64,000 nucleotides of DNA from Tubulanus polymorphus (Eukaryota > Animalia > Nemertea): the NCBI RefSeq assembly GCF_964204645.1, contig NC_134033.1:124001-188000 (forward strand). The letters run 5' to 3'. Shown here one piece after another: positions 1-64,000 of this stretch. The notes beneath the pieces are model-generated. The model had not been told where the DNA came from. It did no database searches and worked only from the letters and a program-made list of their open reading frames with translations. Both the position numbers and the translations under genes were made by a program. Numbering within the stretch: position 1 is the stretch's first letter; each line of letters opens with the position of its first letter.

Positions 1-3000
1 ACAAAATTCTTATTCTTTCCACCTATCTATTTGAAATCAGTTCAATACACCCAAACTCATCAATTAAATTAGAATTCATCATCTTTAGAACCATATTTAG
101 CTAGAAAAATCTGTATCTTTCAACCCATCTACTCGAAATCAGTTCAGTTTACCTTATCCTATCATTTCAGATCGAGTCTATCATCTTCAGAACCAAAAGC
201 AGCCAGAAAATTCTGATTCTTTCAACCTATCTATTTTAAATCAGTTCAATACGCCTTTACTCATCTTTTCAGATTGAATCCATCAATTTCAGAAGCGTAA
301 GTAGCAAAAAAATTCTGAATCTTTCCACCTATCTATTTGAAATCAGTTCAATACACCCAAACCCATCAATTAAGAGAGAATTCATCATCTTTAGAACAAT
401 ATTTAGCTAGAAAAATCTGTATCTTTCAACCCATCTACTCGAAATAAGTTCAGTTTACCTTAACCTATCATTTCGGATCGAGTCTATCATCTTCAGAACC
501 AAATGCAGCCAGAAAATTCTGATTCTTTCCACCTATCTATTTGAAATCAGTTCAATACGCCTTTACTCATCTTTTCAGATTGAATCCATCATCTTTAGAA
601 CCAAAAGCAGCCAGAAAATTCTGTTTCTTTCCACCTATCTATTTGAAATCAGTTCAATACGCCTTTACTCATCTTTTCAGATTGAATCCATCATCTTTAG
701 AACCAAAAGCAGCCAGAAAATTCTGTTTCTTTCCACCTATCTATTTGAAATCAGTTCAATACGCCTTTACTCATCTTTTCAGATTGAATCCATCATCTTC
801 AGAACCAAAAGCAGCCAGAAAATTCTTATTCTTTCCACCTATCTATTTGAAATCAGTTCAGTACGCCTTAACCCATCTTTTCAGATTGAATCCATCATCT
901 TCAGAACAAAAGCAGCCAGAAAATTCTTATTCTTTCCACCTATCTATTTGAAATCAGTTCAATACGCCTTTACTCATCTTTTCAGATTGAATCCATCATC
1001 TTCAGAACCAAAAGCAGCCAGAAAATTCTTATTCTTTCCACCTATCTATTTGAAATCAGTTCAGTACGCCTTAACCCATCTTTTCAGATTGAATCCATCA
1101 ACTTCAGAAGCATAAGTAGTCAGAAAATTCTTACTCTTTCAACCAATCTATTAAAAATCAGTTCTGTACATCCTAACCCATCAATTAAGATAGGATTCAT
1201 CATCTTTAGAACCATATTTAGCTAGAAAAATCTGTATCTTTCAACCCATCTACTCGAAATAAGTTCAGTTTACCTTAACCTATCATTTCGGATCGAGTCT
1301 ATCATCTTCAGAACCAAATGCAGCCAGAAAATTCTGATTCTTTCAACCTATCTATTTTAAATCAGTTCAATACGCCTTAACCCATCTTTTCAGATTGAAT
1401 CCATCAACTTCAGAAGCATAAGTAGTCAGAAAATTCTTAATCTTTCAACCAATCTATTAAAAATCAGTTCTGTACATCCTAACCCATCAATTATGATAGA
1501 ATTCATCATCTTTAGAACCATATTTAGCTAGAAAAATCTGTATCTTTCAACCCATCTACTCGAAATCAGTTCAGTTTACCTTATCCTATCATTTCAGATC
1601 GAGTCTATCATCTTCAGAACCAAAAGCAGCCAGAAAATTCTGATTCTTTCAACCTATCTATTTGAAATCAGTTCAATACGCCTTTACTCATCTTTTCAGA
1701 TTGAATCCATCAATTTCAGAAGCATAAGTAGCAAGAAAATTCTGAATCTTTCCACCTATCTATTTGAAATCAGTTCAATACGCCCTAACCCATCTTTTCA
1801 GATTGAATCCATCATCTTCAGAACCAAAAGCAGCCAGAAAATTCTGATTCTTTCCACCTATCTATTCGAAATCAGTTCAATACACCCAAACCCATCAATT
1901 AAGATAGAATTCATCATCTTTAGAACCATATTTAGCTAGAAAAATCTGTATCTTTCAACCCATCAACTCGAAATAAGTTCAGTTTACCTTAACCTATCAT
2001 TTCGGATCGAGTCTATCATCTTCAGAACCAAATGCAGCCAGAAAATTCTGATTCTTTCAACCTATCTATTTTAAATCAGTTCAATACGCCTTAACCCATC
2101 TTTTCAGATTGAATCCATCAACTTCAGAAGCATAAGTAGTCAGAAAATTCTTAATCTTTCAACCAATCTATTAAAAATCAGTTCTGTACATCCTAACCCA
2201 TCAATTAAGATAGGATTCATCATCTTTAGAACCATATTTAGCTAGAAAAATCTGTATCTTTCAACCCATCTACTCGAAATAAGTTCAGTTTACCTTAACC
2301 TATCATTTCGGATCGAGTCTATCATCTTCAGAACCAAATGCAGCCAGAAAATTCTGTTTCTTTCCACGTATCTATTTGAAATCAGTTCAATACGCCTTTA
2401 CTCATCTTTTCAGATTGAATCCATCATCTTTAGAACCAAAAGCAGCCAGAAAATTCTGTTTCTTTCCACCTATCTATTTGAAATCAGTTCAATACGCCTT
2501 TACTCATCTTTTCAGATTGAATCCATCATCTTCAGAACCAAAAGCAGCCAGTAAATTCTTATTCTTTCCACCTATCTATTTGAAATCAGTTCAATACGCC
2601 TTAACCCATCTTTTCACATTGATCCATCATCTTTAGAAACAAAAGCAGCCAGAAAATTCGGTTTCTTTCCACCTATCTATTTGAAATCAGTTCAATACGC
2701 CCTAACCCATCTTTTCACATTGATCCATCATCTTTAGAAACAAAAGCAGCCAGAAAATTCGGTTTCTTTCCACCTATTTATTTTAAATCAGTTCAATAAG
2801 CCTTAACCCATCTTTTCAGATTGAATCCATCATCTTCAGAACCAAAAGCAGCCAGAAAATTCTGATTCTTTCCACCTATCTATTTGAAATCAGTTCAATA
2901 CGCCTTTACTCATCTTTTCAGATTGAATCCATCATCTTTAGAACCAAAAGCAGCCAGAAAATTCTGTTTCTTTCCACCTATCTATTTGAAATCAGTTCAA

Positions 3001-6000
3001 TACGCCTTTACTCATCTTTTCAGATTGAATCCATCATCTTTAGAACCAAAAGCAGCCAGAAAATTCTGATTCTTTCCACCTATCTATTTGAAATCAGTTC
3101 AATACGCCTTTACTCATCTTTTCAGATTGAATCCATCATCTTTAGAACCAAAAGCAGCCAGAAAATTCTGTTTCTTTCCACCTATCTATTTGAAATCAGT
3201 TCAATACGCCTTTACTCATCTTTTCAGATTGAATCCATCATCTTTAGAACCAAAAGCAGCCAGAAAATTCTGATTCTTTCCACCTATCTATTTGAAATCA
3301 GTTCAATACGCCTTTACTCATCTTTTCAGATTGAATCCATCATCTTCAGAACCAAGAGCAGCCAGAAAATTCGGTTTCTTTCCACCTATCTATTTGAAAT
3401 CAGTTCAATACGCCTTTACTCATCTTTTCAGATTGAATCCATCATCTTTAGAACCAAAAGCAGCCAGAAAATTCGGTTTCTTTCCACCTATCTATTTTAA
3501 ATCAGTTCAATACGCCTTTACTCATCTTTTCAGATTGAATCCATCATCTTCAGAACCAAAAGCAGCCAGAAAATTCTTATTCTTTCCACCTATATATTTG
3601 AAATCAGTTCAATACACCCAAACCCATCAATTAAGATAGAAATCATCATCTTTAGAACCATATTTAGCTAGAAAAATCTGTATCTTTCAACCCATCTACT
3701 CGAAATAAGTTCAGTTTACCTTAACCTATCATTTCGGATCGAGTCTATCATCTTCAGAACCAAATGCAGCCAGAAAATTCTGATTCTTTCCACCTATCTA
3801 TTTGAAATCAGTTCAATACGCCTTAACCCATCTTTTCAGATTGAATCCATCAACTTCAGAAGCATAAGTAGTCAGAAAATTCTTAATCTTTCAACCAATC
3901 TATTAAAAATCAGTTCTGTACATCCTAACCCATCAATTAAGATAGAATTCATCATCTTTAGAACCATATTTAGCTAGAAAAATCTGTATCTTTCAACCCA
4001 TCTACTCGAAATAAGTTCAGTTTACCTTAACCTATCATTTCGGATCGAGTCTATCATCTTCAGAACCAAATGCAGCCAGAAAATTCTGATTCTTTCCACC
4101 TATCTATTTTAAATCAGTTCAATACGCCTTTACTCATCTTTTCAGATTAAATCCATCATCTTTAGAACCAAATGCAGCCAGAAAATTCTGATTCTTTCCA
4201 CCTATCTATTTTAAATCAGTTCAATACGCCTTTACTCATCTTTTCAGATTGAATCCATCATCTTTAGAACCAAATGCAGCCAGAAAATTCTGTTTCTTTC
4301 CACCTATCTATTTGAAATCAGTTCAATACGCCTTTACTCATCTTTTCAGATTGAATCCATCATCTTCAGAACCAAAAGCAGCCAGAAAATTCTTATTCTT
4401 TCCACCTATCTATTTGATATCAGTTCAATACACCCAAACCCATCAATTAAGATAGAATTCATCATCTTTAGAACCATATTTAGCTAGAAAAATCTGTATC
4501 TTTCAACCCATCTACTCGAAATAAGTTCAGTTTACCTTAACCTATCATTTCGGATCGAGTCTATCATCTTCAGAACCAAATGCAGCCAGAAAATTCTGTT
4601 TCTTTCCACCTATCTATTTGAAATCAGTTCAATACGCCTTTACTCATCTTTTCAGATTGAATCCATCATCTTTAGAACCAAAAGCAGCCAGAAAATTCTG
4701 TTTCTTTCCACCTATTTATTTTAAATCAGTTCAATAAGCCTTAACCCATCTTTTCAGATTGAATCCATCATCTTTAGAACCAAAAGCAGCCAGAAAATTC
4801 TGTTTCTTTCCACCTATCTATTTGAAATCAGTTCAATACGCCTTAACCCATCTTTTCACATTGATCCATCATCTTTAGAAACAAAAGCAGCCAGAAAATT
4901 CGGTTTCTTTCCACCTATCTATTTGAAATCAGTTCAATACGCCCTAACCCATCTTTTCAGATTGAATCCATCATCTTCAGAACCAAAAGCAGCCAGAAAA
5001 TTCTGATTCTTTCCACCTATCTATTTTAAATCAGTTCAATAAGCCTTAACCCATCTTTTCAGATTGAATCCATCATCTTTAGAACCAAAAGCAGCCAGAA
5101 AATTCTGTTTCTTTCCACCTATCTATTTGAAATCAGTTCAATAAGCCTTAACCCATCTTTTCAGATTGATTCCATCATCTTCAGAACCAAAAGCAGCCAG
5201 AAAATTCTGATTCTTTCCACCTATCTATTTTAAATCAGTTCAATAAGCCTTAACCCATCTTTTCAGATTGAATCCATCATCTTTAGAACCAAAAGCAGCC
5301 AGAAAAGTCTGTTTTGTTTCCACCTATCTATTTGAAATCAGTTCAATACGCCTTAACCCATCTTTTCAGATTGATTCCATCATCTTCAGAACCAAAAGCA
5401 GCCAGAAAATTCTTATTCTTTCCACCTATTTATTTTAAATCAGTTCAATAAGCCTTAACCCATCTTTTCAGATTGAATCTATCATCATCTTTAGAACCAA
5501 AAGCAGCCAGAAAATTCTGATTCTTTCAACCTATCTATTTTAAATCAGTTCAATACGCCTTTACTCATCTTTTCAGATTGAATCCATCATCTTCAGAACC
5601 AAAAGCAGCCAGAAAATTCTTATTCTTTCCACCTATCTATTTGAAATCAGTTCAATACGACTTAACCCATCTTTTTAGATTGAATCCATCATCTTCAGAA
5701 CCAAAAGCAGCCAGAAATTTCTTATTCTTTCCACCTATCTATTTGATATCAGTTCAATACACCCAAACCCATCAATTAAGATAGAATTCATCATCTTTAG
5801 AACAATATTTAGCTAGAAAAATCTGTATCTTTCAACCCGTCTACTCGAAATAAGTTCAGTTTACCTTAACCTATCATTTCGGATCGAGTCTATCATCTTC
5901 AGAACCAAATGCAGCCAGAAAATTCTGATTCTTTCCGCCTATCTATTTGAAATCAGTTCAATACGCCTTTACTCATCTTTTCAGATTGAATCCATCATCT

Positions 6001-9000
6001 TTAGAACCAAAAGCAGCCAGAAAATTCTATTTCTTTCCACCTATCTATTTGAAATCAGTTCAATACGCCTTTACTCATCTTTTCAGATTGAATCCATCAT
6101 CTTTAGAACCAAAAGCAGCCAGAAAATTCTGTTTCTTTCCACCTATCTATTTGAAATCAGTTCAATACGCCTTTACTCATCTTTTCAGATTGAATCCATC
6201 ATCTTCAGAACCAAAAGCAGCCAGAAAATTCTGTTTCTTTACTCATCTTTTCAGATTGAATCCATCATCTTCAGAACCAAAAGCAGCCAGAAAATTCTTA
6301 TTCTTTCCACCTATCTATTTGAAATCAGTTCAATACACCCAAACCCATCAATTAAGATAGAATTCATCATCTTTAGAACCATATTTAGCTAGAAAAATCT
6401 GTATCTTTCAACCCATCTACTCGAAATAAGTTCAGTTTACCTTAACCTATCATTTCGGATCGAGTCTATCATCTTCAGAACCAAATGCAGCCAGAAAATT
6501 CTGATTCTTTCAACCTATCTATTTTAAATCAGTTCAATACGCCTTAACCCATCTTTTCAGATTGAATCCATCAACTTCAGAAGCATAAGTAGTCAGAAAA
6601 TTCTTAATCTTTCAAACCAATCTATTAAAAATCAGTTCTGTACATCCTAACCCATCAATTAAGATAGAATTCATCATCTTTAGAACCATATTTAGCTAGA
6701 AAAATCTGTATCTTTCAACCCATCTACTCGAAATAAGTTCAGTTTACCTGAACCTATCATTTCGGATCGAGTCTATCATCTTCAGAACCAAATGCAGCCA
6801 GAAAATTCTGATTCTTTCAACCTATCTATTTTAAATCAGTTCAATACGCCTTAACCCATCTTTTCAGATTGAATCCATCAACTTCAGAAGCATAAGTAGT
6901 CAGAAAATTCTTAATCTTTCAACCAATCTATTAAAAATCAGTTCTGTACATCCTAACCCATCAATTAAGATAGGATTCATCATCTTTAGAACCATACTTA
7001 GCTAGAAAAATCTGTATCTTTCAACCCATCTACTCGAAATAAGTTCAGTTTACCTTAACCTATCATTTCGGATCGAGTCTATCATCTTCAGAACCAAATG
7101 CAGCCAGAAAATTCTGATTCTTTCAACCTATCTATTTCAAATCAGTTCAATACGCCTTAACCCATCTTTTCAGATTGAATCCATCAATTTCAGAAGCATA
7201 AGTAGCAAGAAAATTCTGAATCTTTCCACCTATCTATTTGAAATAAGTTCAATACGCCTTAACCCATCTTTTCACATTGATCCATCATCTTTAGAAACAA
7301 AAGCAGCCAGAAAATTCGGTTTCTTTCCACCTATCTATTTGAAATCAGTTCAATACGCCCTAACCCATCTTTTTAGATTGAATCCATCATCTTCAGAACC
7401 AAAAGCAGCCAGAAAATTCGGTTTCTTTCCACCTATCTATTTGAAATCAGTTCAATACGCCTTTACTCATCTTTTCAGATTGAATCCATCATCTTCAGAA
7501 CCAAAAGCAGCCACAAAATTCTTATTCTTTCCACCTATCTATTTGAAATCAGTTCAATACACCCAAACTCATCAATTAAATTAGAATTCATCATCTTTAG
7601 AACCATATTTAGCTAGAAAAATCTGTATCTTTCAACCCATCTACTCGAAATCAGTTCAGTTTACCTTATCCTATCATTTCAGATCGAGTCTATCATCTTC
7701 AGAACCAAAAGCAGCCAGAAAATTCTGATTCTTTCAACCTATCTATTTTAAATCAGTTCAATACGCCTTTACTCATCTTTTCAGATTGAATCCATCAATT
7801 TCAGAAGCGTAAGTAGCAAAAAAATTCTGAATCTTTCCACCTATCTATTTGAAATCAGTTCAATACACCCAAACCCATCAATTAAGAGAGAATTCATCAT
7901 CTTTAGAACAATATTTAGCTAGAAAAATCTGTATCTTTCAACCCATCTACTCGAAATAAGTTCAGTTTACCTTAACCTATCATTTCGGATCGAGTCTATC
8001 ATCTTCAGAACCAAATGCAGCCAGAAAATTCTGATTCTTTCCACCTATCTATTTGAAATCAGTTCAATACGCCTTTACTCATCTTTTCAGATTGAATCCA
8101 TCATCTTTAGAACCAAAAGCAGCCAGAAAATTCTGTTTCTTTCCACCTATCTATTTGAAATCAGTTCAATACGCCTTTACTCATCTTTTCAGATTGAATC
8201 CATCATCTTTAGAACCAAAAGCAGCCAGAAAATTCTGTTTCTTTCCACCTATCTATTTGAAATCAGTTCAATACGCCTTTACTCATCTTTTCAGATTGAA
8301 TCCATCATCTTCAGAACCAAAAGCAGCCAGAAAATTCTTATTCTTTCCACCTATCTATTTGAAATCAGTTCAGTACGCCTTAACCCATCTTTTCAGATTG
8401 AATCCATCATCTTCAGAACAAAAGCAGCCAGAAAATTCTTATTCTTTCCACCTATCTATTTGAAATCAGTTCAATACGCCTTTACTCATCTTTTCAGATT
8501 GAATCCATCATCTTCAGAACCAAAAGCAGCCAGAAAATTCTTATTCTTTCCACCTATCTATTTGAAATCAGTTCAGTACGCCTTAACCCATCTTTTCAGA
8601 TTGAATCCATCAACTTCAGAAGCATAAGTAGTCAGAAAATTCTTACTCTTTCAACCAATCTATTAAAAATCAGTTCTGTACATCCTAACCCATCAATTAA
8701 GATAGAATTCATCATCATCTTTAGAACCATATTTAGCTAGAAAAATCTGTATCTTTCAACCCATCTACTCGAAATAAGTTCAGTTTACCTTAACCTATCA
8801 TTTCGGATCGAGTCTATCATCTTCAGAACCAAATGCAGCCAGAAAATTCTGATTCTTTCAACCTATCTATTTTAAATCAGTTCAATACGCCTTAACCCAT
8901 CTTTTCAGATTGAATCCATCAACTTCAGAAGCATAAGTAGTCAGAAAATTCTTAATCTTTCAACCAATCTATTAAAAATCAGTTCTGTACATCCTAACCC

Positions 9001-12000
9001 ATCAATTATGATAGAATTCATCATCTTTAGAACCATATTTAGCTAGAAAAATCTGTATCTTTCAACCCATCTACTCGAAATCAGTTCAGTTTACCTTATC
9101 CTATCATTTCAGATCGAGTCTATCATCTTCAGAACCAAAAGCAGCCAGAAAATTCTGATTCTTTCAACCTATCTATTTGAAATCAGTTCAATACGCCTTT
9201 ACTCATCTTTTCAGATTGAATCCATCAATTTCAGAAGCATAAGTAGCAAGAAAATTCTGAATCTTTCCACCTATCTATTTGAAATCAGTTCAATACGCCC
9301 TAACCCATCTTTTCAGATTGAATCCATCATCTTCAGAACCAAAAGCAGCCAGAAAATTCTGATTCTTTCCACCTATCTATTTTAAATCAGTTCAATAAGC
9401 CTTAACCCATCTTTTCAGATTGAATCCATCAACTTTAGAACCAAAAGCAGCCAGAAAATTCTGTTTCTTTCCACCTATCTATTTGAAATCAGTTCAATAC
9501 GCCTTTACTCATCTTTTCAGATTGAATCCATCATCTTTAGAACCAAAATCAGCCAGAAAATTCTGTTTCTTTCCACCTATCTATTTGAAATCAGTTCAAT
9601 ACGCCTTTACTCATCTTTTCAGATTGAATCCATCATCTTCAGAACCAAAAGCAGCCAGAAAATTCTTATTCTTTCCACCTATCTATTCGAAATCAGTTCA
9701 ATACACCCAAACCCATCAATTAAGATAGAATTCATCATCTTTAGAACCATATTTAGCTAGAAAAATCTGTATCTTTCAACCCATCAACTCGAAATAAGTT
9801 CAGTTTACCTTAACCTATCATTTCGGATCGAGTCTATCATCTTCAGAACCAAATGCAGCCAGAAAATTCTGATTCTTTCAACCTATCTATTTTAAATCAG
9901 TTCAATACGCCTTAACCCATCTTTTCAGATTGAATCCATCAACTTCAGAAGCATAAGTAGTCAGAAAATTCTTAATCTTTCAACCAATCTATTAAAAATC
10001 AGTTCTGTACATCCTAACCCATCAATTAAGATAGGATTCATCATCTTTAGAACCATATTTAGCTAGAAAAATCTGTATCTTTCAACCCATCTACTCGAAA
10101 TAAGTTCAGTTTACCTTAACCTATCATTTCGGATCGAGTCTATCATCTTCAGAACCAAATGCAGCCAGAAAATTCTGTTTCTTTCCACGTATCTATTTGA
10201 AATCAGTTCAATACGCCTTTACTCATCTTTTCAGATTGAATCCATCATCTTTAGAACCAAAAGCAGCCAGAAAATTCTGTTTCTTTCCACCTATCTATTT
10301 GAAATCAGTTCAATACGCCTTTACTCATCTTTTCAGATTGAATCCATCATCTTCAGAACCAAAAGCAGCCAGAAAATTCTTATTCTTTCCACCTATCTAT
10401 TTGAAATCAGTTCAATACGCCTTAACCCATCTTTTCACATTGATCCATCATCTTTAGAAACAAAAGCAGCCAGAAAATTCGGTTTCTTTCCACCTATCTA
10501 TTTGAAATCAGTTCAATACGCCCTAACCCATCTTTTCACATTGATCCATCATCTTTAGAAACAAAAGCAGCCAGAAAATTCGGTTTCTTTCCACCTATTT
10601 ATTTTAAATCAGTTCAATAAGCCTTAACCCATCTTTTCAGATTGAATCCATCATCTTCAGAACCAAAAGCAGCCAGAAAATTCTGATTCTTTCCACCTAT
10701 CTATTTGAAATCAGTTCAATACGCCTTTACTCATCTTTTCAGATTGAATCCATCATCTTTAGAACCAAAAGCAGCCAGAAAATTCTGTTTCTTTCCACCT
10801 ATCTATTTGAAATCAGTTCAATACGCCTTTACTCATCTTTTCAGATTGAATCCATCATCTTTAGAACCAAAAGCAGCCAGAAAATTCTGATTCTTTCCAC
10901 CTATCTATTTGAAATCAGTTCAATACGCCTTTACTCATCTTTTCAGATTGAATCCATCATCTTTAGAACCAAAAGCAGCCAGAAAATTCTGTTTCTTTCC
11001 ACCTATCTATTTGAAATCAGTTCAATACGCCTTTACTCATCTTTTCAGATTGAATCCATCATCTTTAGAACCAAAAGCAGCCAGAAAATTCTGATTCTTT
11101 CCACCTATCTATTTGAAATCAGTTCAATACGCCTTTACTCATCTTTTCAGATTGAATCCATCATCTTCAGAACCAAGAGCAGCCAGAAAATTCGGTTTCT
11201 TTCCACCTATCTATTTGAAATCAGTTCAATACGCCTTTACTCATCTTTTCAGATTGAATCCATCATCTTTAGAACCAAAAGCAGCCAGAAAATTCGGTTT
11301 CTTTCCACCTATCTATTTTAAATCAGTTCAATACGCCTTTACTCATCTTTTCAGATTGAATCCATCATCTTCAGAACCAAAAGCAGCCAGAAAATTCTTA
11401 TTCTTTCCACCTATATATTTGAAATCAGTTCAATACACCCAAACCCATCAATTAAGATAGAATTCATCATCTTTAGAACCATATTTAGCTAGAAAAAACT
11501 GTATCTTTCAACCCATCTACTCGAAATAAGTTCAGTTTACCTTAACCTATCATTTCAGATCGAGTCTATCATCTTCAGAACCAAATGCAGCCAGAAAATT
11601 CTGATTCTTTCCACCTATCTATTTGAAATCAGTTCAATACGCCTTAACCCATTTTTTCACATTGATCCATCATCTTTAGAAACAAAAGCAGCCAGAAAAT
11701 TCTGTTTTTTTCCACCTATCTATTTGAAATCAGTTCAATACGCCTTTACTCATCTTTTCAGATTGAATCCATCAATTTCAGAAGCATAAGTAGCAAGAAA
11801 ATTCTGAATCTTTCCACTGATCCATTTGAAATCAGTTCAATACGCCTTAACCCATCTTTTCAGATTGAATCCATCATCTTCAGAACCGAAAGCAGCCAGA
11901 AAATTCTGATTCTTTCCACCTATCTATTTTAAATCAGTTCAATGCGCCTTAACCCATCTTTTCAGATTGAATCCATCATCTTCAGAACCAAAAGCAGCCA

Positions 12001-14775
12001 GAAAATTCTTATTCTTTCCACCTATCTATTTGAAATCAGTTCAATACACCCAAACCCATCAATTAAGATAGAATTCATCATCTTTAGAACCATATTTAGC
12101 TAGAAAAATCTGTATCTTACAACCCATCTACTCGAAATAAGTTCAGTTTACCTTAAACTATCATTTCGGATCGAGTCTATCATCTTCAGAACCAAAAGCA
12201 GCCAGAAAATTCTGATTCTTTCAACCTATCTATTTTAAATCAGTTCAATACGCCTTTACTCATCTTTTCAGATTGAATCCATCATCTTCAGAACCAAAAG
12301 CAGCCAGAAAATTCTGTTTCTTTCCACCTATCTATTTTAAATCAGTTCAATAAGCCTTAACCCATCTTTTCAGATTGAATCCATCATCTTCAGAACCAAA
12401 AGCAGCCAGAAAATTCTGATTCTTTCCACCTATCTATTTTACATCAGTTCAATAAGCCTTAACCCATCTTTTCAGATTGAATCCATCATCTTTAGAACCA
12501 AAAGCAGCCAGAAAATTCTGTTTCTTTCCACCTATCTATTTGAAATCAGTTCAATACGCCTTTACTCATCATTTCAGATTGAATCCATCATCTTCAGAAC
12601 CAAAAGCAGCCAGAAAATTTTTATTCTTTCCACCTATCTATTTGATATCAGTTCAATACACCCAAACCCATCAATAAAGATAGAATTCATCATCTTTAGA
12701 ACCATATTTAGCTAGAAAACTCTGTATCTTTCAACCCATCTACTCGAAATAAGTTCAGTTTACCTTAACCTATCATTTCGGATCGAGTCTATCATCTTCA
12801 GAACCAAAAGCAGCCAGAAAATTCTGTTTCTTTCCACCTATCTATTTGAAATCAGTTCAATACGCCTTAACCCATCTTTTCAGATTGAATCCATCATCTT
12901 TAGAACCAAAAGCAGCCAGAAAATTCTGTTTCTTTCCACCTATCTATTTGAAATCAGTTCAATACGCCCTAACCTATCTTTTCAGATTGAATCCATCATC
13001 TTCAGAACCAAAAGCAGCCAGAAAATTCTGATTCTTTCCACCTATCTATTTTAAATCAGTTCAATACACCCAAACCCATCAATTAAGATAGAATTCATCA
13101 TCTTTAGAACCATATTTAGCTAGAAAAATCTGTATCTTTCAACCCATCTACTTGAAATCAGTTCAGTTTACCTTATCCTATCATTTCAGATCGAGTCTAT
13201 CATCTTCAGAACCAAAAGCAGCCAGAAAATTCTGATTCTTTCAACCTATCTATTTGAAATCAGTTCAATACGCCTTAACCCATCTTTTCAGATTGAATCC
13301 ATCATCTTCAGAACCAAATGCAGCCAGAAAATTCTTATTCTTTCCACCTATATATTTGAAATCAGTTCAATACACCCAAACCTATCAATTAAGATAGAAT
13401 TCATCATCTTTAGAACCATATTTAGCTAGAAAAATCTGTATCTTTCCACCTATCTATTTGAAATCAGTTCAATACGCCTTAACCCATCTTTTCAGATTGA
13501 ATCCATCATCTTCAGAACCAAAAGCAGCCAGAAAATTCTGATTCTTTCCACCAATCTATTTGAAATCAGTTCAATACGCCTTAACCCATCTTTTCAGATT
13601 TAATCCATCTTCTTCCAGAACCAAAAGCATCCAGAAAATTCTGATTCTTTCCACCAATCTATTTTAAATCAGTTCAATACGCCTTAACCCATCTTTTGAG
13701 ATTTAATCCATCTTCTTCCAGAACCAAAAGCATCCAGAAAATTCTGATTCTTTCTGCCAATCTATTGAAAATCAGTTCAGTACACCCTAACCCATCAATT
13801 AAGATAGAATTCATCATCTTTAGGACCATATTAAGCTAGAAAAATCTGTATCTTTCAACCCATCTACTCGAAATAAGTTCAGTTTACCTTAACCTATCAT
13901 TTCGGATCGAGTCTATCATCTTCAGAACCAAATGCAGCCAAAAAATTCTGATTCTTTCAACCTATCTATTTTAAATCAGTTCAATACGCCTTAACCCATT
14001 TTTTCAGATTGAATCCATCAACTTCAGAAGCATAAGTAGTCAGAAAATTCTTAATCTTTCAACCAATCTATTAAAAATCAGTTCTGTACATCCTAACCCA
14101 TCAATTATGATAGAATTCATCATCTTTAGAACCATATTTAGCTAGAAAAATCTGTATCTTTCAACCCATCTACTCGAAATCAGTTCAGTTTACCTTATCC
14201 TATCATTTCAGATCGAGTCCATCATCTTCAGTAGCATAAATAGCAAGAAAATTCTGAATCTTTCCACCTATCTATTTAAAATCAGTTCAATACGCCTTAA
14301 CCCATCTTTTCAGATTGAATCCATCAACTTCAGAAGCATAAGTAGCCAGAAAATTCTGAATCTTTCAACCAATCTATTTAAAGTCAGTTCAATACGCCTT
14401 TACTCATCTTTTCAGATTGAATCCATCATCTTCAGAACCAAAAGCAGCCAGAAAATTCTTATTCTTTCCACCTATCTATTTGAAATCAGTTCAATACACC
14501 CAAACCCATCAATTAAGATAGAATTCATCATCTTTAGAACCATATTTAGCTAGAAAAATCTGTATCTTTCAACCCATCTACTCGAAATAAGTTCAGTTTA
14601 CCTTAACCTATCATTTCGGATCGAGTCTATCATCTTCAGAACCAAATGCAGCCAGAAAATTCTGATTCTTTCAACCTATCTATTTTAAATCAGTTCAATA
14701 CGCCTTAACCCATCTTTTCAGATTGAATCCATCAACTTCAGAAGCATAAGTAGCCAGAAAATTCTGAATCTTTCA
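1..14775. repeat. 102-bp satellite DNA array (~145 monomers) with monomer subfamilies and higher-order structure; continues beyond window start
   Basis: Monomer e.g. TTGAAATCAGTTCAATACGCCTTTACTCATCTTTTCAGATTGAATCCATCATCTTTAGAACCAAAAGCAGCCAGAAAATTCTGTTTCTTTCCACCTATCTAT recurs at 102-bp spacing (541, 643, 745...). Variant monomers (CCATATTTAGCTAG... and GCATAAGTAGTCAG... types) are interspersed. Confidence 0.98.
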
Positions 14776-15159
14776 GCCCCGAGCGTTGACGACAATGGAT
14801 GGCCACTTACGTGTGTATGGCAAGTTGTATGACACTCCATATGAACTAACGGGAAAGCCGACTCTTCGGTAAACAATTAAACTGGTTGCGGGTTTTAATT
14901 AGTCAAAGTCTTAATAGGCGTTTCTCGTGACTTTTTTGTGTTTGAACACCTCACAAAATCTTGAATCAGGGGCCGTATCCTCCGTGCTCGTGGAGAATGA
15001 ATTAACGTAAATATTTCTGAGAATCTATTGTTTATCGTCACTGGTGATAGGACGAGTGGGAAAAACAGTTTTGGTCCGGTCTTATAGAATATTATTTACT
15101 TTAACCCGGGGGAAGGGGGCTAACTTAGTTCATTTCCAGTTCAGTAAAACAACCCTGAA
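14776..15159 (+). mobile_element. ~384-bp retroposon-like insertion (5'-truncated LINE or SINE) in the terminal satellite monomer
   Basis: 13-bp target-site duplication TCTGAATCTTTCA at 14763-14775 and 15160-15172. The insert ends in CCCTGAA(T), which repeats the target motif. Satellite sequence resumes afterwards. Confidence 0.7.
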
Positions 15160-15230
15160 TCTGAATCTTTCAACCTATCTATTTGAATTCAGTTCAGTAC
15201 ACCCCGACTCATATCTATTTATAATCAGTT
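15160..15230. repeat. Degenerate terminal remnant of the 102-bp satellite
   Basis: TCTGAATCTTTCAACCTATCTATTTGAATTCAGTTCAGTACACCC... matches the monomer and then decays into unique sequence. Confidence 0.85.
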
Positions 15231-16014
15231 TCAACAGTTTATAACGAATTCAGTAGTGAATTTTGAAACTTCTTTAATTCAATCGTATTGACAACGAGAG
15301 GGTTGCGAAATTGGAGTAACTGACCCCGTAAAATTACAATACACAGAGACCTACCTACTTAGACTCGCCGTGAGAAAAATCAAACAGCACGAAACGACTT
15401 TGAAATGATGACTTAAAAGGTCGAGCCACATCCAACATTTATAATCTATAGAATAATAGTAATAAATTGTTGACTCTAATTCTGTTTTATGTAATGAATT
15501 TCTATGTTTGCAATAAAACACTGATGTTCAATGGTACGAAAACAACCGCTCCTATTACGAGATTAATATATGAAATTGAGAGGAGACCTCAAAATAACAA
15601 GGTGTGAATGATTTAAATATAATAGTTATTCAATAATTTGAATCATCAATTAAACTAAACTTCAACATTACAAACTGCGTCTTCTAAAAATATACGCGAG
15701 AAATATCGACATCAAAAACAGCGCGACCAAAATCAGTAAATTAATTCAACCAAATAAACCAGAAACCCAGGTACCACAGGAATAGGACCCGACCGGGTGG
15801 GGGGCGGGTGCTGTCTGAACCTGAAACCAGTTGTACGTAAGTAAATGTCATTTGTATTTTATAAGAAGTAGAGTTCAACAGTTCAACTCTTCATCTTAAT
15901 CAAATCACACTTAACTCACAAACTGTCAAACATTTTCAATCCAGTTCAATTGTAAATAAATGCAACTTTTATTGTTAAAAAGTTCCACTTGAAATTACAA
16001 CTGCATTTTATATC

Positions 16015-16701
16015 AACAGCTGAAATTATGTTCTAATTCACAGATTTATCAAATAACTATTCTAACCTAACCTATATATCCGGCCTACCTATTCGGGCTC
16101 GGGTTTAGGGGTTAGGGAGGGGGATACTGAAATAGAGACATGTTATACAGATCCCACCGGAGTTCTTCAGTCACTCTGTCATCATCATTCAACTTCAGGT
16201 TCAATCTTCTGTGACTAGGGGGTCTTGGTCTTCTAACTGAAATAGAACATACAGGCCGCACCTGAATCGGGCCACTCTGTTGTGTGCTGGGGGTGAAGAC
16301 ACGTCCTCTGTGGCCTAGTCTTCTGGGATCTTGTCTCAGCGATGACCCTGAAATTGTCATGTTTATTTCAAATAATTCATTTACATAATAGGCGTTGTCT
16401 AGTAAAGCAATAGATTTAAAAAACCGAAATTCTGAAAAAAAGAAAAACACCTGGAAATAGAATAGAGAGAAACCCTGGAAAAAAAAGAAGCATGAAATAC
16501 AGGATCCTGAAATTAAGATATTAAGCATCAAAATAAACAAACAGCTTCCTCCAACTGAGAACTCCCAGGACACCACGCATAGCACCCTAATTTCTTCACT
16601 TAAATTAACCCATTATATTTCCATGTAATACTATAACTTACTAACTCACCGAGTAAGTTCCTAATAACTAACTAAACCTATAAAACATAATTTCAGCTGT
16701 T
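16015..16701. mobile_element. Possible non-autonomous element bounded by a perfect 18-bp inverted repeat
   Basis: AACAGCTGAAATTATGTT (16015-16032) and AACATAATTTCAGCTGTT (16684-16701). No clear TSD. Confidence 0.35.
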
Positions 16702-18152
16702 AATGTTTTTTTAACTTACATTTTATCCAATCCTGCGTGTGTTATGTATGAATCCAATGATAATCTTTGAGTCAATTTGAATCCTTGTGTTTTTGATAAC
16801 GTGCCGAATAAATCTTGAATAAGAAGAAATTTAGTTTCCAGTAACAGTTCACAGTTTTTGAGAACAGGTCATATTAATCCTGAATTAGTTATATCGCGAT
16901 TCCATTCACAATCAATCCGTATATATGTGTTCACAAGATGTAGGTATGTTAAAATGTCTGATTTTTACTGTAGACATGACGTGCGAGCACCTCTAAGTCC
17001 GACAGTCATATGAATAATGTACACTTGACACCCAGATTTAATAATCTGTGCTGGACACAACGAACGACAAGAATGGTCGAACACAATGAAGCTTCATATT
17101 TCATATTATCTAACTATTGGGTCACTGGTCATAATCCATCTTCGCTCTATAAACTGCGCGGCTCTGCTGAAATCAATCCATTCTGAACTGCATGAAGTAT
17201 GTATCAGTATAAATCAGATACTATAGAAATATCTTATAGCAATTGATTTAACTTGAAATTTGAATTTTAATGATTAATTTATATTTTCATGAGGTTTCGG
17301 TGCCGCAACACCGGGTCCAGCCTCCAAAACATCCTCATCAATGATTCGACCCATAATTAGTCATACTCGTCGGTGATTGGATACAAAGTTAGTCATACTC
17401 GTCGGTTTAGCTAAACTGGTACAAAATATGAATATCTAAACTGGATGAAACCGTTTGAACGCGCATCACGTAGGCATTTGTATCGTATTGTCCGAGAACA
17501 ATAAACAATGACATTTGACACATTTCACGAGACGATAAATCATCTTCTTTACATCGTAAACTCAATGCAGGTCACTATACGCAAATCATTAACAATACAA
17601 TATCAATATCATCTCAAACTAGACCGTTTTAATACTGAATGTATCTGTGTATGATTTTGTGACAGGTTCCTGCGTGATGAACTAATGCAACACCGCTATC
17701 GTAGCTTTATTAGTTGAAAATCATTTAACTTGAATTTATTTCGAATGTCCCATTTAACCAAAGTATAAACTTAAGTGCCTTTAAGATTGTTAAATCGTGC
17801 GATTAGTCCGAAAAAAATATCGTTTTCAAAAATCATGGTCATTTTAGATCAGTACCTTAATATGTGTGACAAATTTGTCGATCATCCAACTTAGAACTAG
17901 TCAAACCCTGGAAAACATAACGCAGTCTACAAATTGTCTCATTTTGTCATAACTGATTCATACTGAAATGAGTGAAACTAGTTCTGCAATCTGCTATCTA
18001 CCCCTGATACCAGTACAAATCCCTACTGCCCTCGACTTTTCTTTATATCAAGAATCAAACTAGTATACTGAGTTACTGTAAGAGCTGACCAGTGATTATC
18101 AGCAAAATGAGACGTAGTTGATAATAGAGCGCGACCTCAAACACAGCTTAAT

Positions 18153-18228
18153 TACCCCGCCCTGTGTCTCTAATGCGGCACCGCTCTCTTACCCCGCCCT
18201 GTGTCTCTAATGCGGCACCGCTCTCTTA
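18153..18228. repeat. 37-bp tandem duplication
   Basis: TTACCCCGCCCTGTGTCTCTAATGCGGCACCGCTCTC occurs twice in tandem. Confidence 0.9.
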
Positions 18229-20039
18229 CTGAGTCTCTCTCAAAATATTCCTCAGTTTAATTCCTAATATTTTATTTATGTAAATTCAACTCGTATAAAC
18301 TATAAAACCGACATAAAAACACAGTTCATCATCGTAACGCAGTTTGTTGTTTTACTGTTACGTAATTTGTATCAGTCAACTAGACACCCAGATTAATGAG
18401 GATGACTGAGGTTTTTTAAAGAGAAATATCGCGCAGAATTTATGCATAAAGCACTATATTGATTGTTGGGTCAAATTAAGTCCAGTCGCGAGTAAATTTA
18501 AGTTGCATTTTGTAACGAGCAAAGTTTAACCTTTACCTTACTTTCTAAATATAGTTCAAGAAAAACATATCCCTAAAGTATAAAACAATAGATCCGTCGT
18601 TGATACAAAAAAAACTTACTTACACAACTGCAACTTTTTCTCAGATTCCGACGTGTATCCAGTGATTATTTAAGTTCATCCAATCCTACGTTTTAAAGTA
18701 AATTTAATTCCGTGTCCAGTCTTAGAATTTTCATGAAATCCATTCACAAAATGGCAATATTTTCATCAAATTTCGATTGAAAATATTCAATTTTTTCACT
18801 CGAAAACCTCCTCTATAACATCTTCTCCGTATTGTATTCCTTTGAGAGTGAAATCCAATCAGAATAGCGAAAGATGCCGCACGATTCGACTGATATTTCG
18901 ATTTATTAATGAAATCGAATTTCCCGGCGCCTGCGACAAGCCCAGACACGCTCCACAGTACGTGGCCGCTGATTGGCTAATCGATCTCAATTGGGGGATA
19001 TCGTCTATTGCTAGTGCACGGGATATTTCAATTGTGGCGTGTTCTATTGTGTTGTTACAATAGGGGGATGAGCTATTGCGACAGCGGGATGCGGGATGGG
19101 CACTTGTTACGTTATCTCTTGAAATATCGAGCCAGGGGTAGTTTCAGCCTTGATACTTTACTGAGTGAGGTGTAAGGGGTGTTTATAAAGGTTTATGGTA
19201 GTTTTTTTATGATATTCCAGAACCGGAACTTGAAGACGCCGACTACCCTCTCACTGGGCGAGTCTATGTTTGTAGAGAGACGGCGTCGTACACGAGACGA
19301 TGTGACATAAAAACTGACTGAAGAAATCATATGGAGGGCATATAATTGTCTCGATAAACTATCGGGCGACGAACGTCCAGCGAACAGGTTCGTAGAGACT
19401 CCTTCGATACGATTAGGCGCTTAATACTGGTCTCATGAGATACTGTTTACATCTACGTCACTTTGAATGATAAATCGGGACTTGGGGTCAAAGTTACTGA
19501 CTGGTCAAAACACGTCAACTTGAACCAGGTAGCAACTGGATTTTTGGAGGTTTTAGTAATATATATAGTAATATTTGAGATGTGGGACCATTCATTCATT
19601 ATGAACCGGGGTTCTCCGTCTCAAACCTCTCAACCCCCCCTCGGTGTGGTCTGATAATAACTTTTAAAGTAAAAATGCAGATATCTTTTCTTAATCTATT
19701 TATAGACCGACTCTGAAGAAGAGGAGAACACAAATAAAAGTTTTCATCATCATCATCATCATCTGCGCGGTCTGAAGTATCTAGAGGTCACCAAGACTCA
19801 ACACCCTTTCATATCATTCGAGGTTAATTTTATATTTCTATGAAATATTTTGCTCAAATAAATTCATTTTGTTTTCATATCAATGAAAATAAGTGTAGTT
19901 ATTCATTTCAGTATGAAATTTGGCTGTTTTGAGGAATTCCTATTTTTCCAGACATCGGATTCAGGATTTCACATTGCCATCACCATGACAACGCACCAAT
20001 CAAAACAAACAACAATCGTTCAGAAATGAAGCCCTGTAG

Positions 20040-20246
20040 GGCTAAACAAAAATTGATACCTTGTTTCCCCGCAGCGGCCGGGTCATTTTTGTAAAATATG
20101 ACAAAATTTGTAATCAGTTCATTTCTACAGCTGCTGGGTCTGTTATGGTAAAATTGGTCACGATTTTTAAAAAATAGTAATGTATAAGGTAGATAGGCGG
20201 GTCAACTTATTAGCTCGAAGAAACAAGGTATCATTTTTTTTTAGCC
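20040..20246. mobile_element. 207-bp MITE (PIF/Harbinger/Tourist-like termini) present only in unit 1
   Basis: 28-bp TIRs GGCTAAACAAAAATTGATACCTTGTTTC / GAAACAAGGTATCATTTTTTTTTTAGCC with a 3-bp TSD TAG. The other units show the empty site CCCTGTAGATTC. Confidence 0.88.
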
Positions 20247-20811
20247 TAGATTCTCAAATTTGGTTTCAAGTTTCTTTATTTTGGTCGAGTAGATTCTGAT
20301 TGATGTAAACTTTACCAGACACTGGTATTATCAAATTCATCTCTGTACTAATAGGATACCTAATTCGTGAAAGGGTTTGAACAGTCACTCAATCAAAACA
20401 AAAAGTTCAGACTCAACTTGAGAAATATTTTGTGTTTATCTAAAATAAATTTCACGTTTTTTTATAATCAAGATATAAATTTCTAAATTTCCAATAGATG
20501 GCGTCTGTGATATACAGTTCAATCCAATAATTTGGTAGCTCAGCAAAATTCCAATAGATGGTGATCATGTCAGTCGTAGTAAATATTTGAAGTATATGAG
20601 ACACCCTGGTTTATCATCTGATCAGAATTACTGGGTTCGAACCTGGGACATCCCTACAAATCCTCTAATCAGCATGAAACATCACAGTCATTTAGAATCA
20701 ATAATTCATTCATTTGACGCGCAGTCAATTTCAGGTTAAGACGTGTCGCAGGTTTCAGTTATTGAGATCCTCCTCCATTAGACTGAAAATAAATCAAACA
20801 ACATTCATTAT

Positions 20812-21403
20812 AACATCATTAGAGCAATTCACAAAAATTATATCAAATATTCGATATAAATAAGAGTAACTAAACGAACCTGATCTAAACATCACCTTCT
20901 TTTGAGTAGAATAAACAAAACTCTAGCGTTACGCCTACATCTGAAATAATACAAAACACTGAAAATCATTATTTCTGCATTGGATACTATATTGAAAACC
21001 AGATTCAACAAGATTCAAAATGCTTTTAGTGCCAAGAATTTTCAGTGTTACAATCTTTCCATACAAGACTTCACGGTAAATTGATCAATGTATCTTCTAG
21101 TTCTTGGATTCAGACTGAATGTGGGGAAAACTTTATGAATTTATTCCCACACCGTCTGAAATAAGAGATTTCACATCGAAATTTTCAGCGTGTTCGTTGC
21201 TCAGCTGCAGGTGAATCGCAACATTCAAACATGTTTGATATTTCCACAGTAAATTTCATCGCAGCAAAATTTTTGTTTAGTCCCAAACACAGTAAATTGA
21301 GCCGCAATCTTTGACAAGCTTTCAAATCATGACAGCATCAATGATTTGAGAACGGCGCTGAAAACCTGCTTGGATTTTGGTTAACTCGGTTTTAAAACAC
21401 CAC
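20812..21403. repeat. ~590-bp direct repeat flanking the RNF19 cassette (left copy)
   Basis: AACATCATTAGAGCAATTCAC...AAAACACCAC recurs at 23527-24106, and likewise in every unit. Confidence 0.9.
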
Positions 21404-21670
21404 AGTTTTTAACTTCGAAACTGTTTCTACAAATCTACTGTGGGTTTTTATTCATCGACTAGAAGTGTTGCAAAGCCGTGCATATCACAGCAGTTTGTGT
21501 CAGTTGCGATCGAAAGCAACTGTTGGCCTACCCTAGGCCAGAGTAGAACACGGGCAACTAGCCCGATACGGCTTGCGACGAGTCGGTAGGCGTCGGGTTG
21601 CCGTCGCAAGCCGGCTTATGTCGAACAGATACAGCAGCAACTGGAGATTGTAGTCGGGAAAATCTCTTAC

Positions 21671-23456
21671 CTGTTTTGGAATCCCCTCGGTCCGGCAACG
21701 GCACTTCCCGATAAACTACCGTCCAAACTGGAGCCAGCAATCGCTCTGTTACTGGCCGATTAGCGATCGCTCTCATCGCGGATTATCCCGACTCGGTCGA
21801 TGTGGCTTCCGCTAGCGCTAAGACTGCCAGTCATAGCCATAGACATCTCACCGATACTAGGTCCGATACTGGGGTTCGCTACCTGGTGACTGGTCGTTTC
21901 TATACTGTGAGAATCAGCTACAACAAATATAAACATTCACTCATACTAGTACTGAATTAACTTAAATGACGTCATAGGGCGATTTATATAGCAGCCACAC
22001 CAGACAACATGGCTTTATCAGTTAATCCCCCTATGACATCATCAAATTATCTTTCTCTTTCTGGCAAGTCTATATAAAACGTAGAAAAGTTGGCCACCTC
22101 CAATAAATCCGCATATGACATCATCAAATTATCCCTTCAGAATCCTAGAAAGACAGCTGATTCCGGACCCTGCGCTATATGAAAAGTATGGTTTAAGTAC
22201 TTACGGGCGTAAGGCCCCGATGGGCCACTTCCTTCGTTCTCTTCGAACTCAAATCAAACTCCGCCCGGAGTTAGTCGTCGATACGCCGCAACCACCGCTG
22301 CGACACAGCGATATCGGTACCACGCCGTAAACATACGCCAATAATATCGGTACACTGATACCAACGGCTAAACTAGCGACAACTGGCGCTACGATAACAG
22401 ACGCAGTTACACCACCGGCTATTACCATATTCCTCTTGTGATGTGGTAGGTGACCGTAACGTGTGTGTAACTGAAACACAAGATAAACACATGAGAAATA
22501 GCATTTTTCATAGTAAAATTTACAATAAAAATCTAGCGCGTGGTGGATTTAGGTTCCAATCTCTGTTTCTGACTAGCGCCATCAAGCGAGTAATTTCAGA
22601 ACTTGAATTTGTCGATATCCTGTATTTCACCCGATAAGCCTTATCATATGTCCTTGTCATTACAGTTAAATGACAGTAACCACTTGATACAGTTTATGCG
22701 CAGTGTTTAGAACTAGGATTTTGACAAAAAATGATTTATTACTTCTAAGTGTTGGTTATTCAACGTCAATCTGTGAATTCAATTCGAATACAGTCTATAT
22801 TCAATCCCAGTTTTTGGCTATATTCAATTATTGAAAAACTGGGATTGGGATGGACTGGTATTGACTTTGTATTGAGTTTTACAGTTGTGTGGGTTTAATT
22901 TCAACATGAAAGGACATTTCAAATGACATAATAAATAATATCTGTAATGAGGCATTCAATGAATGAACACTTTGAATCCCAGTTCATCTGTTTGGGTTAA
23001 ATTCCTTTAGTTCAAAAATTTCCTCAAATTGAAAAACTGTAGTCAGAAAGCTGACCTACCACACATATTAAGCTATCATTTTATGTCTCACGTGGTCACC
23101 CTGTGTGATAGGCCTCACGTATAAAAGACTTTCAGTTATGTGTCCATGCGTATATGTTCTCGGAATTCAGACCAAAAATGACCTTTTGGGCACGAGGCCC
23201 TTGTGACTCGTGTGGAAATATAATAATGATCACTAAATTGAGATTCTCACAGACAGACGGCAGATGGATTCCTAATATTAGTCGATAATTTACCTTGCGT
23301 CCGACCCAGACGGGAATCCCTATGATCATCGCGGGAACTGCGATTCCAGCAACGAGTCCGATACCGACCGGAGCGCCAACTAACGTGACAAGTTGCCACA
23401 ATATCTTCTTCATTCGGCTCCATGGCTTTTTATCCCAGAAAGTGCAGCCAGACGGA
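21671..23456 (-). pseudogene. RNF19: RNF19A/B (Dorfin-like RBR E3 ligase) partial gene copy 1: exons 23294-23456, 22205-22470, 21671-21917
   Basis: Translations [55 protein letters not shown] / [50 protein letters not shown] / NPSIG..MTGSLSASGSHIDRVG match the RNF19 post-RING2 TM and C-terminal region. Introns are GT-AG. A frameshift near 22265 gives TGA at 22249-22251; in-frame TAA at 21760-21762. RING/IBR exons are absent. Confidence 0.92.
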
Positions 23457-23526
23457 CTGAAAATCAACATAATCGACTAAATTATTACTCAATTTCTAAG
23501 GACTTATAAACCTTTATCATCGATTA

Positions 23527-24106
23527 AACATCATTAGAACAATTCACAATCAAATCAAATTAAATCATATCAAATATTCGATATAAATAAGAGTAACTAA
23601 ACAAACCTGATCTAAACATCACCTTCTTTTGAGTAGAATAAACAAAACTCTAGCGTTACGCCTACATCTGAAATAATACAAAACACTGAATATCATTATT
23701 TCTTCATCAGATAAAAAATGAAAACAAATTCAACAAGATTCAAAATGCTTTTAGTGCCAAGAATTTTCAGTGTTACAATTTTTTTTTCATACAAGACTTA
23801 ACGGTAAATTGGTTCAGACTTAGAGCAGGGAACACTATATGAATTTATTCCCACACCGTCTGAAATTACAGATTTCACAATGAAATTTGCAGCGTGTTCG
23901 TTGCTCAGCTGCAGGTGAATCGCAACATTCAAACATGTTTGATATTTCCACAGTAAATTTCATCGCAGCGAAATTTTGCAAAGTCCCAAACACAGTAAAT
24001 TGAGCCGCAATCTTTGACAAGCTTTCAAATCATGATGGCATCAATGATTTGAGAACGGCACTGAAAACCTGCTTGGATTTTGGTAAACTCGATTTTGAAA
24101 CACCAC
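23527..24106. repeat. ~580-bp direct repeat flanking the RNF19 cassette (right copy)
   Basis: Near-identical to 20812-21403. Shortened by ~200 bp in units 2, 3 and 5. Confidence 0.9.
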
Positions 24107-24357
24107 TGAAACTGGTTTCTAGAGGTTTGTGATTAGGGCCTGAGATATATCTACCTGAATTGAGGGATCACTTGTTCACTTCATCGCCGAACAGTTATTC
24201 CTTGAACTTCCTGATGACTGCAGTTAATTAGTAGAGCATCACCCTGAAATAAACATAGAAACCAGTCAGAGAAAGCACTCTTAAATCCAGGGTATCCGCG
24301 GAGTCAAATGCTCCATCTGTATTGATAGTAATAGTTTAGGCCTCGATCCACTCTTTA

Positions 24358-24701
24358 CAGGAGCGGAGCACGTGCTCCTGTCGCAAATTCTGAGTGCCCT
24401 GTTTGAAAAAAGTGCGTAAAAAATTTTTCATTCTATAAAGTTCATTATCACATTGTTTCCATATTAATGAATTCCCATCTCTTAAAGAATTGTTGCAGAA
24501 TGTCATTTTTGTGTCTCAGGTGCCTGGAAATTGCATCAAAATGGGTTGAAATTCAAAAATTTTCTGGGGGAGGTCCGCCAGACCCCCCCGCGAATGCTTC
24601 GCGCCTTCGACGCTCGCCTGTCATGGATAGTGCCATTTCTTTAGATTGCCCTTTTTTTAATTCTGTGCAGCTGTCATTGTCTGCCTCTAGATCTGCCCCT
24701 G
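24358..24701. mobile_element. CAGGGGCGG-type MITE (unit 1)
   Basis: Termini CAGGAGCGGA...TAGATCTGCCCCTG with an internal AAAATTTTCTGGGGGAGG..CCCCCC motif. Lies in a ~440-bp block absent from units 2, 3 and 5. Confidence 0.65.
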
Positions 24702-25596
24702 CTTTATATTATTGATACTTTTTACTGAATGATGGTTTCACAGCACGCATCAGTGAATAGAGATTGCTGCTGCTCGTGGGGTTAAACCGGAGTGTTTTAT
24801 GTCGCTCTCCATCTCGAATCACCTTCATACATCACGAGTATTCGATTCATAAGTAAATTTACTTACTGTATTTCAATGTTGAAATGGTTTGAAGACATTC
24901 TGTCGCTTCTGTGTTGAAAGAGAAGCTTCTAAATATTTCAAGTGAAAATTGGGATTGATTCGTCCGCCATCATTCTTAAATGGGACATACTCCACACTGA
25001 GGAGGGCTAGTTCTGTAGACCGCGCAGATCGAGGTCGACTAGGACTCAGCGGCAAGAGCGCTCCGGGCACCAACGAAAGAGTTCACGGTAGTGCCCGCGG
25101 TAGACTTATCATGCCGCTCTGAATTGATAGTTGCGGGAAATAATACCACGAAATTAGAAATTTGTAGCGATTTCCGTGCAATAGTTGAACAGATGAATGT
25201 CCTACTAAAATCCTGCAACAAATTGGCATCAATCTGAACGGGATAAATACGTCCGGACACAAACACCGACGATTGACTGGGTGTAAAACGGGACTTCCCG
25301 GTTGGAGTAAACCTCTAACAGGTGGTGCTCCGGTAGATTTTGTGAAACAGCTGATGACATTTTCATGATCTTTAGACGAGTTTGATCGCCGTTTTACCGT
25401 CGTGGAATGGCACCTATTGTGAAAACTGATTAGGTGTGAAGTGATGCAATGACATTCAGTTGAAGTCAAACGACGAGAAGGGCTCCGAGACTGATGTGGA
25501 CTTTACGAGAGGAATAAACTATTTTTGAGAAGGTATCAAGATGGATCTGGCACAGAGCCAAAGCCGGCAAACTGACTTATGAATTCTATTTCTGTG

Positions 25597-25668
25597 TTGT
25601 TGATAATCTCGCGAGACAAGCGCTAATATTGTATAAATCTAGTTTCGTTCTCGCGAGATTATCAACAA
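25597..25668. promoter_or_regulatory. 20-bp perfect inverted repeat, each arm containing the palindrome TCTCGCGAGA (copies at 30898-30969, 36235-36306, 42150-42221)
   Basis: TTGTTGATAATCTCGCGAGA ... TCTCGCGAGATTATCAACAA, ~630 bp upstream of the - strand ATGGCGG exon. The regulatory role is inferred. Confidence 0.4.
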
Positions 25669-25852
25669 TCCGGAAATAAAGTGCAACCTGATTTAGAAGG
25701 CCCGCCCAGCCTGGGGGCGCAAACCCTATTGATATTGATGAAAGCAAAATACTTGACTGTTTTTAGAGTAAAAATACAGATATCTTTTCTTCATCTATTT
25801 ATAGACTGATTCTGAAGAAGAGGAGAACACAAATAACAGTTTTCATCATCAC

Positions 25853-25886
<34 letters not shown>

Positions 25887-27602
25887 TGTGCGGTCTGAAG
25901 TATCTAGAGGTCACCAAGACTCAACATTACCCCTTTCATATCATTCGAGGTCAAGTTCTATATTTATGTGACAAATATCTATGAAACATTTTGCTCAAAT
26001 AAATTCATTCTGTTTTCATATGGATGAAAATAAGTGTAGTTATTCATTTCAGTTTTAAATTCGTCTCTGTTTTGAGGAATTACTATTTTCCCCGAACTCA
26101 GATCCAGAATATCACCTTGCCATCACCATGACAACGCACCAGTCAAAACAAACAAATATCATTCAGAAATGAAGCCCTGTAGATTCTTGGTTTCAAGTTA
26201 CTCTATTTTGGTTGAGTAGATTCTGAATGATGCAAAGTTAACTAGAGACACTGGTTTTACCAAAATCATCTCTGGAAGACAGTGCCAATCCTGGAAGGGT
26301 TTTAACAGTCACTCAGATATTGTGTTCCACTGCATTCAGATCAAACCAACAGTTCACACTCAATTTGAGAAATATTTTGTCTTAATGTAAAATAAATTTC
26401 ACGTTTAATTTGACACTGAAGATATAAATTTCTAAATTTCCAATAGATGGCACCTGTGATATACAGTATATTCGTAGTAATCCAATAATTTGGTGGTTCA
26501 GCAGAAATCCAATAGGTGGCGATCATGTCGTAATAACTATTCATCAGTATATATCAGACACCCTGGTTTATCATCTGATCAAAATCACTGGTTTTGAACT
26601 TGGAACATCCTAAAAATCCTCTAAACAGCATGAAACATCACAGTCATTTAGAATCAATAATTCATTCATTTGACGCGCAGTCAATTTCAGGTTAAGACGT
26701 GTCGCAGGTTTCAGTTATTGAGATCCTCCTCCATTAGACTGAAAATAAATCAAACAACATTCATTATAACATCATTAGAGCAATTCAAAAAAATCATATC
26801 AAATATTCGATATAAATAAGAGTAACTAAACAAACCTGATTTAAACATCACCTTCTTTTGAGAAGAATAAACAAAACTCTAGCGTTACGCCTACATCTGA
26901 AATAATACAAAACACTGAATATCATTATTTCTTCATCAGATAAAAAATGAAAACAGATTCAACAAGATTCAAAATGCTTTTAGTGCCAACAATTTTCAGT
27001 GTTAATATCTTTTTTTCATACAAGACTTAACGGTAAATTGGTTCAGACTTAGAGCAGGGAACACTATATGAATTTATTCCCACATCGTCTGAAATTACAG
27101 ATTTCACAATGAAATTTGCAGCGTGTTCGTTGCTCAGCTGCAGGTGAATCGCACCATTCAAACATGTTTGATATTTCCACAGTTAATTTCATCGCAGCAA
27201 AATTTTTGTTTAGTCCCAAACACAGTAAATTGAGCCGCAATCTTTGACAAGCTTTCAAATCATGACGGCATCAATGATTTGAGAACGGCGCTGAAAACCT
27301 GCTTGGATTTCGGTTAACTCTGTTTTAAAACACCACAGTTTTTAACTTCAAAACTGTTTCTACAAATCTACTGTCGGTTTTTATTCATCGACTAGAAGTG
27401 GTGCAACGCCGTGCATATCACAGCAGTTTGTGTCAGTTGCATTGAAAGCAACTGTTGGCCTACCGTAGGCCGGAGTAGAACACGGGCAACTAGCCCAATA
27501 CGGCTTGCGACGAGTCGGTAGGCGTCGGGTTGCCGTTGCAAGCCGGCTTACGTCGAACAGATAGAGCAGCAACTGGAGATTGTAGTCGGGAAAATCTCTT
27601 AC

Positions 27603-29375
27603 CTGTTTTGGAATCCCCTCGGTCCGGCAACGGCACTTCCCGATAAACTACCGTTCAAACTGGAGCCAGCAATCGCTCTGTTACTGGCCGATTAGCGATC
27701 GCTCTCATCGCGGATTATCCCGACTCGGTCGATGAGGCTTCCGCTAGCGCTAAGACTGCCAGTCATAGCCATAGACATCTCACCGATACTAGGTCCGATA
27801 CTGGGGTTCGCTATCCGGTGACTGGTCGTTTCTATACTGTGAGAATCAGCTACAACAAATATAAACATTCACTCATACTAGTACTGAATTAACTTAAATG
27901 ACGTCATAGGGGGATTCATATAGCAGCCACACCAGACAACATGGCTTTATCAGTCAATCCCCTTATGACATCATCAAATTATCTTTCTCTTTCTGGCAAG
28001 TCTATATAAAACGTAGAAAAGTTAGCCACCTCCAATAAATCCGCCTATGACATCATCAAATTATCCCTTCAGAATCCTAGAAAGACAGCTGATTCCGGAC
28101 CCTGCACTATATGAAAAGTATGGTTTAAGTACTTACGGGCGTAAGGCCCCGATGGGCCACTTCCTTCGTTCTGTTCGAACTCAAATCGAACTCCGCCCGG
28201 AGTTAGTCGTCGATACGCCGCAACCACCGCTGCGACACAGCGATATCGGTACCACGCCGTAAACATACGCCAATAATATCGGTACACCGATACCAACGGC
28301 TAAACTAGCGACAACTGGCGCTACGATAACAGACGCAGTTACACCACCGGCTATTACCATATTCCTCTTGTGCTGTGGTAGGTGACCGTAACGTGTGTGT
28401 AACTGAAACACAAGATAAACACATGAGAAATAGCATTTTTCATAGTAAAATTTGCAATAAAAATCTAGCGCGTGGTGGATTTAGGTTCCAATCTCTGTTT
28501 CTGACTAGCGCCATCAAACGAGTAATTTCAGAACTTGAATTTGTCGATATCCTGTATTTCACCCGCTAAGCCTTATCATATGTCCTTGTCATTACGGTTA
28601 AATGACAGTAACCACTTGATACAGTTTATGCGCAGTATTTAGAACTAGGATTTTGACAAAAAAGGATTTATTACTTCTAAGTGTTGGTTATTCAACGTCA
28701 CTCTGTGAATTCAATTCGAATACAGTCTATATTCAATCCCAGTTTTTGGCTATATTCAATTATTGAAAAACTGGGATTGGGATTGACTGGAATTGACTTT
28801 GTATTGAGTTTAACAGTTGTGTGGGTTTAATTTCAACATGAAAGGACATTTCAAAGGACATAATGATATCTGTAATGAGGCATTCAATGAATGAACACTT
28901 TGAATCCCAGTTCATCTGTTTGGGTTAAATTTCTTTAGTTCAAAAATTTCCTCAAATTGAAAAACTGTAGTCAGAAAGCTGACCTACCACACATATTAAG
29001 CTATCATTTTATGTCTCACGTGGTCACCCTGTGTGGTAGGCCTCACGTATAAAAGACTTTCAGTGTCCATGCGTATATGTACTCGGAATTCAGACCAAAA
29101 ACGACCTTTTGGGCACGAGGCCCTTGTGACTCGTGTGGAAATATAATAATGATCACTAAATTCAGATTCTCACAGACAGACGGCAGATGGATTCCTAATA
29201 TTAGTCGATAATTTACCTTGCGTCCGACCCAGACGGGATCCCTATGATCATCGCGGGAACTGCGACTCCAGCAACGAGTCCGATACCGACCGGAGCGCCA
29301 ACTAACGTGCCGAGTTGCCACAATATCTTCTTTCGGCTCCATGGCTTTTTACCCCAGAAAGTGCAGCCAGACGGA
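27603..29375 (-). pseudogene. RNF19: RNF19 partial gene copy 2
   Basis: Same three exons with the shared frameshift and TAA. Extra 1-bp deletion in the first exon (CGGGATCCC vs CGGGAATCCC, ~29238). Confidence 0.92.
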
Positions 29376-31142
29376 CTGAAAATCAACATAATCGACTAAA
29401 TTATTACTCAATTTCTAAGGACTTATAAACCTATATCATCGATTAAACATCATTAGAGCAATTCACAATCAAATCAAATTAAATCATATCAAATATTCGA
29501 TATAAATAAGAGTAACTAAACAAACCTGATCTAAACATCACCTTCTTTTGAGTAGAATAAACAAAACTCTAGCGTTACGCCTACATCTGAAATAATACAA
29601 AACACTGAAAATCATTATTCCTTCATCAGATAAAAAATGAAAACAGATTCAACAAGATTCAAAATGCTTTTAGTCTCAAGAATTTTCAGTGTCACAATCT
29701 TTTTTTCATACAAGACTTAACGGTAAATTGGTTCAGACTTAGAGCAGGGAACACTATATCTTTGAAAATATGTTGGCATCAATGATTTGAGAACGGCGCT
29801 GAAAACCTGCTTGGATTTTGGTTAACTCGATTTTAAGACATCACTGAAACTGGTTTCTAGAGGTCTGTGATTCGGGCCTGAGATATATCTACCTGAATTG
29901 AGGGATCACTTGTTCACTTCATCGCCAAACAGTTATTCCTTGAACTTCCTGATGACTGCAGTTAATTAGTAGAGCTTCACCCTGAAATAAACATAGAAAC
30001 CTGTCAGAGAAAGCACTTTTTACTGAATGACGGTTTTACAGCACGCATCAGTGAATAGAGATCGCTGCTGCTCGTGGGGTTAAACCGGAGTGTTTTATGT
30101 CGCTCTCCATCTCGAATCACCTTCATACATCACAAGTATTCGATTCATAAGTAAATTTACTTACTGTATTTCAATGTTGAAATGGTTTGAAGACATTCTG
30201 TCGCTTCTGCGTTGAAAGAGAAGCTTCTAAATATTTCAAGTGAAAATTGGGATTGATTCGTCCGCCATCATTCTTAAATGGGACATACTTCACTTGGGAG
30301 GGCTAGTTCTGTAGACCGCGCAGATCGAGGTCGACTAGGACTCAGCGGCAAGAGCGCTCCGGGCACCGACTAAAGAGTTCACGGTAGTGCCCGCGGTAGA
30401 CTTAACATGCCGCTCCGAATTGATAGTTGCTGGAAATAATACCACGAAATTAGAAATTTGTAGCGATTTCCGTGCAATAGTTGAACAGATGAATGTCCTA
30501 CTAAAATCCTGCAACAAATTGGCATCAATCTGAACGGGATAAATAAGTTCATACACAAACACCGTCCTATGGACTGGGTGTAAAGCGGGACTCGACACTT
30601 CCCGGTTGGAGTAAATATCTAACAGGTGGTGCTCCGGTAGATTTTGTGAAACAGCTGATGACATTTTCATGATCTTTAGACGAGTTTGATCGCCGTTTTA
30701 CCGTCGTGGAATGGCACCTATTGTGAAAACTGATTAGGTGTGAAGTGATGCAATGACATTCAGTTGAAGTCAAACGACGAGAAGGGCTCCGAGACTGATT
30801 TGGACTTTACGAGAGGAATAAACTATTTTTGAGGTATCAAGATGGATCTGGCACAGAGCCAAAGCCGGCAAACTGACTTATGAATTTTATTTCTGTGTTG
30901 TTGATAATCTCGCGAGACAAGCGCTAATATTGTATAAATCTAGTTTCGTTCTCGCGAGATTATCAACAATCCGGAAATAAAGTGCAACCTGATTTAGAAG
31001 GCCCGCCCAGCCCGGGGGCGCAAACCCTATTGATATTGATGAAAGCAAAATACTTGACTGTTTTTAGAGTAAAAATACAGATATCTTTTCTTCATCTATT
31101 TATAGACTGATTCTGAAGAAGAGGAGAACACAAATAACAGTT

Positions 31143-31143
<1 letters not shown>

Positions 31144-31196
<53 letters not shown>
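31144..31196. repeat. (CAT)n microsatellite; length differs per unit (also ~19745, 25843, 36482, 42396)
   Basis: About 17 repeats here versus about 6-14 in the paralogous units. Confidence 0.95.
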
Positions 31197-32911
31197 TGCG
31201 CGGTCTGAAGTATCTAGAGGTCACCAAGACTCAACATTACCCCTTTCATATCATTCGAGGTCAAGTTCTATATTTATGTGACAAATATCTATGAAATATT
31301 TTGCTCAAATAAATTCATTCTGTTTTCATATCGATGAAAATAAGTGTAGTTATTCATTTCAGTTTTAAATTCGTCTCTGTTTTGAGGAATTACTATTTTT
31401 CCCGACATCAGATCCAGAATATCACCTTGCCATCACCATGACAACGCACCAGTCAAAACAAACAACAATCATTCAGAAATGAAGCCCTGTAGATTCTTGG
31501 TTTCAAGTTTCTCTATTTTGGTTGAGTAGATTCTGAATGATGCAAAGTTAACTAAGACACTGGTTTTATCAAAATCATCTCTGGAAGACAGTGTCAATCC
31601 TGGAAGGGTTTTAACAGTCACTCAGATATTGTGTTCCACTGCATTCAGATCAAACCAACAGTTCACACTCAACTTGAGAACTATTTTGTCTTAATGTAAA
31701 ATAAATTTCACGTTTAATTTGACACTGAAGATATAAATTTCTAAATTTCCAATAGATGGCACCTGTGATATACAGTATATTCGTAGTAATCCAATAATTT
31801 GGTGGTTCAGCAGAAATCCAATAGGTGGCGATCATGTCGTAATAACTATTCATCAGTATATATCAGACACCCTGGTTTATCATCTGATCAAAATCACTGG
31901 GTTTGAACTTGGAACATCCTATAAATCCTCTAAACAGCATGAAACATCACAGTCATTTAGAATCAATAATTCATTCATTTGACGCGCAGTCAATTTTAGG
32001 TGTAGACGTGTCGCAGGTTTCAGTTATTGAGATCCTCCTCCATTAGACTGAAAATAAATCAAACAACATTCATTATAACATCATTAGAGCAATTCAAAAA
32101 AATCATATCAAATATTCGATATAAATAAGAGTAACTAAACAAACCTGATTTAAACATCACCTTCTTTTGAGAAGAATAAACAAAACTCTAGCGTTACGCC
32201 TACATCTGAAATAATACAAAACACTGAATATCATTATTTCTTCATCAGATAAAAAATGAAAACAGATTCAACAAGATTCAAAATGCTGTTAGTGTCAAGA
32301 ATTTTCAGTGTTACAATTTTTTTTCATACAAGACTTAACGGTAAATTGGTTCAGACTTAGAGCAGGGAACACTATATGAATTTATTCCCACACCGTCTGA
32401 AATTACAGATTTCACAATGAAATTTGCAGCGTGTTCGTTGCTCAGCAGCAGGTGAATCGCACCATTCAAACATGTTTGATATTTCCACAGTAAATTTCAT
32501 CGCAGCAAAATTTTTGTTTAGTCCCAAACACAGTAAATTGAGCCGCAATCTTTGACAAGCTTTCAAATCATGACGGCATCAATGATTTGAGAACGGCGCT
32601 GAAAACCTGCTTGGATTTTGGTTAACTCGGTTTTAAAACACCACAGTTTTTAACTTCGAAACTGTTTCTACAAATCTACTGTGGGTTTTTATTCATCGAC
32701 TAGAAGTGTTGCAAAGCCGTGCATATCACAGCAGTTTGTGTCAGTTGCGATCCAAAGCAACTGTTGGCCTACTGTAGGCCGGAGTAGAACATGGGCAACT
32801 AGCCGGATACGGCTTGCGACGAGTCGGTAGGCGTCGGGTTGCCGTCGCAAGCCGGCTTATGTCGAACAGATAGAGCAGCAACTGGAGATTGTAGTCGGGA
32901 AAATCTCTTAC

Positions 32912-34710
32912 CCGTTTTGGAATCCGCTCGGTCCGGCAACGGCGCTTCCCGATAAACTACCGTTCAAACTGGAGCCAGCAATCGCTCTGTTACTGGCCGA
33001 TTAGCGATCGCTCTCATCGCGGATTATCCCGACTCGGTCGATGTGGTTTCCGCTAGCGCTAAGACTGCCAGTCATAGCCATAGACAACTCACCGTTACTA
33101 GGTCCGATACTGGGGTTCGCTACCTGGTGACTGGTCGTTTCTATACTGTGAGAATCAGCTACAACAAATATAAACATTCACTCATACTAGTACTGAACTA
33201 ACTTAAATGACATCATAGGGGGATTTATATAGCAGCCACACCAGACAACATGGCTTTATCAGTTAATCCCCTTATGACATCATCAAATTATCTTTCTCTT
33301 TCTGGCAAGTCTATATAAAACGTAGAAAAGTTGGCCACCTCCAATAAATCCCCCTATGACATCATCAAATTATCCTTTATGAATCCTAGAAAGACAGCTG
33401 ATTCCGGACCCTGCACTATATGAAAAGTATGGTTTAAGTACTTACGGGCGTAAGGCCCCGATGGGCCACTTCATTCTGTTCGAACTCAAATCGAACTCCG
33501 CCCGGAGTCAGTCGTCGATACGCCGCAACCACCGCTGCGACACAGCGATAACGGTACCACGCCGTAAACATACGCCAATAATATCGGTACACCGATACCA
33601 ACGGCTAAACTAGCGACAACTGGCGCTACGATAACAGACGCAGTTACACCACCGGCTATTACCATATTCCTCTTGTGCTGTGGTAGGTGACCGTAACGTG
33701 TATGTAACTGAAACACAAGATAAACACATGAGAAATAGCATTTTTCATAGTAAAAATCTCGCGCAGGGTGGATTTAGGTTCCAATTTCTGTTTCTGACTA
33801 GCGCCATCAAGCGAGTAATTTCAGAACTTGAATTTGTTGATATCCTGTATTTCACCCGATAAGCCTTATCATATGTCCTTGTCATTACGGTTAAATGACA
33901 GTAACCACTTGATACAGTTTATGCGCAGTATTTAGAACTAGGATTTTGACAAATAAAATCAATAAGGATTTATTACTTCTAAGTGTTGGTTATTCAACGT
34001 CACTCTGTGAATTCAATTCGAATACAGTCTATATTCAATCCCAGTTTTTGGCTGTATTCAATCCCAGTTTTTGGCTATATTCAATTATTGAAAAACTGGG
34101 ATTGGGATTGACTGGAATTGACTTTGTATTGAGTTTTACAGTTGTGTGGGTTTAATTTCAACATGAAAGGACATTTCAAATGACATAATAAATAATATCT
34201 GTAATGAGGCATTCAATAAATGAACACTTTGAATCCCAGTTCATCTGTTTGGGTTAAATTTCTTTAGTTCAAAAATTTCCTCAAATTGAAAAACTGTAGT
34301 CGGAAAGCTGACCTACCACACATATTAAGCTATCATTTTATGTCTCACGTGGTCACCCTGTGTGGCAGGCCTCACGTATAAAAGACTTTCAGTTATGTGT
34401 CCATGCGTATATGTTCTCGGAATTCAGATCAAAAACGACCTTTTGGGCACGAGGCCCTTGTGACTCGTGTGGAAATATAATAATGATCACTAAATTGAGA
34501 TTCTCACAGACAGACGGCAGATGGATTCCTAATATTAGTCGATAATTTACCTTGCGTCCGACCCAGACGGGAATCCCTATGATCATCGCGGGAACTGCGA
34601 TTCCAGCAACGAGTCCGATACCGACCGGAGCGCCAACTAACGTGCCGAGTTGCCACAATATCTTCTTTCGGCTCCATGGCTTTTTACCCCAGAAAGTGCA
34701 GCCAGACGGA
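32912..34710 (-). pseudogene. RNF19: RNF19 partial gene copy 3
   Basis: Same exons ([27 protein letters not shown]...). Shared lesions plus a 4-bp deletion near 33472. Confidence 0.92.
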
Positions 34711-37700
34711 CTGAAAATCAACATAATCGACTAAATTATTACTCAATTTCTAAGGACTTATAAACCTTTATCATCGATTAAACATCATTAGAGCAATTCA
34801 CAATCAAATCAAATTAAATCATATCAAATATTCGATATAAATAAGAGTAACTAAACGAACCTGATCTAAACATCACCTTCTTTTGAGTAGAATAAACAAA
34901 ACTCTAGCGTTACGCCTACATCTGAAATAATACAAAACACTGAAAATCATTATTCCTTCATCAGATAAAAAATGAAAACAGATTCAACAAGATTCAAAAT
35001 GCTTTTAGTGTCAAGAATTTTCAGTGTCACAATCTTTTTTTCATACAAGACTTAACGGTAAATTGGTTCAGACTTAGAGCAGGGAACACTATATCTTTGA
35101 AAATATGTTGGCATCAATGATTTGAGAACGGCGCTGAAAACCTGCTTGGATTTTGGTTAACTCGATTTTAGGACACCACTGAAACTGGTTTCTAGAGGTC
35201 TGTGATTCGGGCCTGAGATATATCTACCTGAATTGAGGGATCACTTGTTCACTTCATCGCCAAACAGTTATTCCTTGAACTTCCTGATGACTGCAGTTAA
35301 TTAGTAGAGCTTCACCCTGAAATAAACATAGAAACCTTTCAGAGAAAGCACTTTTTACTGAATGACGGTTTTACACGCATCAGTGAATAAAGATTGCTGC
35401 TGCTCGTGGGGTTAAACCGGAGTGTTTTATGTCGCTCTCCATCTCGAATCACCTTCATACATCACAAGTATTCGATTCATAAGTAAATTTACTTACTGTA
35501 TTTCAATGTTGAAATGGTTTGAAGACATTCTGTCGCTTCTGCGTTGAAAGAGAAGCTTCTAAATATTTCAAGTGAAAATTGGGATTGATTCGTCCGCCAT
35601 CATTCTTAAATGGGACATACTCCACACTGAGGAGGGCTAGTTCTGTAGACCGCGCAGATCGAGGTCGACTAGGACTCAGCGGCAAGAGCGCTCCGGGCAC
35701 CGACTAAAGAGTTCACGGTAGTGCCCGCGGTAGACTTTACATGCCGCTCCGAATTGATAGTTGCTGGAAATAATACCACGAAATTAGAAATTTGTAGCGA
35801 TTTCCGTGCATTAGTTGAACAGATGAATGTCCTACTAAAATCCTGCAACAAATTGGCATCAATCTGAACGGGATAAATACGTCCGGACACAAACACCGTC
35901 CGATTGACTGGGTGTAAAGCGGGACTCGACACTTCCCGGTTGGAGTAAACATCTAACAGGTGGTGCTCCGGGAGATTTTGTGAAACAGCTGATGACATTT
36001 TCATGATCTTTAGACGAGTTTGATCGCCGTTTTACCGTCGCTGAATGGCACCTATTGTGAAAACTGATTAGGTGTGAAGTGATGCAATGACATTCAGTTG
36101 AAGTCAAACGACGAGAAGGGCTCCGAGACTGATTTGGACTTTACGAGAGGAATAAACTATTTTTGAGAAGGTATCAAGATGGATCTGGCACAGAGCCAAA
36201 GCCGGCAAACTGACTTATGAATTTTATTTCTGTGTTGTTGATAATCTCGCGAGACTAGCGCTAATATTGTATAAATCTAGTTTCGTTCTCGCGAGATTAT
36301 CAACAATCCGGAAATAAAGTGCAACCTGATTTAGAAGGCCCGCCCGGCCCGGGGGCGCAAACCCTATTGATATTGATGAAAGCAAAATACTTGACTGTTT
36401 TTAGAGTAAAAATACAGATATCTTTTCTTCATCTATTTATAGACTTATTCTGAAGAAGAGGAGAACACAAATAACAGTTTTCATCATCATCATCATCATC
36501 ATCATCATCTGCGCGGTCTAAAGTATCTAGAGGTCACCCAGACTCAACATTACCCCCTTCATATCATTCGAGGTCAAGTTCTATATTTATGTGACAAATA
36601 TCTATGAAGTATTTTGCTCAAATAAATTCATTCTGTTTTCATATCGATGAAAATAAGTGTAGTTATTCATTTCAGTTTTAAATTCGTCTCTGTTTTGAGG
36701 AATTACTATTTTTCCCGACATCAGATCCAGAATATCACCTTGCCATCACCATGACAACGCACCAGTCAAAACAAACAACAATCATTCAGAAATGAAGCCC
36801 TGTAGATTCTTGGTTTCAAGTTTCTCTATTTTGGTTGAGTAGATTCTGAATGATGCAAAGTTAACTAAGACACTGGTTTTATCAAAATCATCTCTGGAAG
36901 ACAGTGCCAATCCTGGAAGGGTTTTAACAGTCACTCAGATATCGTGTTCCACTGCATTCAGATCAAACCAACAGTTCACACTCAACTTGAGAACTATTTT
37001 GTCTTAATGTAAAATAAATTTCACGTTTAATTTGACACTGAAGATATAAATTTCTAAATTTCCAATAGATGGCACCTGTGATATACAGTATATTCGTATT
37101 AATCCAATAATTTGGTGGTTCAGCAGAAATCCAATAGGTGGCGATCATGTCGTAATAACTATTCATCAGTATATATCAGACACCCTGGTTTATCATCTGA
37201 TCAAAATCACTGGGTTTGAACTTGGAACATCCTAAAAATCCTCTAAACAGCATGAAACATCACAGTCATTTAGAATCAATAATTCATTCATTTGACGCGC
37301 AGTCAATTTCAGGTGTAGACGTGTCGCAGGTTTCAGTTATTGAGATCCTCCTCCATTAGACTGAAAATAAATCAAACAACATTCATTATAACATCATTAG
37401 AGCAATTCACAAAAATCATATCAAATATTCGATATAAATAAGAGTAACTAAACAAACCTGATCTAAACATCACCTTCTTTTGAGAAAAATAACCAAAACT
37501 CTAGCGTTACGCCTACATCTGAAATAATACAAAACACTGAAAATCATTATTTCTTCATCAGATAAAAAATGAAAACAGATTCAACAAGATTCAAAATGCT
37601 TTTAGTGTCAAGAATTGTCAGTGTTACAATTGTTTTTTCCTACAAGACTTAACGGTAAATTGGTTCAGACTTAGAGCAGGGAACACTATATGAATTTATT

Positions 37701-38227
37701 CCCACACCGTCTGAAATTACAGATTTCACAATGAAATTTGCAGCGTGTTCGTTGCTCAGCTGCAGGTGAATCGCACCATTCAAACATGTTTGATATTTCC
37801 ACAGTAAATTTTGTCGCAGCAAATATTTTTGCTAAGTCCCAAACACAGTAAATTGAGCCGCAATCTTTGACAAGCTTTCAAATCATGACGGCATCAATGA
37901 TTTGAGAACGGCGCTGAAAACCTGCTTGGATTTCGGTTAACTCGGTTTTAAAACACCACAGTTTTTAACTTCGAAACTGTTTCTACAAATCTACTGTGGG
38001 TTTTTTATTCGTCGACTAAAAGTGGTGCAACGCCGTGCATATCACAGCAGTTTGTGTCAGTTGCGATCGAAAGCAACTGTTGGCCTACCGTAGGCCGGAG
38101 TAGAACACGGGCATCTAGCCCGATACGGCTTGCGACGAGTCGGTAGGCGTCGGGTTGCCGTCGCAAGCCGGCTTATGTCGAACAGATAGAGCAGCAACTG
38201 GAGATTGTAGTCGGGAAAATCTCTTAC

Positions 38228-40023
38228 CTGTTTTGGAATCCGCTCGGTCCGGCAACGGCGCTTCCTGATAAACTACCGTTCAAACTGGAGCCAGCAATCG
38301 CTCTGTTACTGGCCGATTAGCGATCGCTCTCATCGCGGATTATCCTGACTCGGTCGATGTGGCTTCCGCTAGCGCTAAGACTGCCATTCATAGCCATAGA
38401 CATCTCACCGATACTAGGTCCGATACTGGGGTTCGCTACCCGGTGACTGGTCGTTTCTATACTGTGAGAATCAGCTACAACAAATATAAACATTCACTCA
38501 TACTAGTACTGAACTAACTTAAATGACGTCATAGGGGGATTTATATAGCAGCCACACCAGACAACATGGCTTTATCAGTTAATCCCCCTATGACATCATC
38601 AAATTATCTTTCTCTTTCTGGCAAGTCTATATAAAACGTAGAAAAGTTGGCCACCTCCAATAAATCCCCCTATGACATCATCAAATTATCCCTTATGAAT
38701 CCTAGAAAGACAGCTGATTCCGGACCCTGCACTATATGAAAAGTATGGTTTAAGTACTTACGGGCGTAAGGCCCCGATGGGCCACTTCCTTCGTTCTGTT
38801 CGAACTCAAATCGAACTCCGTCCGGAGTCAGTCGTCGATACGCCGCAACCACCGCTGCGACACAGCGATATCGGTACCACGCCGTAAACATACGCCAATA
38901 ATATCGGTACACCGATACCAACGGCGACAACTAGCGACAACTGGCGCTACGATAACAGACGCAGTTACACCACCGGCTATTACCATATTCCTCTTGTGCT
39001 GTGGTAGGTGACTGTAACGTGTATGTAACTGAAACACAAGATAAACACATGAGAAATAGCATTTTTCATAGTAAAATTTGCGATAAAAATCTAGCGCGTG
39101 GTGGATTTAGGTTCCAATTTCTGTTTCTGACTAGCGCCATCAAGCGAGTAATTTCAGAACTTGAATTTGTTGATATCCTGTATTTCACCCGATAAGCCTT
39201 ATCATATGTCCTTGTCATTACGGTTAAATGACAGTAACCACTTGATACAGTTGATGCGCAGTGTTTAGAACTAGGATTTTGACAAATAAAATCAATAAGG
39301 ATTTATTACTTCTAAGTGTTGGTTATTCAACGTCACTCTGTGAATTCAATTCGAATACAGTCTATATTCAATCCCAGTTTTTGGCTATATTCAATTATTG
39401 AAAAACTGGGATTGGGATTGACTGGAATTGACTTTGTATTGAGTTTTACAGTTGTGTGGGTTTAATTTCAACATGAAAGGACATTTCAAATGACATAATA
39501 AATAATATCTGTAATGAGGCATTCAATAAATGAACACTTTGAATCCCAGTTCATCTGTTTGGGTTAAATTCCTTTAGTTCAAAAATTTCATCAAATTGAA
39601 AAACTGTAGTCAGAAAGCTGACCTACCACACATATTAAGCTATCATTTTATGTCTCACGTGGTCACCCTGTGTGGTAGGCTTCACGTATAAAAGACTTTC
39701 AGTTATGTGTCCATGCGTATATGTTCTCGGCATTCAGACCAAAAACGACCTTTTGGGCACGAGGCCCTTGTGATTCGTGTGGAAATATAATAATGATCAC
39801 TAAATTGAGATTCTCACAGACAGACGGCAGATGGATTCCTAATATTAGTCGATAATTTACCTTGCGTCCGACCCAGACGGGAATCCCTATGATCATCGCG
39901 GGAACTGCGATTCCAGCAACGAGTCCGATACCGACCGGAGCGCCAACTAACGTGCCGAGTTGCCACAATATCTTCTTCATTCGGCTCCATGGCTTTTTAT
40001 CCCAGAAAGTGCAGCCAGACGGA
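38228..40023 (-). pseudogene. RNF19: RNF19 partial gene copy 4
   Basis: Same exons and shared lesions, plus an extra +1 frameshift at ~38926 (ACGGCGACAACTAG vs ACGGCTAAACTAG). Confidence 0.92.
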
Positions 40024-40919
40024 CTGAAAATCAACATAATCGACTAAATTATTACTCAATTTCTAAGGACTTATAAACCTTTATCATCGATTAAACATCA
40101 TTAGAGCAATTCACAATCAAATCAAATTAAATCATATCAAATATTCGATATAAATAAGAGTAACTAAACGAACCTGATCTAAACATCACCTTCTTTTGAG
40201 TTGAATAAACAAAACTCTAGCGTTACGCCTACATCTGAAATAATACAAAACACTGAATATCATTATTTCTTCATCAGACAAAAAATGAAAACAGATTCAA
40301 CAAGATTCAAAATGCTTTTAGTGCCAAGAATTTGTTACAATCTTTTTCTCATACAAGACTTAACGGTAAATTGGTTCAGACTTAGAGCAGGGAACACTAT
40401 ATGAATTTATTCCCACACCGTCTGAAATTACAAATTTAACAATGAAATTTTCAGCGTGTTCGTTGCTCAGCTGCAGGTGAATCGCACCATTCAAACATGT
40501 TTGATATTTCCACAGTAAATTTCATCGCAGCGAAATTTTGCAAAGTCCCAAACACAGTAAATTGAGCCGCAATCTTTGACAAGCTTTCAAATCATGATGG
40601 CATCAATGATTTGAGAACGGCGCTGAAAACCTACTTGGATTTTGGTTAACTCTGTTTTAAAACACCACTGAAACTGGTTTGTAGAGGTCTGTGATTAGGG
40701 CCTAAGATATATCTACCTGAATCGAGGGATCACTTGTTCACTTCATCGCCAAACAGTTATTCCTTGAACTTCCTGATGACTGCAGTTAATTAGTAGAGCA
40801 TCACCCTGAAATAAACATAGAAACCTGTCAGAGAAAGCACTCTAAAATCCAGGGTATCCACGGAGTCAAATGCTCCATCTGTATTGATAGTAATAGTTTA
40901 GGCCTCGATCCACTCTTTA

Positions 40920-41248
40920 CAGGGGCGGAGCACGTGCTCCTGTCGCAAATTCTGAGTGCCCTGTTTGAAAAAAGTGCGTAAAAAATTTTTCATTCCATAA
41001 AGTTCATTATCACATTGTTTCCATATTAATAAATTCCCATCTCTTAAAGAATTGTTGCAGAATGTCATTTTTGTGTCTCAGGTGCCTGGAAATTGCATTA
41101 AAATAGGTTGAAATTCAAAAATTTTCTGGGGGCCCCGCGAATGCTTCGCGCCTTCGACGCTCGCCTGTCATGGATAGTGCCATTTCTTTAGATTGCCCTT
41201 TTTTTAATTCTGTGCAGCTGTCATTGTCTGCCTCTAGATCTGCCCCTG
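40920..41248. mobile_element. CAGGGGCGG-type MITE (unit 4)
   Basis: Termini CAGGGGCGGA...GATCTGCCCCTG; paralogous to 24358-24701. Confidence 0.7.
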
Positions 41249-44129
41249 CTTTATATTATTTATACTTTTTACTGAATGATGGTTTCACAGCACGCATCAG
41301 TGAATAGAGATTGCTGCTGCTCGTGGGGTTAAACCGGAGTGTTTTATGTCGCTCTCCATCTCGAATCACCTTCATACATCACAAGTATTCGATTCATAAG
41401 TAAATTTACTTACTGTAATTCAATGTTGAAATGGTTTGAAGACATTCTGTCGCTTCTGCGTTGAAAGAGAAGCTTCTAAATATTTCAAGTGAAAATTGGG
41501 ATTGATTCGTCCGCCATCATTCTGAAATGGGACATACTTCACTTGGGAGGGCTAGTTCTGTAGACCGCGCAGATTGAGGTCGACTAGGACTCAGCGGCAA
41601 GAGCGCTCCGGGCACCGACTAAAGAGTTCACGGTAATGCCCGCGGTAGACTTAACATGCCGCTCCGAATTGATAGTTGCGGGAAATAATACCACGAAATT
41701 AGAGATTTGTAGCGATTTCCGTGCATTAGTTGAACAGATGAATGTCCTACTAAAATCCTGCAACAAATTGGCATCAATCTGAACGGGATAAATACGTCCG
41801 GACACAAACACCGTCCGATTGACTGGGTGTAAAGCGGGACTCGACACTTCCCGGTTGGAGTAAACATCTAACAGGTGGTGCTCCGGGAGATTTTGTGAAA
41901 CAGCTGATGACATTTTCATGATCTTTAGACGAGTTTGATCGCCGTTATACCGTCGTGGAATGGCACCTATTGTGAAAACTGATTAGGTGTGAAGTGATGC
42001 AATGACATTCAGTTGAAGTCAAACGACGAGAAGGGCTCTGAGACTGATGTGGACTTTACGAGAGGAATAAACTATTTTTGAGAAGGTATCAAGATGGATC
42101 TGGCACAGAGCCAAAGCCGGCAAACTGACTACTGAATTTTATTTCTGTGTTGTTGATAATCTCGCGAGACTAGCGCTAATATTGTATAAATCTAGTTTCG
42201 TTCTCGCGAGATTATCAACAATCCGGAAATAAAGTGCAACCTGATTTAGAAGGCCTGCCCGGCCCGGGGGCGCAAACCCTATTGATATTGATGAAAGCAA
42301 AATACTTGACTGTTTTTAGAGTAAATATACAGATATCTTTTCTTCATCTATTTATAGATTGATTCTGAAGAAGAGGAGAACACAAATAACAGTTTTCATC
42401 ATCATCATCATCATCTGTGCGGTCTGAAGTATCTAGAGGTCACCAAGACTCAACACCCCTTCATATCATTCGAGGTCAAGTTCTATATTTATGTGACAAA
42501 TATCTATGAAGTATTTTGCTCAAATAAATTCATTCTGTTTTCATATCGATGAAAATAAGTGTAGTTATTCATTTCAGTTTTAAATTCGTCTCTGTTTTGA
42601 GGAATTACTATTTTTCCCGACATCAGATCCAGAATATCACCTTGCCATCACCATGACAACGCACCAGTCAAAACAAACAACAATCATTCAGAAATGAAGC
42701 CCTGTAGATTCTTGGTTTCAAGTTTCTCTATTTTGGTTGAGTAGATTCTGAATGATGCAAAGTTAACTAAGACACTGGTTTTATCAAAATCATCTCTGGA
42801 AGACAGTGCCAATCATGGAAGGGTTTTAACAGTCACTCAGATATTGTATTCCACTGCATTCAGATCAAACCAACAGTTCAGACTCAACTTGAGAACTATT
42901 TTGTCTTAATGTAAAATAAATTTCACGTTTAATTTGACACTGAAGATATAAATTTCTAAATTTCCAATAGATGGCACCTGTGATATACAGTATATTCGTA
43001 TTAATCCAATAATTTGGTGGTTCAGCAGAAATCCAATAGGTGGCGATCATGTCGTAATAACTATTCATCAGTATATATCAGACACCCTGGTTTATCATCT
43101 GATCAAAATCACTGGGTTTGAACTTGGAACATCCTAAAAATCCTCTAAACAGCATGAAACATCACAGTCATTTAGAATCAATAATTCATTCATTTGACGC
43201 GCAGTCAATTTCAGGTTAAGACGTGTCGCAGGTTTCAGTTATTGAGATCCTCCTCCATTAGACTGAAAATAAATCAAACAACATTCATTATAACATCATT
43301 AGAGCAATTTCACAAAAATCATAGTAAATATTCGATATAAATAAGAGTAACTAAACGAACCTGATCTAAACATCATCTTCTTTTGAGTAGAATAAACAAA
43401 ACTCTAGCGTTACGCCTACATCCGAAATAATACAAAACACTGAATATCATTATTTCTTCATCAGATAAAAAATGAAAACAGATTCAACAAGATTCAAAAT
43501 GCTGTTAGTGTCAAGAATTTTCAGTGTTACAATCTTTTTTTCATACAAGACTTAACGGTAAATTGGTTCAGACTTAGAGCAGGGAACACTATATGAATTT
43601 ATTCCCACACCGTCTGAAATTACAGATTTCACAATGAAATTTGCAGCGTGTTCGTTGCTCAGCTGCAGGTGAATCACAACATTCAAACATGTTTGATATT
43701 TCCACAGTTAATTTTGTCGCAGCAAATATTTTTGTTTAGTCCCAAACACAGTAAATTGAGCCGCAATCTTTGACAAGCTTTCAAATCATGATGGCATCAA
43801 TGATTTGAGAACGGCGCTGAAAACCTGCTTGGATTTTGGTAAACTCGATTTTAAAACACCGCAGTTTTTAACTTCGAAACTGTTTCTACAAATCTACTGT
43901 GGGTTTTTATTCATCGACTAGAAGTGGTGCAAAGCCGTGCATATCACAGCAGTTTGTGTCAGTTGCGATTGAAAGCAACTGTTGGCCTACCGTAGGCCGG
44001 AGTAGAACACGGGCAACTAGCCCGATACGGCTTGCGACGAGTCGGTAGGCGTCGGGTTGCCGTCGCAAGCCGGCTTATGTCGAACAGATAGAGCAGCAAC
44101 TGGAGATTGTAGTCGGGAAAATCTCTTAC

Positions 44130-45907
44130 CTGTTTTGGAATCCGCTCGGTCCAGCAACGGCGCTTCCTGATAAACTACCGTTCAAACTGGAGCCAGTAAT
44201 CGCTCTGTTACTGGCCGATTAGCGATCGCTCTCATCGCGGATTATCCCGACTCGGTCGATGTGGCTTCCGCTAGCGCTAAGACTGCCAGTCATAGCCATA
44301 GACATCTCACCGATACTAGGTCCGATACTGGGGTTCGCTACCCGGTCACTGGTCGTTTCTATACTGTGAGAATCAGCTACAACAAATATAAACATTCACT
44401 CATACTAGTACTGAACTAACTTAAATGACGTCATAGGGGGATTTATATAGCAGCCACACCAGACAACATGGCTTTATCAGTCAATCCCCTTATGACATCA
44501 TCAAATTATCTTTCTCTTTCTGGCAAGTCTATATAAAACGTAGAAAAGTTGGCCACCTCCAATAAATCCCCCTATGACATCATCAAATTATCCCTTATGA
44601 ATCCTAGAAAGACAGCTGATTCCGGACCCTGCACTATATGAAAAGTATGGTTTAAGTACTTACGGGCGTAAGGCCCCGATGGGCCACTTCCTTCGTTCTG
44701 TTCGAACTCAAATCGAACTCCGCCCGGAGTCAGTCGTCGATACGCCGCAACCACCGCTGCGACACAGCGATATCAGTACCACGCCAACATACGCCAATAA
44801 TATCGGTACACCGATACCAACGGCTAAACTAGCGACAACTGGCGCTACGATAACAGACGCAGTTACACCACCGGCTATTACCATATTCCTCTTGTGCTGT
44901 GGTAGGTGACCGTAACGTGTATGTAACTGAAACACAAGATAAACACATGAGAAATAGCATTTTTCATGGTTAAATTTGCAATAAAAATCTAGCGCGTGAT
45001 GGATTTAGGTTCCAATTTCCGTTTCTGACTAGCGCCATCAAGCGAGTAATTTCAGAACTTGAATTTGTCGATATCCTGTATTTCACCCGATAAGCCTTAT
45101 CATATGTCCTTGTCATTACAGTTAAATGACAGTTACCACTTGATACAGTTTATGCGCAGTATTTAGAACTAGTATTTTGACAAATCAAATCAATAAGGAT
45201 TTATTACTTTTAAGTGTTGGTTATTCAACGTCACTCTGTGAATTCAATTCGAATACAGTCTATATTCAATCCCAGTTTTTGGCTGTATCCAATCCCAGTT
45301 TTTGGCTATATTCAATTATTGAAAAACTGGGATTGGGATTGACTGGTATTGACTTTGTATTGAGTTTAACAGTTGTGTGGGTTTAATTTCAACATGAAAG
45401 GACATTTCAAAGGACATAATGATATCTGTAATGAGGCATTCAATAAATGAACACTTTCCTTTAGTTCAACAATTTAAACAAATTGAAAAACTGTAGTCAG
45501 AAAGCTGACCTACCACACATATTAAGCTATCATTTTATGTCTCACGTGGTCACCCTGTGTGATAGGCCTCACGTATAAAAGACTTTCAGTTATGTGTCCA
45601 TGCGTATATGTTCTCGGCATTCAGACCAAAAACGACCTTTTGGGCACGAGGCCCTTGTGATTCGTGTGGAAATATAATAATGATCACTAAATTGAGATTC
45701 TCACAGACAGACGGCAGATGGATTCCTAATATTAGTCGATAATTTACCTTGCGTCCGACCCAGACGGGAATCCCTATGATCATCGCGGGAACTGCGATTC
45801 CAGCAACGAGTCCGATACCGACCGGAGCGCCAACTAACGTGCCGAGTTGCCACAATATCTTCTTTCGGCTCCATGGCTTTTTATCCCAGAAAGTGCAGCC
45901 AGACGGA
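44130..45907 (-). pseudogene. RNF19: RNF19 partial gene copy 5
   Basis: Same exons and shared lesions; 3-bp deletion changes YVYG to YVG. Confidence 0.92.
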
Positions 45908-46428
45908 CTGAAAATCAACATAATCGACTAAATTATTACTCAATTTCTAAGGACTTATAAACCTTTATCATCGATTAAACATCATTAGAGCAATTCACAA
46001 TCAAATCAAATTAAATCATATCAAATATTCGATATAAATAAGAGTAACTAAACAAACCTGATCTAAACATCACCTTCTTTTGAGTAGAATAAACAAAACT
46101 CTAGCGTTACGCCTACATCCGAAATAATACAAAACACTGAAAATCATTATTTCTTCATCAGATAAAAAATGAAAACAAATTCAACAAGATTCAAAATGCT
46201 TTTAGTGCCAAGAATTTGTTACAATCTTTTTTTCATACAAGACTTAGGCTAACGGTTAATTGGTTCAGACTTAGAGCAGGGAACACTATATCTTTGAAAA
46301 TATGTTGGCATCAATGATTTGAGAACGGCGCTGAAAACCTGCTTGGATTTTGGTTAACTCGGTTTTAAAACACCACTGAAACTGGTTTCTAGAGGTCTGT
46401 GATTAGGGCCTAAGATATATCTACCTGA

Positions 46429-46793
46429 TAGAACGATGACCGCACTCAAACGTGGTGAACGGATAATAAGATAAAATCCCACTATTTACAGATTAAAAGA
46501 ATTTAAAAACAAGAATTATTTATTAAATCTAAAATATTTAAAAGACACAACGTTTCGATCTCACCCTAGAGATCATCGTCAGGTGTGAATTATTATCAGG
46601 TGTGATTTATTTCATCGCATAATCTACAAATTCAATCTTCAGTTTAACAGTGAAATCAAAATTCATAAATTAAAACCCTGACGATGATCTCTAGGGTGAG
46701 ATCGAAACGGCGTGTCTTTTAAATATTTTAGATTTAATAAATAATTCTTGTTTTTAAATTCTTTTAATCTGTAAATAGTGGGATTTTATCTTA
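46429..46793. mobile_element. Penelope-like element-derived palindromic insertion
   Basis: 12-bp TSD ATATCTACCTGA (46417-46428 / 46794-46805). 117-bp inverted arms at 46467-46583 and 46677-46793 carry a hammerhead core. Absent from units 1-4. Confidence 0.8.
46545..46586 (-). ncRNA. Minimal type-I hammerhead ribozyme motif (Penelope pLTR type)
   Basis: - strand reads ACAC-CUGACGA-U-GAUCUC-UAGGGU-GAGAUC-GAAAC-GUU-GUGU: conserved core, 6-bp helix II, 4-bp helix I, palindromic ACGU in place of helix III. Confidence 0.7.
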
Positions 46794-48050
46794 ATATCTA
46801 CCTGAATTGAGGGATCACTTGTTAACTTCATCGCCAAACAGTTATTCCTTGAACTTCCTGATGACTGCAGTTAATTAATAATATTAGTAGAGCTTCACCC
46901 TGACATAAACATAGAAACCTGTCAGAGAAATCACTCTTTACTGAATGATGGTTTTACAGCACGCATCAGTGAATAGAGATCGCTGCTGCTCGTGGGGTTA
47001 AACCGGAGTGTTTTATGTCGCTCTCCATCTCGAATCACCTTCATACATCACAAGTATTCGATTCATAAGTAAATTTACTTACTGTATTTCAATGTTGAAA
47101 TGGTTTGAAGACATTCTGTCGCTTCTTCGTTGAAAGAGAAGCTTCTAAATATTTCAAGTGTAAATAGCGATTTATTCGTCCGCCATGCTAGTTCTGCAGA
47201 CCGCGCAGCTCGAGGTCGACTCGGACTCAGGCTTTGCGCTCCGAGCACCAACTAAAGAGTTCACGGTTCTAGCCGCGGATGGCTTTAGATACCGCTCCGG
47301 ATTACTAGGGGGTAATGAATTCCACGGAATTAGCAATACGTAGCAATTCTAATGAACTTCCGAGCTATTGTTCGAATAAAACATTCTAAAATTATTCCCA
47401 ATTAATAAAACAATCAAATAATCTTATAAGTTGAATTGGTGACTCACAACACGTATTTAACCTAATAGTTTTTTTCAGCGGGGCACGTCTGAGAGTATCG
47501 ACAAGTTTTGTATTTCTTTAACAAATATCTGTGAAATTTTTTGCTAAAATAAATTCATTCTGTTATTAAATCGATGAAAATAAGTGTAGTTATTCATTTC
47601 ACTATGAAATTTGGCTCTGTTTTCAGGAATTACTATTTTTCCAGACATCGGATTCAGAATATCACATTGCTATCACCATGACAACGCACCAGTCAAAACA
47701 AACAACAATCATTCAGAAATGAAGCCCTGTAGATTCTTGGTTTCAAGTTTCTCTATTTTGGTTGAGTAGATTCTGAATGATGCAAAGTTTACTAGAGACA
47801 CTGGTTTTATCAAAATCATCTCTGGGGGACAGTGCCAATCCTGGAAGGGTTTTAACAGTAACTCAGATATCGTGTTCCACTGCATTCAGATCAAAACAAA
47901 CAGTTCACACTCAACTTGAGAAATATTTTGTGTGTATCTAAAATAAATTTTACGTTTATTTTGACACCAAGACAATAGGTGGCGTAGTCATCTTCTGGTA
48001 GAAACTTTGGTCTCAAGAATTTAAGTTTAAGAAAATATTTAAAAAACAGA

Positions 48051-48056
48051 TTTATT
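48051..48056 (-). promoter_or_regulatory. Probable polyadenylation signal (AATAAA) of ZZEF1
   Basis: AATAAA on the - strand ~95 nt downstream of the stop codon at 48151-48153. Confidence 0.55.
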
Positions 48057-48150
48057 TCATCGCATAATCTACAAATTCAATCTTCAGTTTAACGGTGAAA
48101 TCAAAATTCATAAATTAAAACCCTTAATTTATGACGCATTAACTTTGAAT

Positions 48151-51100
48151 TCAACCGGTTTTTTCTCCAGAAATCAATTCAATTTTCATTTCTTTTTTCA
48201 CGCTAAGAACGTTGAGTATACCCTGAAAATATAATCGAAAAAATCTAAACTCAATTTCATACGCTTAGACCTGTATTAGATAGAACCGATTGGATAAAAT
48301 AGAAACCTCTTTGAGAATAGTTTCCCATTCAGACTGCAGTCTAACACTAGCTGTATACCACACTTCAATTCCGCACATCTAAAATCAACAAAATATACAT
48401 GAATTTAGAACATTAATAAAACTTCAATCGGAGATGCCTAGATCACCCACACTTACCAGGGCTAGTTCCTCAGCGACGTAGAACAGCTCAGTTAAAGCTC
48501 GACTGAGAGATGAAGAGAGTTTACCAGCTTCCAGAACAACTGACGTCATCTTCACGTACAGACTCCAAATCGGTTTCAAATACGATAAATTTATTATCAA
48601 TTTCTTTTCACCTTCTTCCAACCTGTAAATATTTCAGATAACATCAAAACCATTGACCGGGTTCGAACCCGAGTTCCACTCCCACTGGGTTCGAGTTCCA
48701 CTCCCACTGGGTTCGAGTTCCACTCCGACTGGGTTCGAGTTCCACTCCCACTGGGTTCGAGTTCCACTCCGACTGGGTTCGAGTTCCACTCCCTCTGGGT
48801 TCGAGTTCCACTCTCACTGGGTTCTCCAAATCTCATCACAGAATTACAAATTCTATTTTCTGATAGATGGCGTCAGTGAAATGTAGTTTATCCAAAACGT
48901 TGGTTGTAATCTTATCTTATCTTATCTTACCGATGTAGGAATTATAGCATATTCGAGATAAAACCATTAAACCTTTTCTATGTATCAGTTTCGAACCCGG
49001 GACGGCTGTGATTATACTAACTGTTTTTGATGCATGCGTAGTATGTCCAGTAGGAGTTGTATAGCCTTCAACCTGAATGAACCTTGTTGACGACAAACGA
49101 CGTTTACCATAGATAACCACAACCAACGATGCCATTCCTTCTCAGCTTTTGATTCCATCGGTAACAACCTACAATATTATAGAACCACACGCGGTGATGC
49201 GTGAATCGATGATGATTTACAGCTAAACTTGATTTACACCTACTTTTGAATATTTGGTTGATTAAGAACGGAGTGTATAATTCTATGTCCGGTATCTAGG
49301 CGATCGAGTTGGTCTCCGCTGACCGTAAACCGATATCCCCAATTCTTTAACTTCGACCTCGCATCGAACTCGTAATAAAGCGTGTCTCCTGGAAACTGTA
49401 ATTCCTGCCACGTGAAACCGTTTGTACTGTTTTTACTGCCACGTAATTTCTTACAATGTTTGGTTAAATCTTCAGATGTTGCCAGAGTCAAAGAGGCTTC
49501 TTCAGTCATACATCTATAAACCATACACAGGTTACATTTAACATACAGGACCCAGTTCCACACTTCTGAGTAAGAGTTAACTCTGAGTTAAAGTTAGTTC
49601 ATTTTCAATGAGTCAAATCTTAACTCACAACTGTGGAACTGGACCCAGGCGGCTAGGGTGGAGTTCAAATATCAACAAGATTTCAGAACTGTGGAACTGG
49701 AGACCAGCGGTGTGGAACTGGAGCCAGAACTGTGGAACTGGAGACAGAATGTGGAACTGGAGCCAGAACTGTGGAACTGGATCCAGAACTGTGGAACTGG
49801 ATCCAGAACTGTGGAACTGGAGCCAGAACTGTGGAACTGGATCCAGAACTGTGGAACTGGAGCCAGAACTGTGGAACTGGAGCCAGAACTGTGGAACTGG
49901 ATCCAGAACTGGTGATCTTGAGAACTGTGATACTGGGTCCAATTATTGTGGAACTGGTTTCAGAAATGTGGAACTGAATCCATTAACTGTGGAACTAAGT
50001 CCAAATCTGTGGAACTGGAGTCCTGAACTGAAATGATTTATCATACTAACCTTTGATCGAATTTTACATGAAGTGAAGTAGCCCCTGGTATGTGAATGTA
50101 ACTACTAATCTTACACGCGCTAGTAAATGGATGCTGCGATTCACAAATCTTTAATAAATACTCATCCTCCATAAAGTGACAAGCTGTGGTTGTTATGGCG
50201 ATGACGCAGGCCGGTTCACAGTTTTTAATCAGGTTTGAAACGAGCTGTAATTAAAAACAAAATGTCCATAGAGAGAGAGAGATGTGGGAGGTGAGGGAGG
50301 TGAGTAGGGAGGTGAGGGAGGTTAGGGTTATATTACGTACCTTCTGTATAGAATGTTTACTATCAGTTCTACTCAACATATCGATCAGACACGGAATCTG
50401 AGACTCGTTAGAACAACCCAATAATTGAGCAGTAATTAAACTATCTCCGGCAGACGGCCAATCAGAGAGTAGTTTCATTAAAACCTCTCTAGCGTACAGA
50501 ATCGCTATCGCTTTATTCGTCTACAAAACAAACCATAGAAATAATCCATTAATCCCCCTATGACATCATCAAATCGAAGAATAAATGAATTTTATTTTAC
50601 GAATGACACTATTTACCTTGATAAGATACTCGGGTGGTGGAGGAGTTTTACCATATTTATCAACAGCTTGTTCTAACAAATAGAAACTGTTTAAATGTCT
50701 CTGTCTGAGAGAATCGTTGTAAATATCGTTATCAGGAACCGCGACCAGTTGTTGACAATTCTCAAATAATTCATCTTCAGCTTCTTCCATCACTTCACTA
50801 ATAAATACATCAACTCATTACTTACAATCATCATCATCAACTCTCTGTTCGGAGGGTTATAAAAAAACAAACCTTTTCTTATCGTGTGAACCCTGAGCTG
50901 TGAACGGTTTCAAACCGGTATCTAAAGTTTTATCACTATTTTCTTTCACCAGAGTTCTAAATAAAACATAGAAATAGACGACAATGAAACTGATTGTTTG
51001 AATGGATTTCGATCGGGTTGAAATCGATCTTACTTCTGTAATGTTTCATAAATTCCAGTAGCTTTATCAGTCATCGCTTCGATCATCTGTAATCTCTGAA

Positions 51101-54100
51101 ATAAACAATAATCACAACTTTTACACTTCTCAATTTCAATGAATTTGCTCTGAAACATTTAGAATACTTACAACGACGTAAGCCTTTGCTTGTTCTCTTT
51201 GTCCATCAAATTGTTCGTCATCGATATCATCTAAATTCATATCTTGCATTCTCTACAAATTGATTCAAATATCTCATTTTATAAACGGCAGCTCCCAGAA
51301 ATCATCCGATGACATCGGTGAAACTTACTAGGAATTTTTGCGTTAATTCGTCGAGTTCGGGTTTCGTTAATTCTTTCACCGTTGATTTTTTCTCCGATGC
51401 ACCAGTACTAGTGCTGCCACCTTTAGCGCCTTGGGTTTTACTCGTTTTACTCATTGTATTTTTCCTCGAATACAACATTAAAGATAAAACCTGAAACAGA
51501 GCGTGAAACGAGAGTTACAAACCTGTGAGGGGAGGGGAGTAATCACTCTGTGATGGGGAGGTGGGATAGTGATCACCCTGAGGGGGAGAGTAATCACCCC
51601 GTGAAGGGGAGAGGAGAGGGGGGATGGTAACATACCTCAAGATCTTTCAACATTATTTGGTTGCTGAAACCAGTTCCGAAACTTGCTAAATAAACAACAC
51701 TCTGAATCAGTTGCATTTTACACAGAGATTTCGTATCTGAATAAACCATAGACTGAAGCAAAGCCTTCAACGCTAGCGCCAGAACCCACATAGCTTCTAC
51801 GCATACAACTTCACCTGAAATATTCAAACAACAAACAACAGTTCAAACATCCGTTGAAATCCTGAACGTAAAATAAAACTTGTGAATTTAAAACCGACCT
51901 GATTTGATACGATTGACGTAAGTTTGAATGAGTTCAATTAAACTATTCACTTGTTCATCATTGATCATGTGATCATAAATATTACATGATTCAACATGTT
52001 TATCTTTTACCTACAAAAAACCGTTATACATCGAGAATATACAGTTTAAAACGATAAGACGTATTAAACAGGTGCGGGATGTTTTACTGATTGTTAAACG
52101 ATCGCGGGATGTTTTACTGATTGTTACCGTTTGTTTTTTCCGGGATTGTTTATCTATAATGTCGGTCAATCTGTTCGGATATCGTTTTAAAATGACTCCA
52201 TCATTAGCGTCGATACCGTAGATAAATTTACTGTATTTCACGTGTGTGCCGATAGTTAAAACATTCGGGAATCCGGCGAGAATAAACATCGAGAATATCA
52301 TCGTAGGATCAATAACCTACAACATAATACAATACATGTACATGTAACGACAGGCTCATGTAATAAGACTTACAGACATGCAACCACAACTCACATGCCA
52401 GGGGTTACTTTCCGAATACGAGTCAACTGACAGTAAACTGACTGATAGAGTTGAAATGAGTTTAGTTTACCTGATCAGCAGGGTTAGAGTTGATTGTATG
52501 GGTATACATGTATTTCAGTAATACATCGTGCCAGCCCGGTTTATTCACTAATTGTTGTAGTATAACAGCTACGCTGTACGCCCATTGTAAACCAGTACTA
52601 CAACAAACAATCGATAATTCAGGTTTATCCCACCCCGGTTAAATCCGGTTTAAACCGAGTTGAAGTTACTTACAACGCCAGTCGTTTAGCTCCGTATGAA
52701 AACAAAAAATCAATAGTCCGATATCCGTCCATATCGGCGATCGTCGTCGATGGCAACGGTTGCTTAGTAACCGACTCTACGGCTTGATCGCACACTTTAG
52801 ACTCGGTGTAATCTTTAAGAAGTAGTTGCCCTAGTAACGCGAGAGCTAGATGTTCTGTTTTAATATCGTGCTCCGTATCGCGATGAACGACTGTGAATAA
52901 CTGACTGAGGAATTCTTCATTGTGAAATTTGAATCCGTTCTCGTCAATCGGTATCTACAACAATAAATACAACCATTCTAAATAGTCGTCATGGTAACTA
53001 CAATAATGAGCGGCGGGTGAGTGGTTTACGAACCTGTGAGTTGTAAGCAGATGGAATCAGAGCCCCGATTAAACCAATGATTCGCTCCTGATGATTAATA
53101 GCAAACGCTACTTCCTGTTTCATTATCAGTTCCGGATCTGACGTCAAACTGTTCATTAAAGTCTCTTCTAAAACATACAAACATCCAGCTAATCAGAGAG
53201 AGGCTGGCAGGTGAAAGAGAGGCTGGCAGACGGAGTTTATGTCAGAGAGGGGCTGGCAGATGGAGTTTATGTCAGAGAGAGGCTGGCAGACGGAGTTAAT
53301 GTCAGAGAGAGGCTGGCAGACAGAGTTCATGTCAGAGAGAGGCTAGAGTCAACGGCTCAAAAACTAAGTTTTTCGTGCATCAAGGCTAAAATCGTGCACA
53401 AAGGCCAACAGTTCAGTTAGAGGACTCGATCCGTGCACAAAGGCCAACAGTTAGACGACTCGATCCGTGCACAAAGGCCAACAGTTACAGGACTCGATCC
53501 CTGCACAAAGGCCAACAGTTAGAGGACTCGATCCGTGCACAAAGGCCAACAGTTAGAGGACTCGATCCGTGCACAAAGGCCAACAGTTAGAGGACTCGAT
53601 CCGTGCACAAAGGCCAACAGTTAGAGGACTCGATCCGTGCACAAAGGCCAACAGTTAGAGGACTCGATCCGTGCACAAAGGCCAACAGTTAGAGGACTCG
53701 ATCCGTGCACAAAGGCCAACAGTTAGAGGACTCGATCCGTGCACAAAGGCCAACAGTTAGAGGACTCGATCCGTGCACAAAGGCCAACAGTTAGAGGACT
53801 CGATCCGTACACAAAGGCCAACAGTTAGGGGACTCGATCCGTGCACAAAGGCCAACAGTTAGAGGACTCGATCCGTGCACAAAGGCCAACAGTTAGAGGA
53901 CTCGATACGTGCACAAAGGCCAACAGTTACAGGACTCGATCCGTGCACAAAGGCCAACAGTTACAGGACTCGATCCGTACACAAAGGCCAACAGTTACAG
54001 GACTCGATCCGTGCACAAAGGCCAACAGTTAGAGGACTCGATCCGTGCACAAAGGCCAACAGTTACAGGACTCGATCCGTGCACAAAGGCCAACAGTTAC

Positions 54101-57100
54101 AGGACTCGATCCGTACACAAAGGCCAACAGTTACAGGACTCGATCCGTGCACAAAGGCCAACAGTTAGAGGACTCGATCCGTGCACAAAGGCCAACAGTT
54201 AGAGGACTCGATACGTGCACAAAGGCCAACAGTTAGGGGACTCGATCCGTGCACAAAGGCCAACAGTTAGGGGACTCGATCCGTGCACAAAGGCCAACAG
54301 TTAGAGGACTCGATACGTGCACAAAGGCCAACAGTTAGGGGACTCGATCCGTGCACAAAAGCCAACAGTTAGAGGACTCGATCCGTGCACAAAAGCCAAC
54401 AGTTAGAGGACTCGATACGTGCACAAAGGCCAACAGTTAGAGGACTCGATCCGTGCACAAAGGCCAACAGTTAGAGGACTCGATCCGTACACAAAGGCCA
54501 ACAGTTACAGGACTCGATCCGTACACAAAGGCCAACAGTTACAGGACTCGATCCGTGCACAAAGGCCAACAGTTAGAGGACTCGATCCGTGCACAAAGGC
54601 CAACAGTTAGAGGACTCGATACGTGCACAAAGGCCAACAGTTAGAGGACTCGATCCGTGCACAAAGGCCAACAGTTAGAGGACTCGATCCGTACACAAAG
54701 GCCAACAGTTACAGGACTCGATCCGTGCACAAAGGCCAACAGTTAGAGGCCACTCGATCCGTGCACAAAGGCCAACAGTTAGAGGACTCGATCCGTGCAC
54801 AAAAGCCAACAGTTAGGGGACTCGATCCGTGCACGAAGGCCAACAGTTAGAGGACTCGATCCGTGCACAAAGGCCAACAGTTACAGGACTCGATCCGTGC
54901 ACAAAGGCCAACAGTTAGAGGACTCGATCCGTGCACAAAGGCCAACAGTTACAGGACTCGATCCGTGCACAAAGGCCAACAGTTAGAGGACTCGATCCGT
55001 GCACAAAGGCCAACAGTTAGAGGACTCGATACGTGCACAAAGGCCAACAGTTAGAGGACTCGATCCGTGCACAAAGGCCAACAGTTACAGGACTCGATCC
55101 GTACACAAAGGCCAACAGTTAGAGGACTCGATCCGTGCACAAAGGCCAACAGTTAGAGGACTCGATACGTGCACAAAGGCCAACAGTTAGAGGACTCGAT
55201 CCGTGCACAAAGGCCAACAGTTAGAGGACTCGATACGTGCACAAAAGCCAACAGTTAGAGGACTCGATCCGTGCACAAAGGCCAACAGTTACAGGACTCG
55301 ATCCGTGCACAAAGGCCAACAGTTAGAGGCCACTCGATCCGTGCACAAAGGCCAACAGTTAGGGGACTCGATCCGTGCACAAAGGCCAACAGTTAGAGGA
55401 CTCGATCCGTGCACAAAGGCCAACAGTTAGAGGACTCGATCCGTGCACAAAGGCCAACAGTTACAAGACTCGATCCGTGCACAAAAGCCAACAGTTAGAG
55501 GACTCGATCCGTGCACAAAGGCCAACAGTTAGAGGACTCGATCCGTGCACAAAGGCCAACAGTTAGAGGCCACTCGATCCGTGCACAAAGGCCAACAGTT
55601 ACAAGACTCGATCCGTGCACAAAAGCCAACAGTTAGAGGACTCGATCCGTGCACAAAGGCCAACAGTTAGAGGACTCGATCCGTGCACAAAGGCCAACAG
55701 TTAGAGGACTCGATCCGTGCACAAAGGCCAACAGTTAGAGGACTCGATCCGTGCACAAAGGCCAACAGTTAGGGGACTCGATCCGTGCACAAAAGCCAAC
55801 AGTTAGAGGACTCGATCCGTGCACAAAAGCCAACAGTTAGAGGACTCGATCCGTGCACAAAAGCCAACAGTTAGAGGACTCGATCCGTGCACAAAGGCCA
55901 ACAGTTAGGGGACTCGATCCGTGCACAAAAGCCAACAGTTAGAGGACTCGATCCGTGCACAAAGGCCAACAGTTAGAGGACTCGATCCGTGCACAAAGGC
56001 CAACAGTTCAGTTAGAGGACTCGATCCGTGCACAAAGGCCAACAGTTACAGGACTCGATCCGTGCACAAAGGCCAACAGTTAGAGGACTCGATCCGTGCA
56101 CAAAGGCCAACAGTTACAGGACTCGATCCGTGCACAAAGGCCAACAGTTAGAGGACTCGATCCGCGCACAAAGGCCAACAGTTAGGGGACTCGATCCGTG
56201 CACAAAGGCCAACAGTTACAAGACTCGATCCGTGCACAAAGGCCAACAGTTAGAGGACTCGATCCGTGCACAAAGGCCAATAGTTAGAGGACTCGATCCG
56301 TACACAAAGGCCAACAGTTAGAGGACTCGATCCGTGCACAAAGGCCAACAGTTACAAGACTCGATCCGTGCACAAAGGCCAACAGTTAGAGGACTCGATC
56401 CGTGCACAAAGGCCAACAGTTAGAGGACTCGATCCGTACACAAAGGCCAACAGTTACAAGACTCGATCCGTGCACAAAGGCCAACAGTTAGAGGACTCGA
56501 TCCGTGCACAAAGGCCAACAGTTAGAGGACTCGATCCGTACACAAAGGCCAACAGTTAGAGGACTCGATCCGTGCACAAAGGCCAACAGTTACAGGACTC
56601 GATCCGTGCACAAAGGCCAACAGTTAGAGGACTCGATCCGTACACAAAGGCCCACAGTTAGAGGACTCGATCCGTGCACAAAGGCCAACAGTTAGAGGAC
56701 TCGATCCGTGCACGAAGGCCACTCGGCCTTGGTGCACGGATCGTGCTTGGTTTCGGTAATTTTTCCCTAAAATAGACGAAAGTCGAGAATCCGTGCCCCA
56801 AGGCCACTCACCAACGCGCTGGACTCACCTACGAGCACGGAACTTGATAGTTTTCTGGCCTTCATGCACGGATTTCATTAGCGTCACGGCCTTGGTGCAC
56901 GTTTGTGTTAGGAGAATGTCTTAGGCGTTTACGGCCACTTTGGGCCCCTGTCCCCGGGCCCCTGGGGGTATGGTAGGGCTCGATATCCCCTGGGTGCCGT
57001 ACAGCGGGTCGGGCTGTGTGGATGGGGGTCGTTCTTTAGGTTCTTAGTCTACCGGAAGTCGGGGGTATTCACCCCTTAAAACATGTGTAGATACGTGAAT

Positions 57101-60100
57101 TTGTGTAAAATTTCGAAAAATTCAAAGTAAACCGTGCACGAAGGCCACTCACCACGGCCTTGGTGCACGGACGTCTTATATCGGAATAGCCTTCGGGCAC
57201 GGAACTTGATAGTTTCATGGCTTTGGTGCACGGTGTATGAACGAGTGCTTAGCCCTAGCGCCCGGTCACTTTTGAGGGGTCTTAAAACCGATTTCTAGGT
57301 CGTCGAACATCACGAAACTACTCGACTTTTGTAGCCGGGGATGCGTAGCTTCGGTAAACGATGACGATTCGGTCGTCGAAACCCACAAAGCTTAAGAATA
57401 AGAATCGCAAAACCGTTCCTCGGCTGCGGGAAATCGCCGAAACTTCTCAGGCATATAGAAGAAGGCCTGGTGCGAGTGGCCAAATGAGTTGATAGTACCC
57501 CAGACCCTCACGAGGGGAATTCTGACCGTTTTCGTAGTAAAATAATATCCGTGCACCAAGGCCAGCCGTTCTATCCACCAATCTTATCCGAAATAAATGA
57601 CCAAAAATTCTGACCGCTATAAAACGCTTAAAACTGACGGTAAGACTTTGAAACTTATTTCGAGCATAAAGACTATTGATAAGAGTATTTCTAAACTTCG
57701 ACAGTGAAAATAAGTGCATAGGGGGCGCCAGGGTCAAGTTTCGAAAATTGAAAAAAATTTTTTTTTTTGTTGGCTAGACGAGTGGCACCCCCGGGGTCGG
57801 TTTTGACCCCCCCCCCCGAATGGAAGGCTTTGTCAGGGCTGGACTTTGAAATTTTCGAAATCCGTGCATCAAGGCCAGGTAAAAAGCTAGGGTTAGCGTG
57901 AAATTTTGGCCTTCCTGCACGGTTTTTTTTAGGTCAGCGTGACGTCATTTGGTATCCCATCATGCACAGCGAATCCGTGCATGAAGGCCGGGTTAGTCAG
58001 AAGACCCTAGACTCACCAACCATCAGAGCGGCCTTGGTGCACGGAAAACTTAGCCCTAGAAGAGGTAGCTCCCAAACCCCTGGGGCCAGGGCCCCAAAAT
58101 TTTAGGTGGTGACCCGTAGGGACTTAACTAGAACCTGGATGCCCATGACCCCCTCGCCCAAGCCCAGCCTTAGAAATGGTAGCCAAATTAGGGCTAGGCC
58201 CATGAATCTATTCAACTTTTTGTGAATATTGATTTTTGGGCACAATGACCCCAGGACCCTGAAATTTCATGTGCCCCAAGTCGGCCCAATAGGCTACCTA
58301 GCATACCAGTTTGGGCCCTTAAGCCCTACAGGGAACGGCCCAGGGCACATCCGGGTTAGCGTGAAATTACGGCCTTGAGGCACGTGCGTGACTTTCTAAT
58401 TAGGGCTGGCAGACGGAGTTTATGTCAGAGAGAGGCTGGCAGACAGAGTTTATGTCAGAATGAGGCTGTTAAACAACTAACCTTTGAAATAGAACGTGTT
58501 CAAATAAGCACTGATTAATTCAATACATTGTTGTTGTAAAGTTGCCGCAGATCGCAAGTAATCAGTGTCTAGTTGTTGATTATAGATGGAGTAACTGGTC
58601 GATAACGCGAGTGAAGAGAACAATAGCCACGAGTGTTCGTGAATATATGACTGTAGAGTTATAACAGACTTCTTACTGCTCCTTACTGAAATATACAAAC
58701 ATATAAACACTGTGATAATCTGTGGATTAAACCTTAGGATAATCTGTGGATTAAACCTTAGGATAATCTGTGGATTAAACCTTAGGATAATCTGCCGAAT
58801 AAACCTTGAGATAATCTGCGGATAAAGCCTTGGGATAATCTGGGGACCCTAGTTCGAGAAGTTTTTACTTACATGTTACCATTGGAAACTTGGTCACTTC
58901 ATGAGAATCTTTATGCCTGTTAAAAACAAAATTTTGAATTAATTTGAGGAAAGTAAACCCTCAACCCCTCACCTGTCACCCCTCACCTGTCACCCCTCAC
59001 CTGTCACCCCTCACCTGTCACCCCTCACCTGTCACCCCTCACCTGTCACCCCTCACCTGTCACCCCTCACCTGTGACCCCTCACCTGTGACCCCTCACCT
59101 GTCACCCCTCACCTGTCACCCCTCACCTGTCACCCCTCACCTGTCACCCCTCACCTGTCACCCCTCACCTGTCACCCCTCACCTGTCACCCCTCACCTGT
59201 CACCCCTCACCTGTGACCCCTCACCTGTGACCCCTCACCTGTGACCCCTCACCTGTGACCCCTCACCTGTGACCCCTCACCTGTCACCCCTCACCTGTCA
59301 CCCCTCACCTGTCACCCCTCACCTGTCACCCCTCACCTGTCACCCCTCACCTGTCACCCCTCACCTGTCACCCCTCACCTGTCACCCCTCACCTGTCACC
59401 CCTCACCTCTCACCCCTCACCTCTCACCCCTCACCTGTCACCCCTCACCTGTCACCCCTCACCTGTCACCCCTCACAATTACAGGGTTTACTACTTACAT
59501 TGATTTATAATTTCCTTTTGTATAACATCCTAAACACAGATCATAATCACCGCAATCAGCGCAGTGAATACGTGTTCCAACAATGAATGCTCGACAACCA
59601 TCGCAACCATACCTAGCAACGCATATCATCATCATCATCACTTAACAAACTCATCACTGAAATCTGATGACTAATGACTGAAATCTGATTATTGATGACT
59701 GAAATCTGATGACTAATGACTGAAATCCGATTATTGATGACTGAAATCTGATGACTAATGACTGAAATCTGATGACTAATGACTCACATTAAATGTACGA
59801 CATCGTGATCCTTCGTATGTCCGCCAGGAATATTAACATCGTCTGAGAAACAAGGGGCGCAAAGATCGATATCCTGACACTCGAGACATCGGTATCTTCT
59901 ACCGGGTAAACTGACGTTACATCCATCACACGCTATTTCAACATCCAATAATTCACAGAAACGAGCCATAAATAAATCAAAACTCTACAAATACAATACA
60001 AATAAATACATCCCTACAATATACAATAATTCACAAATCCGAGTGAAATACAATATAAACATACAATATACAACAAATCTATCCACTTAGAATCCACCCT

Positions 60101-63100
60101 GAACTATGATTAGAATCCACCCTGAACCATGATTAGAATCCACCCTGAACCATGATTAGAATCCACCCTGAACTAAGATTAGAATCCACCCTGAACTAAG
60201 ATTAGAATCCACCCTGAACCATGATTAGAATCCACCCTGAACTAAGATTAGAATCCACCCTGAACCATGATTAGAATCCATCCTGAACCATGATTAGAAT
60301 CCACCCTGAACCATGATTAGAATCCACCCTGAACTAAGATTAGAATCCACCCTGAACTAAGATTAGAATCCACCCTGATCCACGATTAGAATCCACCTGA
60401 TCCACGATTAGAATCCACCCTGAACTATGATTAGAATCCACCCTGAACTATGATTAGAATCCACCCTGAACTATGATTAGAATCCACCCTGAACTATGAT
60501 TAGAATCCACCCTGAACTATGATTAGAATCCACCCTGAACCATGATTAGAATCCACCCTGAACTAAGATTAGAATCCACCCTGAACCATGATTAGAATCC
60601 ATCCTGAACCATGATTAGAATCCACCCTGAACTAAGATTAGAATCCACCCTGAACCATGATTAGAATGCACCCTGAATTACGAGTTGTTACTGACCTTTT
60701 TCTGATCAGAAGATATTGTTCGATACCAAGCCTGAAAATTCTCCTCTTTTTTTGACTGTTCGTACCACATCATGTGCTGTTCGTAATCTCGCAGTTCGGC
60801 TTCTTCGTCGTACGTGGTTTTATTTGTCAGGTTGCTCTTGGCGACGTTTAACAACAATTGCGGCAGTTTCATTTCGACGAGGAATGATAAATCATTTGGT
60901 TGCCATTTAATGTCTAACAAGTGAAGCAGACAGGCCTGCATGTATTCAAATACTGACGTTACTACACTGAAAATATACACAATATACAAACACTGTTTAA
61001 TACAAACTGTGAGATCAACTGAGAAATTCCAGTTTTAAAACCGACACTCAGTTAGTTACACAGTTGTAGTTGTTGCGGTTCAAAAAGGAAAATCATCAAA
61101 CATTTCAAATTTTATGTTTTATTTTAACCTTCAACTATAAAACTGGCTGCTGAACCTGTTCAGAGTATCAGCAGTTACAACAGAATGGAGACTATCAGTC
61201 TATCTATAAATTCCTTCATGTTATAACACAAAATTCCTTGAGTGAATCAGCAGCAGGTGAATCGAGATATTCCCTGATTGAATCCGAATAATTCTAGTTT
61301 TAAATGTTACAATTCAGTCATTTCTTATAAATCATGTATTCACATGTATCAAACACAATAACATTATCTGAATTCCAGGTCAGGGGTACGCATCTGTTTG
61401 GAGAGATGGGTACGCACCTGTTTGGAGAGATGGGTACGCATCTGTTTGGGGAGATGGGTACGCACCTGTTTGGGGAGATAGGTACGCACCTGTTTGGAGA
61501 GATGGGTACGCATCTGTTTGGAGAGATGGGTACGCATCTGTTTGGAGAGAGGGGTACGCATCTGTTTGGAGAGATGGGTACGCACCTGTTTGGAGAGATG
61601 GGTACGCAACTGTTTGGAGAGATGAGTACGCATCTGTTTGGAGAGATGGGTACGCATCTGTTTGGAGAGATGGGTACGCATCTGTTTGGAGAGATGGGTA
61701 CGCATCTGTTTGGAGAGATAGGTACGCACCTGTTTGGAGAGATAGGTACGCACCTGTTTGGAGAGATGGGTACGCACCTGTTTGGAGAGATAGGTACAAA
61801 TCTGTTTGGAGAGATGGGTACGCACCTGTTTGGAGAGATGATGTTGTGTTTAAACGTTTGAATTTCACCAGTTATAAACCGAATGATGGAATAAAATGAA
61901 TGTCGCACTTTTGACTCTAATTCTAAACCGCAGCCTTCTAAACCATCGATAAAATGAGTAGAAAAATGACTTTCATACGAAAGAAACTGCTGCATAAACA
62001 AAACAACAGGAACCTGAAATATATCAATATAAAATCATCATCATCATCATCATCATTATACAGCAGTTAAACAGTTAGTGGACCCAGTAACAGTGAACCT
62101 GACTTCAACAGAGTCTGACTCTACAGTCAGAGCTGGATGCAGATTAACAGCGGGGAGGGGGGGGGGGTGTTATCTTTGCTCAGATAATTTGAAATAAACA
62201 AAATTCATTAACCTGAAAGAAATGTTGCGTTGAGTCAGTAACGAGTTTGAAGAATGTGTAAATGAGTTTAAACGTAGAGTTAACAGCTACAGCGTGTTCA
62301 GTTCTCTGTTTTAATAACATCTCGACGAGTTCAACGCTCCACACGGGATCTTTAATAAAATCCATCACTAGTCGAAACGACGCGTATTTCTCAGAGTCGT
62401 GACTCACACTACGACTCATCTGACGATCCAATAATAGTGACAGTTTACGTTTCCGTGACGACGCGTTTTTATTCGATTTCGTTCGATTCTGTTTGAAACG
62501 AGACGAAAAAAAGTCAAATTTACGAATTTGAATTCTATAATTTATGAAAAGGATTGCGTTAAAGATTCACCTCTGATCTGACGGGGATTTTAGTTAATCC
62601 AGCGAAACGCATCAGAAATCGAGCTTTACTTTTGAATTTATCAACTGGAAAAAATATAACGGAAATTTGTGTGGAAAAACGACAATTCTATTTTTACTGA
62701 TTTCAGGATCCAGTTCGACATTTGAACTGAGTTATTTTCGTACCCTGTATATCGACATCTTGCGTTGAACCTTTCTCCGCTTCAAGACGCATGAATTGTC
62801 TCAATTCAATCATGTGATTTCTCAATCCGTCTGCCATTCTAAACGCGTGATAAATTCCTTCAGATAATTCTACATCACCTTCTTTCTCAACTATATAGAA
62901 ATACAAACAATATACAGCAGTGTTACACAGTGCGGACTAAATAATACTTAGTCCGGATCGACCGGATATATTATATCATAGATCAGTGTTACACAGTCCG
63001 AACTAAAGCCTTAAATCTGGTCTTTAATTGTTAGATCAGTTCCTGGATTCAGTTTCACAGCCATAACATCTTAGACTAGCCTCAAGTTGACTATAGAACT

Positions 63101-63311
63101 AAGTTAGTCTTAGACTGGTTTAAATCTAAGTCACATGACTATGGAACTGGCCAGTGATGTGTAGAATTGTGGTGCGATTACTTACGATACTTGGTCACTT
63201 CCTCTCTGAGCGGCTGCGTGTGCCAGACCAGAGCGGCAAACGTGCTGTGAACCATTTCATCAAGCTGTACCCCACCAGCTGAACTCGAGTGACAGTATTC
63301 TATACACCTGT

Positions 63312-63355
<44 letters not shown>

Positions 63356-63935
63356 CAGCAGCAGCAGCAGCAGTAGTAAAATGAATTAGTTTAAACATAT
63401 AGAAAACATTGATAAAGAGGAATTTAATGCTTACTTTGTGAGTAATTTATTTGCGAGTTGTGAATCAGTTTTCGCGATTAGATTCGATAAGAAACCATGA
63501 ACCAAACCTTCAGCCGTATCGGCCTCCTACAAATAGACAATACCGCTGTAAGTAGATGATGTCATAAGGTGATACGTGTAGGCAGCCATGTTTACTCGTG
63601 ATTACTCACATATTTCCCGGAGAGCGATCTCTCGATGGTTCCAGTTTTGTCTCCGGCTCGGAATAAAGTCGTCCACAGATCGCTGCGTAAAATCGCTTGT
63701 TCTCGAGACTCGTGTTCTTCTTGTACAACTGTAGACTTCGGTAAAACTGAAATAAATAAATACTCAAACTGATGATGTCATAGGGGGATTTATAGAGGCA
63801 GCCATACGGAGTATAGAACGTACCTTTCCTGGAGTCTAAAGCTGCTCCGCTGAGTTGACCGAGAACTTTGATACTAGTCATATATAAATCAACTAACCAC
63901 GGCATGTGAATATCAGGAGAACCTTTAGCTGTTAC
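48151..63935 (-). CDS. ZZEF1: Zinc finger ZZ-type and EF-hand domain-containing protein 1-like, 3' part (5' exons outside window)
   Basis: 31 GT-AG exons traced by hand, 5' to 3': 63824-63935, 63610-63746, 63435-63526, 63186-63307, 62744-62890, 62571-62644, 62213-62488, 61826-62013, 60696-60966, 59788-59984, 59499-59612, 58873-58916, 58482-58685, 53034-53188, 52674-52954, 52471-52597, 52128-52316, 51899-52010, 51636-51814, 51329-51490, 51172-51252, 51034-51095, 50873-50956, 50617-50797, 50341-50520, 50051-50244, 49244-49513, 49022-49168, 48457-48622, 48307-48378, 48151-48222 (TGA). Tandem ZZ fingers, FPGDTLYYEF..NWGYRFTV and the C-terminal RALTELFYVAE motif resemble ZZEF1. Confidence 0.88.
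48657..48823. repeat. 22-bp intronic minisatellite
   Basis: Unit GGGTTCGAGTTCCACTCCCACT, about 7 copies. Confidence 0.95.
49628..50020. repeat. 20-bp intronic minisatellite
   Basis: Unit AGCCAGAACTGTGGAACTGG; homogeneous core with degenerate flanks. Confidence 0.95.
53193..53344. repeat. 30-bp intronic minisatellite, split by a 5-kb insertion (resumes 58404-58459)
   Basis: Unit GTCAGAGAGAGGCTGGCAGACGGAGTTTAT is found on both sides of 53345-58403. Confidence 0.9.
53345..58403. mobile_element. ~5.06-kb non-autonomous transposon-like element (family uncertain) containing a 34-bp tandem array
   Basis: Interrupts the 30-bp minisatellite with a possible GGCT duplication. GC-richer than the host intron. 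More than 12 dispersed CCGTGCACNAAGGCC-like motifs in both orientations. No transposase ORF seen. Confidence 0.65.
53394..56720. repeat. 34-bp tandem repeat array (~97 units)
   Basis: Unit CCGTGCACAAAGGCCAACAGTTAGAGGACTCGAT, head-to-tail with no unique spacers. Confidence 0.98.
58714..58840. repeat. 24-bp intronic minisatellite
   Basis: Unit GATAATCTGTGGATTAAACCTTAG, about 5 copies. Confidence 0.9.
58965..59476. repeat. 14-bp intronic minisatellite
   Basis: Unit CCCCTCACCTGTCA, about 36 copies. Confidence 0.97.
59499..59612 (-). CDS. ZZEF1: ZZEF1 exon encoding the second ZZ zinc finger (completed by exon 58873-58916)
   Basis: YGCDGCRAFIVGTRIHCADCGDYDLCLGCYTKGNYKS, continuing MHKDSHEVTKFPMVT in the next exon. 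Confidence 0.9.
59656..59785. repeat. ~21-bp intronic minisatellite
   Basis: Unit GACTGAAATCTGATGACTAAT, about 6 copies. Confidence 0.9.
59788..59984 (-). CDS. ZZEF1: ZZEF1 exon encoding the first ZZ zinc finger
   Basis: SFDLFMARFCELLDVEIACDGCNVSLPGRRYRCLECQDIDLCAPCFSDDVNIPGGHTKDHDVVHL. Confidence 0.92.
60088..60677. repeat. 23-bp intronic minisatellite
   Basis: Unit TTAGAATCCACCCTGAACTATGA, about 25 copies. Confidence 0.97.
61385..61840 (-). repeat. 24-bp minisatellite made of the ZZEF1 exon/intron junction (19 units)
   Basis: - strand unit CCATCTCTCCAAACAG|GTGCGTAC; the first unit overlaps the exon end at 61826. Confidence 0.95.
63314..63377. repeat. (CAG)n/(TAG)n intronic microsatellite
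   Basis: CAGCAG... tract immediately upstream of the acceptor of exon 63186-63307. Confidence 0.95.
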
Positions 63936-64000
63936 CTGTCAACACATATATAAACATTTCATCACAGGTGGAGGCAGGCTCCTCACAGAGGGCGCTGCCT

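Follow-up and report, generated by a model that had tools for sequence, protein, structure and literature searches.

Organisation of the array

The window analysed here is a stretch of 64,000 nucleotides from contig NC_134033.1 of the nemertean Tubulanus polymorphus. Between 19662 and 47985, on the minus strand, self-BLAST of the window revealed five full tandem units of 5.3-5.9 kb, with periods of 5927, 5310, 5313, 5902 and ~5.0-5.3 kb; incomplete units close the array on either side (Table 1). A 2.1-kb stretch on the same strand of each unit is a DNA-level copy of RNF19 exons 4-6 together with introns 4-5. The five units are 92-97% identical in pairwise comparison (3-8% divergence); units 1 and 4 are the longer ones because of the insertion of a ~340-bp repeat, further copies of which are dispersed on contigs C1, C3, C5, C8 and C11 with 90-94% identity. 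The array adjoins a 102-bp satellite that runs on upstream, past the start of the window, for 10 kb or more, and contig C45 repeats the same order of satellite, flank and array. No telomere repeats were found inside the window. A first-pass annotation had placed five tandem units at 19661-47985 beside a satellite block, and both points stand, as do all of its unit 1 coordinates on the minus strand; its "five-fold" local family was, however, an underestimate, about 29 copies of one origin being present on seven contigs.

Table 1. Features of the array in the window, and locations of related copies (C, contig)
Feature	Position	Strand	Remark
102-bp satellite	1-14779		408-bp higher order near edge
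Partial units at array ends	19662-20039; 47502-47967	-	self-BLAST
Unit 1	20260-26186	-	5927 bp
Unit 2	26187-31496	-	
Unit 3	31497-36809	-	
Unit 4	36810-42711	-	
Unit 5	42712 to about 47740	-	
Candidate exon 1, unit 1	24867-24970	-	ATGGCGGACGAA at 24970-24959 ... ACA; GTAAGT donor after 24867
~340-bp dispersed repeat in candidate intron 1	24363-24701 (unit 1)	-	units 1 and 4 only
Candidate 89-nt exon	24155-24243	-	AG 24245-24244; GT 24154-24153
Host segment A, upstream copy of target duplication	23527-24106	-	contains 45-nt candidate exon 23667-23623
RNF19 insert, unit 1	21406-23526	-	copies parent C8:1608018-1610079 (2.06 kb)
Exon 4 copy, unit 1	23294-23456	-	first membrane helix
Exon 4 copies, units 2-5	29375-29217; 34710-34551; 40023-39861; 45907-45748	-	unit 2: frameshift 142delT
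Exon 5 copy, unit 1	22206-22470	-	second membrane helix
Exon 5 copies, units 2-3	28402-28137; 33707-33446	-	
Exon 5 copy, unit 4	39028-38762	-	extra frameshift, second helix lost
Exon 5 copy, unit 5	44926-44664	-	3-nt deletion
Exon 6 copy, unit 1	21671-21917	-	in-frame TAA at 21762-21760
Exon 6 copies, units 2-5 (starts)	27849; 33158; 38474; 44376	-	
Host segment A', downstream copy of target duplication	20812-21405	-	contains duplicate 45-nt candidate exon 20940-20896
Candidate terminal exon	20260-20782	-	AG 20784-20783
Copies, C8	50-92 kb		
Copies, C9	144-171 kb		
Copies, C10	last 300 kb and at 36 kb		
Copies, C7	first 9 kb and last 420 kb		
Copies, C4	0.43 and 27.28 of 27.38 Mb		
Copies, C1	31.86 Mb		telomere at 32.06 Mb
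Copies, C11 and C16	starts		
Copies, C32, C45, C54, C65			small contigs

The captured RNF19 fragment and its parent gene

The parent is a seven-exon RNF19B-like gene of the same species (C8:1603188-1611775), intact and encoding a protein of 864 aa in which Pfam recognises RING and IBR domains (P0126, aa 124-322). The insert takes in the final 72 bp of intron 3, continues through exons 4-6 with introns 4-5 and includes a further ~465 bp from intron 6, the captured part corresponding to aa 330-555 of the parent protein. It matches the parent at 88-95% DNA identity, introns and flanking intron pieces included; that it is RNF19 is shown by DNA identities of 92-95% to the parent gene and by exons that match the 864-aa RefSeq protein exactly, the 675 nt of exon sequence are 95-97% identical to the parent, and both membrane helices with the region that follows are 94-97% identical to the RNF19B-like protein of the worm. 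Intron 4 of the insert holds ~480 bp of extra sequence missing in the parent and also a 236-bp piece matching C8 at 1.02 and 1.07 Mb, so that more than one locus contributed. A processed retrocopy is ruled out by the retained introns and flanking intron pieces. The initial view of three captured RNF19 exons with their native introns is thus borne out as a DNA-level copy, an intact parent does exist in the genome, and the catalytic part is missing as supposed, since exons 1-3 (RING1-IBR-RING2) are absent; the last exon is absent too.

Unlike the RNF19A and RNF19B RBR E3 ligases, the units, which copy exons 4-6 only, possess neither RING1, IBR and RING2, and therefore no catalytic part, nor the C-terminal 309 residues, and Pfam found no domain in the unit-derived proteins P0003 and P0124. 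The two helices, which some units have kept, likewise do not run in an open frame into a C-terminal tail, because a +1 insertion follows the second helix in all 24 sampled exon-5 copies, exon 7 is missing and exon 6 mostly carries an in-frame TAA (GAA>TAA, in 16 of the 23 copies sampled). In unit 1 this family-wide insertion is a C near 22268 that yields a TGA at 22251-22249, and a K>M change in exon 4 (23413-23411) creates the ATG used by XP_074657951.1. By translating the exons and searching them singly, then matching RefSeq proteins to the window exon by exon, we could assign XP_074657948-51, XP_074658241 and XP_074658200 to units 1, 2, 3 and 5. RefSeq models from the units proteins of 83-134 aa, "RNF19A/B-like", in several isoforms, with start codons and lengths that vary from unit to unit; the coding parts of these models are drawn solely from RNF19 exons 4-5(-6) or from an exon within the additional intronic DNA. 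Several isoforms use the RNF19 exon 4-5 junction, and as predicted models these isoforms hint at transcription of the units.

Host sequence and junctions

On both sides the RNF19 copy is flanked by a host segment of ~0.58 kb. At the upstream junction host sequence ending in CTAATGATGTT is joined to parent sequence starting with TAATCGATGA, and at the downstream junction parent sequence ending in GTTAAAA is joined to host CTGTGGTG, with almost no homology at either. Loci with an unbroken host and only one A segment are C4:27.28 Mb, C7:21.20 Mb and C10:14.00 and 14.10 Mb, and the duplicons around the host at these four loci are at least 6-8 kb long and 96-98% identical. The proposal of an RNF19 piece lodged inside another sequence is therefore upheld; that host is itself repeated and exists without the insert at no fewer than four other chromosome-end loci.

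Such an arrangement could be taken for capture and spread by a transposable element (Helitron-, Pack-MULE- or Penelope-like), with the host as a non-autonomous element. Even where RNF19 is absent, a complete host unit lies between partial ones, reminiscent of the partial tandem arrangement of Penelope-like elements, and unit 1 ends with an A-rich stretch and AATAAA (20280-20275; AATAGA in the other units). We nevertheless regard this reading as highly improbable. The RNF19/host junctions show neither terminal inverted repeats nor hairpin ends, and no short target duplication either; the unit holds no open frame for a reverse transcriptase or transposase; and Rfam, run over the whole window as a test of a Penelope or retrozyme reading, returned no family at the gathering threshold, hammerhead ribozymes included. 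The introns are kept, so that the copy was not RNA-mediated. The host copies all lie within larger collinear chromosome-end duplicons rather than between unrelated unique flanks, and no copy was seen dispersed in unique DNA with defined ends and a target-site duplication. With junctions devoid of element ends and copies confined to collinear duplicons, capture of the Helitron or Pack-MULE type was rejected.

The host had further been proposed to be a small spliced non-coding gene whose GT/AG sites seemed to be kept in all five copies. The sites are not all kept: unit 5 has lost three of them (AG>GG at 43423 and 46120, affecting both 45-nt segments, and GT>AT at 43376). Splice-site changes amount to 3 of 112 bases (2.7%) in the window units, against 3-8% divergence overall; judged from these counts, retention is what neutral drift would be expected to leave and offers no evidence of site use. 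The 45-nt segment appears conserved (99.5% identity versus 94-97%), but we rejected this as a sign of function, the density of variable sites, base by base, being equal to that of its flanks; its donor G is altered in 10 of 50 copies. More generally, the candidate host exons are no more constrained than their flanks. In unit 1 and the sequence on either side of it, open frames of 70 aa or more were exclusively RNF19- or repeat-derived, and the CpG profile was uninformative as to a promoter island at candidate exon 1.

Decay of the copies

Across the membrane-coding part we counted 24 non-synonymous or stop variants against 11 synonymous ones (pN/pS about 0.76), together with at least six independent frameshifts and one stop; the part past the family frameshift, which is untranslatable, shows 31 against 18 (pN/pS about 0.51). 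Identity among copies is 0.965-0.970 in exons and 0.961-0.962 in introns. Variation has thus been no more restricted in exons than in introns or in the untranslatable part, and the copies have therefore drifted neutrally since their spread. From its sequence, the RNF19 part of the units is a pseudogene. The parent and the copies are separated by 14 fixed and three nearly fixed differences, all of them synonymous at third positions. These differences show that purifying selection acted on the donor lineage until shortly before the amplification. We read this pattern as capture from a divergent functional allele, and a short functional phase of the copy before amplification may also have occurred.

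It is tempting to see in the units a young functional family whose chimeric mRNAs would encode a small membrane protein of one or two helices, an RNF19 hairpin without ligase that could disturb RNF19 membrane anchoring or imitate it. In unit 1 the new ATG stands directly before the first helix and an open frame of 113 aa spans both helices, the shared frameshift truncates neatly past the second helix, RefSeq predicts such proteins at many units, and not one non-synonymous change was fixed before amplification. We consider this quite unlikely, however: pN/pS in the membrane-coding part does not fall below that of the untranslatable part, the frameshifts and the stop destroy one or both helices (units 2 and 4 of the window are affected), three of the five window units lack the ATG, the RefSeq starts and lengths are inconsistent between units, and many units lack exon 4 altogether (14 exon-4 versus 24 exon-5 copies in the sample). 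An open frame kept under purifying selection, as in Sdic, was not found. Conservation of a catalytically dead membrane peptide, one of the products first envisaged, is accordingly improbable given the shared frameshift, the exon 6 TAA, the independent frameshifts and the lack of a synonymous excess.

By analogy, read-through or antisense transcription of the array might instead supply small RNAs that tune the parent RNF19 gene, in the way that Su(Ste) repeats tune Stellate in Drosophila. The units are present in many tandem copies in repeat-rich chromosome ends, with exon sequence close to that of the parent; moreover, consecutive accessions, the X1/X2 isoform names and the mapping of the coding sequences suggest that one RefSeq gene spans units 1 and 2, which would imply read-through transcripts. 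Yet whole units are never inverted in the window, where the only palindrome among the units is one of 122 nt in unit 5, and the locus is indistinguishable from any other transcribed pseudogene array, which makes a small-RNA source very unlikely.

Spread among chromosome ends

About 29 exon-5 copies were located on contigs C8, C9, C10, C32, C45, C54 and C65. Counts for C10:14.04-14.09 Mb, C54, C65 and the ends of C7 and C11 come from search tables alone, and sequence-level comparisons cover 24 sampled copies on C9, C8, C45, C32 and C10. The 40-mer of the 3' junction is found in every one of these 24; the 5' junction was found only in the five window units and one unit on C8, the other units being rearranged upstream of the insert. 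All RNF19 copies group as one clade against the parent. The shared 3' junction and the shared +1 frameshift therefore indicate one capture followed by spread, and the copies differ from each other by only 1-3%, in agreement with the young age first attributed to the family.

The duplicon family lies at chromosome ends: host pieces occur 0-450 kb from the ends of C1, C4, C7, C10, C11 and C16, and (TTAGGG)n arrays are located at contig ends; one further host-piece match, at C6:9.50 Mb, is not counted here. Identity is high over blocks longer than an element would be and their structure is mosaic, as seen from the 96-98% identical blocks, the order common to C45 and the unit variants without exon 4. 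Could collapsed or falsely expanded repeats, or haplotigs, create this picture? C16:948-1482 matches a section of unit 1 at 100% identity, and C45 could be an alternative haplotype. But the units differ by 3-8% and have private indels, dispersed-repeat insertions and the palindrome, and the copies on the large contigs C8, C9 and C10 are structurally distinct, so an assembly artefact is scarcely credible.

Discussion

Taken together, we favour, with a probability of roughly 80%, a subtelomeric duplicon family of T. polymorphus that trapped a gene piece and became a chimeric pseudogene family. One genomic copy of exons 4-6 with their introns (2.06 kb) was pasted once into a chromosome-end repeat, likely through break repair or template switching; the traces left are a target duplication of ~0.58 kb on both sides and almost no junction homology. 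The +1 frameshift just past the second helix was gained before multiplication, for which unequal crossing-over within arrays (five units in the window) and ectopic exchange from one chromosome end to another are the probable routes. The outcome is the set of copies now seen on seven contigs, their RNF19 exons having since drifted like non-coding DNA. As most native splice sites have survived, transcription and splicing of the units probably yield chimeric RNAs, for the most part without function, which automatic annotation would then read as proteins of 83-134 aa.

Families of subtelomeric duplicons with gene fragments and pseudogenes are familiar from human and yeast chromosome ends. The units resemble them as a 92-98% identical mosaic of variable blocks common to many chromosome ends, adjoining satellites or minisatellites, with trapped gene pieces and both tandem and inter-chromosomal exchange. 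They differ in belonging to a nemertean, in that the trapped piece is an RNF19 fragment, and in having splice sites and one open frame good enough for RefSeq protein calls. To our knowledge nothing of this kind has been described in nemerteans, and a literature search for a genome paper on T. polymorphus found none. In humans, segmental duplication with intron fusion has produced chimeric pseudogenes, some of them expressed and under purifying selection (PMC13122177). Like those, the units join a partial gene copy with introns, intron to intron, to unrelated sequence, and could give rise to chimeric transcripts and to short proteins, truncated but keeping a parental domain; unlike those, they are known from DNA data, which point to neutral decay. 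The "tinkering loci" of Drosophila, where ectopic recombination at transposons drives the gathering of fragments (bioRxiv 10.64898/2026.08.09.743762), are likewise repeat-rich regions that gather and re-transcribe duplicated fragments of genes from other loci, transcription being putative for the RNF19 units, whose junctions by contrast show no transposon and little homology and whose fragment was amplified about 29-fold. Sdic of Drosophila melanogaster, a tandem chimeric gene encoding a functional sperm protein with documented fitness effects (PMC7475035), also arose as a chimeric unit from parts of two loci before tandem amplification to a handful of copies; in contrast, the RNF19 units share a frameshift, have been disrupted independently and show no sign of constraint.

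It is very unlikely, though worth stating, that the ~29 units are transcribed, partly by read-through, and act on the single RNF19B-like gene via small RNAs or a hairpin micro-protein. If true, a regulator would have been born from a gene fragment in a subtelomere, working through small RNAs 95-97% identical to exons 4-6 or a micro-protein from the few copies still open.

The locus reveals no new kind of element or mechanism and is an ordinary chimeric pseudogene family. For annotation, at least 11 RefSeq accessions (eight distinct sequences) named "RNF19A/B-like" derive from broken fragments and inflate the apparent RNF19 family of T. polymorphus. For genome biology, it is a clean and datable case, in the little-studied Nemertea, of chromosome ends trapping and multiplying gene pieces: both junctions of a single capture survive, the empty site can be identified, the parent is intact and there are some 29 descendants.

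Results

The RNF19 piece and its parent gene

The window (C9:124001-188000) is made up almost wholly of repeats, and genome searches covered the 268-Mb, 77-contig assembly. A six-frame search with exon 5 found a single copy outside the arrays, at position 1608600 of contig C8, where the locus encodes the 864-residue RefSeq protein XP_074656228.1. In unit 1 of the array, window 23526-21406 reproduces C8:1608018-1610079 at the DNA level, with 88-95% identity. The copied stretch runs from the final 72 bp of intron 3 through exons 4-6 (aa 330-555) and introns 4 and 5 into intron 6, of which it holds ~465 bp; the units carry neither the catalytic exons 1-3 nor the last exon of this parent. The copies hold ~480 bp of extra sequence in intron 4, part of which matches C8 at 1.02 and 1.07 Mb and part of which is a dispersed repeat. 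Since a 236-bp piece of it (window 22860-23095) is 87-88% identical to C8:1020091-1020318 and C8:1068441-1068645, the unit has gathered DNA from at least one further locus on the parent's chromosome arm.

Coordinates of the array, its surroundings, the parent gene and the protein models (window positions unless a contig is named)
Feature	Position	Remarks
102-bp satellite	1-14779	extends at least 10 kb farther upstream
RNF19-bearing array	19662-47985	between satellite and minisatellites
Several minisatellites	between 48.6 and 61.8 kb
Minisatellite, 20-bp x 17	49684-50030
Minisatellite, 34-bp x 97	53414-56721
Minisatellite, 14-bp x 37	58964-59476
Minisatellite, 23-bp x 26	60087-60677
Minisatellite, 24-bp x 19	61384-61840
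~340-bp dispersed repeat, SINE- or MITE-like	24363-24701	unit 1; unit 4 equivalent ~40.9-41.3 kb
ATGGCGGACGAA	24970-24959	- strand, unit 1
GTAAGT donor	directly after 24867	- strand, unit 1
89-nt segment	24243-24155	- strand, unit 1
45-nt segment	23667-23623	- strand, unit 1; duplicate 20940-20896
Three RNF19 exons	23456-23294, 22470-22206, 21917-21671	- strand, unit 1
Strong acceptor	20784-20783	- strand, unit 1
Host-to-parent junction		host ...CTAATGATGTT / TAATCGATGA... parent
Parent-to-host junction		parent ...GTTAAAA / CTGTGGTG... host
Parent gene	C8:1603188-1611775	seven coding exons
Parent protein domains	RING aa 124-172; IBR aa 192-257 and 285-322
XP_074657951.1	23413-23294 + 22470-22252	113 aa, unit 1
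XP_074657948/49/50.1	29342-29217 + 28402-28184	115 aa, unit 2
XP_074658241.1		134 aa, unit 3
XP_074658200.1		84 aa, unit 5
Exon 5 copies by contig		C9 5, C8 6, C10 6, C32 5, C45 4, C54 2, C65 1

Anatomy of the array

As the first-pass annotation had proposed, the array is a tandem of five full units, with periods of 5927, 5310, 5313 and 5902 nt and a last one of ~5.0-5.3 kb; self-comparison gave 92-97% identity between units and showed that the array both begins and ends with a partial one. The extra length of units 1 and 4 comes from the ~340-bp dispersed repeat, which was inserted in these two of the five and has 90-94% identical copies on contigs C1, C3, C5, C8 and C11; it marks them as a higher-order pair with a 16.55-kb period. 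A 37-nt inverted repeat (84% complementary, 32-nt loop; 25580-25616 / 25649-25685) lies upstream of the proposed exon 1 and is conserved at the same place in every unit. Unit 5 contains a 122-nt palindrome (98% complementary, 93-nt loop; 46462-46583 / 46677-46798), an inverted duplicate of the 89-nt segment region. On one side of the array the satellite totals at least 24 kb (including C9:114001-124000, on the window's own contig), and its inner edge shows a 408-bp higher order; no long non-repeat open frames were found at 48-64 kb of the window.

Host sequence, junctions and the proposed exons

On either side of the insert lies a direct copy of a host segment of ~0.58 kb (24106-23527; 21405-20812). 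Four other loci (C4:27.28 Mb, C7:21.20 Mb, C10:14.00 and 14.10 Mb) show the uninterrupted host, each with a single such segment and without RNF19; the collinear blocks around them span at least 6-8 kb and are mutually 96-98% identical. Homology at the junctions amounts to a few bases at most, and neither inverted repeats nor a short target duplication were found at the RNF19/host junctions, a pattern that fits neither a transposon nor a retrocopy. It would fit insertion through break repair or replicative template switching.

Each unit had been described as a small spliced non-coding gene holding RNF19 exons between host exons. All unit 1 features on which that scheme was built are present on the minus strand at the positions assigned to them, and the scheme places the host break within the 113-bp interval from the 45-nt segment to the terminal segment, so that host and RNF19 would join intron to intron on both sides. 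The further claim that GT/AG sites persist in all five copies does not quite hold: in unit 5, AG>GG has occurred at each of the 45-nt segments, and one of them also shows GT>AT. Given that 3 of 112 splice-site bases have changed (2.7%) against a divergence of 3-8% among units, GT/AG retention is uninformative on splice-site use, and no constraint beyond that of the flanks was found in the host 'exons'. The identical AG>GG in the two 45-nt segments of unit 5 (positions 43423 and 46120) suggests gene conversion between the flanking duplicates within one unit.

Family and chromosomal distribution

Array copies of exon 5 number ~29 genome-wide, with protein-level identity of 91-100%; 24 copies were compared at the sequence level, while those on C54, C65 and most C10 arrays were counted from search tables alone. 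The 3' junction 40-mer is identical in 24 of 24 sampled copies, and all 24 share a +1 C insertion at ~nt 203 of exon 5, by which the frame stops at ...SGRSSI, right after the second membrane helix. The copies form a single clade with respect to the parent, the five window units grouping with one C8 unit among them. On the evidence of the sampled copies, the family comprises many descendants of one capture.

Host pieces are confined to ~0-450 kb from contig ends, which are marked by (TTAGGG)n arrays, or to small unplaced contigs, with the exception of one unplaced match on C6. On contig C45, satellite (C45:2550-3065), flank and array follow one another as they do in the window; the units there measure 3.7 kb, and the 4-kb flank is 93-96% identical to window 15715-19519. 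Tested as a chromosome-end duplicon family, the locus had the features of one, and we assign it to this class. A stretch of a small contig (G000:C16:948-1482) is 100% identical to window 20200-20734, probably through assembly redundancy.

Selection before and after amplification

Comparison of the copies with their parent over 675 exon bases gave 14 fixed and 3 nearly fixed differences, all of them synonymous and at third codon positions, which shows that the donor lineage was still subject to purifying selection until just before amplification. Our reading is that the capture was made from a functional allele whose silent sites differ from those of the reference allele, though the copy may itself have been functional for a short time.

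After amplification, the membrane-coding part accumulated 24 non-synonymous or stop variants versus 11 synonymous ones (pN/pS ~0.76), and the part that is untranslatable in frame 31 versus 18 (pN/pS ~0.51). Identity among exons (0.965-0.970) is about that among introns (0.961-0.962). The membrane-coding part has been hit by one stop and, independently of one another, by at least six frameshifts; in the window, unit 2 has lost the first helix, unit 4 the second, and unit 5 carries a 3-nt deletion. Among the five window units a K>M start codon occurs in units 1 and 4 only, and 16 of 23 copies have a TAA in exon 6. Taken together, these variants show a neutral pattern of change after amplification.

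Protein models and transcription

Short RefSeq 'RNF19A/B-like' protein models match the units exactly, exon by exon, which is an indirect hint of transcription. More of them lie on C8 and C32, one beginning in an exon within the extra intron-4 sequence. Inside this extra sequence, the short frame MTRTYDKAYR followed by GT (window 22628-22657) serves in two RefSeq models from C8 (XP_074656182/83, 83 aa) as an alternative first coding exon. The models of units 1-2 comprise three transcripts with identical coding sequence, and the 'isoform X1/X2' naming spans both units; read in the light of how the NCBI pipeline names variants, this suggests that transcript evidence stands behind the models and that there is read-through between units.

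Discussion

Examined in turn as an RBR ligase, a retrocopy, a transposon capture and a conserved new coding gene, the locus did not qualify as any of them, and it involves no new mechanism. Its closest known counterparts are subtelomeric duplicons bearing gene fragments, chimeric pseudogenes from segmental duplication with intron fusion (PMC13122177) and the Drosophila 'tinkering loci', collectors of gene fragments (bioRxiv 10.64898/2026.08.09.743762), whereas the tandem chimeric gene Sdic (PMC7475035) offers a functional contrast to the RNF19 units. The good preservation of the locus makes it a useful example, and it carries a warning for annotation, as at least 11 RefSeq accessions are mis-named.
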